This document shows positions 1 to 64,000 of a stretch of 64,000 bases of DNA, piece after piece. Each line of letters begins with the position of its first letter. Position 1 is the stretch's first letter. The notes beneath the pieces are model-generated. The model saw nothing but the letters and a program-made list of their open reading frames with translations, was not told the DNA's origin and searched no databases. This DNA comes from Ginglymostoma cirratum. Taxonomy: Eukaryota. Location of the stretch: the NCBI GenBank assembly GCA_024137785.1, contig JAHRHZ010000271.1:18983986-19047985 (forward strand), read 5' to 3'. The translations under genes and the position numbers were made by a program.

Positions 1-1950
1 AACGTTCTTCGCTGGTGATTGTTGTGCAGTGTCGATCTGTCCATGGTTGTAGCATCTGCATGGTCTCACCAATATACCGTGCCTCAGGGCATCCTTGCCT
101 ATAGCGTATGAGGTAGACAACATTGACCGAGTCACATGAGTATCTGCCGTTAACATAGTGGCTGGTGTTCCTACGTATGGTGGTAGTGTCCAGTTTGATG
201 ATCTGATATGTCTTGCAGAGGTTGCCGTGGCAGCTTTATGTGGTGTTGTGGTCGATGTCCTGAAAGCTGGGATGTTTGCAGCGAACAATGGTCTGTTTAA
301 GGTTTGGCGGTTGTTTGAAGGCGAGAAGTGGAGGGAATATCTTGTTGAGATGCTCATCGTCATCAATGACATGTTGAAGTCTGAAAAGAACATGGTGTAG
401 TTTCTCTGCTCCGGGAAAGGACTGAATGACAAAGGGTACTCTATTGGTCTTTTCCTGTGTCTGTCTTCTGTCTGATGGTGGGATGAAACTTGTTGCTATC
501 ACTGTTGTTTCAGTGATTCCTTGCCATGAGTCCAAAGGAGGAAAATGTTGTCAATGCATCTGGTGTATAGTGTTGGTTGGAGTTCCTGCGCAGCAAAGAA
601 GTCTTGCTCGAACCTGTTCATGAAAATGTTGGCACACTGGGGAGCAAATTTGATTCCAGTGGCTGTTCCAAGTGTCTGGATGAAGAACTGGTTGTCGAAG
701 GTGAAGACGTTGTGTTCGAGGCTGAAGTGGACAAATTGTAGGATGGCATCTGGAAATTGGTAGTTGTTGGTATTGAGTAGTGAGGCTGTTGCAGCGATGC
801 CATTGTCGTGGGGGATGCTGGTGTAGAGTGCCAAAACATCCATTGTAATGAGGAATGTTCCTGGTTTGACTGGTCCATGGGAGCTGAGTTTCTGTCAGAA
901 GTCTGTAGTGTTGCAACAGAAGCTGGGGGTTCCTTGTATGATGGGTTTCAAGATGCCCTCGACACAGTCAGAGAGGTTCTCACACAGTGCCCCATTGCCT
1001 GATACAATGGGACGTCCAGGTGTGTTGGCTTTGTGTATCTTCGGAAGGCAGCAGAAGTCTCCTATGTGAGAAGTACGTGGGATGAGAGTAAACAGGATAT
1101 TCTGAAGGACTGGATCAAAAGTCTTGATCAGTCTGTTGAGTTGACAAGTGTGTTCTTGGGTTGGATTGGCAGGCAGTTGTCCGTACTGTTCCTGCTTGTT
1201 CACTTGTTAGTACACCTCTTTGCAGTACTCCATTCTATATTGTATGACGATGGCTTCTCATTTGTCTGCTAGTCTGACGAAAATCTTGCAGTTGGTCTTG
1301 ACAGTATGATGGCGTTGCGTTGTGCTTGGGTGATGTTCTGCACTACCTTGTGAGTACAGCTGAAGAATCTGGCATTAACGCATCTCCTGACAGCTTGAGC
1401 ATACATATCAAGCCTAGGGCAGCGGCCTTCTGGGGGGGTTCCAATTCAACTCCTTCTTTGGTTGCTGTACCAAGGATTTCTCTGTCGACTGTTCCAGTTC
1501 ATTGGTTGTCTCATTGGGCTCTCTGCTGACATGTTGGGGTTTGTGGAAGAATTCCGAGAGCCTCATTCACCTGATGAATTCCTCTGTCTGCCACAAAACC
1601 AATGGGGCCCATTTTGGTAGTGGGGCAGAAACTCAGCCTTTGGCTGAGAACTTCAATTTTGTTTAGTTGAAGGGTGCCGTCAGATAAATTAATGATGTAT
1701 TTTCCCGTGGTGGTACCACTTTCAACTGTGGTACCAGGGGAGGCTTGGTTACTGCTGGTGGTGATGCCAAGGTTCTCTAGTTTCCTGTTCTTGTTATACA
1801 TGTGGGTGGTGTAGTTCAGTTGCCTCATCTGCTTGGCAGTATCTTGTAACTGTTCTGCTGTATCTCTTGAGCGCAAGCTGAGAATATGGACTCTACCTCA
1901 ATTATAAAAGTTGCAGCACCTACTGTAGAGTGGGTGTAGGAGATGATTTT
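1..1950 (-). mobile_element. Decayed Penelope-like retroelement ORF (reverse transcriptase + GIY-YIG endonuclease), runs off the window start
   Basis: Minus-strand peptides GDFCCLPKIHKANTPGRPIVSG (895-1203), MDVLALYTSIPH...QTLGTATGIKFAPQCANIFM...YTRCIDNIF (499-843) and SCDSVNVVYLIRYRQGCPEARYIGET (~60-150, GIY-YIG); broken by stops and frameshifts. Confidence 0.9.
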
Positions 1951-2119
1951 AGGAGTTTGCGAGAGGGGCGACGGCAGAGTCTCTCAGCGTCATCTGAGTT
2001 GTAGATCGATTTCTGTATCTGTAAAATCTTCTTTACTTTCCTGTTTTGACAGCATCACCTTGATAAATAGTGATGATCTCGCTACCTTAATTAGTGTTGA
2101 GGTTTTGAATTACTTCTTC

Positions 2120-2153
<34 letters not shown>

Positions 2154-2290
2154 TATATTTATATACTCTCTCACCCTGTCCAGCACGCACACTGTCTCAC
2201 TCTCTCACACACACACATACTCTCTCTCTGTCTCTCTCACCCCCCCAACGCGCACACACTCACACACACTCACACACATACACACACACA
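2120..2290. repeat. (CA)n/(CT)n compound microsatellite
   Basis: Direct runs of acacac and ctctct. Confidence 0.95.
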
Positions 2291-2685
2291 TCTAATGGGT
2301 GCATCATTTCATCCAAAATGTTCGTTTATTTGCAGATACATTCTATTTTGTTCAAAAACACAGAAATTGTAGTCACAGTCAATCAACGTGGCATCTAAAA
2401 AATGCCAGCTTTCGCAGTGAAATCAGCCTGAATCCAAGTTTAATCTCTGAGACAGATTCTGAACAAAGCCTCACACCTACAATTCAGTGTCTGACCTGAA
2501 TGTCTCCTTTTGTACAGTCCCATGTCTTTGCCTGATTGTCATGACAGCAAGCACTGATATTGACGTGATAAACACTTTTCTCACCGTCTAACACTCTTGG
2601 TCACCTGCAGCGACTTATTATCTGACACCCGACTCACACCAGTTGTATGATCTTTTGACCTCTCTGCCCTGCTCTCTCACTGCAC

Positions 2686-2712
2686 CTGATGAAGGGCTGT
2701 GCTCTGAAAGCT
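2686..2712 (+). ncRNA. Minimal hammerhead ribozyme-like motif
   Basis: CTGATGA, helix II AGGGC-TGT-GCTCT, GAAA, then GCTT (palindromic AAGCTT as helix III). Confidence 0.55.
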
Positions 2713-2915
2713 TGTGTGATTCCAAATAAACCTGTTGGACTAGAAGTCATGTGACTTCTAAAAAAGTGATTGGAATGGCAGATATAAGGAAATTTTCTGC
2801 ACAGGTGGTTAAAGTTATTATCTGAGCAATTGGCTTAGAGCTCACACTCTTAATTTCTCAAAGAATACTGGATGAAAGTTTTAATTTACTCTTGCTGCTA
2901 CTTTTGTCATTACAG

Positions 2916-3040
2916 ATGAGGCAGAGAGTGACAAAGAGCGAGCCTGTGACACTCTATTGATGTGTATAGTAACAGTATTAAATCATGGTCTACGTAATGG
3001 AGGCGGTGTTGGAGATATACTCAGACAACCGTCGAAAGAT
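2916..3040 (+). CDS. ITPR3: Inositol 1,4,5-trisphosphate receptor type 3, internal exon (pore helix and selectivity filter)
   Basis: tacag|AT GAG...AAA GAT|gtaagt; encodes [41 protein letters not shown], containing the GGGVGD filter; [17 protein letters not shown] fits type 3 given the downstream exons and UQCC2 synteny. Confidence 0.95.
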
Positions 3041-3709
3041 GTAAGTAAATCTTTATAATGAGACACCTCGAAGCATTTGTCTCTCACCTCCACAGTTTCA
3101 ATTTTAAAATCTAGCAGTAAGTAACCATAACTACTCACTGTTTTTATATGTGTGCATGCAGCTTTGCTGAATTTTCCCTTGAAGACGCAGACTCACCAAA
3201 ATAAATTCAATCTTTTAAAATTACTGTTATGTAATTTCCCCACCCAAATATTTTATCAATCCTTTTAAGAAACACCATACTACTGTCCATTCTCATTATC
3301 AAGACTTATGTTCCAGCTTCTAAAGTGTATTACTGTCAATTAAGAACCAGTCACTTCAAACTATTAAAAAGTGACAGGAGATTTAATATTTCATGTTCAG
3401 TTTTCCTGTGTGAATTTGCCTTTCCCATTTTTGGCATTTCATCTAATGGCACAGGTTTTAATTGAAAATAAAAGGAATCTCAAGTAAACCACTATCCTAC
3501 CAATGTGCTGCAGTATCACTCTGTGTGTTCTAACTTATCATCACGGTTAATAGTAACCACATCTTTAAGTTAAGCCAGTGGTGATGAATTACCTTGAAGC
3601 ACATACACATATATTACAGAGTAAGCAAATTGGAAAGGCCTTCTTTCAATGTCTTTAGTACATTTGTTTTTTACATGTTGTCTGACTACCAACAAAAAAG
3701 TGAAAAATT

Positions 3710-4220
3710 TCATAGAGTCCCTACAGTGCACATAGATGCCATTTGGCCCTTCAAGTCTGTACTAACCCTCCAAACAGCATCACACCCTATGCCCATAACC
3801 CATGGTTAGCCCACCTAGCCTCCACATCCCTGAACTTTGGGAGGAAACCAGAGCTCCTGGCAGAAACCTACACAGACAGGAGGAAAATCATAGAATCCCT
3901 ACAGTGTGAAAAAAGGCCATTTGGCCCAATAGGTTCACACCAACCCTCTGAAGAGCATCCCACCCAGACACATACCTCTACCGTTCCCTGTAATTCTGCA
4001 TTTCCCGTGGCTAACATACTTAACCTACACAACCCTGAACACCACAGGCAATTTAGCATGGCCAATTCACCTAGCCTGCACATCTTTGGGCTGTGGGAGG
4101 AAACCAGAGCACCCAGAGGATGCCCACACAGAATGGGGAGAATGTACAGAATCCGACAGACAGTCACCCAAGGATGGGATTGAACCTGAGGTCCTGGTAC
4201 TGTGAGGTAGCAGTACTAAC
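3710..4220 (-). mobile_element. HE1-like tRNA-derived V-SINE plus an adjacent partial copy
   Basis: Reverse complement gives TGGCTCAGTGGTTAG (A box), GGTTCAATCCC (B box), V-domain TGCTCTGGTTTCCTCCCACAG...GATGTGCAGG and a CR1-like tail. Confidence 0.85.
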
Positions 4221-5176
4221 CACTGAGCCATCATACTGCCTGAGCAGGGTAGTTAACTTTTTTTGACAACCTATGCATAGTACAGAAATAGACCATTCAG
4301 ACCAACAGGCCCTTAATTAACTCACACATCTTCCCATCTATCTTACCCAACCTATAAACATATTCTACTCATTTCTCCCTTTTCCCTTGAATGCATTTTT
4401 GCAATTTGCATTAGCTAAATGCTGTTGTAGTCAGTTCAACATTCAAAACTCTCTGGTGTCAACATTTTTCCAGAATTCCTGGTTGATTTCTTGGTGACTA
4501 TATTTTACTTACAGCCACAAGTTCTGGTCTTGCACACGTTGAAATAACTTCTACCTGATTTACCTTATCAATCCCTTTCACAATCTTGAACGTCTATCTC
4601 TCTTATATGTCCCATTTTGGAGGAAAAAATAGGTCATTCTACTAATTTTCCCCTTCAAGGCCTCTGTAAGCCTTTTTATAAGGAAACCAGAACTGTTCGC
4701 AGTATTCTGAATGTAACCTAACCAAGGGTTTATACAATTTTAACATAAGTTAAAACATAACACAAGATAGTGAGCTGGGAAACAGAATCACAGCTGGAGA
4801 TTGAGATGAAAATCTGGATAAAATAATTTATTTCAAACAACATGAACAAAATAAGGTAGAAATTAACTAAGAACTACCCACATTATAAGAAAAGAAAGTT
4901 AAAGATATAAAGAGGAGTAAACGGGAGAACATTAGTTTAGCACATACAGGTCTCACAAAAGCCTTGGCTTGCTTGTTTCAGAGGGAAATTTTTCATGTAT
5001 TAAATAATAAGCATTGACCGTCAAAAGACCGTCAAAAGAAATATAGAATTCTCCTTAACATGGTGTCTGAAAATTATTATTTATACATTTCAAGTTAGTT
5101 CAGATTATTTTGCAGAAGCATAAGGATATTGAACTTGAAGACTAAATGTAATTCTACAATGATTGATGTATTCCAG

Positions 5177-5342
5177 GAAGCTCTCTTTCCTGCTCGTGTT
5201 ATCTTTGATCTGCTATTTTTCTTCATTGTCATCATTATTGTGTTGAACCTGATTTTTGGTGTTATCATTGACACCTTCGCTGATTTGAGAAGTGAGAAAC
5301 AAAAGAAAGAAGAAGTCCTGAAATCAACCTGTTTTATCTGTG
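5177..5342 (+). CDS. ITPR3: ITPR3 exon (TM6 and start of linker)
   Basis: ccag|GAA...TGT G|gtaag; [55 protein letters not shown]; phase matches both neighbours. Confidence 0.97.
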
Positions 5343-5649
5343 GTAAGTGCTGATATCTGATACTTGTTCACCAGATGAATAAAAACAGCTCATGAAATGT
5401 CTGCTGCAATAATTACATTTTCAGATTGAAAATAATAGATCAATCTGGTTCAGTACTATTTTGTATGTTGGAAGAAACCGGTAATGTTACTTTAACTAAT
5501 CATCTCACAGCCTCCTAAGACGCTGTGTGGAGAAATTAAGTGCCTCTTGCATCACATCTTAGTGGGTAGCTGACGTGATATGTTCGATGGCCTAAGACCC
5601 ATGTACAAAATCGCACTTCAGTATATCCCTCACCCTTGCTTAGGTCAAA

Positions 5650-5940
5650 AATAGGGGACATATTTTTAAGGTGAGAGGAGAAAGTTTTAAGAAGAACATG
5701 AGGAACAACTTTTTTACAGAGAGAGTGGTTTATGTGTGAACTGAACTGCTAGAGGAAGTGGTGATGCAGGTATATTTACAACATTTAAAAGATATTTGGA
5801 TAATTACATGAATAGGAAAGATTAAGAGGGATATGGGTCAAATGCAGGCAATTGGGTTGAGTTTAGTTTGGGAATGTAGTCACCGTGGACTAGTTGGACC
5901 GTAAGTTCTGTTTCCGTGCTGTATAACTCAATGGCTGTAT
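5650..5940 (+). mobile_element. CR1 LINE 3' fragment
   Basis: Similar to the 3' ends of the long CR1 copies at ~45720-46010 and ~39100-39400. Confidence 0.75.
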
Positions 5941-5944
5941 TGTT

Positions 5945-7240
5945 GTGCTTCAGTGGTGGATGAGGTACCGATCAAGGAGGCTGCTTTGTTCTGGATGGTG
6001 TCAAACTTGATTGTTTTTGGAGCTGTACCTACTTTTGCAAGTGCAGAGTATGCAATCACACTCCTGACTTGTGCTTTTTAGATGGTGGACAGACCATAGA
6101 GAAGCTGGAGGTGAGTTACTCACCGCACCTCACCACACAGTTTCTGACCTTGACCAGCTTTTGTAGCACAGTATTTATGTGGTTGGTCCAGTTCAGTTTC
6201 TGGTCAGTCGTAGCTTCCAGAGTGTTGATAATGGGGGATTCAGCGATGGCAATGCTATTGAATGTCAAGGGCACATATCCCTCTTGTTTGAAATGATCAT
6301 TGCCTGGCACTCATGTGACACAAATTTTACTTGTCACTTATCAGCTCAAACCTGTATATTGTCCAAATCTCACTGCTTATGCACACAAGCTACTTCGGTA
6401 CCTGAGGAGGTACAAATTATGCTGAATGTTGTACAAACATGAGGAAACATACCCACTCCTGACTGTATGATGGAGAGAAAGTCATTCGTGAAGCAGTTGA
6501 AGATGGTTGGGCTCGGACACTACTCCGGAGAATTTCTGCAGAGATGTCCTGGAACTGAGTAAGGTTGACCTCCAACGATCACAACCATTTTCATTTGTAC
6601 AGTGGAGACCTTTCCCCATAATTCACATTGACTTCAGTTTTGCTAGGGCTCCTTGATACCACACTCAATCAAATGCTTCTTGATGTCAAGGACAGTCACT
6701 TGTTTACGAGCAAGTGTTCTTTGAATGCACTGTCAAACAACCCTGCCCATAACTTGGCTGATGAACAAGAGTAGGTTGATTGGGTGGTAAGTAACCTTGT
6801 TGGATTTGTCCTGCTATTTGTGGACAGGGCATACCGGGACAATTTTTTCACATACCAGACAGATGCCAGTGTTGTAACTGCACTGGAACTGCTTGGGTAT
6901 GGGTGTGTCTATGGGTCACAGATTGTCAGAGCCCATAATTAGTATCTTCAGCTTTTCTTGATATTATGTGGAATGAATGGAATAGTTTGAAGACTGCTAG
7001 CTGTTGTGTGGGGCATCTAAGGAGGAAGCTGAGATAGATCATCCACTCGGCACTTCTGGCTGAAGATGGTTAAAAATTCTTCAGCTTTATCTTTTGCACT
7101 GTCATCACTAAGGATAGGAATATTTGTGCAGCGTTCTCTACTCATTAAACATTCACCACCATTCAAGATTGGATGTGGCAGGACTTTAGAGTTTTGATCT
7201 GATCCATCGATTATGGGATCACACAGTTCTAAGTGGCATT
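5945..7240 (-). mobile_element. Old CR1-clade LINE fragment (second family)
   Basis: Minus-strand peptide INTLEATTDQKLNWTNHINTV; similar to 25850-27360 (+). Confidence 0.65.
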
Positions 7241-7367
7241 CAGGAAATGCTGTAGCCTATGTTTGATCTTATGCCATGAGAGTTTAATTGTTCCAGCATT
7301 AATGTTGAGCATTTCCAGGGTCACTCCCTCCCAACTGCAGGTTTCTTTTTTTTTTCTTTTTTATTGC

Positions 7368-7461
7368 TTTTCTGAAGCAGGGTCTAGACCCGGAACGTCA
7401 GCTTTCCTGCTCCTCTGATGCTGCTTGGCCTGGTGTGTTCATCCAGCTCTACACCTTGTTA
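7368..7461 (+). mobile_element. PLE-terminus short element with degenerate hammerhead
   Basis: CTGAAGCAGGGTCTAGACCCGGAACGTC followed by the family body GCTTTCCTGCTCCTCTGATGCTGCTTGGCC. Confidence 0.8.
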
Positions 7462-7515
7462 GCCTACATCCAACACCTCAAGTAGCTTTTAAATTCAATG
7501 AAAAACAAAAACAAA

Positions 7516-7636
7516 CTACAAATGTTGTAAATGTGAAACAAAAACAGGAAGTGCTGGAGAAACTCGGCAGGTCTGGTAACATCTGTAGAAAGAAAAATAG
7601 AGTTAACGTTTCGAGTTCAGTGACCCTTTCTTAGAC
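7516..7636 (-). mobile_element. PLE-terminus short element (related subfamily), degenerate hammerhead
   Basis: Reverse complement CTAAGAAAGGGTCACTGAACTCGAAACGTTAAC; similar to 52160-52295. Confidence 0.65.
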
Positions 7637-7639
7637 TTG

Positions 7640-9195
7640 GAGGCAGTAAGGACTGCAGATGCTGGAAGCTAGAGTGGAGCTAAATGTGGAGCTGGAAAAG
7701 CACAACAGTTCAGACAGCATCCGAGGAGCAGCAAAGTCAATGTTTCGGGCTGAAACCCTTTGTCAGGGCTGGGGAGGGGGAGGGGTGCTGAGAAATAAAT
7801 TGAGGGAGGGGATTGGGGCTATGGGGAGGGGGATGCAGGTAGGGGTTATTGTGGTTCGTCAATGTAAAGGGTGGAGCAGCTAGGTGAACAGAAAGATGGA
7901 CAGAGTGGGGGAGGAGAGATTTTGAAGCTGGTGAAGTCAATATTCGGGCCATTGGGCTGTAAACTCCCAAGGCAAAATATGTGTTGTTGTTCCTCTAGTT
8001 AGTCCCCTTCCACCAACGCTCGCATTTATTTGGCAGAACTGGTCCTCACTCTCAGCAGTTCTTCCTTTGATTCCTCCCACTTCCTACAAAATAAAGGGGT
8101 AGCTACGGGTGCCCATGTAGACCCAAGCTATGCCTGCCTGTTTGTAAGATTTGTGGAACAGTCCCTCTTTAACAACTATACCGGCACCATCCCCCGCCTC
8201 TTTCTCTGCTACGTTGATGACTGTATCGGTACTGCCTCGTGCTCCCACAAGGAACTCAAACGTTTCATCAACTTCGCTAACACCTTTCACCGCAGCCTCA
8301 GATTCACCTGGATCATTTCTGACACCTCCCTCCCCTTCCTGGACCTCTCCCTCTCCATCTCTGGGAACCGACTCACCACTGACGTCCATTTCAAATTCAC
8401 TGACTCCCACAATTACCTTGACTACACCTCCTCTCATCCACCCTCCTGCAAAAATTCTGTCTCATACTCACAATTCCTCCACCTCTGCTGCATCTATTCC
8501 CAGGATGAGGCATTCTACTCTAGGTCTTTCCAGATATCCTCCTACTTTAGAAATCGTAATTTCTCCTCCTCTGTTAATAAGGATGCCCTCAACCGCATCT
8601 CCACCATTTCCCGTGCTTCTGCCCTCAAACCCTCTCCTCCCCAACAGCAAGGATAGAGTCCCCTTAGTCCACCCCACCAACCTCCAAATACAACACATCC
8701 TCCTCTGACATTTCTGCCACCTAAAATCAGACACCACCATCAAAAAGATATTTCCCTCCCCACCCCTATTCACGTTCCACAGGGTTCATGCACACCACGT
8801 CTCTGTCATCAGGTCCATGATCCCCACCAACACCTCCACTACACTCAGTACCTTTCCCTGCAACTGCAGAAGATGCTACATCTGCCCCTACACCTTCCCT
8901 TTCGCCTCCATCCAAGGCCCCAAAGAGTCCTTTCAAATCTGACAGAGATTAATGCACTTCATCTGATCTCATCTACTGTATACGTTGCTCTCAATGTGGT
9001 CCCCTCTATATGGGGAGACCAAACGCAGACTTGGCGACTGGTTTACGGAGCACCTGCGCTCTGCATGCACCATCCAACCTGACCTTCTGATTTCAGTTCC
9101 CTGGTGACATGCCCATCATTGGCCTCCTCCATTGTCAGAGTGGGGCCAAAGTAAACTGAAGGAACAACACCTCATATTTTGCTTTGGGATCTTAA
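7640..9195 (+). mobile_element. Penelope-like element: RT/GIY-YIG body on + (~8000-9195) preceded by an inverted copy of its 3' end (~7640-7998)
   Basis: ORF 8030-8656 has QNKGVATGAHVDPSYACLFV...CYVDDCIG...LPFLDL; YCIRCSQCGPLYxGETKRRL near 8975-9030; the upstream minus segment encodes LEEQQHIFCLGSLQPNGPNIDFTSFKI and then a hammerhead remnant at ~7738-7766. Confidence 0.9.
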
Positions 9196-9594
9196 CGTTT
9201 ATATGTAACTCGCAATGAATACCTAGCAACAAAGATTCAAATGCCATTCAGTGCTCCACCAGCAGTCAATGCAAGTGTGACTTTTCACTCCATGATCTAG
9301 CACGACCACATGTTAATGGAAATGTCAGTCACTACCACTGCCATTTGCTGCCATTTTTTTCTGGGTATGAGCAGATTGACATAGAGAAACGCCCCTAGTC
9401 GAATTTTAAAAGTTGCCTTTGTGAAAATGAATATGGCTTTATTCTTGAATTTCCTTCTACAGTGGAATCAAGCCACATTAGACCAGCGGGGATATAAAAC
9501 CGCAGACCCAGAAATATTCCACAATTTGAACAAATATTTTCCAGGTTTGGTAACTTTTTTTTCTGGAAGTAATGTCTAATTTTGTTTTGCACAG

Positions 9595-9755
9595 GCCTTG
9601 AGCGTGACAAGTTTGATAACAAGACTGTATCATTTGAAGAGCACATTAACAATGAACACAACATTTGGAATTATTTATACTTCATTGTATTGATTAATGT
9701 CAAAAAAAAGACTGAATACACAGGTCCAGAGAGCTATGTTGCTCAAATGATGAAG
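9595..9755 (+). CDS. ITPR3: ITPR3 exon (linker domain, Zn-binding His residues)
   Basis: acag|GC CTT...AAG|gtaat; [54 protein letters not shown]. Confidence 0.97.
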
Positions 9756-10309
9756 GTAATATTTTAATTAAGCAAAATATTGTACTGAGTTTAATCTTGA
9801 AGCTCATTCAACAAAACTCACAACTACATAAACTAGTATACTTAAAGATGGAAAAAGCTGCCTGGAGTTCTACGACCTCTGAGACCTTGGTTCCCATCCA
9901 GCTCATCCCAGGTGGAAGATGGTATCTTTGTCCTGTTAGCTGAAACAAATTTGGATAAACTCTTTCTGCTTTTATGTGTATGAACAGAGATACATTAAAA
10001 AAAAAATCCCTAATTCAGTGAAAACCAGTACAAAATACTTACTTCAGGCAGTGGAAAAAAATCAGAAAATCAGGCATTAAGCCCTCTTTTGAGTGAGGAT
10101 ATTATAGCAGAGTTGATGGAAGCCTTATTCTATACCTGACCAAACTATAGCTGAACTAAGAATAATCAATGTCAACTCCAAACTGCAAATCAGCTTTCAT
10201 AGTTTATGCTCAATTTAAAACTGCTCATGTCAATGGGACAGACCAATAAAATGTCACCTGTCAATTTCTTGTTATTTTTACTTCCAATTTCATGCAATAA
10301 TCCCAGATT

Positions 10310-11080
10310 TTGTTTTTAATCATTTATGAATATGGATGTCACTGGCAAGACCAGCATTTATTGCCCATTCCTAATTGTCTTTTGAGAGTTTGATGATTCA
10401 TAGTCATCTCAGACTACTGCATTCCTTTTTGACATAGGTTCACTCTCAGTGCCATTAGGAACACAGTTCCCAAATCTAATCCTGCCTCAGTGAAGAGATG
10501 ACAATGTATTTCCAAGTTAGGATAATTTTTGACTTGAAGGGGATCTTTCAATTGATGTTGTCCCATATGCATTTGGGCTTTATATTTGTAGCTGACAAAG
10601 GTCATAGTGTTGGAAGATGAGTCAAAGAGACTTGACAGGTTGATGCATTATATCTTGTAGTTGGTACACGCAGCTGCCGTTGTATGCTGGTTGTGGAGGA
10701 AATGAATGTTAAGATGTGCCACCAGTCCAGAAGACTGCTTTGTTCTGTATTGTGTTGAGCTTCCTCAACATTGCTAGAGCTGCAACTGGAAAATATTCTG
10801 CCACATACCGGACTTGCAGGTGGCAAACAGGTTTTGGGCAATCAATTAGTTAAGTGAGTTACCTGCTGCTGAAGTTCCAGCCTCTGACTTGTCAAAGCTA
10901 TAATATTTATGTGACTGGTTGGTTAAATTTCTGGTCTTTCAGAATGTTGATGTTGGGGGAATTCGGTGATACTATTGCTGTTGAAATGACAAGGGGAGAT
11001 AGATTAGATTCTGTCTTGTCGGTGGTGGTCTTTGCCTGACATTTGTTAGTGCAATTATTATTTGACTATTGCCTTGTCTA
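10310..11080 (-). mobile_element. Old CR1-clade LINE 3' fragment
   Basis: Shares the CCAGCATTTATTGCCCAT tail and body with 28305-29130 and 5945-7240. Confidence 0.6.
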
Positions 11081-11214
11081 GCTTTAGTAACACTACCCCA
11101 CTTTTATACTCCATTTCCTTTGAAATAAAGGCCAATGCTCCATTTTCCTTCCCTTTTACCTGCTGAAGTTGGCTGCTAGCTAGTTAGTTATCTATTTCGT
11201 TCTGACAAAATTCC

Positions 11215-11655
11215 ACACTGTTGATGGGTGATGACCTTCGATTGCAATGTTAAACCAACGCCCTATTTGCCTGCTCCGATAGTTTAAAAGATTTCTGATA
11301 AAATTTGCCCAATGGGATTTCTATCTGTGTCTGCCCTGATATTTACCACTGAACCAGCAACATTAAAAGAGGTTATCTGCTTATTTATTTCCCTACTGTT
11401 TGTGGAACTTTGCTGTATGACATTTGACTGCCATTTTTACCTGCAATGGTGAATACACTTCAAAAATACTTACAATAGAAAAAAACAACTGCTGGAAATA
11501 CTCAGCAGGTATTTGTGGAGAGAAAAACAAAATTAATATTTTGGATCTGAGCTTTCAACAAACTCGATCAAAAATAGTTAATTGTTTATGAAAAACTTTG
11601 GGATGTCTTCCTGAGAAAATGAAAAATACTAGTATGTGCAAGTTCTTTTCTTTCA
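11215..11655 (+). mobile_element. Deu-domain SINE (SacSINE1/AmnSINE1-like), interrupted by a PLE-terminus remnant at ~11475-11580
   Basis: GTTAAACC...GTTTGTGGAACTTTGCTGT...TACACTTCAAAAATACTT...TTTGGGATGTC...GCAAGTTCTTTTCTTT resembles the recalled DeuSINE body and tail. Confidence 0.6.
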
Positions 11656-11769
11656 ATGTGCCTCATTCATGCTGGAGGATTGAACGTAATAATAAATGCC
11701 GTAGATTTTGTGGCATTCCCAAAATGTAAATAACCAGAATACCAGTTGTTGTTTTATTACTTCCTATAG

Positions 11770-11931
11770 ACTAAAAATCTAGATTGGTTTCCACGTATGC
11801 GTGCTATGTCTCTGGTCAGCAATGAAGGAGAAGGAGAACAGAATGAACTTCGAAATCTACAGGACAAGTTGTTCATGACAATGAAGCTTGTATCAAACCT
11901 CACAAACCAACTTACAGAACTAAAAGAACAG
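11770..11931 (+). CDS. ITPR3: ITPR3 penultimate exon (coiled-coil tail), GC donor
   Basis: tatag|ACT...CAG|gcatgt; [54 protein letters not shown], 162 nt, phase 0 at both ends. Not in the ORF track. Confidence 0.95.
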
Positions 11932-12581
11932 GCATGTATTTAAAGTACCTCATTTATTGTATCAAAGGACAAATTTGCATATGAGGAAATCAAAGTTATT
12001 TTTCAAGTATTATTCCTTTATTGCTCTGGATTCCCTTTTTCTTTTCTGCCCTTTGTCAAGCATTTACATGGTTACAGAGGAGAGAGGTATATGAGGATTC
12101 TGGCCATGATATTCCACCACAAGTGGTGGTGGATTTTTTGAACTAATTATTCTTTTCCTGTATAATCTTCCAGTTTGTATGAATTCAAAATAACATAATA
12201 TTGTAAACTGTGAACTTTAAACCTCAAACACTCTCAACCTCACAAGTTTACGGAAATTTGGAATCCACTCAATTTCTCTGCAGTAAAATATCAGTATAAT
12301 TATGTTGAGTATACTTTCTCCATTATAAATTATTTCTACCTGCTTATTTCCCAAGCAGCCGTTTTCCCCGTTTACCTTGTTTTAGAGTAAGAAGTTGGCC
12401 AAATAAATTGTAACAAAAAATTTAAGAACGTGATTGGACTTTATTATTAAGGTGGGGAAAATACATTAATATGGAAAAATTATTATAAATAAAAAAGTGG
12501 TTGATTCTTCTAAAGCTAATGTTATCATTAGACAATGTTGTAGATTTTAAGAAAATATAATTTATCTTTTGCTTTATATAG

Positions 12582-12674
12582 ATGACAGAACAAAGGAAAC
12601 GCAGACAGAGAATGGGATTTGTGGATGTGCAGAGCAACATATCAAACACAAACCATCAGATGGCAAAAGCGTGA
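12582..12674 (+). CDS. ITPR3: ITPR3 final coding exon
   Basis: tatag|ATG ACA GAA...GCG TGA; MTEQRKRRQRMGFVDVQSNISNTNHQMAKA*; RKRRQRxGFVDVQ is the type 3 signature. Confidence 0.95.
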   Translation: MTEQRKRRQRMGFVDVQSNISNTNHQMAKA

Positions 12675-14130
12675 AAGTCTCCAGTGCACTACAGCTTAAT
12701 GTTCATGTCACTGCCTAATAATGCTGTTGTGTATTGACATCTTTCTTCACAACAAAATGCAAATTAGATTGAAACAAGACATATTAGTATTTTCTCTGGG
12801 ACTGTGGAAGAGATCTTAAAGCAAGGAAACTATACTTACAAACTGCATGAGAATTAAACGATTTGTAAATTAAAAGAGTGTAGTTCTTGAGAAGGGGAAT
12901 GGGGTTTTATATTATGGTTCTGGTGATGATGTCACCGTGCAATATTTTAAAAATGTGATTGTTGCTATTTTCTTACTGCAGGTTATATATATATTGAAAT
13001 TATGATGTACAAAGTCATTCATTTCTGTGTTTTACGTTTTGGTAAAATTGGAAAACTTGAAGAAATCCATTGATTACTTGCTTCAGGCAGGGAAACGTTA
13101 TCACTTTATGAATCTTCCATTTCTAACCTCCTCTGTTGGTTGTTATAACAGAGTTTGAATCAAAGTTATTAAACTACAGCATCTACACACAGGTTTAATG
13201 CTGGAATAGGAGACTGAACAGAATCACCTCATAACTTAATCAGCATGAACAATTCATCACAGAATTCAACTTGTATTCAATCTCTGTAGTCACACAAATA
13301 AATACTTGGACACATGCAGAGCCAGTGTCAACATTTGCTTTACTCACAAAAAAAGTGTACTGGCTACAACACTACCATGAAAACTAATTCTCAGAATGTG
13401 GAATCTATAAGAAATCAGTGTCCATTTGGCAAATGACAGACGGTTGGATCCTAATAAACTTCTTTTTAAAGTTTTAATCTTTGTCATGGTGTGATTTTTT
13501 TTAAATGCCAATTTTACGCTGTAGCCAATAACTCTGAAATATCTCAAAATATCTTCACATGTCCAAATATTCTGTCTTTCACATAAAGTCTGTGATTAGC
13601 CAACTGCTATTTATACAACACAAAATATATTGGCATTTTCAATTACCTGGTTCTTTTTGTGTTAAACCTATCCCATGGATAAAGTAATAAACTCAATCAA
13701 ACAGCAATTAAGGCAGTGGTTTAAAATGGTTTGATATTCATAGGTTAAAAGTTCTAACACCTTGAAAATGTACTCAAAAGGAAACATAAGATTTCTTGTA
13801 TGCTTGAAACAAGCCCATTCTATTCTGAGTAGGTTATACAAGATAGGTTGCATCAATGGATTACTGGTATTCTGAGACTTAATGAATTGGTGAACATGGA
13901 GTAAATTCATCTACGTGCCTACTGATTCGCCCAATGCCTTCTATGACTATTGGGCTTTGCAGGCTTCTGTCCACTTCATCAACAAGTGATGGTTTCTACT
14001 GAACAGTTGCGATAAGTTGGGAATTAAACAGGGCAACATTTAATTGAATAAATATTTATATTTTATTTTAAGTAATGTATTGCTTCCAGCTAGTAATTCC
14101 TTCCAATAAAAGATATATTTTTAACTTTAG
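12675..14130 (+). other. ITPR3: Probable ITPR3 3' UTR with candidate polyadenylation signals
   Basis: AT-rich sequence without recognisable repeats after the stop; AATAAA at 13297, 14047, 14105 (and 14181). True end is inferred. Confidence 0.55.
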
Positions 14131-15322
14131 CTTTGGGACATCTCTTTGGTGGAAGGAATTAATCACCAAGACATAATTCAAATAAATAATGACTGAGCAA
14201 TACAAAAATTTTGACAGTTAAGCAACAGATTCCACAAAACATACAGCAGTCTAAAGAGGTCTTTGTGCTCTGTTCAATATTACTGCTATAATCAGCTAGT
14301 CAAAATATTCTCTATTCTTGCAAATCTAACTGAATGGCAGCAAACTAAGAGGTCAAACTTGCATGACTAACTGTTCCCTCCCCACCTGCACAGATTGCAA
14401 ATTTGATCAGTTTGTATTCAAGCAGTATAAGGCCAATTATGCCTATGTTTTTGAGAACTGGAATATAAAACAAACATTTTCTTCAGGTATATGAATGTAC
14501 AAATTTTGAGTATTGTATAACAATCTGGCTACCAAACATCAGAAAGCATGTACTGACTTTGAAAGGATTGTAATGCATCAGGGCTCTACATCTGAATTTA
14601 GAAGTAATTTTAAGGATATAAACTTGTATTTCCTGACTGAATCTTTTAAAGAGCTTGGTCGCCCTGGGTGAAGGCTACTTAATTAACAGAAAGACTAAAT
14701 TTCCACAAGAAAAAGATAATTATGTGGAAATGTTTCACAGACAACTCACTTTGTTCCAAGACAATATGATCAATGTTGGAAAAATCTACTTCTTCACAAT
14801 GGTCAGCATATTTGTCAGTTGGTCACTTAGGTAGGACAGTTAGATTCTACAGCAAATGTTTCATTAATCAACCACTGCACACTTTTTCAGTTAAAACACT
14901 GTGTTTACGAAGCCTATGTTTTAAAGATTGAAAACATGATGTACACTTGCTAAATACAAAAAGTAACTAGGGATGGACAGTAAAAATATGGCTTCCCTAG
15001 TATAGCTGATATCGCAAACTCAAAAATATTGGAATATAGTGATATGAATACACTATTAGACTTAACACTTAGAGTAATATACAATGCATCCATGGAGTTA
15101 TTTCTTGCTAGTTGTTTAAAGGACTATTCAATTTGTCATTGTTGGACTTACAAGTACAATGGTATTTAATTTATATGGGGCTGAATAACTATAATCCAAT
15201 ATAAACTCAGGATGGGCAGGTGAAAAGTACAGTGGGGGGGGGAGGAGGAAGTTGGAAGGAGAGTATTGAGGAAGGAAGTGTTTGCCCTAAGAAAATGAGC
15301 TAACTAAAGCTTGTGTGAGCAT

Positions 15323-16491
15323 TGTAATGGCAGCCAAAATTCACTGTGGTTACAGTAAAGACCACATCTTTTGATTTTATTTTGTTTGTGGACTAAAGCG
15401 GGAAAAGAACTGTTTTAAAAGGAATCACTGAGGAAGGAATTGCTACACTTCTGAAAACATGCTACTAGAACTCATGGAGAGTTGTTTATACTGCTGCTTT
15501 GCAAGTGGTGGGAGGAAGGTATGACCACACGGTGTGGGACAGTGAATGCAGTGAAATTCAGCTGGTAACAGAGTGCTGGTTTGTGCAAATAATGCCAGAT
15601 GTCATCAGCCTGACAACTCTCCCATTGGTTCCTGGGCACCCGAACAACTTCTGTTTGGGAATGATAGGGGGTTGGGAGGGGGGTGCGTTGCAGAAGGTTT
15701 TCAGACATTAAATTTCTCTAAATTTCTGCAGCAAAATAATACAAGCCTGAAGATAGTTATATGCTTCCACTGCTTGCTGTCAGCTATTGCACCAAACCAA
15801 TGATTATTAAACTGAACAATTAATGTGAAAATCTGGACTCTTCAGCAAATCTGGAAGAACTTTGGAGAACAGAATGTCTTGAAGCAGAAGGAATACCTTA
15901 TTGAAGGGATAGTATGAACTGCGGATGCTGGAGAATCTGAGATAACAAGGTGTAGAGTTGGATGAACACAGCAGGCCAAGCAGCATCAGAGGAGCAGGAA
16001 AGCTGATGTTTCAGGTCTAGATCCTTCAAGCCTTGAAGGGTCTAGACCAGAAACGTCAAGCTTTCCTGCTCCTCTGATGCTGCCTGGTCTGCTGTGTTCA
16101 TCCAGCTCTACACCTTGTTACCTTATTGAAGACTTTAGTCTGGTGCAATTGAGTTGTGCTTCCTTTGTTTTTACTCCCTCCACCCATAAACAACTAAAAC
16201 ATTGCTGTTATCAGTCAATGTGAGAGAAGGGGTTTTAATAGGGTATTGGAGTTTCAAATAATAGTTATGCATTGCTAGTTCGTAGTTGTTTACATGTGGT
16301 TAAATCTATTTATTTGTAATAGCTGTTCTTGTTCAGTACAGAAACTTGATTAGTGTTTTATGTTAAACTGAATTTATCAGATGGCTAAATTGGGGATTTT
16401 GTGTACTCTGTTTAAATCTTTTAACTTCCTTGACGAGCCCAGGGTTAGTGGGGTTCAAACACCAGTGTAGCTTACCAAGTTGGTGGCAACA
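15323..16491 (+). mobile_element. Possible solo LTR
   Basis: TGTAAT...GCAACA termini; no clean TSD; hosts the fold-back insertion at 15907-16120. Confidence 0.3.
15907..16120. mobile_element. PLE-derived fold-back insertion with 13-bp TSD
   Basis: Inverted arms ~15943-16030 and 16032-16120; TACCTTATTGAAG at 15894-15906 and 16119-16131. Confidence 0.9.
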
Positions 16492-17129
16492 ATATATCCA
16501 TTGCACATGGGAAGATAAATATATGTCAGAAACTGTGCTAAATTTAACATATTCAAGGATGGTTTATTTGGCGCTGAACCTGTCATACAGTTAGAGAAAA
16601 GAATGCTGAATTCTTATTTTTAGAATACAAGTTAACTATCATACTATGACAATACAGTGATCCAGTAAGGCCTCTTCTAATGTTTTGGCTATAAAGGAAA
16701 AATTCAAATCTCAGAAGAGCCACAAAGCTGGCAATGACTGTATGATGACAACAAATAGGGAAGTTTTGGCTCTACTACCTTGAAAGCTGGTGATTCAGAA
16801 ACAAATAAATAGGCACAAAGGTAGTTAACAATGCATAAAAGGATCGATCTTGAACAGTATGTTGTGTACACACATGGGTTTAAACTGGAAAAAGCATGTC
16901 CCAAGGCATAAATAAGACATGCTGAATTTTCCTTTATATCAGCTAGAATGTCTGAATGACATTTGCACATTTCTCAGTCTTGAAAAATTAACCTACACTA
17001 TTTCAAATAGTTGTAACTCATTGGCTGTACATTTTCTTTTTTATTTGAGGGAGTGTGGTGGGGAGGAGAACCAGGAAGGGGCAAGAGAAAGAGGATGAGA
17101 TGTAGAAATTGTTTCTATATTGTATAAAT

Positions 17130-20100
17130 TTGAGGGGCACAGACAGATGTTTCTGTAGCTATTATAGAGACTTCAGGATGGTGTGTTGACTCCCTGATGC
17201 CAATGTCGAGCATGTCTCTCAGCAGTTGCATGAAATTCTTAAGAGGAAGGATAAGCAGCCAGCGGTCAGAGTACACATTGGTACCAACGAAATAGGTGGG
17301 AAAAAGGATGAGGTCCTGAAGATTATAAGGAGTTAGGCAGAAGGCTAAAATGCAGGAATCTCAAGGGTGGTAATTTCTGGACTACTAGGAGGTTTTGGTG
17401 GATGAATGTATGGCTTGAGAGCTGGTGCAGGGGGTGGGGATTCAGATTCTTGGATCATTGGGATCTCTTGGGTAAAGGGGACCTGCACAACAAGAATAGG
17501 TCGCACCTGAACTGGAGGGAGAGCAATATCCTGGTGGGGAGTTTGCTCGAGCTACTCAAGGGAGGTGGTGGGGGGTGGAATTTGGGATTCAAACAGCAGG
17601 GAGATGAAACAGAAGATTAATAACAGTGCAGAAGTTAATGAGAGCAAGTAGTAAATGCAGTGTTGGTAATCCGAGTAGGGGCAGACAGCAGGAAGCAAGG
17701 GAAGTGTGAGTTAAACTGCATTTATTTCAATGCAAGAGGCCTGATAAGTAAGGCAAATAAACTCAGGGCATGATGGGTACATGGGATTGGGAAATTAAAG
17801 ATATTCCAGAAACATGGCTGAGGGAGGGACAAGACTGGCAGCTCATTGTTCCAGGATACAGATGCCATAGGAAGGATAGAAGGATAGAAGAGGTGGGAGG
17901 ACAGGAGGGGGAGTTGTATTTTGATTGAGAACATCAGGGCTGTACTGAGAAGGGATATTCTCGAGGGTTCGTCCACTGGTTCAATATGGGTAGAACTGAA
18001 AACAAAAAAGGGGAGATCACTTCAATAGAATAGTATTATAGGCCCCCCAATAGTTAGCAGAAGATTGAGGAGCAAATATGTAAGGAGATCACAGGTAGCT
18101 GCAAGAATAATAAGGTTGTAACAGTGGGGGATTTTAACCTTCCTAACGTTGATTGGGACTGCCTTAGTGTTAAGGGCTTGGATGGAATGAATTTGTTAAG
18201 TGTGTTCAGGAAGCATTTCTCATGCAGTATGTAGATGGCCCTACTAAAGAGGCAAAACTTTACCTCTTCTTGGGAAATAAGGTAGAGCAAGTGACGGAGG
18301 TGTTAGTGGGAGAGCACTTTGGTATCAGTGAGTACAATTCCATTAGTTTTAAAATAGCTATGGAAAAGGATAGGTCCAGTCCACAAGTTAAAAAAGTTCT
18401 CAATTGGGGCAAGGCCAATTTTGGTGGACAGGAACTTTCATAAGTTAACTGGGGGAGGCTGTTTGCAGGCAAAGGAACATCTGGTAAGTGGGAGGCTTTC
18501 CAAAGTGAGTTAATGAGGGTTCAGGGCACATTCATATTAGACTGAAGAGTAAGGCTGGCAGGAGTAGGCGACCCTGGATAACTTGAGTTATTGAGGCCTT
18601 GGTCAAGAAAAAGGATTCATACAATCTATATAGACAGCTGGGATCAAGTCAATTCCTTTAGGAGTATAGAGGGTGTCGGAGTTCACTTGAGAGTGAAATC
18701 AGGACACCTAAAAGGGGGAACAAGATGTCATCAGCATATAAGGTAAATAAGAATCCAAAGAGATTCTACAAGTACATGAAGGTCAAAATAATATCTAGGG
18801 AGAGAATAGGACTTCTTAATGATCAACAGGATCATCTATGTGCAGAGCAACAAGAGATGGATGAGATCCTAAATGAATATTTCTCGTCAGTATCCAACAT
18901 CAAGAAAAGTATGGATGCTAGGGAACTTGGGGAAATAAATAGTGATGTCTTGAAGGGAATCCACAAAACAGAAGACGTTGTGCTGAAAGTCTTAAAATAC
19001 GTTCAGGTAGATAAATTCCTGGGACCTGATGTGGCACGTTTCAGGACTTTGTGGCAGGCGAGGGAGGAAATTGCAGGGTTCCTAGTGGAGATATTTACAT
19101 CACTGACAGCCCCTGGGTTAAGTGCTGGAAGATTGGATGGTCACCAATGTTGTACCATTATTTAAGAAAGGCTGCAGGAAAATGCCTGGGAACTACAGAC
19201 TGGTGAGCCTAATTTCTGTGGTGGGTAAGTTGTTAGAGGTGATTCTGAGACACAGGATCTACAGACATTTGGAGAGGCAAGGACTCATTTTGGATAGCCG
19301 GATTGGCTTTATGCATGGGAAATCATTCTCACAAATTTGATTAAGTTTTCTGAAGAGGTGACCAAGAAAGTAGATGAGGGCATTGTCCACAAGAACTTTA
19401 GCCAGGCCTTTGACAAGTTATCGCTTGGTAGGTTAAGTCTCACACGATCCAGTTGGATACAAAACTGACTTGAAGGTGGAAGACTGAGGGTGGAGGTACA
19501 GGGTTGTTTTTCAAACTGGAGGCCTGTAACCAGTAGCGTGCCACAGGGATCAGTGCTGGCTCCAATGTTATTTGTCATTTATATAAATAACTTGGATAAG
19601 AATTTAGGAGGTATGGTAAAGTTAATTTGCGGTTGACACCAAAATTGGTGGTATTGAGGACAGTGAAGAAGGTTATTTGGGAAGACAGTGAGATCTTGAT
19701 CAACTGGGTCAGTGTGTGTGGGAATGGCAGATGGAGTTTAATTTAGATAAATGTGAGGTGTTGCATTTTGCTCGGTCAATCCAGGGCAGGATTTACAGTC
19801 AACAGTAGGGCCATGGCGAGTATTATCGAACAGGGAGATCTGGAGGTACAGGTATATGGCTCCTTGACAGTGACAACGCAGGTAGACAGGGTGGCGAAGG
19901 CAGCCTTCGGCATACGTGGGAGTTGGGACATCATGTTGCAACTGTACAAGACATTGGTAAGGTGACATTTGGAGTCCTGCGAGCAGTTCTGGTCACCCTA
20001 CTATAGAAAGGATATTAGTAAATTAGAAAGAGTGCAGAAAAGATTTACTAGGATGCTACCTGGACTGGAAGGTTCGAGTTATAAGGAGAGTGTGGACAGG

Positions 20101-20715
20101 CTGGGACCTTTCTCCCCTGAAGCATAGGAGACTGAGGGGTGACCTTCTGGAGATCTATAAAATGATGAGAGGCATGGACAAGATAGATAGCCAACAGCTC
20201 TTCCCATGGTAGGGGAGTCTAATACTAGAGAGCATAGGTTTAAAATGACAAGGAGAAACACAAGGGTCCATTTCTGATGAAGGGTCTAAGCCCGAAACAT
20301 CGAGCTTTCCTGCTCCTATGATGCTGCTTGGCCTGCTGTGCTCATCCAGCTCCACACCCTGTTATCTCGGAGCATTTCTGATGAAGGGTCTAGGCCCGAA
20401 ACGTCAAGCTTTCCTGCTCCTATGATGCTGCTTGGCCTGCTGTGTTCATCCAGCTCCACACCTTGTTATCCCGAAGGGAACTCTTTTTCACACAAAAGGT
20501 GGTGACTGGAATAGATTGTTAGAGGCAGTGATGGAGCAGAGTACAATTTTGTCATTTAAGAAACATTTGGAAGGCACATCGATGGAATAGGTATGAAGGG
20601 ATATGGACAAAAAGCAGGCAAATGGGACTAGTTTAATTGTGAAAACTAGATGGCAGAGCCAAGTTGGGCCAAAGGGTTTGTTTCCATGTTGCAAACCTCT
20701 ATGGCTCTATGTATG
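17130..20715 (+). mobile_element. CR1 (HER1-like) LINE, long decayed copy: ORF1 esterase, APE endonuclease, RT
   Basis: GWGFRFLDHWDL...HLNWRESNIL (ORF1 SGNH-like), GDFNLP, NPKRFYKY, EDWMVTNVVPLFKKG...PGNYRLVSL, VPQGSVL; many stops. Confidence 0.92.
20269..20470 (+). ncRNA. Head-to-tail dimer of a 104-bp PLE-terminus unit, each unit with a minimal hammerhead core
   Basis: CTGATGAAGGGTCTAAGCCCGAAACATC (20274-20301) and CTGATGAAGGGTCTAGGCCCGAAACGTC (20378-20405); inserted in the CR1 3' region. Confidence 0.8.
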
Positions 20716-21024
20716 ATAGACAGGAGATTTTAAATTAAAATGTCAGCCCCAATACGGGAGTTACTACTGATTTTGTAACACTAGGGAATGTATGAATGAA
20801 AAAAAAATCAGACAGAGAGCCATTATGCAAGTCCCCATTATCCAGCTACTGGGACTTTGTGTAAGAAACATCTTTAAATGTATCATGCATTCAAATAAAG
20901 AAGAGCATTGATTATATATGTTAGACAACTGACCTATCCACAGTAGTTTACTTGACAGCTTTCTGTCACAATGGTTTGTGCCATAGTGGATACCCTTATC
21001 AAATATCACCTGGTGTTGGTCAGG

Positions 21025-21066
21025 ACCCCTCTTGGCATGGTCATCACCCCTCTTGGCATGGTCATC
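21025..21066. repeat. Perfect 21-bp tandem duplication
   Basis: ACCCCTCTTGGCATGGTCATC twice. Confidence 0.95.
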
Positions 21067-21224
21067 TCTGCTGCACTTGTTGCAAGTGAAGACGGAGGGT
21101 TGGAGTAGGAAGTGTGTAGGATTCACAGTCTTGTTTCCCCAGGGCTTTTTTTTTTAAGCCAGCTGAGATTTTCATTTCTGCTGGCTGCCGCCCTTCCAAA
21201 TTTTTCATTTCGCTGGTGGTCCCT

Positions 21225-22260
21225 CAGAGATGAGGGTGACTCCCTTTGACTCTCTGGGTGACTCCGTAGGTGGCTGTACAGACTGATGAGGTTACTGCAG
21301 GCTCTGTTACACTTGGGGCACAGGGTGTTTGAAGGAAGGAGTAGGTGGGGCATTGGTGTCGCACAGCATTCCTTTCACAGTTTGTGTCTGGCTTCCACTT
21401 TTTCCCTGATGGCAAGTCTCAAGGTGCTCGATGCCTTCCTGGAAGCTCCTCCTCCACTTTGGATGGTCTTGGGCCAGTGATTCCCAGGTGTCTGTAGGAA
21501 TGTCACACCTTGCTACTGAGACCTTGAGGGTGTCAATGATGCACTTCTTCTGTTCACCTGGGGCTTGCCTGTCGTTTTGAAGCTGGGAGAAGAGCATCTG
21601 CTTGGGGAGTCTTGTGGTGGCCATGCCTCAATGATGGGGATGTTGGCCTGGTCAAGGACACTGGTGTTGGTGCTATTTCTTCTCAGTGGATTTGCAGGGT
21701 CTTGTGCAGAAAGCATTGGTGGTGTACTGCTTCAGCACCTTGAGGTGTCTGCTGTAGATAGGCCACATCTCAGAGCCATTTAGGAGGACGGGAACCACCA
21801 CAGTTCTGTTAAACATGATCTTGGTGTCAGGTCTGATATTGCTGTCCTTGAACACCCCTTTCCTCAGGCAGCCAAAGGCTGCACTAGCACACTGGAGGCG
21901 GTGCTGGATTTCTTTATCAATTGCTTTGGCTGACAGGGTATTTGAGGTATTGGAAGTGGTCAATACTCTCTAAGGCCTCCCTGTGGAGTTTGATCAGGGT
22001 TCACTCCACAATTTCAGGCCATGTTGGTTGAGGACCTTTGTGTTGCAGATATTCAGGGTGAGACCCATACTCTCATATTCCTCTGTAAAAGGTGAAGATG
22101 GCTTAGAGTATATCCTCTGAGACTGCATATATGCAGCATCATTCGCAAACTGCAGCTTAAGGACACTGGCTGGGATGACTCTGGTGTTGGCTTGAAGGCG
22201 GGGAGGCTAATAAACTCCCCCATGGAACTCAAAGACCCAGGGAAAATGGTCTCATACAAC
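21225..22260 (-). mobile_element. RTE-clade LINE 3' fragment
   Basis: IDKEIQHRLQCASAAFGCLRKGVF...VLLNGSEMW, RLPKQMLFSQL...IIDTLK, and a C2H2 end CPKCNRACSNLISLYSHLRSH. Confidence 0.85.
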
Positions 22261-22911
22261 CAACTCCTCCCTACAAACTAAGTGTTCCTCGGTGAAACAG
22301 AGTAATGGGATCCCAACAGCCTCTGGTCTCCCCTTAAGACTGCTATCATCCCTTCCAAAGTCAGGGTCAAGCAGTCGCAACCATTACCCAGTAAACCACT
22401 TGTGTAAAGTACCTTGATCCTACAGCAGCATTAGTTATGTTTTCAAAAAAAAAAAAAAATGCCTACATGTCATTGCTAGATGAAGCTTAAGTTACAATTA
22501 CTTACTTTACACGCTTTAAACACAAAGCAGTTTTGGAAACAAGGAATATAAATCTTGTCAGCACTGAATACCAAGCTTTGATGTTGAACATTCCCAAGAA
22601 TTTGTTTAGCCAAGTTGGACAAACAGCAGAATTTTGGTGCAGGGTTATGAAAGGTTAAAATGATTTGATCAGCAATTTTCTTAGGTGCACATTTATTAAA
22701 ATTTTGAAGTCAGAAATTGCTCCTTTCTCTATGAAGTACATTATCATAAAGATTATTCTATGCTTTGCGGACTTTTTCAATTAATCTATTACTTGGGAAA
22801 ATTGGATATGGCAACATTTTTAAACTTCATAAATCAATTGGGATTCAGAATTAGATTTTAGAAAATGTGCCAAGTATAATTCAGTCACCGAAACGTATTT
22901 TTTAACAAGTC

Positions 22912-22987
22912 TTTATTTATGTAACATTTTATTTCCACAAACATCTACACAATGATCAAACGTCTACCTAGAAACTAGATCTTTATT
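22912..22987 (-). terminator. UQCC2: UQCC2 candidate polyadenylation signals
   Basis: TTTATT (AATAAA on minus) at 22912, 22928 and 22982, about 55-130 nt past the stop codon. Confidence 0.65.
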
Positions 22988-23042
22988 ATACAGAAATTGC
23001 AGTAAATAAAATGAAGCAGTAATCCTAACAAGGTAAAAACTG

Positions 23043-23143
23043 TTAGGCATATTCTTTGGTGGCATCTTCTGGCTTGCGTGTGAACTTCTCTCGTATCTTT
23101 TTCCACATACCTTTCTTCATTTCTTCCAACTGTTTCATGTTAT
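23043..23143 (-). CDS. UQCC2: Ubiquinol-cytochrome c reductase complex assembly factor 2, exon 4 (last)
   Basis: ttgtag|AT AAC...GCC TAA; (D)NMKQLEEMKKGMWKKIREKFTRKPEDATKEYA*; matches the recalled human KGMWKKLQEKF. Confidence 0.93.
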
Positions 23144-25849
23144 CTACAAAGAATAAAACAAGAATCAACAACTAATGCTGTCTGGCCATCTTGTGACCAG
23201 CAGTATTCAGCCAACAGCACCAACTCAAATAGCACCCTGTGTACAATCGGTTAATTTGGCACATACCAGGAAATGAACCCAACTTCTTGCGTATTAGCTT
23301 ACCAACTGAATCAGTTACGTACATAATGCACTTCACAAATATGAATGACTGTGCAATGAAATTAGAATCTATTAAAATAGTGCTACAGAATTTACAATTT
23401 ACTTACACTATGAGGAAAATCTAAACAGATGTATTTAAAGTCAGCTCATGTCAAACACTTAAGTCTTTAAACACTTAGTTAATGCAAATTGTAACATTTA
23501 GAGGTGGAGGAAGTCCAGTGAAATATTTTGAATATTGAAGAGGACTTGCATGCATCTTCACAAATATTACCCAGACTTGCTTTATTTGCAACCGCTTTAA
23601 CGCAAGTCTCAATTTTCGCAAGAAAAGATTTTCTGTGCCATTCCAAACAAATGTTGCACAACCTTCTATGCTAAGAAGTCATGAACTAGTCTGCATCTGT
23701 ACATCACAAGAAACTAGGGGGTTAAAATGTGGGGAAATGCTTTTCACAAATCTCAGTTGCACAATTGAGCTGTACAAAAATGAAGATATTTCTTTGCAAG
23801 TAAAGAATTTGATACATTCTTGTGCTTTACACTTTCAGAAATGATTTGACATAATTTGAATCATAGTACTCTTCAATCCCACTTTCCTTTAACATGTAAC
23901 GTTGAAATCCCATAGACAATACTTATGCTATCACAATTATTTTCAAATAACACTGAACGTAAGTTGGGATGTCTTATGGCCAGTAGAAGGCATTCATCCC
24001 ACTGAGCCTAAGTCCAAGGCCTACTCCAAGATTTGTTGGTCACAGGAGGGGCATTCATGGTGTTGCTATTCAGGTTGGAAATTATTCTGTTAATCCTTCC
24101 AACATAACCATGGTAAAACAGATTCCTATCCAGCCTGATGCACAGTGGAGCTCCTCATTAGCCATCTGCCTCTCTAGTTATTTAATACCCATAGCCATGA
24201 GATGGCTATGACTAATTACAGATGGATAGGTGCGTACTACAATGGAAAATTAGAAAACCCTATTGAAATTCTTACAAAAACTTCTAATGAATTGCCAAGT
24301 ACTCCAATGTTTTAATTTACTTTATAAACATTCACTCTTCACCAACTTAAATATTTGTTTACAAATATAGTGACTATTCCAGAAACCTGGTATTTATTAT
24401 ATTCGTTCTTCATCGTTACTGGAGCCATGTCACAATCTAATGACATCAGCAACAGCACCAATCTGCAATCTAAAAGCAGCTAGATAAATAACAGATCAAA
24501 AGGAGGAGACTTCCCAGAGCACTTTTAAAATTCAGTGTCAAATGCTACTGCTCAGGTGGTCCATAAAAGTATCCAATTTAAATGTCTGCACCACCATTTT
24601 AACCTTTCAAAAGACCATTATGCACAATTACTACATCCATTTCTCTACTGTACTTTCTTCTACTTAAATATGATTTTCCTTTTCCTTGGAGAGACACTAT
24701 TTCAAAGACTGGTTCTAATGTTGTACTTACTTCACTAGGGCTCATGCTCATCATCACTGGTTGAAAAGAAATTAGTTGATGTTGCATTTGAGAGACAAAG
24801 TGGATACCAGCGCATTCAAATTGGTGATGGCATTGGTACATAAATTATGCATCAGGAGTGCACCACACTTCATACCAGTAAAATCTCCAGCTTAGGCATT
24901 CAGCATCAATGGCTGAAACAGTCAGTCTGCATATGCAAGTAGAGAATCTCGGACTAAGAGGCCTCCGTTCCAAAAATTCAGTTGCCCCGGATGCAGTAGC
25001 GCTAGTACTGCAGCATTCACAGTAACAATGTTCACTTGCAGTTAAACCTGTAGTCCCTGTTCACTAAAACATTTACTCAGGAGGAGGAATGCACTTCCTG
25101 ACTTCACATTCAATGCATAACCAAAAGTGAATCCCCCATGAACTACACTGCTGTGCATGCTTTGGACACTTCTACCAGTTTATGTACGAAAAGTACTTTA
25201 CCCTAACACTCTTGTTGATGAGGCAGACAAAGGGACACAGAATTCAATCTGTGCCTCAACTCAGTCTTATTAACAAAATACTCCTTATTAAAAGCACTAT
25301 GTGAGCACTTCCAGATTCCCACAATATTTACTCTAGCTAGTTCTGTCTGAGGAGGGATATTACCTGCAACTATCGAGGTTTAAGCTAGGCTGTTGGAATC
25401 TACCTCATCTCTGACATATGGATGGCTCTCTTCTACGAAGATGGGTTTCGCAGATGAGGGTGGTTCTTCGCAGGTTGCTGCACAGTCTTCACTATGAAGG
25501 TGGCTTTCATATGTGCGTTCTTAACCCACCCCGACCTTCCAGAATGTTTGTGGTCTTTGGCTCAGTACAAAGCAATCAGTGGGGTTGCGTCAAGACCCTT
25601 TGATGTTGCTATGCTGAGCATGTGCAGAGTGCACAGCTTCAGGCAGTGGGTGGAAGTCAAGATGCCTGGAAGTCTGATTGAAACATCGCCAAAACATAAC
25701 CCATGGGCTGGTTGTAAGTGGTTCCCTTTGTGACCTTGGTTTTCACTGATCTCTGTAGCCGATTGTTGTTGGCTGCTCCACATGATATCAATAAGCAGTT
25801 GGAGGCAGTGGATGCTGGCCCTGACACATTCCTGCTATTGTACTGAAGA

Positions 25850-27590
25850 AGCGTGCTCCAGAACATGCTGAGCCAAGCTATTCTGGTACAGCAACACTTG
25901 CATCCACAAGAAGTGGAAAACAGGCCAGGTCTGCCCTGTACACAAAATGAATGACAAATTCCATCCTGACAACTGGCCACCCCACCCACCCTCCAAATCA
26001 GCATGCTTTGGATCATCAGTAAAGTAATGGAAGGGCCATCAACAGCATTATAGAGCAACACCTGCTTTGCAATAACCTGCGCACTGACACTCAGTTTGTG
26101 TTCTGCTTGGGAGACACAGCTTCTCGACCTCTTTAGCCTTGTAACATATGTGAACAAAAGAACTCAATTCCAAAGCTGCAGTGAGATGAACTACCCTTGA
26201 CATATTGGTCACAAATGACCAAGTGTGGTATCACAGCGCCCAAGCAAAACCAGATAGAATGGGAATCAGAGGCAAAAACTCTTTGCTCGTTGGAGTCATA
26301 TCTAACCCAAAGGAAGTTGGTTATGGTTGTCGGAGGTCAGTCAACTCAGCTCTACGACATCTTTGCAGGCATTCCTCGGGCCAGGGCTCTAAGTACTCTT
26401 CAACTGCTCCATGAACCTTACCTCCATTTTAAGATCAGAAGTGGGAACGTTTGCTGATGATTGCATAATTTTGGCACCATCCGCAGCTCTTTAGATACTG
26501 AAACAGTCCATGTTCAAATCCAGTAAGATGTGGATAATATCCAGGTTTTGTGTGACAAGTGGTAATTAAAATCTGTGCCACACAACTATCAAATAATCAC
26601 CAGCTTCAAACAAAAAGAAAAAGGAGTAGGCCATTTGGTGCCTCAAGCCTGCACTACCATTCATTAAGATTGTGCCTGATGTAACCAATGTTCCTTGATA
26701 TTCAATGACATTACTATCACTGAATTCACCACTATAAATATTGAGGTTTATTACTGAGCTGGACTAGTCATATAAATGTTGTTGCTACAGAAGCAGGTCA
26801 GAGGCTAGGAATCCTAGTGAGTAACTCACTATCTGATTCCTCAAAGAGTGCCCAAGGGACAAGTCAAGAGTGTGATGTAAAACTCTCCTCTTACCTGGAT
26901 GAGTGCCTCTCCAGCAATACTCAAAGCTTGACACTATCCAGGACAAAGCAATCATTTAATTGACCCCACATCTGCAAACATCCAGTCCCTCCACTACTAA
27001 AGCTCAGCAGCAGCAGTGTGTACAATCTACAAAATTAGCAGACTCTTTAAATAGCACCTTCTAAACCTTCACCCAATACCAGAAAAGGAAGAAGGTGGAC
27101 GAAACATGGGAACACAACCACTTGCAAGCTCCCCTCCAAGCCTCTCACCATCCTGACTTGGAAATATATATACTTCCTTCAGTGTTGTTGAGTGAAGATT
27201 TTGGAATTATCTCCCAACTGTATTGTGGGTGTACCTAAACTTCATGGACCGCAGTATTTCAAGGCAGCAGTTCACTACCACCACCTTTTCAAGGGCAATT
27301 AGGATAGGCAATAAATACTGGTCCAGCCAGCAACAAACACTTCCCCTAAATAAAAACAAACAAAAAGCACCACCTGCCAGTTCTCCTCAAGTTATATATC
27401 ATCCTGACATTATCACTATTGTCTCACTGTTGTGATGTCAAAATTCTTGAAACTACTTCCTAACAGCACCACGGTGTTCCTATGCCCTAGGAGTGTAGTG
27501 GTTCATATAGTAGTGCACCACCAACTTCTCCAGCACAACTGGAAATGGTGATGGTCAAGCCAATGACACCCATATCCCATATAAGAATTT
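25850..27590 (+). mobile_element. Old CR1-clade LINE RT/3' fragments in UQCC2 intron 3
   Basis: FADD motif (TTTGCTGATGAT, 26450-26461), ESYLTQRKLVMVVGGQS, tail GGCAATAAATACTGG. Confidence 0.7.
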
Positions 27591-27787
27591 ATATTAAAAA
27601 ACTGAACCTCAAGTCTCTGGTACACAATTCTAATGTAACATTAGTTCAGGGCAAGAAACCAGCTGAATGAAAAACCTAACTTGTCCTACGCTATCATATG
27701 CAATGTGCACAATATTGCTTTTAACCTTCTTTGATACTACAACAGCAGGAGTCTTCTGTCAAGTACTACAAATTCCAGAGTAGTTAC

Positions 27788-27857
27788 CTGTTGCAAGGAC
27801 CAGTCGGCATTCTTCCACAGTTACACCAGTGAAACTTGTGTTTCTGAGACGAGGGTA
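27788..27857 (-). CDS. UQCC2: UQCC2 exon 3
   Basis: ttcag|TAC...ACA G|gtaac; YPRLRNTSFTGVTVEECRLVLAT; 70 nt, phase fits exon 4. Confidence 0.93.
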
Positions 27858-28304
27858 CTGAAATGAAATAAGTTGTTAGATTTAAGATTATTTGCTTATA
27901 CACCTTTGAGCAAAACCATCCCAAAGTCCTGTGATATTCTGAATTTGGGCATGACCGACTTTAGATATCTTTGAAAAGAACACTGCAAAAGAAGAATGAA
28001 TTCAATTTTATCGGGTTGCACGTGTACAGATGAGAGTTATGATGTAAACAATCTTGGGGGAGTAAACAAATTGCTAATTACAGCCTATAATTAATTTGCT
28101 TGCCAACCCTAATCAAACTCAACTGTACTGACAGAATTATTGCAACTGAATTGTTTCAGAAGTATATGATAGGCTTATATCAGCATTCACTGAATTCCTA
28201 TTCTCTTCAAAAACTTTTTGTTCAACTTCATTCAAGCACAAATTAGTGCACAATCTAAATATTTACTGTTAATATCAATGTACATTTGACATGGTTGTTT
28301 TACT

Positions 28305-29130
28305 TCATTCATTCATGGGATGTGAGTATCGCTAAAGAGACCAGCATTTGTTGTCCATGAGAAACTGATTGTAAGCTGCCTTGAACTACTGCAGTCCATT
28401 TGGTGTAGGTACAGCCATAATGCTATTAGGCAGAGTTCCACGATATTGAGCCAGTGACTCTGAAGGAATGGTGATATATTTCCAAGTCAGAATGGTGAGA
28501 AGCTTGGAGGGAAACCTGCAAGTGGTGGTGTTTCCATGCATATGCCCTTCTCCACGGTAGTGGTAAAGGGTTTGAATGGCACTGTTTAAACAGTCACGGT
28601 AAATTTCTGCCGGTACACACTGTTGCTACAGAGCTTCGGTGGAGGAACTACACACGAGGCCAATTAATCAGCCTGCTTTGTCCTGGATGATGTTGTTGGA
28701 ACTGCATTCATTCAAGCAAGTGGAGAATATTCCATCACACTCGTCACTTGTGCCTTGTAGATGGTGGACAGGCTTTGAAGAGTCAGGTGGTGGGTTGTGG
28801 ACATGAAGAGTTTTAGGTCAGGCACAATCTTAATGAATGGTAGTGCAGGCTTGAGGCACCAAATGGCCTACTCCTATTTCTTTTTGTCTACCTATGCAGG
28901 ATTCCTAGCCTCTGAGCTGCTCTTGTAACCACAATACTTACATGACTGGTCCCATTAAATTTCTGGTTAACGGTTGGGGTTGTTGATAGAGGGAAATTCA
29001 GCAATAATAATGCTGATATTCTCTCTTGTTTGAGACAGTCATTGCCTGGCATTTGGTGTGAATGATACTTGCCACTTGGACAACATCCAGATTTGGGTTG
29101 ACATGTCTTACATCTGAGTAGTCTCGAATG
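28305..29130 (-). mobile_element. Old CR1-clade LINE 3' fragment in UQCC2 intron 2
   Basis: NQKFNGTSHVSIVVTRAAQRLGILHR on minus; same family as 25850-27590. Confidence 0.65.
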
Positions 29131-29361
29131 GTACTGAAAAGTACTGGATTTCAGCAACTGTTTTTTTTTTTATTTGGTCACCCAGATTTGGGATATTCCC
29201 CTCTAATTGCTCTTCTTTCTTCCCCTAATTATTTCAGTCTTAGCCAGTTTCTACTCTGGGGAGTTTCTAGAATTGAATGCTTAACTTTGTCCTTTTTGAT
29301 TCAGCAATGTGATTCATAAACAAATATAAGAGGAAGGATAAACACGTCAAAGCATCAGTAC

Positions 29362-29436
29362 CTTGTTTTTGTAATAAGCAGAATGAATCCTGGCTAAACT
29401 TTCATACATCCGATCACATTTCTCTGGATCTGCAAT
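29362..29436 (-). CDS. UQCC2: UQCC2 exon 2
   Basis: tttag|ATT...AAG|gtact; IADPEKCDRMYESLARIHSAYYKNK; 75 nt. Confidence 0.95.
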
Positions 29437-30049
29437 CTAAACACAAAAATGTTAAAACAAAATATTACTAAAAGTCAAAAATCACGAAAGCTAATGGTGG
29501 TGCACATATCCTATAGGGATCTCTGGCCCCAATATTTACACAAAGACAGGAAGGAGTCTCAGGTAGGACATCTAGAAGCTTATTTTTTCCGTAAAGCAGG
29601 TTTTCCATCCAACAGCCAGCCTGATTATCTGGTGCATTTCTGTTGGGATAGACAGACATTGGCACAAGGATGTAGCCAGGAAAACAGGGAAGGTGAGAAA
29701 GATTGTTATTCAAGGGATAAGCTTATGATTTGCAAGATGAGGGATGGAGAACTGTTATATCAATTTCGGTTGTGGGGTGGATTAGTCAAAGATAGTGACC
29801 AACAGATCCTACTAATCTAAATTCAGCAAGATAAACTCATACAATCATGATGCATTGTCACAATTCAGACTCCTCAAGTTCAAGATTCGCTCACTCCTAA
29901 ATGATTTATTTAAAAACAATATTGCCTATTTAGTAAAACAGTGAGCTCAGAATTGCAAACATGGGGCTCAGTTCCTTCTCCAGGAGTATACATTTAATCT
30001 ACTGTCGAGATCGCCTCATTCTCAAATATATACTTTGTAAATGCAAACG

Positions 30050-30830
30050 GCAACAGAGTCAACTGGCTCATCATCTATGCTGATGACATCAGATCTACCT
30101 CTGCACTCACTCACAACCTTCTTGACAAAACATTAAACAAGGCTAAGGATATCATTTTTAGCCCTTTCCACGCAAGTCAGAGCATCGCCACTAAATTTTT
30201 CCCCTCTTCGGTCGCTGTACAGTGAGCCAAAATTTTCTAACTTCGAGTTCATTTTCCAATCCTGTATCATACATTTTCCAGAGTGTATGTTTCCTTCCAA
30301 CTGCGTAAGACTACTGTTTCCACCTTTGCCCTCAGCCCATAAACTGTTGGGATCCTCACCTATTCTCATCTCAAACCTCAATTCCTCCAGTGCTTTCTCA
30401 AATACCTCAATCTTCAATTTATCCCAAAATCTGGTGCGTACATCCTATCCTACATTAGCTGCCAATTGTCCCACTCTCTGCACTTATTCTCAAAATTAAA
30501 ATTCCCAGACTTGTGTTAAAGTACCTTCATTATGCCATCCTTTTCCAACTCTAATTCAACTAGGCCTACAACCTCTCACGTTAAACTTTCTGTTCCGTTG
30601 ACTTAATGCAGGTGCTACACACACCATTCAAAAACAAATCACCATGTGCCATGCGTTCAACTGCTTATGCCCAACATTATCAACATTTCGAATTCACTCC
30701 ATCTTTTAAAATCCTTTTCAAAGTTACAACTTTGGCTAGGGTTTTATTCAGCCCACTTAATATCTCTGTTATGCCCACTTTAAATTAAGCCTGAGGGAAA
30801 CAAGTCAAGATATTTTACTAAAGAACTCAA
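30050..30830 (+). mobile_element. Highly decayed L2-like LINE fragment
   Basis: TATGCTGATGACATCAGATCTAC (YADDIRS-like) followed by C-rich L2-type sequence. Confidence 0.5.
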
Positions 30831-30899
30831 ATAGAAGCAGTTGGCCACACGACCCTAAAGACTGTTCCACTAATGAATAAGCTTAAAGCTGATCTACCT

Positions 30900-31300
30900 C
30901 CACAATACAGGACTTGACAGGGCAAGACGTGGAAAGAGATAACACAGTGTGAAGCTGGAGGAGCACAGCAGGCCAGGCAGCATCAGAGAAGCAGGAAAAG
31001 ACGTGGAAAGGTTGTTTCTTCTTGCGGGAGAATTAAGGGGTCGCACATTTAAGACAGATTAGGGGCAATTCTCTCCGGGGGTTTTAAATCCATGGAATTT
31101 TTTTTAACCAGAGAATTGCTGAGGCTGGATCATTAAATATATTCAAGGCTGAGAGATGTTTTAATTAGTAAGCGAATCAGGAGTTGTGTAAATGGGAAGT
31201 AAGTGATGTTGATAATTATCAGTTCATCCATGATCTCAATGAATGATGGTGCTCAATGGGCTGAATGGCCTACTTCTGTTCCTATGTCTTATGGTCTTAT
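30900..31300 (+). mobile_element. CR1 3' fragment containing a 61-bp PLE-terminus insertion (30937-30997, minus) with 13-bp TSD
   Basis: AAGACGTGGAAAG at 30924-30936 and 30998-31010 flanks the reverse-complemented family body. Confidence 0.8.
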
Positions 31301-31659
31301 TAATTTAAATTTCCTGACTGATTCTCATATCTCTTTATTCCCTTAGAGTTGAAAACTCTAGTGATGCAAGCCCTGAATATTTCAATAACTGAGTCTTCAC
31401 AACTCTGGGGCAGAGAATTCCAAGTTCTCTTAGTGGAGGACCTTCTCATTTTGACCCAAACTGGATATCCCCTTACCTTGAGGTTATGCTGTCTTATCCT
31501 TGGTTCTCCAGATTAGAACAACAGACTCTACAGCAAAAGTCATATATAAAGGGCAAGTTTGTTTCTCAATTTAAAACAATGATCAGATAAAAATTATTGA
31601 AGTAAATGCAGAATTGGCCGGAAGTTGACAATATGTTCCAAATATGCTTCTGCTCACAT

Positions 31660-31870
31660 ATCTAGGCTGATGTTTCACAGCAGTACTGTGGTATTGCTGC
31701 ACTGTCTGATTATTGTTCAGTTGAGACATTAACAAGTCTGCTTGCTCTGAGCATTTAGGTGGATGCTAAGATTTCCACAGTAGTCCTTACACCCAAGGCC
31801 TAGTGAATATTTCCAACACAACGACCTTAAAGTTAAATAACTGCTCCTCTAACTCACTGCTTTTGGAATT
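31660..31870 (+). mobile_element. Degenerate Deu-domain SINE
   Basis: CAGTACTG...GCTGCACTGTC...TGAGACATTAAC...AGGTGGATG...AAGAT resembles the recalled Deu domain. Confidence 0.45.
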
Positions 31871-32859
31871 TAAAGGCAGCTAAGAACTAATAGAAATGTA
31901 CGTCTACCGTCCTTTTCGTTAATAGTGTATCAATAATGCTATTTTTGTATCCACTGGCAAGGCAATATTCATTGTTTATCGCTCGCTACCCAACGGTAAC
32001 AAATCAACTGCAATCTGGAATCTCATATACCAGACCAGACTCAGCTTGCATGTTTCTCCCTGAAATGTGTTAGTGGACCATCTGGTAATTTTTTTTTTTT
32101 TTTAAAATTAGATCTGGCAGCTCCCAATCATGTTTCTTTTCTGCTGACAGCCTGTATGTTAGTTACCACATTTCTATATTCAAGTTCACAACATGTCATG
32201 GTTGGATTTAAACTGTCAAACTCCAATAATCACCAAGCTTCCATAACTCCCATCAGTTGACAATTGCATGTAGTTAAATACGTGAACAATAAGTCTAAGT
32301 CTTTTAAGCTATGAAACGCCTTCCATTTTGTTAACTAATCATAATAGTATACTATTGTGTAGTGTTAAAATTCAAAGTACTGCAGTGAATTTTCTGGTAG
32401 ATTGAAATAGAGATACAGGAGAACATGCATTTGAAATTTTTAAAAAGGCAGCTTTTTGTAGCTCTATTTGTTTTTCAATTGAATTCTCTAAACTGATCAA
32501 ATACAGGTTCAATATAATTTTGATTCTATCTACTCTATCAATTTACAGTTAATTAAAATGGCAAATTAAAAATCCTGGCACAGGAAAACAGCCACTGTAG
32601 AATTTAATTTCTGTATTATGCAAAATGTACCATTACAAAATAAAAACTGGAGGAGATGGTATGTTTCAACTCCCTACTAATTTAGTCTTTTTAATCCGTG
32701 AGGTTCCATCTGCATTTGTGCATCGCAAACTGTCAAGACTTTTTTTATTCCCTAACTGCTCCCTCACTCCTAAATCCAAGACAACTCAAAGCATCACCTG
32801 TGATATTCCAATAAAGCCTCCAACCTAACCATTACAGTTCTATATATACTCTGCCTCTG

Positions 32860-33970
32860 CCCCTGCACCTCCCTCCCCAACTCCCCCATCTTCACCTTTT
32901 ACACTCATTCTCCCTGCACAACTTTCCCCATCTCCTGATGGGCCCTCCACTCCCCTCTCATCCTTCACCCCCCTTCCTTTCCCCCTTTGCCCTCATTGCA
33001 CCCCCTTCACACCCTCCTCCTTTTCCACCTCCGCCCACCTTCCCCTTCACCCCTCCTCCTCTTATCCCATTCCCCCATATCCATCACCCCCTCTTGCTCT
33101 TCTTACACTCCCCTTCCTCCCTCCCCAACTCCCCCATCTTCACCTTTTACACTCATTCTCCCTGCGCAACATTCCCCATCTCCTGATGGGCCCTCCATTC
33201 CCCTCCCATCCTTCACCCTCCTTTCACAGCCTCCTTCCTTTCCCCCGTTGCCCTCATTGCCCCCCCTTCACACCCTCCTCCTTTTCCACCTTCACCCACC
33301 CACCCTCCTCTTATCCCATTCCCCCCCTCCTCTTATCCCATTCCCCCCTCCTCTTATCCCATTCCCCCATATCCACCACCCCCTCTTGCCCTTCCTACAC
33401 TCCCCTTCCTCATCTTATCCACTACTCCCACTCCCCTTTCAACCGAACCACTGCTCCCATTTCCCAAACCCCTTCACCCCAATCATCAGCTCCCCCTTCA
33501 TCTCCCCGACAGCCCTGATATCTGACCCACCTGGTCCCCAGCTCCCCAAAACCCCCGATCACTTACTCTACCCCACCCCACAATCCCCCTCCTCTCTCAC
33601 TGCCCCATTCCACCCCCACAGCCAGAAGCCCTGCCCCCGCTCCCCCTTCCCAACCCCTGCGCCGCTCCCCCCGCGACCCGAACCCCTGCCCCGTTCTCCG
33701 TCCCCCGACCCGACCCGACCCGAACCCGAACCCCTGCCCCTGCCCCTGCCNNNNNNNNNNCCTGCCCCTGCCCCTGCCCCGAACCCGAACCCCTGCCCCG
33801 TTCTCCGCCCCCCCGACCCGACCCGACCCGACCCGAACCGAACCGAACCGAACCGAACCGAACCCCTGCCCCGTTCTCCGCCCCCCGACCCGAACCCCTG
33901 CCCCATTCCCAACCATTCCTACCCCCACCCCATTCCCAACCATTCCTACCCCCACCCCCACCCCCACCCT
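32860..33970. repeat. C-rich (G-rich on the UQCC2 sense strand) tandem and low-complexity array with an assembly gap
   Basis: ~248-bp duplication (units start ~32871 and ~33119), CCTCTTATCCCATTCCCCC repeats, (CCGAA)n, (CCCGA)n, (CCCCTG)n; 10 Ns at 33751-33760. Confidence 0.9.
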
Positions 33971-33979
33971 CCGGTTTAC

Positions 33980-34117
33980 CTGGGAGCTCTCCCCTTCTCG
34001 GAAACCTTGCGCCACTCTCTGGCGGATGAAAGCCCCGAGGTCTCGGCCTTTCTTGGTCTGATCCAGAGGCCACTCCTCGCAGAGTTTCAGGAAGCGACGA
34101 TACCGGGTCGCAGCCAT
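33980..34117 (-). CDS. UQCC2: UQCC2 exon 1 (coding part)
   Basis: ATG at 34117; [46 protein letters not shown]|gtaaac. Four exons splice to 127 aa. Confidence 0.97.
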
Positions 34118-34119
34118 TC

Positions 34120-34235
34120 TGAGGGCCCACAGGCCGCTGTCGAACACCCTCACCGGCTCCGCCGGCACCGACCCTTCAACAGCCAACAAAACAAAATGGC
34201 GCGTGCACGTGTACGCATGTGCGGTCCCGGCAGCC
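34120..34235 (-). promoter_or_regulatory. UQCC2: UQCC2 5' UTR and CpG-rich core promoter with YY1 site and E-box
   Basis: CAAAATGGCG at 34192-34201 (YY1 consensus), CACGTG at 34206-34211, NRF1-like GCGCGTGCAC and ACGCATGTGCG; the exon 1 region is the only clearly CpG-dense part of the window. Confidence 0.65.
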
Positions 34236-34302
34236 TATACCACCTGAGCAGCTCGTGCTGCCTGAGCTGTCAATCATTGAGAATCCTTGTGCTCTCTGTA
34301 CC

Positions 34303-34403
34303 AGAGATGATAATGTGTGGAGTTGGATGAACGCAGCAGGCCAAGCAGCATCATAGGAGCCGGAAAGCTTGACGTTTCGGGCCTAGACCCTTCATCAGAA
34401 ATG
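34303..34403 (-). mobile_element. PLE-terminus short element with intact minimal hammerhead (34371-34398)
   Basis: Reverse complement CTGATGAAGGGTCTAGGCCCGAAACGTCAAGCTTTCC. Confidence 0.85.
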
Positions 34404-34439
34404 CATTATTCACATAATTTGGCCATCCTCCCTTGGCCT

Positions 34440-35640
34440 GTATGAGAAATTTGTTTAACTTGGCTTGTAATCAGAGAGTTAAGAAGTATGAGAAAAATCT
34501 AATTGATGTGTATGCAATTTTAACAGGGCTAGACAGACTAGATGCAAGAAGATGTTTTCCCTGGTTGAGGAGTCTAGAAGCAGGGGACGTGGTCTCAGGG
34601 TAAGGGGTGGACTAGTGAAAGGCCAGTGGAGGCCAAATCACTGAATATATTCAAATAAAAGATAGAGAGATGGTATGGAAACAGACTCCTCTGTCCAACT
34701 AGTCTACGCCAACCATGTTCCTAGACTAAACTTGTCCCACTTGCTTGTGTTTTGGCCTATATCCCTCCAAACATTTCCTATTCATGTACCTATCCAAATG
34801 TCTTTTAAATGTTGTAACTGTACCTGCATCCACCACTTCCTCTGGCAGTTCATTCCACACACGAACCACTCTGGTTGAAGAAGTTGCCCCTCATGTCCTT
34901 TTTAAAAATTTCTCCTCTCACCTGAAAAGTACGCCCCTCAGTTTTGAACTCCCCCACCCAAGGGGAAAGATCCTTGCTATTCACCTTATAGAGGTTTACA
35001 AAATTATGAGGGGCATAGATAAGGTCACCCCTCAACCTCCCATGCTCCAGTGAAAAAAAGTCCCAGCCAATTCAGCCACTCCTTATATCTCAAACCTTCA
35101 TTCCTGCAACATCCTGGTAAATCTTTTCTGAATCATCTTCAATTTAATAATATCCTTCCTATAGCAGAGCAACCAGAACTGCACACAGTACTCCACAAGA
35201 GGCCTCACCAACATCCTGTGCAACTTCAACATGACATCCCAATTCCTTTACTCTAAGGCCTGAGCAATGAAGGCAAGTGTGCTAGATGCCTTCATTACCA
35301 CCCTGTCTACCTGTTTCACTTTTAAAGACATCAGGAATACAGTGAGAAAATGGGAATATGGAATTAAGTTAGAGGATCGACTGTGATCATATTGGATGGT
35401 GTGGAGGTGCTGATGTTATAGTGGGGTGGACAATGTCAAAAATCACACAACACCAGGCTATAGTTTATATAAACAGGTTTATTTGAAGATACCCGAGGAT
35501 GGAGTGAGTCTCCAAAACCTTGTGTCTTAAAATAAACCTGTTGGACTATAACCTGGTGTTGTGTGATTTTTGGCCATATTGAATGGAGGAACTGGCTCAA
35601 AAGCCTGAATGATCTACTCCCACTCCTAGTTCTTGTGTGT
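34440..35640. mobile_element. Nested CR1 3' fragments: a + strand copy interrupted by a - strand copy (~34660-35310)
   Basis: The minus copy matches the CR1 RT C-terminus and 3' UTR of 45400-46010. Confidence 0.75.
35401..35574. mobile_element. PLE-derived fold-back insertion (AATAAACCTGTTGGACTA family)
   Basis: Arms ~35435-35489 and ~35525-35574; loop CCCGAGGATGGAGTGAGTCTCCAAAACCTT is a decayed hammerhead; TSD-like CATATTG(G/A)ATGG at 35388 and 35575. Confidence 0.75.
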
Positions 35641-36128
35641 ATGAGCTTCAAGGGCATGTACATGTGTGTGTGGGAAGTCAAAGTATATTTTATTATTATT
35701 TCCCCAAGTCAGTTTTAGCAGAATAAAACTAACCTCTCAAGTGATTAATTCTTTTATGATTACATGTAAACAGTTAAGTACTCAGATTTGGCAACAATAA
35801 CCATTTTTAAACAAAAAAAAACCTGTCACGATTAAACAAGGAGAGAGAAAAGAGAGGAGCCATTTCATCACCTGGTCATAACACAAGTTTCCACCAATTC
35901 TGCTGATCTCGCCATCCATTATTCTTCAGGCCAGGAACACCAGAAGATAGAGCACATTTAGCTGGTGACACTTATTTACAAGTCCACCATTATCAGAACA
36001 ATATTGATAAAATGAGAGTCGTAACCCATTAAGAACCTGAGAAATCATACATTGGTCAGTTTGGCTGAAAGTTTCAGATACTTCGATCAATACAATGTGG
36101 TCATCCAAAATGAGCCATAATATTCTAG

Positions 36129-36900
36129 TTAACAAGGTGTGGGGCTGGGTGAACACAGCAGACCAAGCAGCATCATAGGAGCAGGAAAGCTTGACATATC
36201 GGGCCTAGACCCTTCATCAGAAATGGGGGAGGGGAAGAGGGTTCTGAAATAAATAGGGAGAGAGGGGGAGGCGGATAGAGGATGGATAGAGGAGAGGATA
36301 GGTGGAGAGGAGGCAGACAAGTCAAAGAGGCAGGGATGGAGCCAGTAAAGGTGAGTGTAGGTAGGGGGGTAGGGAGGAGATAGGTCAGTCCAGGGAGGAC
36401 GGACAGGTCAAGGGGGCGGGATGAGGTTAGTAGATAGGAGATGGGGGTGGGGCTTGAGGTGGGAGGAGGGGATAGGTGAGAGGAAGGACAGGTTAGGGAG
36501 GCGGAGATGAGCTGGGCTGGTTTTGGGATGCGGTAGGGGGAGGGGAGATTTTGAAGCTTGTGAAGTCCACATTGATACCATTGGGCTGCAGGGTTCCCAG
36601 GCTGAATATGATTTGCTGTACATGCAGCCTTCGGGTGGCATCACTGTGGCATTGCAGGAGGCCCAGGATGGACATGTCGTCTGAGGAATGGGAGGGGGAG
36701 TTGAAATGGTTCGCGACTGGGAGGTGCAGTTGTTTGTTGCGAACTGAGCGCCGGTGTTCTGCAAAGCAGTCCCCAAGCCTCCGCTTGGTTTCCCCGATGT
36801 AGAGGAAGCCACAACGGATACAGCGGATGCAGTATACCACATTGGCAGATGTACAGGTGAACATCTGCCTGATGTGGAAAGTCTTCTTGGGACCTGGGAC
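36129..36900 (-). mobile_element. PLE 3' fragment: GIY-YIG domain plus terminal repeat with hammerhead
   Basis: ORF 36493-36864 FTCTSANVVYCIRCIRCGFLYIGETKRRLGDCFAEH...LGTLQPNGINVDF; downstream CTGATGAAGGGTCTAGGCCCGATATGTC (36193-36220). Confidence 0.92.
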
Positions 36901-37379
36901 TTTTTATATCATTTTACTTTTAGAGCTCAAGAAAGAGAATTATAGTAAGAAAGAAGAACACTTTATCTGTGATTCCACCGATCACTCAAAACAATTGGTA
37001 AATGATCATTTCTCCATTCCATTCCATTCTGACCTTTGAACTAATTCTGAGCAATAATTTGCTATACTGACAGCTTACAAGCAACTTCTTTTCGAAAAAG
37101 TAGTAAATTATTATTGTCATAATTGTATGATGATTCAAAAACCTCCACAGTACACATAACATGTCTCCAAAATATAAAGTATTGCATATTGTATGGCTAT
37201 ATGCCACTGGTCCTGGCATAATGAAAGCTAAAGATGGACAAATGTTGAGGATCACACCTATTCCTGTCACTTCAGATGCATGGTCCATCATTTATACAAG
37301 CTTGAGTATGCTGTGCATACACTAGAAGCATCTGAAGAGGTCCTGTGAGAACGTTGTGCAGTAAATCACACGCATCTCA

Positions 37380-37890
37380 GAAAGCTAGTCCAGAGAAAGC
37401 TCATTAGGTTGATTCCAAGTATGGAGGGATTTTCTTATGAGAAGACGTTGAGTAATCTGAAACAGTACTCTTCCAAATTTAGAAGAATAAGAGGCAATCT
37501 TATTGAAACATACAACATCCTTAGGAGGTTTGACAGGGTAGATGCTGAGAGATTCTTTCCCGGAGAGATTTTTTCCCCTGCAGGAGGGCCTAGGAACAGA
37601 GGGCATAATCCCAGAGTAAGAGGTCAAGTTAAGAAAGAGATGAGGAGATTTTTTTTCTCTCTCAACTAATAGTAAATCTATAGAAATCTCTACCACAGAG
37701 GACTGAAGAGACTGGTTCATTGAGTATATCCAAGGCTGAGATGGATAGATTGTTAATTAGTAAGGCAATCAATGTAATGGGGAGAAAAGAGGAAAATAGA
37801 GTTGAAGATGATCAAATCAGCCATTGTCTCCTTGAATGGCAGAAAAGACTCAATGAGCTGAATAGCCTACTTCTGCACCAATGACTTACG
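37380..37890 (+). mobile_element. CR1 3' fragment
   Basis: MEGFSYEKTL...RRIRGNLIETYNIL...RGHN. Confidence 0.8.
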
Positions 37891-38964
37891 GAAACATGGA
37901 TCCCATTTCCTCCATATTAGCTTCCACTACAGCATTGAAATTTTGGGTGTCTTCTGCTTGTGGAAACTGAAACAATGGACACCAGATAGCCTTAATTGTT
38001 ACCATTGATTTTGCCACCACTTCCAAACTGGATAGCATGGGCTTCAGACATTGCCTTGAGCTTTGTTCCACAGTGAAGCAGGACTTTTCCTTGATATTGA
38101 TGGAAGGGTCTCTGACAGGTCTGCCAGTGCATTAGGCATCTTGGGGTATATGTTCATCAGTATGTTAACTCATCAAGCCCTCATCTAAGACCTCTGAACT
38201 TGCCTGTGACCACACCCTCCAGGTGGGCTGGTATCTTTTCCTTCTGCTCTAGTTGCAAACCACTCATGCCCTGTGACATACCAAGTGCAATCTCTGCTTC
38301 CATGCTAAGTTCTAAATTGAACGTGGTTCTAGTTTTGAGATAGTGGCTGCAAGTGTCAGATTAGGTGATGCTGGTTAATTGCTGATCTTGTACTGTGCTC
38401 GTTGCTCCTCCAGTAGCTGCTATGATCAGCCAGTGACAGTGTTCGGATATCTAAAAGTATCGTATCTTAAACTTAGTGTAAGCATGAGGGAGAGGTATGC
38501 AAGAGGTCAATGGTCACACCATCTGCTGTTTGCGCTTCATGTTAAATTGGAGGATGAGGATAAATTGGCACTTGGGGATGACAAAAATCATCCAAATGCT
38601 TTTGACAACATTGATGAAAATAGGCTTTGTTGCTGCAGAAAGTTTTCATAGTACTTATTTCCATAGATACAGGAGTGGGCAAGTCTTCAATGGCAAACAC
38701 TCACATCTGAAAATGTACCTTAAGGTAAACTTTTCCCTATATGAGTTACTCAGAATGTGCATGATCCAGGATTCTTTTGCATAACATTGTGAAAGAGCCA
38801 ACAGAGCTGAGATGATGTGATAACCCCTCCAAGCTCATGGGGAATCACTAATTAATCTGCCTTTGGAGCTTGTTGAGTATGGGTTCCCTTGGTCACAGAC
38901 AATTGTCTGTCCATCTAGCACTCACTGCCTAAGCCCTTTATTGCAGAACTGTAGGGTTCTCTTG

Positions 38965-39405
38965 TGGTGCTGGATAGGCTGGGACTTCTTTCACTGGAGC
39001 AAAGGAAGTTGACAGGTCACCTGATAGAAGATTATACAATAAGGAGAGGTATAGATAGAGTTATTGGTAGTTGTCTTTTCCTTAGGATGGGCGATTTCAA
39101 GACTAGGCGGCACATTTTTACGGTGAGAGGAGGAGATTTAAAAAAGACACGAGGGACAAATTTTTTTTACACAGCGGGTGGTTCACATGTGGAATGACCT
39201 TCCTGAGGAAGTAGTGGATGTGGGTATAATCACAATGTTTAAAAGACATTTGGATAGATACGTGAATAGAAAAGGATTGGAAGGACATGGGCCAGGAGTA
39301 GGTAGGTGGGACACATTTAGTTTGGGATTATGTTGGGCATGGACTGGTTGTACCGAAGCATCTGTTTCTATGCTGTATGACTCTATGACTCTATGATTAT
39401 GACTC
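38965..39405 (+). mobile_element. CR1 3' fragment
   Basis: LDRLGLLSLEQRKLTGHLIEDYTI...; (TATGACTC)n tail. Confidence 0.85.
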
Positions 39406-40229
39406 AATATAGGGCCCTTTTGTGGCATTGTGATAGTGTCCCTACTCATGGACAGAGAGGCCCACATTCAAATCCCACCTGCTGTAGAGGTGTGTAATAA
39501 CATCACTGAATAGGTTGATAAGAAAAATAGATTAAGAAAAAGAATTGCAGAACTGTCTTTTCTGGGCTAGTCTAGCCAATGTATCCCACAAGTCATGGCT
39601 CTATTTTGGTGCTTAACGATAAATGATGTTCCTTTGCATTTGGGCTTCTTGAGTTGTTACAGGTGAATAGCCACAATAAGAGTACCCCATAAGTTAGGTG
39701 ATATTTCTGAGTTAATGCAATGTGTACAATTATTCAATCTTTTCTACAAACCTGATCAAAGAACCAAGAAGGTACACAGATGGTTACATGTTGTTACAGT
39801 AATTCTAATAGGTATTATAAGCACAACACATCTTCTATAACAAGATTTAAAAGACAAGATATGGAGTTTTTGACTTTTCTAGTTTTTGACTTTTACTGAG
39901 ATTGGCAAAACCTGCTGAAATTTCTGTCACCTTTAGTCAGTGCCATCTTCTGAACTTGAAAAATACACAAGTGGGAAAACTTCATATTTCAAAAATCAGG
40001 ACTTTAGCCTCAAATGCAATGTAACCTGCTTCTAAGTCTTTTTGATCTGTACATCCTTTGCTTGCTGTGATCTGCCTGTACCACTCATAAACAAAGCTTT
40101 TCACTGTACTTCGGCACTTGTGACAATCGATCAATTGACAAACTGCTTACTTATATCTCACAAATGATAAACCTTCAGTGTACTCTATAAAGAGTAACAT
40201 TTTAATTATATTTAAGTTCAGCACCATTT

Positions 40230-41400
40230 GTGATGAGCTATCCACGTTCAAATGCAACATGATCTGGACAATATCTAAATTAGGCCTAATAATCAATATT
40301 CACACCATGAAAAGTGCCAGGCATCTAAAAATAAGAGAATCTAACCATCGGCCATTCACATTTCACTACCATCACTGAAGCTCCCGCTATCAACATCTTG
40401 GGGATTATCATTGACCAGACTCTGAATTGGACTAAACACTAGTATGACTATAAGAGCAGGCCAGAGACTAGTAATCCTGCTGCAGGTAATTTATTTCCTT
40501 ACTCATACCAACATGTGAACAAGGAACAAGGGTAAGTCACTTCAAGCCGGCTCCCCCATTCAATAAGATTATGGCTGATCTAAATTTAACCTCTGCTATA
40601 CATTACTGCATATCTCCAATAATATTTCATTCCTCTTGGTAACCAAGAGTCTATCTGCCACTGTTTAAAAAGTATTTGAAGATTCTGCATTCACTGCCTT
40701 TTGAGGAAGGGAATTCTAAAGACTCACATCACTAAGAGAAAAAATTCTCGCATTTCTGTTTTAAAAAGGTAATTCTGTATTTTTAAACTATAATCACTCA
40801 TTTTCGATTCTCCCACAAGAAGAAATGTTCTTTCCACGTCTACCTGGTTAAAATCTTATATGTTTTAATTAAGTCACTTCTGGCTCCTCCAAACTCTGGA
40901 GAATACAGGTCTTGCCTTTACTAGCTTTTATTCATAAATTAATCCACTCATTCCATGTATTGCACAAAGTTTGTCTACCTTCTACAAAGCACAAATCAGG
41001 AGTGTCTGGATGAGGGCAGCTTCAACAACGCTGAGGAAGCTTGACATCATCCAAGACAAAATAGCTCGCTTTGTTGACCCCACATCCACAAACTTTCAGT
41101 CCTCCACCACTGACGCACAGTAGCAGCGATAGATACCATTTATAAGATGCATGGCAGAAATTCATCAACGCTCCTTAGATATTACTTGCCAAACCCATGA
41201 CCATTACAGTCTAGAAGTACAGTGCAGTAGATACATGGGAACTCTCCTGTCTGCAAGTTTCCCTCAAGTCACTCATAGACTTGGTCTGGTCCTTCAATGT
41301 TGCTGGGTCAATATCCTGCAACACCCTCCCAAACAACACTAGGTTCCACCCTTACCAAATGAAGTGCAATGGTTCAAGAACACAGCTCACCACTATCCAA
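40230..41400 (+). mobile_element. Old CR1-clade LINE fragment with a nested reverse CR1 3' piece (~40510-40960)
   Basis: Similar to 26500-27300. Confidence 0.6.
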
Positions 41401-41899
41401 GTTGATTTGAGTAGATTGTTTGCAGGTAAAACAACATCTGACAAGTGGGAGGCTTTCAAAGTGTAATGATGAAAGTTCAGAGGCATTATGTTCTTGTTCG
41501 AGAAAAGGGTGAGGCTGGTAAGATTAAGGAACAATAAATGAATAAAGAGAAGTTTTAAATAAAGTCTATATGTGTTTTAGATGGTTTTTTCACATTGCAA
41601 AGGTTTTTATACATTTTTTAATATTGCAAAGGTTTTTTTTGAAAAATTGAACAGTTTTTTAAATAAGGTGTTGTGCTTTCATTTTGGGGAGTCCTATCTG
41701 TGATCAGCCCTGGAGAAGACTTTTTTTTTTCTTCAAGGAATTTATTGAAGAGGAGTCTTTTTTTATTGAGTTAATCAGCTAAGTGGTTGATTTTATTTAA
41801 GTTTTATATGTTTGATATACATATAATTCTATTTTTTTTCCATTTTAACATTATTTTTTGTAGGTAATGAAAAGTAGTTTATTTTATATATAAGGTGTT

Positions 41900-44800
41900 A
41901 TTGAAACTCTTTTTTGTTTAGGCTTAATGTCGTTAATAGCATGTATGAGGTACAGAGTGAGATGGCTGATAGAGTTAGAAAAGTTATTACCCAGCAGGAT
42001 CAGTCAGATAGATGGGTGACTGTTGGGAAAGGTAAGAAGGTAGTTCAAAAGTCTCTGGTGGCTATTCCTCTATCAAAAAGGTATTCAGTTTTTGGAGCTC
42101 TAGAAGGTGATAGACTGTCCGAGGAAAATTGAAGAACCAGTCAGTTATTGAACACTTAGAATAATTCTTATGTTAGGCAGCGTTTGACAAGATTTAATAG
42201 AATTATTGTTATGGGGAGTCTCCTGTCAGAGGCATAGGAGATTCTATGGCAGTGACCGTAAATTTAGGATGGCTTGTTGCTTTCCTGGTGCTAGGATTAA
42301 GGACGTCTCTAAACATTTCAAGTATATTGTGAAAGGTGAAATTGAGAAGCCAGAAATTATTGAACACATTGGTGGGAATGACATTTTTAGGGAAAAGATT
42401 AAGGCAGTACGCAGTGAATTTAAGATGTTAGTGAGAAGATTAAAAAGTAGTAATTCCTGGTTTACTCCCAATGCCAAACTCAAGCAAGGGAAGGAACAAA
42501 AGGATACAAGAGTTAAATCAATGGATGAAGATCTGGTATGTTGTTCAGGGATTCAGGTTTTTGGACAACTGGAATGTCTTTTGGGATAGAAAAAAACCTG
42601 ATCAAAAACATGGGCCTAACCTAAACTGGAAAGAGACCAACATCTTAGCTGGGTGATTTGCTCATTCCATGAAGGGAGACTTTATACAGATAGGGAGGGG
42701 GAGTGGAGGAATTCTCAGTCGCAGTGTAAGTAGAAAGATTGATGGGGAACGTTCTGAGTGTGAGGAGAGAACGTTGCATTTATTTCAATGCAAGGCGTCT
42801 TGCAGGTAAGGCTGATGAAGTCAGGGCATGTTCAAGAACATAGGATTGGCACGTCATGGCTATTACGGAAACTTGACTGAGAGATGGACAAGACTGGCAG
42901 CTCAATGTTCCAGGTTTTAGATGCTATCAGAAGGATAGAAAAGGGAGCAAGAAAGGAGGGGCAGATGAGTTTGATTATGGAATATATTACTGCTGTAACT
43001 AGGGAAGATATTTCTGAAAGATCATCCAGTGAAAATATGAGTAGAAATAACAAATAAACAAAGAAAAATCACTTTGTTGGGATTGTACTATATCTCCCCA
43101 CCCCCCCAATAGTAAGAGGGAAATTGATAAACAAATGTATAGTGAGATATCAGATATATGTAAGCATAATAAGATTGTAATAATGGGGGATTTTAATTGT
43201 CCAAACATTGATTGGGGCTATCAAAGTTTTTAAGGCTTGAATGGTGAAGAATTTTTCAAATGTGTTCAAGAAAATTTACTTTATCAATATGTGGATGGTC
43301 CTACTAGCGAAGGAGGAAAACTAGACCTTCTTTTGGGCGAGGGGCAGGGTGGGGGTGACTGGTGTAAAAGTAGGAGAACACTTGGGTTCTAGCGATCATA
43401 ATTCTATTCGTTTCAAAATGGTTATAGAAGAGGACAAGCCTTCCATAAAAGTCAAAGATTTTAACTGGAGTAAGGCAAATTTTAATGTTATGAGACAAGA
43501 ACTTTCAAAAGTTTATTGCAGTAGACTGTTCACAGGTAATAGAACAACTGAGAAGTGGGAGGCATTCAAGAGCGTGATGACAAGAGTTCAGAGGCATTAT
43601 GTTCCTGTTAGAGTGAAGGGTAAGGCTGGTAAGATTAAGGAACAATGGATAAATAAAGATATTGAGGTTCTAGTCAAGAATGAGAGAATCTTATTTTTGA
43701 TATAGACAACTTGGTTCAATTGAACCTCTTAAACAATATAAAAGAGTGCAGGGGCATTCTTAAGAGAGAAATCAGGAAGGCAAAGAAAGGATATGAGATA
43801 ACATTGGCAGATAAGGCTAAGGATAATCCAAAAAGTTTCTACAAATACATTAAGAGCAACAGGGTAACTAGAGAGAAGGTAGGACCTCTTAAAGATCAAA
43901 GAGGTCATTATGTTGAACCCCAGGAGATGGGAGCGATACTAAATGAACATTTCTCGTCAGTTTCTACTGTGGAGAAAGAAATGGAGCCCAGAGAAGGAAG
44001 AGAAATACATTTTGATGTTTTAAAAACAGTTAATATTACAGAAGAGGAAGTTTGGGAGGTCTTAGAGAATACAAAGGTGGCTAAATCTCCAAGACCTAAT
44101 CTAATGTATTCTAGAACATTGTGCAAAGTAAGGAATAAAATTACGTGATCCCTTGCAGAAATATTTGCATCATCTATAACTATGGGTGAGGTGCCTGATG
44201 ACAGGAGGGTGGCTAATGTTGTATCTTTGTTTAAGAAAGGGTGTGAGGAGAAAATGGGGATCTATAGACCTGCCAGTCTGACTTCGGCTGTGGGTAAATT
44301 GTTGGACATGATTATAAAAGGTAGGATTTATAGACCTTTAGAGAGGCAAGCATTGATTAGGAATAGTCAGCAATGGCTTTGTGTAAGGAAAATCATTTCT
44401 CACAAACTTGACTGAGTTTTTTGAGGAAGTTACTAAAAAGAAGGATCGATGATTGCAGAGCAGTAGACGTTGATTATTTGGATTTTAGTAAAGCCTTTGA
44501 CAAGGTTCTGTGTGGTAGGCTAATTAGTAAAGTTGGGTCACATGGGATTCAGTGTAAGTTTGCCAATTGGATACATAATTGGCTTAACGGCAGGAAACAG
44601 AAAGTAATGGTGGAGGGTTGCTATTCAGACTAGGGGCCTGTGACCAGTGGTGTTCCACAGGGATCAGTTCTGGGACCTCTTTTGTTGTCATTTGTATAAA
44701 TGATTTGGATGACAATATAGAAGGCATGGTTAGTAAATTTGCAGACAACACCAAATTGATGGCATAGTAGACAGTGAAGAAGGTTTTCTAAGATTACAAA

Positions 44801-46010
44801 GGAATCTTGATCAAATGGGTGCATTGGCTGAAAAATGGCCGATGGAGTTCAATTTAGATAAATGCAAGGTATTGCATTTTGGTACAACAAACAAGGGTAG
44901 GGCTTATTTCTTTTTTATTCATTCATGGGATGAGGGCATCACTGGCTAGGCAGCATTTATTGCCCAGAGGGCAGTTCAGAGTCAACCACATTGCTGTGGG
45001 TCTGGAGTCACATGTCGGCCAAACCAGTTAAGGATGGCAGTTTTCTTCCCTAAAGGACATTAGTGAAGGACGTTAGATGGGTTCTTCTGACAATCGACAA
45101 TGGATTCGTGGTCATCATTAGATTCTTAATTCCAGGTATTTTGTTGAATTCAAATTCCACTATCTGTCATGGCAGGATTCAAACCTGGGCCACCAGAACA
45201 TTATCTGGGTCTCTGAATTAACAGTCCAGCGATAATATGACTAGGCCATCACCTCCCCTATACAATTAATGGTAGGACCTTGTGAAATGTTGTAGAACAG
45301 AGGGACCTAAGGATGCAGGTGCATAATTCTTTTAAGTTTGCATCACACATAGACATGTTGATTAAAAAGCATTTGGCACGCTTGCTTTCATTGCTCAGTC
45401 CTTTGAGTGTAGGACTTGAGAAATCATGGTGAGGTTGTACAGAACATTGGTGAGGGCTCTTCTGGAATACTGTGTCCATTTCTGGCCTCCCATTTATCGG
45501 AAGGGTATTATTAAGCTGGAGATGGTTCAGAAGAGATTTACCAGGATGTTGGCAGATATGGAAGGTTTGAGTTATTCAGAAAGGCTGGATAGACTGGGAC
45601 ATCTTTCCACTGGAGCAAAGGAGGTTGCGAGGCGACCTGGTAGAAGTTTATAAAATCATGAGGGGTATAGATTGAATTAATGGTAGTTGTCTTTTCCCTA
45701 GGATGGGAGATTTCAAGACTAGGGGCACAGTTTTAAGGTGAGAGGAGAGAGATTTAAAAAAGACATGAAAGGCAAATGTTTTACACAGAAGGTGGTTCGC
45801 ATGTGGAATGACCTTTCTGAGTAAGTGGTGGATGTGGGTATAATTAAAATGTTTTAAAGACATCTGGATAATTACATGAATAGGAAAGGTTTCTAGAGAT
45901 ATAGGTCAGGAGCAGGCAGGTGGGACTAGTTTAGTTTGGGATTATTTTGGGCATAGATTGATTGGACCGAAGTGTCTGTTTCTGTACTGTAAGACTCTAT
46001 GACTCTCAAA
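41900..46010 (+). mobile_element. Near full-length decayed CR1 LINE (ORF1 esterase, APE endonuclease, RT, 3' tail)
   Basis: CCFPGARIKDV...HIGGND, GFRFLDNW, HLGSSDHNSIRF, NPKSFYKYI, YLDFSKAFDKV, GVPQGSVLGP, KFADNTK, YRTLVRALLEYC; GACTCTAT tail. Confidence 0.93.
44908..45258 (-). mobile_element. tRNA-derived SINE inserted in the CR1
   Basis: Minus strand begins GGGGAGGTGATGGCCTAGT (A box) with GGTTTGAATCC (B box) and ends GGGCAATAAATGCTG...CATGAATGAATAAAAAA, a tail shared with the old LINE family in this window; the CR1 sequence resumes after it. Confidence 0.8.
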
Positions 46011-49000
46011 GGCACCTAGGATTGGGCAAAAAAAGCTGATGTAGCCATTAACATGTCTCAAAAACGAGGAAAAAAAATTGCATGGTATTATTGATAACAT
46101 GCAAAAATATTGTCCTAATATGCTTTGAATTTGAATATAAAGGTTCTCTTAGCTTTACTTGATTTGACCTTGGAGATTTCAAAGTTAAGACATATATAAA
46201 TGAAGTCAATGAACCTGCAACTATACCAATACAATACTTTGTTCAAAAACTGAAGGTCAATGGCAAAAAAGGTGCAAATTCTGAAATAGGTGCGTATGAA
46301 ATCAACGTGAAAATAAGTGGGAAGATAGCTTTTTTTAAAAATTTAACCTATTTTTCTAATCACCCTGTTCAGAGATGTTAAAGACTGCCATTTTTTTAGA
46401 AACTCTATAACATGTCTTTACCTTCAGATTTCAGGGATCCCAGAAATGTTCCTTTAATTCCCCCTATAGGCATCCAAAACATTGTGTACTCAATGAATAT
46501 TCAAATAAGCTAAGGTTCTGGCATAGCCATTGGTAAAATTGGATATATCAATCTAGAGAGAATCATTTTATTGATACTGTAACTGGCAAATTCAAAGTCA
46601 TAAATAATATTTGGAAGTCCATGCAAATTTATAAGAATCCTTGGCTCTTACCAATTAACATCTGTCAAGGTCCAGCCAGTAGAATATGCAAATTTACCAA
46701 CTGTTCAGTCATAAACGTCTGTGAGCAATACTAAATAAACACATTAATACCCTCTCATGAATATTAATTTCAAGTGTTCAGTTGGTCACCATTCTTCAAT
46801 GTCAACGTATTATGCTAGACAACAAATTTTCAAAGACTGAAACGAGCAAATCCACAGGGTATCATAAATTGGATAATTCAAATTTCAAAAGGCATGCTGC
46901 AGCCTGGAAACTACGTTTATTTAATTGAAATAAATGACAAAAATTTCTTGTAGAAGCAATTAATGTACATCTTGCAGTGCAATTGTGTTGTGTTTGAGCA
47001 TATGATTTGACGAAATAAAACAACAGATTTCATCATACTAGGCTGCAATCCACAAAGATGCCATGAAAGTAACAGAATTGCTGACAGGGAATATTTTCCG
47101 ACACAGCTTATACAAAAGCTATTGTGTTCATTTGATACACATGATACAGATTTGAACAAGCTGGACTCTTCCAATCATATTTTCCTTCTGTCTGCTTTCC
47201 TACTAAATTAACTAGCATAAACGTTGCATCAATATAGGCTTGAAATCATGATGGATGTTTTGTCTATTTGTACTACAACAAGGAGACTTGTTTCCATTTT
47301 ACAATTTCAAATATAAATTTGTCATGTGTTAAAAAAAATCATAATTAGAGCGTTTTCATTTTCTTTTGATATTTAATTGTTTATCAAATGCAGGGTTTTT
47401 TATGTTCAGTTGTCAGTGTTCAATGTGTACACTGAATTTGGGATTATCCAAATGAGGGTTGAAATCATTGATATCATCTTTTAGCTTATCTCATGATTTG
47501 TGCCTTATGTTAAATATGGACAGATATTTGTATATATAAAATAAGGTACAACTTGTGCCACAAGACTATCTGAAAGCACCATTCTCCTTGGAGACAATTT
47601 TTGTTTTATCTCTATCCCTGGCTGGTAGTCACTTTTATGGACTTTTCCAGACAGAAATGAGAAATAGTCTTCTGTCAGATGGCCATATACTGTGCCTTCT
47701 AATCCTGAAATAATTCCATAATATTCTGAAAAGTACCACTTCTTAAATCTCTACCTCAACTGCATTAAAATGATTCATGTCTGATTTTCTGAGCAATCTC
47801 TGTTCACATGAATTTGAAGGAAGTGATGTGTTCTTTCACACTGGAGTCTGTTTTGATGGTAATTTTTGACCAGTAAACATTTGCATTATCTTTAACAAAT
47901 AAGTCAGAAGATGTAGACAATTGTAATAGCCATTTCAATCAGAACAGCTCAAAAGGTAGATGTGAAAATATGCAAAGCTTGACAATTTCCAAATGCTGTT
48001 TTAAGTTCATATGAGATTTCGGTTTACATTTGATCTGTTGTACATCGATCTGTGGGTTGGTGAAGCTGAAATTACTATTGAGGAAAGGAAAATAGATTTA
48101 AGCCTCTGACACACAAAGGATAACCTGTGTAAAAAGTTTTGAAAGGTAATTTGTGTTTCCTTGTGTTGAAAAGTTGGTAAACTTAAAACTTGAAGCTGGC
48201 ATATAGATGAAAAATTCCATTCTGATTTATTATTGCAAGTAAGTATAATATTCAGCTCTCAGTGCTGGCATCTGAACATTTTAACATTCATTAGAAAAGC
48301 TTGATTCTAATTATCCTGATCCTGATGAGATGGGGCATTAAAAAAAAAGCCACTGGAAGAATTTCTCCCGCCTCTGTATCTGTCCTTCACATTTTCCTGA
48401 GATGAGGAAGAGAATGGGCTTTGGAATGTGCCCACTTCTATTCATGAGATTCTGAGCATTGTTGTGAACTCAGCAGGAACCAGTCTCTAGTAAGTTTTCA
48501 AATTTTTGGCAAAGCAACTGGACCTTTGCAGCTGTTGGGAATTAGACCAACTCAATAGATGTTATTAAAGTGTTGGCTGTATGCTTATGTGAGAAAATAC
48601 AGCTTGATGTGGCACTGAAGAGACTGAGCATGGCCGAAGAATCCTGCTTTGTAAAAAAGTTCATTGATTTCAAAGAGTAGTTCACTGGCTCAGGGACAGA
48701 GAGAAATAATAAGGTCTGATGCTCCTCCTGTTCTAGGTTCTCAATTGCTCCTGCACACTCACACTTCTCTAATTAAGTGGAGCCAATTTAACTCCTTCAA
48801 GGATTCTTTGCATTGGATATTGTACCAGTTGAAGCCAACTGGATTATTTTAAATCAGAAAGAATACCTGACGTGAACAATTCAATAATAACTGCCTCTGG
48901 ATGAAGGAGAACCATATCATGATTTTGTTGCTACAAGGCACTGTCAGTAAAATGATAGAAGGGTGAAGATTACTGCATCACAGATCGTTGACTCTAATAA

Positions 49001-50427
49001 AAATTTTCTGAGATAACTGGAAATATTTTTTCAGCATTGTTTATCCCTCAAAGATCTAAGACAACTTTGTGTGTCGCCCTGTGGACTCATGCATAAAACA
49101 CATAAATATTGATAACCCAAAAGGATACCAGTATCAAAGCCTTCCCACACTCAGCAGCCAAACTTTCAGATCTCCTCCTGCTCTTTAACTGAGTTTCTTG
49201 ACCTCCTCCAATTCCTCAACCATGTATGCTCACAACTTGAAATCAAACTTGCTTCCTAATGCACACTTTCAATCGTGAATTTCACCTGTGTATGTCTGCC
49301 AATGTCCCCATTAAGTTAGAGGATTGAGAACTTTATACACCATCCTCAATTCTTTATATGCCAGCATATTTTCAAGATCTTAATTTTAGGTGTAAGCATT
49401 CAACTTATACTGAAGTAATCTGTCCTTGTGTTTATTCATAGATGAAACAAGATAACCAGGCAAGTTAGAAGTTACCATTTTTAAGCATTAATCCGGTGTG
49501 TTATGATTTACCTGCATATGTTTCAAATTGAATTCATAGTTCTTTAATCATTTTTATACAAAACTTTGTACTCTTCATTGAAAAGAAAGCTCATTTATAA
49601 CTAGAGAGTTTGCCTGTCCAAACTATTACATAACAAACTGCATGTCTTCATTTGTCATTCCAAAAAGGTTTCATGAAAAATGGTCTGAATGCAATGCTTC
49701 AACTTTTTCTGACAAAATATACATTACAGCAGTTTTAACTGTTACAACACCATTTCCACAGAGATTTCCAGGAGGTATATCAGCCCTAAAAGGTCTAGGC
49801 TTTCTCATTTGCAATTGCAAAACTGTCAGATTTTTCAATTCTCTCTGTTATTCATTGAGGATATAGAAATGTTAAAAGCATGGGAATTTTACTGGTGAGA
49901 TTATTCCCATAAAACATATTGTACTACAATATTTATGTACCTCTATGACATGACAGGAGAACTTAAAGTGGCAATGAATGGAGAATTTTGGAAATTTTCT
50001 GCACAGCTAAGGTGGATGGGGTGTGGGCACAGAGATGGGTGGCAGGGGAAACAGATTGGGACATAAAATAATATTTCCCCTCATGTTTGCCAGTAGGGAA
50101 TATCGTCAAATGCTTCAGATAATATTATGTGGGTCAAATTAAGTTTAAAATGTATGATAACGACTAAGTTATAATCTTGAATCCTAACTTGGGAAAGGTA
50201 CCTCCAGTTTACAATATTTTCTGCATGAAGCTCATCTGTAGGCTTGTGTTTGAGATGGACAATTTATATGGAAGTGTGAGAAGGTTTGTGATGTGGATTT
50301 ATATATATCCCGATCAGGAGCATTTCAAATTGCCTGAATTTATCAATAACAATTAACGTTTATAAAACAGGCTGAACATTATCAGAACAACATTTGACAA
50401 CACATAACATTCAGAAAGCATATGCTT

Positions 50428-50718
50428 TAAGGTTTTGGAGTAGATTTGTAGCTTGGGTTGCGGATGTTGAGGTTGGTTGGCTTGCTGAGCTGGTTTGTTG
50501 TTGTTCTGCAGACGTTTCATTACCCTGCGGGTAACATTATCAGTGCAGCCTTTGATGAAGCACCATTGTGTTTTCCCGCCTGGATTTTTAAAAAACCAGG
50601 CGGGAAAACACACCGGGACTTCATCGGAGGCTGCACTGATGATGTTACCCAGCAGGGTAATGAAACATCTGCGGAACAACAACAAACCAGCTCAGTGAGC
50701 TAACCAACCTCAAAAGGC
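50428..50718. mobile_element. PLE-derived fold-back insertion carrying a hammerhead motif in each arm
   Basis: Arms ~50467-50589 and ~50590-50713; cores at 50511-50543 (-) and 50636-50669 (+); CATATGCTT at 50419-50427 and 50719-50727. Confidence 0.88.
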
Positions 50719-50739
50719 CATATGCTTGCTCAAATAAAT

Positions 50740-51330
50740 AAATTTAACAGAGTGGAGATTCACCAGGACATTGCCTGGACTAGAGCGTTTTGGTTATGAA
50801 GACAGACGTTATAGATCAGAATGGTTTTCCTTAGACCAGAGAAGACTGTTTTGGTAGGTGGGGTGGGGGAACCTGATTGAGGTGTACAAAACTATGCGGG
50901 GCATAGATACATAAGATGAAACATTTCCCTTTCATAAAGGAGTTAATAGCAAAGTGGCCTAGATTTAATGGAAAGAGCTGGAGGTTTAGAGGGTACTTAA
51001 GGAAAGCTTTTTACACTTAGAGAGTGGATGGCCAGAGGGTATCTGGAACTCACTCTCTGAAAGGGTGATAGAGGTGGGAATTCTCAATCATATTTACTAA
51101 GTATTTAGATGAGGACTTGAAACGCCATAGCATACAAAGATACAGGTCAAGTGCTGGAAAATGGGACTTCAGCAAGCATGTGGTCTGCTGATGTAACATA
51201 CTATCAAGTATTGTTTGACAATGCACTTGAAGTGCCTTGGAACATTTTAACAATGCTAAACTTTGATGACTGGCTTGGGCACAATGCGCTGAAGAGTCTC
51301 TTCTATGTTCTAAAACTTTATGACTCTGAA
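50740..51330 (+). mobile_element. CR1 3' fragment
   Basis: Recognisable CR1 C-terminal and 3' UTR sequence. Confidence 0.65.
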
Positions 51331-51836
51331 CGTCTTAAAGAAGAAAGACAATGCAGACACATTCAATGGAGAGAATTCCAGTCTTTTGGGCCTCGGTAAC
51401 TGAATGTTAAAAGGCAATTGCTAGTCGGGGAGGGAATAAAATTTGTAATAATTGAGGGACAAGAATTGGAGAAGTACAGAAATCTTGATGAGTTGATAAA
51501 GATTACAGAGATAAAAAGAGGCAAGAATGTGAGAGATTTGAAAACAAGAATTAACATGTCATAACTAAAGCATTGTTTAATTGGGAACTGGTAAATCAGT
51601 GAGTATAAGAAAGATGGGAGAATGAGAATTTGTACAAGCAGGTGGCAATATTTTTGAGTATCTTATGAACGGTAGAATTTGGAAGCTTATCTAGTAGTAA
51701 ACTGAGATTGTGAAGTTGAGAGGTAACAAAGGCATAGATGAGAGTTTTAACAGCAGATTAATTGCTGTAGCATGGAATTATGCAAAGTAACTGAGGTGGA
51801 AATAGGCACAGGTATGTGGTCAGAAGCTCATCTTCA

Positions 51837-52131
51837 GGCATGGTAGCTCAGTGGTTAGCACAGCACCAGGACCCAGGTTCAACTCCAGCCTCAGGCGACT
51901 GTCTGTGTGAAGTTTGCACATTATCCCTGTGTCTGTGCTGGTTTCGCTGGGTGCTCTGGTTTCCTCCCACAACCCAAAAGATGTGCAGGTTAGGTGGATC
52001 GGCCATGCTAAATTGCCCCATTGTATCATTACAGGGGATAATGGTAAGAAGCTGGGTATGGGTGGGATGATCTTTGGAGGGTTAGTGCAAATTTGATGGG
52101 TTAAATGGCCTCTTAAAACACTGAGAATTCT
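51837..52131 (+). mobile_element. HE1-like V-SINE
   Basis: TGGTAGCTCAGTGGTTAGCAC...GGTTCAACTCC, V-domain TGCTCTGGTTTCCTCCCACAACCCAAAAGATGTGCAGGTTAGG. Confidence 0.88.
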
Positions 52132-52159
52132 ATTAAAATGTGACCCTAAGATTAAGAAC

Positions 52160-52295
52160 GTAAATAAACAAAGAAATGTGGATGCCAAAAATCTAGAATG
52201 AAAACAGTGTGCTGGCAAAACACAATAGGTCTGTCAGCATATGTGGAGAAATAAGAGAGTTAACATTTAGAGTCCAGTGACCCTTCATCAGAACA
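52160..52295 (-). mobile_element. PLE-terminus short element with degenerate hammerhead
   Basis: Reverse complement CTGATGAAGGGTCACTGGACTCTAAATGTTAAC. Confidence 0.65.
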
Positions 52296-53023
52296 TTATG
52301 AATGGACTGGCTCAGCCACAGACCATCAACAGGCAAATGGATGGAGATGCTGTCTAGGGAATGGGGTTTGAGACAGGCTGCAAAGACAATAGCTTTGCAA
52401 TTCTGAATATTGTGTCAGGAAAATTTCTACACATCCCATTATGGATATCAACAAGCAATCTGATAGTTTTGGAGATGGTGGACTGATCAAGGAAAGTGAT
52501 AGTAATGTGGAGCTGAGTGTCATCAGCAAACATGTGGAAATTGATAATGTGCAGAGAAGTGTGGAGTAGGAGCAGGTAAAGAAGCCACTGCCAGTGATTC
52601 TTTGACATTTGGATTGTTAAATGTGAAACTGGGCAAGTTGTAGACAACCTAACTGAATGAAGTTGTTGACTTGCTCACCAAGCTGGCTAATAATTAGTTA
52701 ATCTAAATCTAATCTAATCTAAATTCTGTCAACCCTTGTCCTGCGCAGAACGAGCATGAGGTTGATCGGCATTGATAAAAAAGTCATGCTGCCTGAGTCA
52801 AACTGCCATCACAAGGAGAAGGGATTGGATTCCAAAACCTGTCTCATAATACAGGAAGTGTGTTGTGATGGGCCGGAGAGACATGCCTTCAGAGGAATAG
52901 AACAAACCAAAGAAAATCACATAACCTCAGTCTCAGCTAAGAACTTTTTCTCAGCTCTCGATTAAAAAAGATAGATATAAGACATTACTTCAAGTTGTAC
53001 AAAACAAATAGGACAAAGGAACA

Positions 53024-53197
53024 CAGCAGGCCAAGCAGCATCATAGGAGCAGGAAAGCTTGACGTTTCGGGCCTAGACCCTTCATCAGAAAAACGTCAAG
53101 CTTTCCTACTCCTATGATGCTGCTTGGCCTGCTTTGTTCATCCAGCCCCACACCTTGTTATCTCGGATTCTCCAGCATCTGCAGTACCTTTCATCTC
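53024..53197. mobile_element. PLE-derived fold-back insertion with 14-bp TSD and intact hammerhead (53061-53088, minus)
   Basis: AGGACAAAGGAACA at 53010-53023 and 53198-53211; inverted arms of the family body. Confidence 0.9.
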
Positions 53198-53299
53198 AGG
53201 ACAAAGGAACAATTGTTCAAACAAGTGAAAGATGACTTTAGGAATAAATGAAGCTCTTTTAGACATTGAGTGATCAACAGATGAAATAGACTTCCAGAT

Positions 53300-53835
53300 A
53301 ACACATTTCGCTTGGGAATCCTGCAGCTCAATGGTCTCACTGTGGACTTCACAAGCTTCAAAATCTCCCCACCCCCAACATCATCCCAAGACCAGCCCAG
53401 CTCATCCCCGCTTCCTTGACCTGTCTGCTCCTCCCACCTGACTGACCAACCCCCACCCTCAACTCCTTCCTACCAGCCTCATCCCTGCCTCCTTGAACTG
53501 TCCGTCTTCCCTCCCACCTAGCCGCCCCTCCCTCCCAACTGACCAACCCCCATCCTAACTCCTACATTCACCTTTACTGGCTCCATCCCCGCCTCCTTGA
53601 CCTGTCCGTCTTCTCTCCACCTATCTGCTCTTCTGTCCACCTTCCATCTTCACCTCCCCCCACTATTTATTTCAGAGTCCCCTTCCCCTGCCCCTTCCCC
53701 ATTTCTGAAGAAGGGTCGAGACCTGAAATGTCAGCTTTCCTGCTCCTCTGATGCTGCTTGGCCTGCTGTGTTCATCCAGCTCTACACTTTGTTTTCTCAG
53801 ACTCCAGCATTGGCAGTTCCTACTATCTCTCAGTA
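53300..53835 (+). mobile_element. PLE 3' end plus terminal repeat with hammerhead (53705-53732)
   Basis: Similar to the reverse complement of 36129-36610; CTGAAGAAGGGTCGAGACCTGAAATGTC. Confidence 0.85.
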
Positions 53836-54729
53836 ATTAGTTTAATTATTTTAACTTCTTACTAAACATCATCATTACTTTTTAGTCATTTATGTGTGTC
53901 CCTAGATTATCTTGTTCCTTAGCACCATTTAAACTCTCATCATCCAAGCATCATGTGGCTGAATTACTTTTTCATCTAAATGTAACACCTCACACTTATC
54001 TATACAATGAGGAAACTTGACAAGGTGGATCCTGAGAGCATATTTAGCCTTATAGGGGAGACTACAATTAGGGGACAAAGGGCTGGAATCTTATGGGGGT
54101 CTGAACAATGTTGGCTATAGTGAGGTTTGTGGCAGAATTGCATGACAGATCCGATAAGGTTGATTTTGAAGTCCACGTTTTATCTTGCATCATCTTGCTC
54201 CATATTTCAGTTGTTTTAGAAAGAGGTTGGCATATTTCTTGGTCAACAAACCCTCCAAAAAATTTAGACACAAATTGGACATTGCCAAAAATGTAAGATT
54301 CAGTCCAAGGAAAGGTTTTCCTCTCAGAGTTGTTGATCGTTAGAATTCTCTTCCACAGAAAACAGAGAAGGCTGACTCATTGAATGTATTCAAGGCCAAG
54401 TTAAATAAATTTTTGAGAAACAATGTGCTGAATCTCATGTGTTTTTATACTAGGTCTGTGTTGCACAATTTTTTTGGTGGGTTTTTGAAGGTTTTTTGAG
54501 CCCTAGTGATTTTTTTCACCATATCTTACAAAGCACTCTGCATGAATTACTTACAATGGGTTCTTTGGTGCTTCTCGTTTCTGATTCCAGCCCCACCTTA
54601 CAATGCATCATTCCAGAACAATTCACTACCTTTGGGATATCTGCCAAAAGACTGGCATCCCCTGTGCCATGCCATTGCAAAGGTTCCCTGCTTGTTGACG
54701 AACAGAATCTGAATGTGTCGAAGAAGGGA

Positions 54730-55230
54730 AAAATGGCACTACGATTCTGGAGCCACTGGTCAAGTGCGTGGTACAGAGGAGAGGAGTTCTCTTCTTGGAG
54801 GACTGGCAGAGAAGACCAGATCTTGGCAGCCTGTCAATGACCTTCTCTATTGCACCAGGGTAAGTGCCACACTCTTCTCTGCCAAACCACACTCACTCTA
54901 TTTCTGCTACTGGACCCACCTCCAACCAATGCTCATGTCCTCCTTCTCACTATTGCCTGCAATGTCTTTCCTAAATTGCGGTCACCCACCCCAACCTCCC
55001 ACAGCACTGAGCCTGTACAGCATCTGTGCTGCTCCTCACTTCCTTGGAACACCTCAACACCTTTTCACCACTGTACCAGCACAAAGAGCTGTGTCACCCA
55101 CTTTCACCTCACTCATTCCCTCCCTTTCTCTCAATACAGGAGAACACAGCCCATTACAGGGAAGACCAAAGCCACGTGGGTGAGGGGAAGACATTTGGCT
55201 TCTCAGCCCTTATGAGTAGAAAATAGAGAC
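54730..55230 (+). pseudogene. Probable PIF/Harbinger Myb/SANT-like gene remnant in two exon-like pieces
   Basis: LEPLVKCVVQRRGVLFLEDWQRRP...VNDLLYCTR|gtaagt (donor 54860), tacag|ENTAHYREDQSHVGEG...LSPYE (from 55140); frameshifted. Confidence 0.45.
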
Positions 55231-57529
55231 CTTTGCAGAAGGACCATTCCTGCAGGGATGCAGTGACATCTGTGTCCTACCAACTGAGTAAGTATCACTC
55301 TTCTTACACTGCAACTCTCACATTAACTCCATTTTCAGTCTTGATCATTGTACACCACTTCTAACATTTACCATGACATGGTTGCGAGCACACTCTACAG
55401 TGCAGGTCCATACTTCAGGAGTGCTCTGCTGCTGTTGCAGAGAGGTGCTATGATGGTCATGAGCCGTAAAGAACATTCTGAATAGTCCAATCTGAAACAT
55501 CCCAAAAAATGTCATTCTGCATTATCTCCCAATCTTAATAGATCTTTTAAAAATTCCACAATCAAAATCTGCACCTTCACCGTTCTTCCTTGAGCTAAAC
55601 CCAATTGGTGTGCTTTTTTTTTTAAGTTTACTCATGGGACGCGAGCATTGCTAGCTGACTAGCATTTATTGCCTGTCCCTAGTTGCCCTTGAGAAGGTGG
55701 CAGTGAATTGCCTTCTTGAACTGCTTCAGTCCACTGTCATTCATTGAAATCTGTGCAGTAAATTTTGAGATATATTGTTTCCAACAAACTAACAAACCAA
55801 GGCATGAAACCATTCTTCTGAATTCACCTTCAATTGTGAAGTTAATTACACATCCATTCTTCAAGTTTACTATGGCCTATTGAATTATGTAATGCCCAGG
55901 ACACATACAGAAATGGCAAATGACATGTCACAGGTGGGTAAATGAAGATGGGTAAGGAGAAGTTTCAATAAGCTGGAAACTAATGGCTTTCCTGAAAACA
56001 ATTGAAATACTCAAGGGTAATAGAAATTCTTGGAACGTGGCTTGGAGAATTTATTTGTCCTTTGCCTCGAACTTTATTGGCTATCCTGGTTACTCTGAGA
56101 AGGGGGTACTGGCAGACTTTTTACTTTTCTTTCATAGTTCTTGAAGTTCCAACCGTGAAATTTGTCATGTAATTTTAGGAAATTTGTCCAGAAATACTGA
56201 ATAAATTGTGATATGCGCTGAAAATAGGATAATCTTAACTTGGAGAGGAACAAGAATATCATGGTGTTCTTTTAATATTATATACATAGAATCAGGAGTA
56301 CAAAAACAGGATTTCTAATCAAGTGGTCTGTGCCAGTGTTTAAACTCCACATAGACATCCTTTCACTCATGTTATCTCTCCCCACACAGTCCCACATCTT
56401 TGACATATGGAAGAGGAGGCTAGATGAAAACACAAGGGAGAAAGAAATCAATGTTATTGCTTTTAATTATTCCAAACATCAGCAAGTTTCACATTCTCTC
56501 CATAATCGCAACACTTCCTCCTAAATCCTTTCTTAATCTGTTAATGGCTACCTTATACTTATGTCTATTGTTCTCAGCTCAGTCACAAATAGAAACAGTT
56601 TCTCCACTTCCATCTTAATGAACTGACGCATAATTCGGAAGATCTTTATCAGGCCTCCTCTTAAAATTCTCCTTTCCATAGATAAGAACCCCAGCCTACT
56701 CAATCTTTTCTAATCATTGCATCATTTCAATTCCAATAATATTATGCCTCCTTGGTGGAGATTACTGGGGAGGAAGAAGCTTTAAAAATCAATTTGGTGC
56801 ATTGCTGCAGTGCACTGATTGAGCAAATCTTAAATGATATTCTTGTCTGTTGTGACTCCATCCATTCAGGTCAGTAGCTAACATTTTATCACACACTTGA
56901 CTTGAACCTTCTGATTGAATCCAATGGGTTCTGGGGGTAAGACATTCACCACGGAGTAGCCAGCATCTGTTGAAATGACTGGTTCAGTGGTAACTTTAAG
57001 ATGTTGATGCTGAGTAAATTGATCAAGGTAGTCCCATTGAAGTTCATTGAATGATTTCTTGCTCATGATGTCCATTACTCAGAAAGTATGTGATATACAT
57101 GTTACATATCTCTCATAAGTGCAAAGCTGAACATTATCCAGGCCCTGCATTGGGCTCACAGGCAGTTTCATTACTCAAGGAGTTATTGAAAGGGGTTGAT
57201 TAGAGTGGAAATGGGAAATGGGACATGGGTGGGTGTTAAGTAAGATGAAGTGATGGGTTGGGATGGGAAGAATAATACTTGAGGCCAACTCGTCATCCTA
57301 CTACTGATTGATAGTTTTGGATTGAGCATTACATTGAGCAGGTGTGGGTGACTCATGCATCATAATTCCCAAGCCCATTTTTGTGGGCTATTCAATGTAA
57401 CCCCAGTCTATGATACAAATAATAAATAACAGAAAGTGAACAAGGGTATAATCTTTCTTGTTGGTTCAGATGGTGACTGACAATCGTCTTACCATCAATT
57501 CCACACTTCAAGACAAAATCTGAACCTTT

Positions 57530-58239
57530 TGTTATGGACCAGACCAGACCCCATCAAAATATTTTAAGAAGGTAGCCTAGACCATAACCTTTACTTGTTT
57601 TAAAGCAAATGTAAGGGTGCCATGTTCCAGATGCAATGCAGACAGGTCAAATTACTTGACGTTAAACAAAATACAATTTATTTAAACACTATTGTTAAAA
57701 TACAACCAAAGAATGTGAAATTTAGAATAACTTAATTCTATTGAGAAACTTAATAGGATAATAGATTGAATAACTACTCTGGTCAGCATGGATGAATTGG
57801 ACCAAAGGGTCTGTTTCCATGCTGTACAGCTCTGACTCTGTGGCTCTATAACTCTATAACTATTCCAACACAGTAACATTCCATAAACACACCTTTTGGC
57901 AAAAAGGCAAATTCAGAAAAACAGACTTTGTCTCACATGCAGCCAGCTTTTGGCTGTAATTGAGTGAGGGAAAAATAGCTTCCACTTCTTCAAGGCCACA
58001 ACAGCAACTGGTTAAAGCTAAACCTAAAAACTTTAAAAAAAAAACCCACTAGAATTCCTGGTCTGTGAGAGCTGGCCACATCCATCCTGGCTACTTCTAT
58101 TCTTCCAACTTTAAAAAAAAGCAAAGCCTCAAGCTGTTTACCCTAGTGGTTTTTTAGACTGCTCTTCACCTGTGTCCTTTAACCTCTCTTTTAAAAACAA
58201 AGGACAAAATAACCTTTTAAAGCCGCAGCACTGTCATAC
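57530..58239 (-). mobile_element. Probable solo LTR with a nested short CR1 tail (~57779-57856)
   Basis: TGTTATG...GTCATAC termini; CTTT at 57526-57529 and 58240-58243; nested piece flanked by TAACTA(C/T)T. Confidence 0.45.
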
Positions 58240-59590
58240 CTTTATTTAAATGATTGTCTCATTATGTACTTGAAGTCACCCACAATACTCTATGTATTCT
58301 ATGGAAGTATTTTGTTGCTTACAAAGCTAATGGCCTGATAATAATTAATGGCAAACTATTGATAATGTTATTCTATGGCTAGAACGAGTTATACATCATG
58401 AGTCACAAACATTTCAAATCACTGATAAATCATCTACATGGACATTATACTGACTGGAATTTGGATCTGTACTAAATCTTTAAAAAATGACTACTTTGAG
58501 AAACGTTAACAACTTTTGATATTCTTCAAGGTTCATTACATGTACTGTGTGGTGTATGATTCATTTTGTTCCCATGTTATGAATTGCCTTTACATTACAA
58601 GTTTTGGCAGCATTATTTTAGGCAGGAAAAGAAGTAATCAAAGAAAAAGTTTTATTTCTCTGAAACTTAAAAGAATCTTTAAATCTACAAAGTAAGAGAA
58701 CCGTAAATGTATTTTTTTTTGAATTTAATTGTCAATCATTAAGAAGTTAATCACCTCACAGAATTCTTTATACTATTGAATAACCTTCTGGGTTTTGTGC
58801 TATATATTTGTCTTATAAATGAAGGCGGCTTATGGATCATTTCCATTTGATACTGCAAGTGAGTGAGGCATAACACTTTAATGAAACATTTAAGAACATC
58901 AATTAACACTCTCGCTAGTTGATTACTATTTTTATTTACTGCAAACTCTGCCTTCATGTTGTTGTCAAAGTCTGAGATTAATGAGGGCATGCGGCTCAAT
59001 AATAATCTCCATGGAAATGATAGAGAAATGCTTCAAAAATACCAATTTTCGAAACCCACATTTCATTTTGCACAAAATTCATTTGAGTTTCAATTTCGAG
59101 CTATTATGATCAAGAATGGTAGGGATATTTTCCCCCTTTTGTATGTTTTGCACCAAAAGGTTTTCTGATGTTTTTAGTTTTCTCTAACTCATACTCAGAA
59201 TATATGTGGAAGACGCTTAATCCAGACTACAGGGATGTGAGGTTGGATTTCATGCTTTTTGGTGGGCTTAAGGGGGGTTGAAAAGAAGTCCATGGTCAGC
59301 TCATTCCTAGTCCGATCATTGTCTCATACTCAATCAAGTGTCAAGAATGCGAGCATTCTGTAGGTAGGCAGCTTGGCAAATCAGGGTCTGATGATAAGAG
59401 AGGGATCAGATTATGAACTTGAAGACTATTCTGTCCACCCATTTAAAGGCCTGTTGTGATCTGATTGTTAGCAACCTGAAGGGGTTATCAGCATTTGTTC
59501 ATTTGGAATTTTGTAGGAAGGCAGCAGTTAGACCTGACAGTACAGTGGTTGAGTGACAACAGAGCAGTTTTGCCCCACTTTGTTGGCTAG

Positions 59591-59763
59591 AGTAGGAGCA
59601 AATTACTGCAGATGCTGCAATCTGTACTGAAAATAAAAAAATGCTGGAAATCACAACAGGTCAGAGCTCTGATAAAGAGTTGTCTAGACTTGAAATGTTA
59701 GCTTGCTGTCTCTCCTTGGATGCTGCCTGACCCCCTGTGATGTCCAGCATTTTTGTTTTCAGT
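59591..59763. mobile_element. Older PLE-derived fold-back insertion with degenerate hammerhead
   Basis: Arms 59626-59664 and 59727-59763; CTGATAAAGAGTTGTCTAGACTTGAAATGTT at 59669-59699. Confidence 0.65.
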
Positions 59764-62700
59764 GTTGACTGGTGTACCTTAATGATGGCCCCTTAGGGAG
59801 GAAATAATGTGTGTATAAGTAAGAGACATCTCTCCCTGCCCACATCTGATAACCCTGACCCATTCACCCAAGAGCTTTTGCCAGTCAATATAGATGATTC
59901 TAAAGTCTGGACAACCAAGTGGTTTACAACAATTTCCTTCGAGGTTCTAACATCAGAGGACAGCAAAAGGAAACCTTCCACCTGATGAAACAAGCCTGGA
60001 TGGTCAGCAGATGAAATTAACTGAAATTGCCTAATAAGTCATTCAGCAGTATCAAACTCTCACAGGTTTAAAAAAAAAACACCATGCATGTACACATTAA
60101 TACATCAATTACAATACCTCAAGGCGGTGTTTACCACCACTGTTTTGAGGGCATGCAGGAATAGATAATAAATGTCAGTGATTCCACAGGATACAAATGA
60201 ATAAAAGAGATATGTATGGCATGTAATGTCACTTGTAGTCCCACTGTCAAGTACTAATCGTTACAGCAGAAAATACAAACGCTCAAAGTCAGACATCTAC
60301 GTGCCATGAGTCAAGATTTCAGTTTGATGACCTTTCCAGGTTTTTTTTTAAAAAACAGTCGAGCAGCTTAGTGAGCAGGTGGAAGGCTCAATAAAACAAA
60401 TGGTGTATGACTAAGAGGAGGACACTGGATGATTAAATGGCAGAACTGATAGTTTGACAAAGTGAGGCAATAATGAGAAAAGTTAAAGATGTATTCAAAA
60501 CCCAGAGGACAAGCATTCTCATCAACACCTGAGAGATCAAAATAGGATAAAATCGCTTTGTTCAACACCTCTGTTCCATTTATAACTCAGGCCCAAGTTT
60601 TCAGTTATGTGCTGCTTTGATTCTCTGTCCTATCTCCTCTCTGACCTCTCTGTTCTTGCCTTCTCCATTATTCCATTAAGAGTCAATGCAAGTTCAAGCA
60701 ACAACAGCTCATCTTTTCACTAGCATCTAGCCTTAACTACTTCAGAACTTAACTACAAGTCCCTTTTTTTTTCTTGGATAGTAGGTTCTGGTGATGCCTA
60801 AAATATTCACCAGCAATTCTAGGAAATGGTAGGCGGTTGCTGTTTGTGGATAGAGCTATATGTGTGGTGGGCTAGTCTGCACCCCTGCTGTCACTTGCCT
60901 TTTCTTCTTGTTCTTTCTGATCACTTTGTTAGATTTTCCACACTTCCTTCGTCCTCTGCCGCTCTACTAAGATCAGTTGTATTTCCTCATTGAGTAACCA
61001 CTTTAACTTCTCTTGTTATTGGTGCAACACTCCAGAGATCAGAACCTGCATGCTATTGGGCCAATGGCTGACATTTCCTGAATGCCCATTTAGCACTGTC
61101 AGGGTCCACGGCTGCTGTTGCCTCTTCAATTTACCGGTGACCTTAAAATCATCTCCATGCAAGTCTTCATCCTAACTGTAACTTTTCCCTGTTGTTGGTT
61201 AGAGACAAAATGAAGTTGTAATGGAAATGCCAAAATGGTGAGAAATTACCATTTTCCTTGTTATTTTTCTCTAGTGCTTCTCGTCTGTTGTTACATGACA
61301 AAAAGAAGAAACATGAGAGGAGCATGTGGCCCCAAAATTTCAGCTCAGAGCTTCACTTGAGGTCCTAACTTCCATTTTGGTTTGTGTCTTCCATTTGGTG
61401 TGTGTAGTGGGTCTTTCATTTCTCCTTTGCCTATAAGTGTGTGGGCCAAATACTTTCCCAGGAGTAACAAAGCCATGATCTCTTATGGAATTAGAACAGA
61501 AATTTCGGAATTTCCCCTATAACCTACTTCTGCATTGAGGATGTTAATCTCCCACAAGAGTTTTGCAAATATTATGAATTCTATGTAATTGGTTAATAAT
61601 TGCATTTTACACCACAGTATCAGTGTTGGGACCAGTTAGCAGCTAAAAGTATGACTTTGCTGTAGTCATACTGTTGAGTTTGTTGCAGTGCCCACATGAT
61701 GGAGCTGTTAACTGCTTTTTCTTTTGTGTGAATGTAATTACTGCTGGATAAATTCCCCTGCCAACTGCACATACACTGAACATTAATACAGATCAGCACA
61801 TAAGATTTCCACAAGGGCTTTGCTAAAGCATAATGACATTTAGCTTTTTCTCACAGTAATTGTGGTGCCTGCGTGGAACATAAATGTATCAGAAACATTT
61901 TTGTGAAGGATTCTGATAGTCATTAGTAATGAACCATTAGAACATTAGCAACCAGAAGAATAGCCTGCTCAACCCCTCGAGCTGGCTCTGCCATTTAATT
62001 AAATCATGACTGAAATTCATCTCTACCCACCTTTGTTCCATGTCCCTTGATGCCCTTGCCTAACAAAATATATATCTCTCTCAAGTCTTAAAAGTTCCAA
62101 ATCATTTCCACCATATTCTGGGGTAGAAAGTTCCAGAAGTCTACCTTCCTTTGTGGAGAAATGATGCATTCTGATTTTCCTCCTGATGGCCATGTATCAC
62201 AGTTACTATGCAATATACCTCTAAAAATATGCTCATTATATCATCACAGTAATATTGCATATGAATCAATGGTTGAAAGGCCTCAGTTTCACTCTTACTG
62301 GGGCCATTTGCCTATTAAGACAAAATTCAGGTACAAAGTAAGAGGTCCATCATTGCATCTCTGGCAGATCATCAGACCCTTTACATACTCTGTTCTTCAA
62401 GGCTGAAAACATCCTTGCAAAATCCAAACAATTTAAACAACTAGACTCTTTCCCTCTGCTTGTCTCTGACCATTTTTCCTGTAATGAATTTTTATTTAAC
62501 ATTTGAGTAAGTCTTTATTAAGTAATCTGAATATTTTTTAAAAAAAAAGTCAAAATACATCATACTCGTTTACAATGCATGTAACAAATAAAATATAGTT
62601 TGCCAAGTATTTTGAAAACTATTAAAATTCTTAAAAAATTACTCCATATTAGGAACCCTATGCTGAAACAAGTGATGGGCCCATTAAGAACATTGCATCT

Positions 62701-62974
62701 GGCAAATAACTGCATTCAGTTACAAATTGATCGCCCAACTGATCAAGTTGATGTTTAAATTTTGAACGTGTAGAACTTGGTGGATGAATATTGAAGCATG
62801 TCAGTTTCAGTTTTGCAAGTTTGACGAATGTAAGTGTTATTCTAGACCCTTTGGATATGGTGATTGATTGGTGATGAATGAATCCTGTGGCAAATGTGAA
62901 CAGTTATAATGTTCCACCTTTAAAGTTGTTGTAGCCCATGCACTACTGCATCCATTTCAAGGACCAGTCAGGAT

Positions 62975-63070
62975 CGAAGAAGAGTCTAGGCCCGAAACGT
63001 CAGCCTTCCTGCTCCTCTGATGCTGCTTGGCCTGCTGTGTTCATCCAGCTCTACACTTTGTTATCTCAGG
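62975..63070 (+). mobile_element. PLE-terminus short element, 5'-clipped hammerhead
   Basis: GAAGAAGAGTCTAGGCCCGAAACGTCAGCCTTCCTGCTCCTCTGATGCTGCTTGGCC; TCAGGAT on both sides. Confidence 0.8.
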
Positions 63071-64000
63071 ATTTAAGAAAACTTCAGGCACTATTGGAAT
63101 TCAGTCTGTAATACACAGTGCCTAGTTCTAGTGAAGGAGTGGCGAGAGAAATATCCATCGCAAAGTATAATGTATTGATCAAAGGGCTAATTATTCCTGC
63201 CAGAGGAAGCCTGTTTTTTCAAGTTTGGGGAACCTGAAGCATGACACTACTTTCAGAGAAATTGGAGTGTCTCTGAACTGTATCCAAACTGTTTTTATTC
63301 TTGACCTTGGAGTAGTTAATACTGACAATGATACAAAGAGCAAAGAGTGAAAGTGTTGTGTGGCTGAGTTTGTGTAGACACAACGCTGTAAGAATAATTC
63401 TACAAAAGGTGCGTCTTTAAACAAAGCCTTTCTCATGTCTTCCTCAAAGAAATGCCAATAAATTAATCTGGATCAAATGAACAACAAACAAAACATTCCA
63501 TTGTTTATATCCTGAACCTTGGATCATTCTGTATCTTCAGGATCCATAAATGCAAACATTATCTGACTCTATCCAAAAACAATAATTTCCACAACAGCTA
63601 TCAGACAATATTGGCATTTTCAGTTATTTTCACATTAATTGTCAGCAACATCTTTCCAATTCCTAAACTGATTTCATTATCACTGTTTCAGGCATGGTCA
63701 GAATTTAATTGAAAAGATAGCATCTGCCATCAGGATTTTACTTTAATACTGAGAAGAAGACTATGCAGAGAATTTTACTTATTTTATCTTAGAACAGCAT
63801 TCAATTTCAGTGTACTCATTGGAAATGCATTGTTGAATTTCTTCTGTCAAATAGCTAGAAGCTTCATTTCCCATCGATCGTATAGAAAATACTTTCAGAC
63901 ACCTGGTAAGCTTGCAATGCTAGATATCCAGTATATGGTTCAGAATAACCTCAACAGGATGGGTTCAATTCCCATTCTGGCTGTGGTAGATTCGGGACGC

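Follow-up and report, generated by a model that had tools for sequence, protein, structure and literature searches.

The ribozyme motifs scattered across the window, the whole 64,000-nt stretch of Ginglymostoma cirratum DNA analysed here, are the hammerhead-bearing pseudo-LTR ends of several Penelope-like elements (PLEs), and the solo copies are likely dead-end run-off cDNAs made from uncleaved RNA, a reading given a probability of about 0.62. Its basis is found in the sequence, namely the linkage to PLE coding sequence, two classes of 3' end, the occurrence of one class on each arm of head-to-head pairs, target-site duplications, and a sharp 5' boundary at -6..+1 that also marks the start of some full-length elements.

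A recognisable hammerhead core is present at all 18 positions listed in the original prediction, with 7 intact and 11 decayed. The cores at 2686, 20274, 20378, 34371, 50636, 53061 and 53705 carry no mismatch, while five have one (7740, 36193, 50511, 52262 and 59669) and six have two (7372, 7605, 16010, 16035, 35492 and 62975), that at 35492 being the weakest of the 18. Eight lie on the minus strand (7605, 7740, 16010, 34371, 36193, 50511, 52262 and 53061), where the coordinate marks the GTC/GTT end. The cores at 20378, 34371 and 53061, described earlier as identical, indeed match exactly over 28 nt. A strict descriptor that demanded the core, a helix II of 4 bp or more and pairing of 15.2-16.2 bore out the motifs: it matched 5 times in the window, whereas 100 dinucleotide shuffles averaged 0.01 matches and never gave more than 1. 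An Rfam search of the window returned no hammerhead family match and only sub-threshold miRNA matches, located on the inverted pairs. The motifs display a bulged nucleotide before helix II, G10.1-C11.1, a palindromic 15.2-16.2 and a short helix I of 2-4 bp, and are thereby classified as minimal hammerheads of PLE pseudo-LTRs with putative self-cleavage. Subfamily differences are confined to N7, loop II and one U-G/U-A pair. Helix II is kept in each family, with a sequence that differs between families; in family A, 17 distinct rows, hand-picked and many of them chosen by a descriptor that itself requires pairing, held 0 two-sided changes, and the covariation score was not above shuffles (273/500).

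The 18 sites sort into five families, A-E, where at least three had been proposed. The copies in the window are listed below, with family A positions (-/+) given relative to the hammerhead core.

2686..2760, plus strand: end of a family B pseudo-LTR, its minimal hammerhead core intact
7369..7461, plus strand: family A short copy (-3..about +90) of the older CTGAAG type, core decayed
7541..7634, minus strand: family D pseudo-LTR copy, core decayed
7645..7998, minus strand: old family-A-like PLE 3' end with hammerhead (7740-7766), 3' UTR and last ~30 endonuclease codons (7906-7998)
8003..9194, plus strand: inverted RT-to-endonuclease fragment of the same PLE type as 7645..7998 and head-to-head with it (tblastn E 1e-91, 67%/40% identity; blastn)
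15905..16120, unstranded: head-to-head family A stubs, minus arm +4..+128 and plus arm +4..+90, with an 11-bp target-site duplication (15896-15906 / 16121-16131)
20269..20476, plus strand: direct tandem of two 104-bp family A stubs, second core intact
30938..30998, minus strand: family A stub truncated past the hammerhead (+32..+92), absent from the original prediction
34306..34403, minus strand: family A short copy (-5..+92) with an intact core and a G before it
35437..35572, unstranded: palindromic pair, decayed and akin to family B, in which the core can hardly be made out
36130..36899, minus strand: 5'-truncated family A PLE (-679..+90) with GIY-YIG C-terminus (36517-36897), 3' UTR and hammerhead with one core mismatch
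50467..50713, unstranded: head-to-head family C pseudo-LTR pair, helix II of 7 bp
52201..52291, minus strand: family D short copy, one core mismatch
53019..53197, unstranded: head-to-head family A pair, minus arm -3..+69 (intact core) and plus arm +21..+127, with a 14-bp target-site duplication (53010-53023 / 53198-53211)
53302..53830, plus strand: 3' end of an older family A PLE (-390..+128) that retains the final codons of the endonuclease, a tail and, at 53705, an intact core
59626..59763, plus strand: pseudo-LTR copy of family E next to a short inverted partner; its core at 59669 has one mismatch
62974..63073, plus strand: family A stub (+2..+99), core truncated

Every family was found downstream of PLE coding sequence at one locus or more, firmly for A and more weakly for B-E, in agreement with the PLE pseudo-LTR origin that had been suggested. 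Family A forms the 3' end (pseudo-LTR) of an ORF encoding RT and a GIY-YIG endonuclease with a C-X4-C-X2-C linker between them; among the best 30 matches fetched, 5 reach at least 1.5 kb into RT, and RT motifs and endonuclease share a single frame at L022, L092 and other loci. Pfam GIY-YIG matches in the family A PLE ORFs (E 0.008 and 0.005) fall below the cut-off, and from ORF layout, Cys linker and insertion structure the element is a candidate EN+ PLE of Neptune/Nematis type. For the other families, RT-like sequence (31% identity) is found 1,285 nt upstream of a B relative (L093), a C relative (L023) follows a GIY-YIG-like frame judged by eye, a D relative (L058) lies 186 nt after a PLE endonuclease, and an E relative (L059) 230 nt after PLE coding sequence. 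The linkage to a GIY-YIG C-terminus claimed for the copies at 36129-36900 and 53300-53835 is likewise present, as 36517-36897 (minus strand) is 90% identical to the endonuclease end of a PLE ORF (Pfam GIY-YIG E 0.0046, below the curated cut-off), and only the last ~25 endonuclease codons are left at 53306-53380. In full-length family A copies the pseudo-LTR unit precedes the long ORF, which starts at +167, beyond both RT start sites, and the frame opened by an ATG within the core is just 14 codons long. At 16/20 ORF-start loci a pseudo-LTR piece lies upstream in direct orientation, and 2/20 full-length copies begin exactly with G-ATTTC at -4.

The 3' ends of 114 family A copies fall into two classes ~36 nt apart, at +89..96 (48/114) and +125..133 (43/114), which correspond to the known two RT-start/tail sites of PLEs and are neither poly-A nor cleavage ends. 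In 17/18 head-to-head pairs, one arm ends at or before +98 and the other at or beyond +111 (p = 1.4e-4). Target-site duplications flank insertions, as seen for the pairs at 15905..16120 and 53019..53197. Direct tandems account for 4/114 sampled copies; the window holds one such dimer (20269..20476), and its joint contains one G templated by neither neighbour.

At the other end, 38 of 99 family A 5' ends lie at -6..+1, none at -20..-9 and 25 further upstream, while 35 lie at +2..+65, including 3 at +26..30, the cleavage site. The short unit is thus discrete rather than the product of random truncation, as had been anticipated. Family D shares the boundary (21/53 5' ends at -5..-3), although its upstream sequence differs from that of family A. 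The boundary is not universal: judged by eye, most of the few matches of families B and C still carry upstream sequence. Several junctions repeat the first 7-12 nt (L174, L180, L185, L264, L265, L280, L286, L312 and L313), as expected at a physical template end. The 5' boundary is probably the RNA 5' end, and there is about an even chance that it represents a capped Pol II start at the initiator-like CC|ATTTC. The idea that the boundary is a splice acceptor, like that of D. virilis, was rejected: the element has no AG before -4, and no spliced joint occurs among the joints listed. No report of a fixed 5' boundary or cap-G of PLE stubs was found among the listed titles and abstract openings, drawn from a collection with few subscription papers.

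The solo copies are probably explained as follows. On an uncleaved, probably capped transcript of its element, the PLE RT would initiate internally, at one of two sites close to the RNA 5' end, and would fall off that end 4-5 nt before the hammerhead core, leaving a stub of ~100 or ~135 bp; the hammerhead would be carried along, uncut in most templates. By analogy with PAc, the Poseidon element of Anolis (Frangieh et al. 2024, PMC11167929), a dimeric RT-endonuclease may prime one start site on each nicked strand. The stubs might not be recopied, since the region downstream of the start sites, which PAc requires, is missing from them. In that study, PAc likewise has two sites of internal RT start, which set its tail; both target strands are extended, the main substrate is uncleaved RNA, and no RNA-seq ends are described at the cut site; the PAc ORF, however, starts inside the hammerhead, unlike the long ORF at +167 here.

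A capped template is suggested by the G preceding the boundary, as untemplated G has been taken as a cap signature for L1 in the accessible text of PMC9341517. The base before ATTTC is G in 968/1,925 non-C cases, and by hand count point mutation accounts for only 32 such G in long context. At verified direct junctions the G:A ratio is 25:9, more than base composition predicts (p = 1.4e-4), and an RNA-read joint carries an untemplated G before -5 (50 reads). Compared with internal junctions, the excess is not significant, neither for direct joints (25:9 vs 7:7, p = 0.18) nor when inverted joints are included (46:22 vs 13:15, p = 0.07). An unselected set gave 11/16 vs 8/22 (p = 0.10), or 12/30 vs 8/22 (p = 1) with -3 starts pooled, and the G:A ratio is no different in a control at +12 (61:39, counted by hand over the first 100 of 202). 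For some boundary G the source is the target duplication (L195), for others the repeated ATTTCTG.

It could be speculated, as a tentative and rather unlikely extension, that the stubs correspond, for PLEs, to the strong-stop DNA of retroviruses. A capped RNA would start at the first bases of hammerhead helix I, RT would prime internally ~100-135 nt downstream and copy the cap as an extra G, and the cDNA would either integrate as a stub or jump to the RNA 3' end, where the same pseudo-LTR recurs, so that the whole element is copied. If true, this would supply the missing mechanism of pseudo-LTR regeneration, stated as open in PMC2377424, and one genome would preserve its intermediates as fossils, hundreds of thousands of them. 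A cap-G carried into long copies, a sign of such a transfer, was not seen in hand counts (G 32 at -5 vs 21 at -8, A 58 vs 25), a result that speaks neither for nor against strand transfer.

The boundary might instead be a truncation hot spot in a longer RNA, with no RNA end involved, if RT pauses or dissociates once the hammerhead has been unwound, or ahead of a C-rich tract, and adds non-templated bases. The C-rich tract of family A does begin right at -5, the G excess does not significantly exceed that of internal junctions, and non-LTR RTs add non-templated bases (PMC8857657, in part). This is nevertheless improbable given the one-sided drop (0/99 ends at -20..-9), the boundary held in common with family D despite different upstream sequence, and the repeated copying of the first few bases, which fits a physical end.

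Family A has 12 copies in the window vs 11 expected from a genome sample, corresponding to ~7.5e5 per genome, so the density described earlier is not special to the window. Strict hammerhead motifs are estimated at ~2.4e5 genome-wide, and a single 30-mer has 15,688 exact copies, consistent with the recent spread proposed for some copies. A large share of insertions consists of the pseudo-LTR alone, with solo copies of ~100 and ~135 bp; the young subfamily is mostly long, with 9,607/15,688 retaining 10 further upstream bases exactly. By inspection of 95 aligned copies, a small sample, all subfamilies mix short copies with PLE-attached ones, no short-only lineage is seen, and each subfamily step found in stubs is also found in PLE-attached copies. 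Short copies are commoner in older subfamilies than in the young one (28/41 vs 13/31, p = 0.03), an observation in favour of the original prediction that some non-autonomous amplification could explain.

The SINE-like or retrozyme-like spread originally envisaged is thus retained as regards a discrete short unit with some young copies, but is not supported as a self-propagating family, since tandems are rare, short and long copies interleave, 3' ends lie at PLE RT sites, 5' ends lie before the core and off the cut site, and helix II shows no two-sided change within family A. A non-autonomous SINE-like family, with an internal promoter and stubs remobilised in trans by PLE proteins, would account for the discrete ends, the target-site duplications and the mostly short copies of older subfamilies and family D, and accessible parts of the literature describe an internal Penelope promoter in D. 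virilis (PMC2377424) and pLTRs sufficient for trans mobilisation in Adineta (PMC3846280). It is still doubtful, as the 95 copies include no lineage of stubs with subfamily steps of their own, and stubs stop at RT start sites without the downstream region that PAc requires (PMC11167929). Among SINE hallmarks, an Rfam search found no tRNA/5S/7SL Pol III head, and there is no A-rich or simple-repeat tail; the unit is wholly PLE pseudo-LTR, ending at +92 or +128. Very unlikely is a non-LTR retrozyme, in which tandem hammerhead repeats self-cleave, circularise and re-insert. The 104-bp direct dimer at 20269-20476 would nearly meet the operational definition in bioRxiv 10.64898/2026.07.22.740005, which also reports retrozymes from one chondrichthyan, and purine-preceded junctions at the cut site are estimated at ~340 genome-wide (482 x 21/30), ~1.5x the +32 control. 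A Fisher test on listed rows (p = 4e-5) was set aside, its control counts being rough and the +32 rows mostly internal variants rather than junctions. However, only 4/114 copies are in direct tandem, 3/99 5' ends lie at +26..30 and the unit ends differ from the cut site, several +28 junctions are snap-backs on the AAGCTT palindrome, and the hammerheads are minimal with a helix I of 2-4 bp vs the canonical ones of PMC7229834. A cleavage footprint at +28 is rejected as at most a small excess, partly palindrome snap-back.

As a hammerhead catalogue, these findings are ordinary, as PLE minimal hammerheads have already been described. The motifs resemble those of metazoan PLE pseudo-LTRs in their CUGANGA and GAAA, the bulged nucleotide, helix II, a short helix I and the palindrome at 15.2-16.2; for such hammerheads Cervera and De la Pena (2014, PMC4209133) reported thousands of dispersed solo motifs in several families per genome, attributed to truncated PLEs. 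The ~2.4e5 strict motifs here compare with 4,000-9,000 in coelacanth and Xenopus, counted with different descriptors, and the accessible part of that paper contained no report of a fixed 5' boundary such as the one seen here. Like the EN+ Neptune/Nematis PLEs (Craig et al. 2021, PMC8557442), where the role of the hammerhead is stated as unclear, family A has RT followed by GIY-YIG, a Cys-rich linker, 5' truncation, partial tandems, a 5' copy in inverted orientation and, at just one end, a tail of 30-40 bp, a likeness drawn from such features; unlike them, pseudo-LTR-only insertions make up a large share. Non-LTR retrozymes (PMC7229834; bioRxiv 10.64898/2026.07.22.740005) are likewise non-coding, carry type I hammerheads and are related to PLE pseudo-LTRs, yet form tandem arrays processed to circular RNA, whereas the copies here are solo or head-to-head with ends at PLE RT sites. 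What is useful is the record of insertions: copies whose ends can be mapped number in the hundreds of thousands, and they point to mostly uncut templates and give an exact candidate RNA start at -5/-4.

In one deep, unstranded RNA run, 86% of reads continue into unrelated sequence; reads over PLE units reflect passive inclusion in host transcripts, with no start or end pile-up, making the run uninformative on ends. Within the window, the stub at 34306..34403 lies ~190 bp upstream of the UQCC2 start codon, on the same strand.

All 18 sites where the original prediction placed hammerhead motifs carry a recognisable core, intact in seven, with one mismatch in five and with two in six, and a strict hammerhead descriptor gave five matches in the window, where 100 shuffles averaged 0.01. 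The minimal hammerhead forms of these sites are not modelled in Rfam. By sequence comparison, the cores belong to five families:

Family A: 12 copies in the window
Family B: 2686, and a decayed palindrome at 35437-35572
Family C: 50467-50713
Family D: 7541-7634 and 52201-52291
Family E: 59669

Positions within the unit are counted from the C of the family A CTGA core (0), which places the predicted cut between +27 and +28. Helix II comprises 4-5 bp in family A and 7 bp in family C; within family A it shows no two-sided compensatory changes, its covariation score does not exceed that of shuffles, and subfamily differences map to N7, loop II and one U-G/U-A pair. The population had been described as dense, yet family A is present at ordinary density, with 12 copies seen against 11 expected in 64 kb from a genome sample of 113 stretches of 10 kb at round coordinates, 43 of which contributed no bases (659,165 bases in all, not strictly random; 114 copies, 0.17 per kb). 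Extrapolated from this sample, the 4.36-Gb assembly would hold 6.2-9.1 × 10^5 family A copies; a 30-mer of the young subfamily occurs in 15,688 exact copies, with 10 further upstream bases intact in 9,607. The strict descriptor matched 37 times in the sample, and as only 29 of these matches are family A, most of the 114 copies fail it. Published minimal PLE (Penelope-like element) hammerheads cleave weakly as dimers (PMC4209133) or only with protein (PMC11167929), and eight of nine Xenopus dimers did not cleave (bioRxiv 10.64898/2026.07.22.740005).

Upstream of the family A unit, five of its 30 fetched best matches run on for 1.5 kb or more into a frame that encodes RT motifs, a C-X4-C-X2-C linker and a GIY-YIG endonuclease. 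Such a linker marks Neptune/Nematis PLEs (PMC8557442), and by this feature the element appears to be of this type. The unit also precedes the ORF start, with variable 5' extent, in 16/20 ORF-start loci, where the long ORF begins at +167 behind two short upstream frames. Since it lies both 3' of the PLE ORF and before its start, the family A unit is, judged by this arrangement, the pseudo-LTR (hammerhead-bearing terminus) of the PLE. The single-locus links of the other families suggest PLE parentage less strongly: in families B, D and E, PLE coding sequence lies a short way upstream of one fetched relative each, and in family C a single relative follows a frame that looks GIY-YIG-like by eye. 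At the pseudo-LTR/ORF junction of four loci (L115, L119, L122, L130), the hammerhead-core ATG, absent from older subfamilies, starts a frame of 14 codons; a further one of 28-29 codons stops 12 codons ahead of the main ATG, in frame with it. Ahead of the RT, the N-terminal region of the ORF contains a long Thr/Ala/Pro-rich low-complexity stretch (L094:5786-6644).

The 5' ends of family A pile up close to the core. Among 99 uncensored ends (15 masked or stretch-edge ends left out), 38 fall at -6..+1, one at -8..-7 and none at -20..-9, with 25 farther upstream and 35 at +2..+65; this pile-up is unlike random 5' truncation, and the predicted discrete short unit therefore stands. Flanks of short copies are mutually unrelated, or else inverted arms. 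Family D has the same boundary (21/53 ends at -5..-3, measured against one long copy), and upstream sequence is mostly kept in the nine and six matches of families B and C. The boundary spares precisely the few bases forming the 5' strand of helix I (2-4 bp) and lies ~32 nt upstream of the predicted cut, where +26..30 holds only 3/99 ends. Genome-wide, 482 starts at +28 and 804 at +32 follow a purine; with 21/30 and 8/30 inspected starts being true junctions, ~340 and ~215 junctions are estimated, against ~1,500 at -4. Several of the junctions at +28 arose by snap-back on a palindrome. These counts suggest that PLE templates are mostly uncut at the hammerhead, and a small class of copies may be cleavage-derived.

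At the other end, family A copies in the genome sample stop at +89..96 (48/114) or +125..133 (43/114), and these two classes are the PLE tail. Head-to-head pairs contain 36/114 copies and direct tandems 4/114; 17/18 pairs join one short-class and one long-class arm, and target-site duplications of 11 and 14 bp surround two pairs in the window. This pattern matches PAc, the Poseidon PLE of Anolis, where RT initiates at two internal positions and extension takes place on both strands of the target (PMC11167929).

An extra G often precedes the unit. G is the base before ATTTC in 968/1,925 non-C cases, and before CATTTC a hand count of the first 100 of 1,493 cases gave 40 G, 16 A and 44 T, the T including transitions in long copies; point mutation accounts for little of the G excess (32 G in long context). 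A junction set drew 70 loci from the list of -4 starts and 20 G/A loci from that of -5 starts; its direct 5' junctions showed G:A = 25:9 (p = 1.4 × 10^-4 vs base composition). The difference from internal-junction controls (7:7) was not significant (p = 0.18; p = 0.07 with inverted joints), an unselected junction set gave p = 0.10 or 1 according to pooling, and the G:A ratio was equally high in a +12 control. Full-length loci begin with G-ATTTC in 2/20 cases, and the G derives from neither side at the tandem joint in the window and at one joint seen in RNA reads. At nine 5' junctions (L174, L180, L185, L264, L265, L280, L286, L312, L313), the unit's opening 7-12 nt are repeated twice or more. 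Together, the extra G and the repeated first bases suggest that the boundary is a physical RNA end, which may be capped; a cap-G is described for L1 (PMC9341517). The repeats look as if RT had re-primed on the template end, recalling telomerase realignment; they were not significantly more frequent than in controls. At L284, L291 and L301, the unit start is separated from the target duplication, or from upstream PLE sequence, by an untemplated AG.

Beyond the observed PLE origin, 3' classes, paired asymmetry, target duplications and 5' boundary, transcription would begin near -5/-4 (D. virilis Penelope has an internal promoter, PMC2377424), each nicked strand would prime RT at +92 or +128, and its run-off at the RNA end would leave stubs (solo ~100 or ~135 bp pieces). 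Long copies would require priming in, or transfer to, the 3' pseudo-LTR; template transfer, tested as G retained in long copies, gave a negative result in a weak test. When 95 aligned copies are put in tree order, every subfamily from the oldest to the youngest mixes short with PLE-attached ones, by inspection, as by-products would, but the excess of short copies in older subfamilies counts against this reading (28 short:13 long for CTGAAG-type vs 13:18 for young CTGATG-type, p = 0.03, leaving out 22 unclassified and one masked copy). As for the SINE-like or retrozyme-like spread originally proposed, a non-LTR retrozyme is rejected by the tandem criterion of PMC7229834, given 4/114 tandem copies, and the unit is not a Pol III SINE. 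The ends are of the same kind as in PMC4209133 and PMC8557442; pseudo-LTRs occurring alone and mobilisation in trans have been described before (PMC3846280), and PMC6155905 and PMC8857657 serve as background. A cap/run-off reading of PLE stubs was not found in the literature searched (titles and abstract starts, few subscription papers), and such an origin is the one testable mechanistic lead.

Coverage of the unit by poly(A) reads is deep and equal on the two strands, with 86% of the reads continuing into unrelated sequence, which shows passive transcription; they have no start or end pile-up on the unit and are uninformative about RNA start or cleavage. Coding features of the window include:

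33980-34117, minus strand: UQCC2 first coding exon, in a CpG island (Pfam UQCC2_CBP6, E 3e-10)
502-894: RT fragment (Pfam RVT_1, E 3e-5)

An intact family A stub (34306-34403) lies ~190 bp upstream of the UQCC2 ATG on the same strand and, from this position, could overlap its promoter or 5' UTR. Pyrimidine-rich tandem duplications and CCCGA(A) repeats occupy 32868-33912, immediately downstream of the exon. Three PLE ends lie within 1.8 kb at 7369-9194 (family A, family D and an old A-like element accompanied by an inverted RT fragment), the family D copy being inserted at the old element's tail end, and the cluster may reflect insertion into pre-existing pseudo-LTRs. Another abundant repeat, presumably a CR1/L2-type LINE 3' end, is present in many fragments (5645-5938, 17779-20184, 34753-35292, 38989-39392, 42838-46006).
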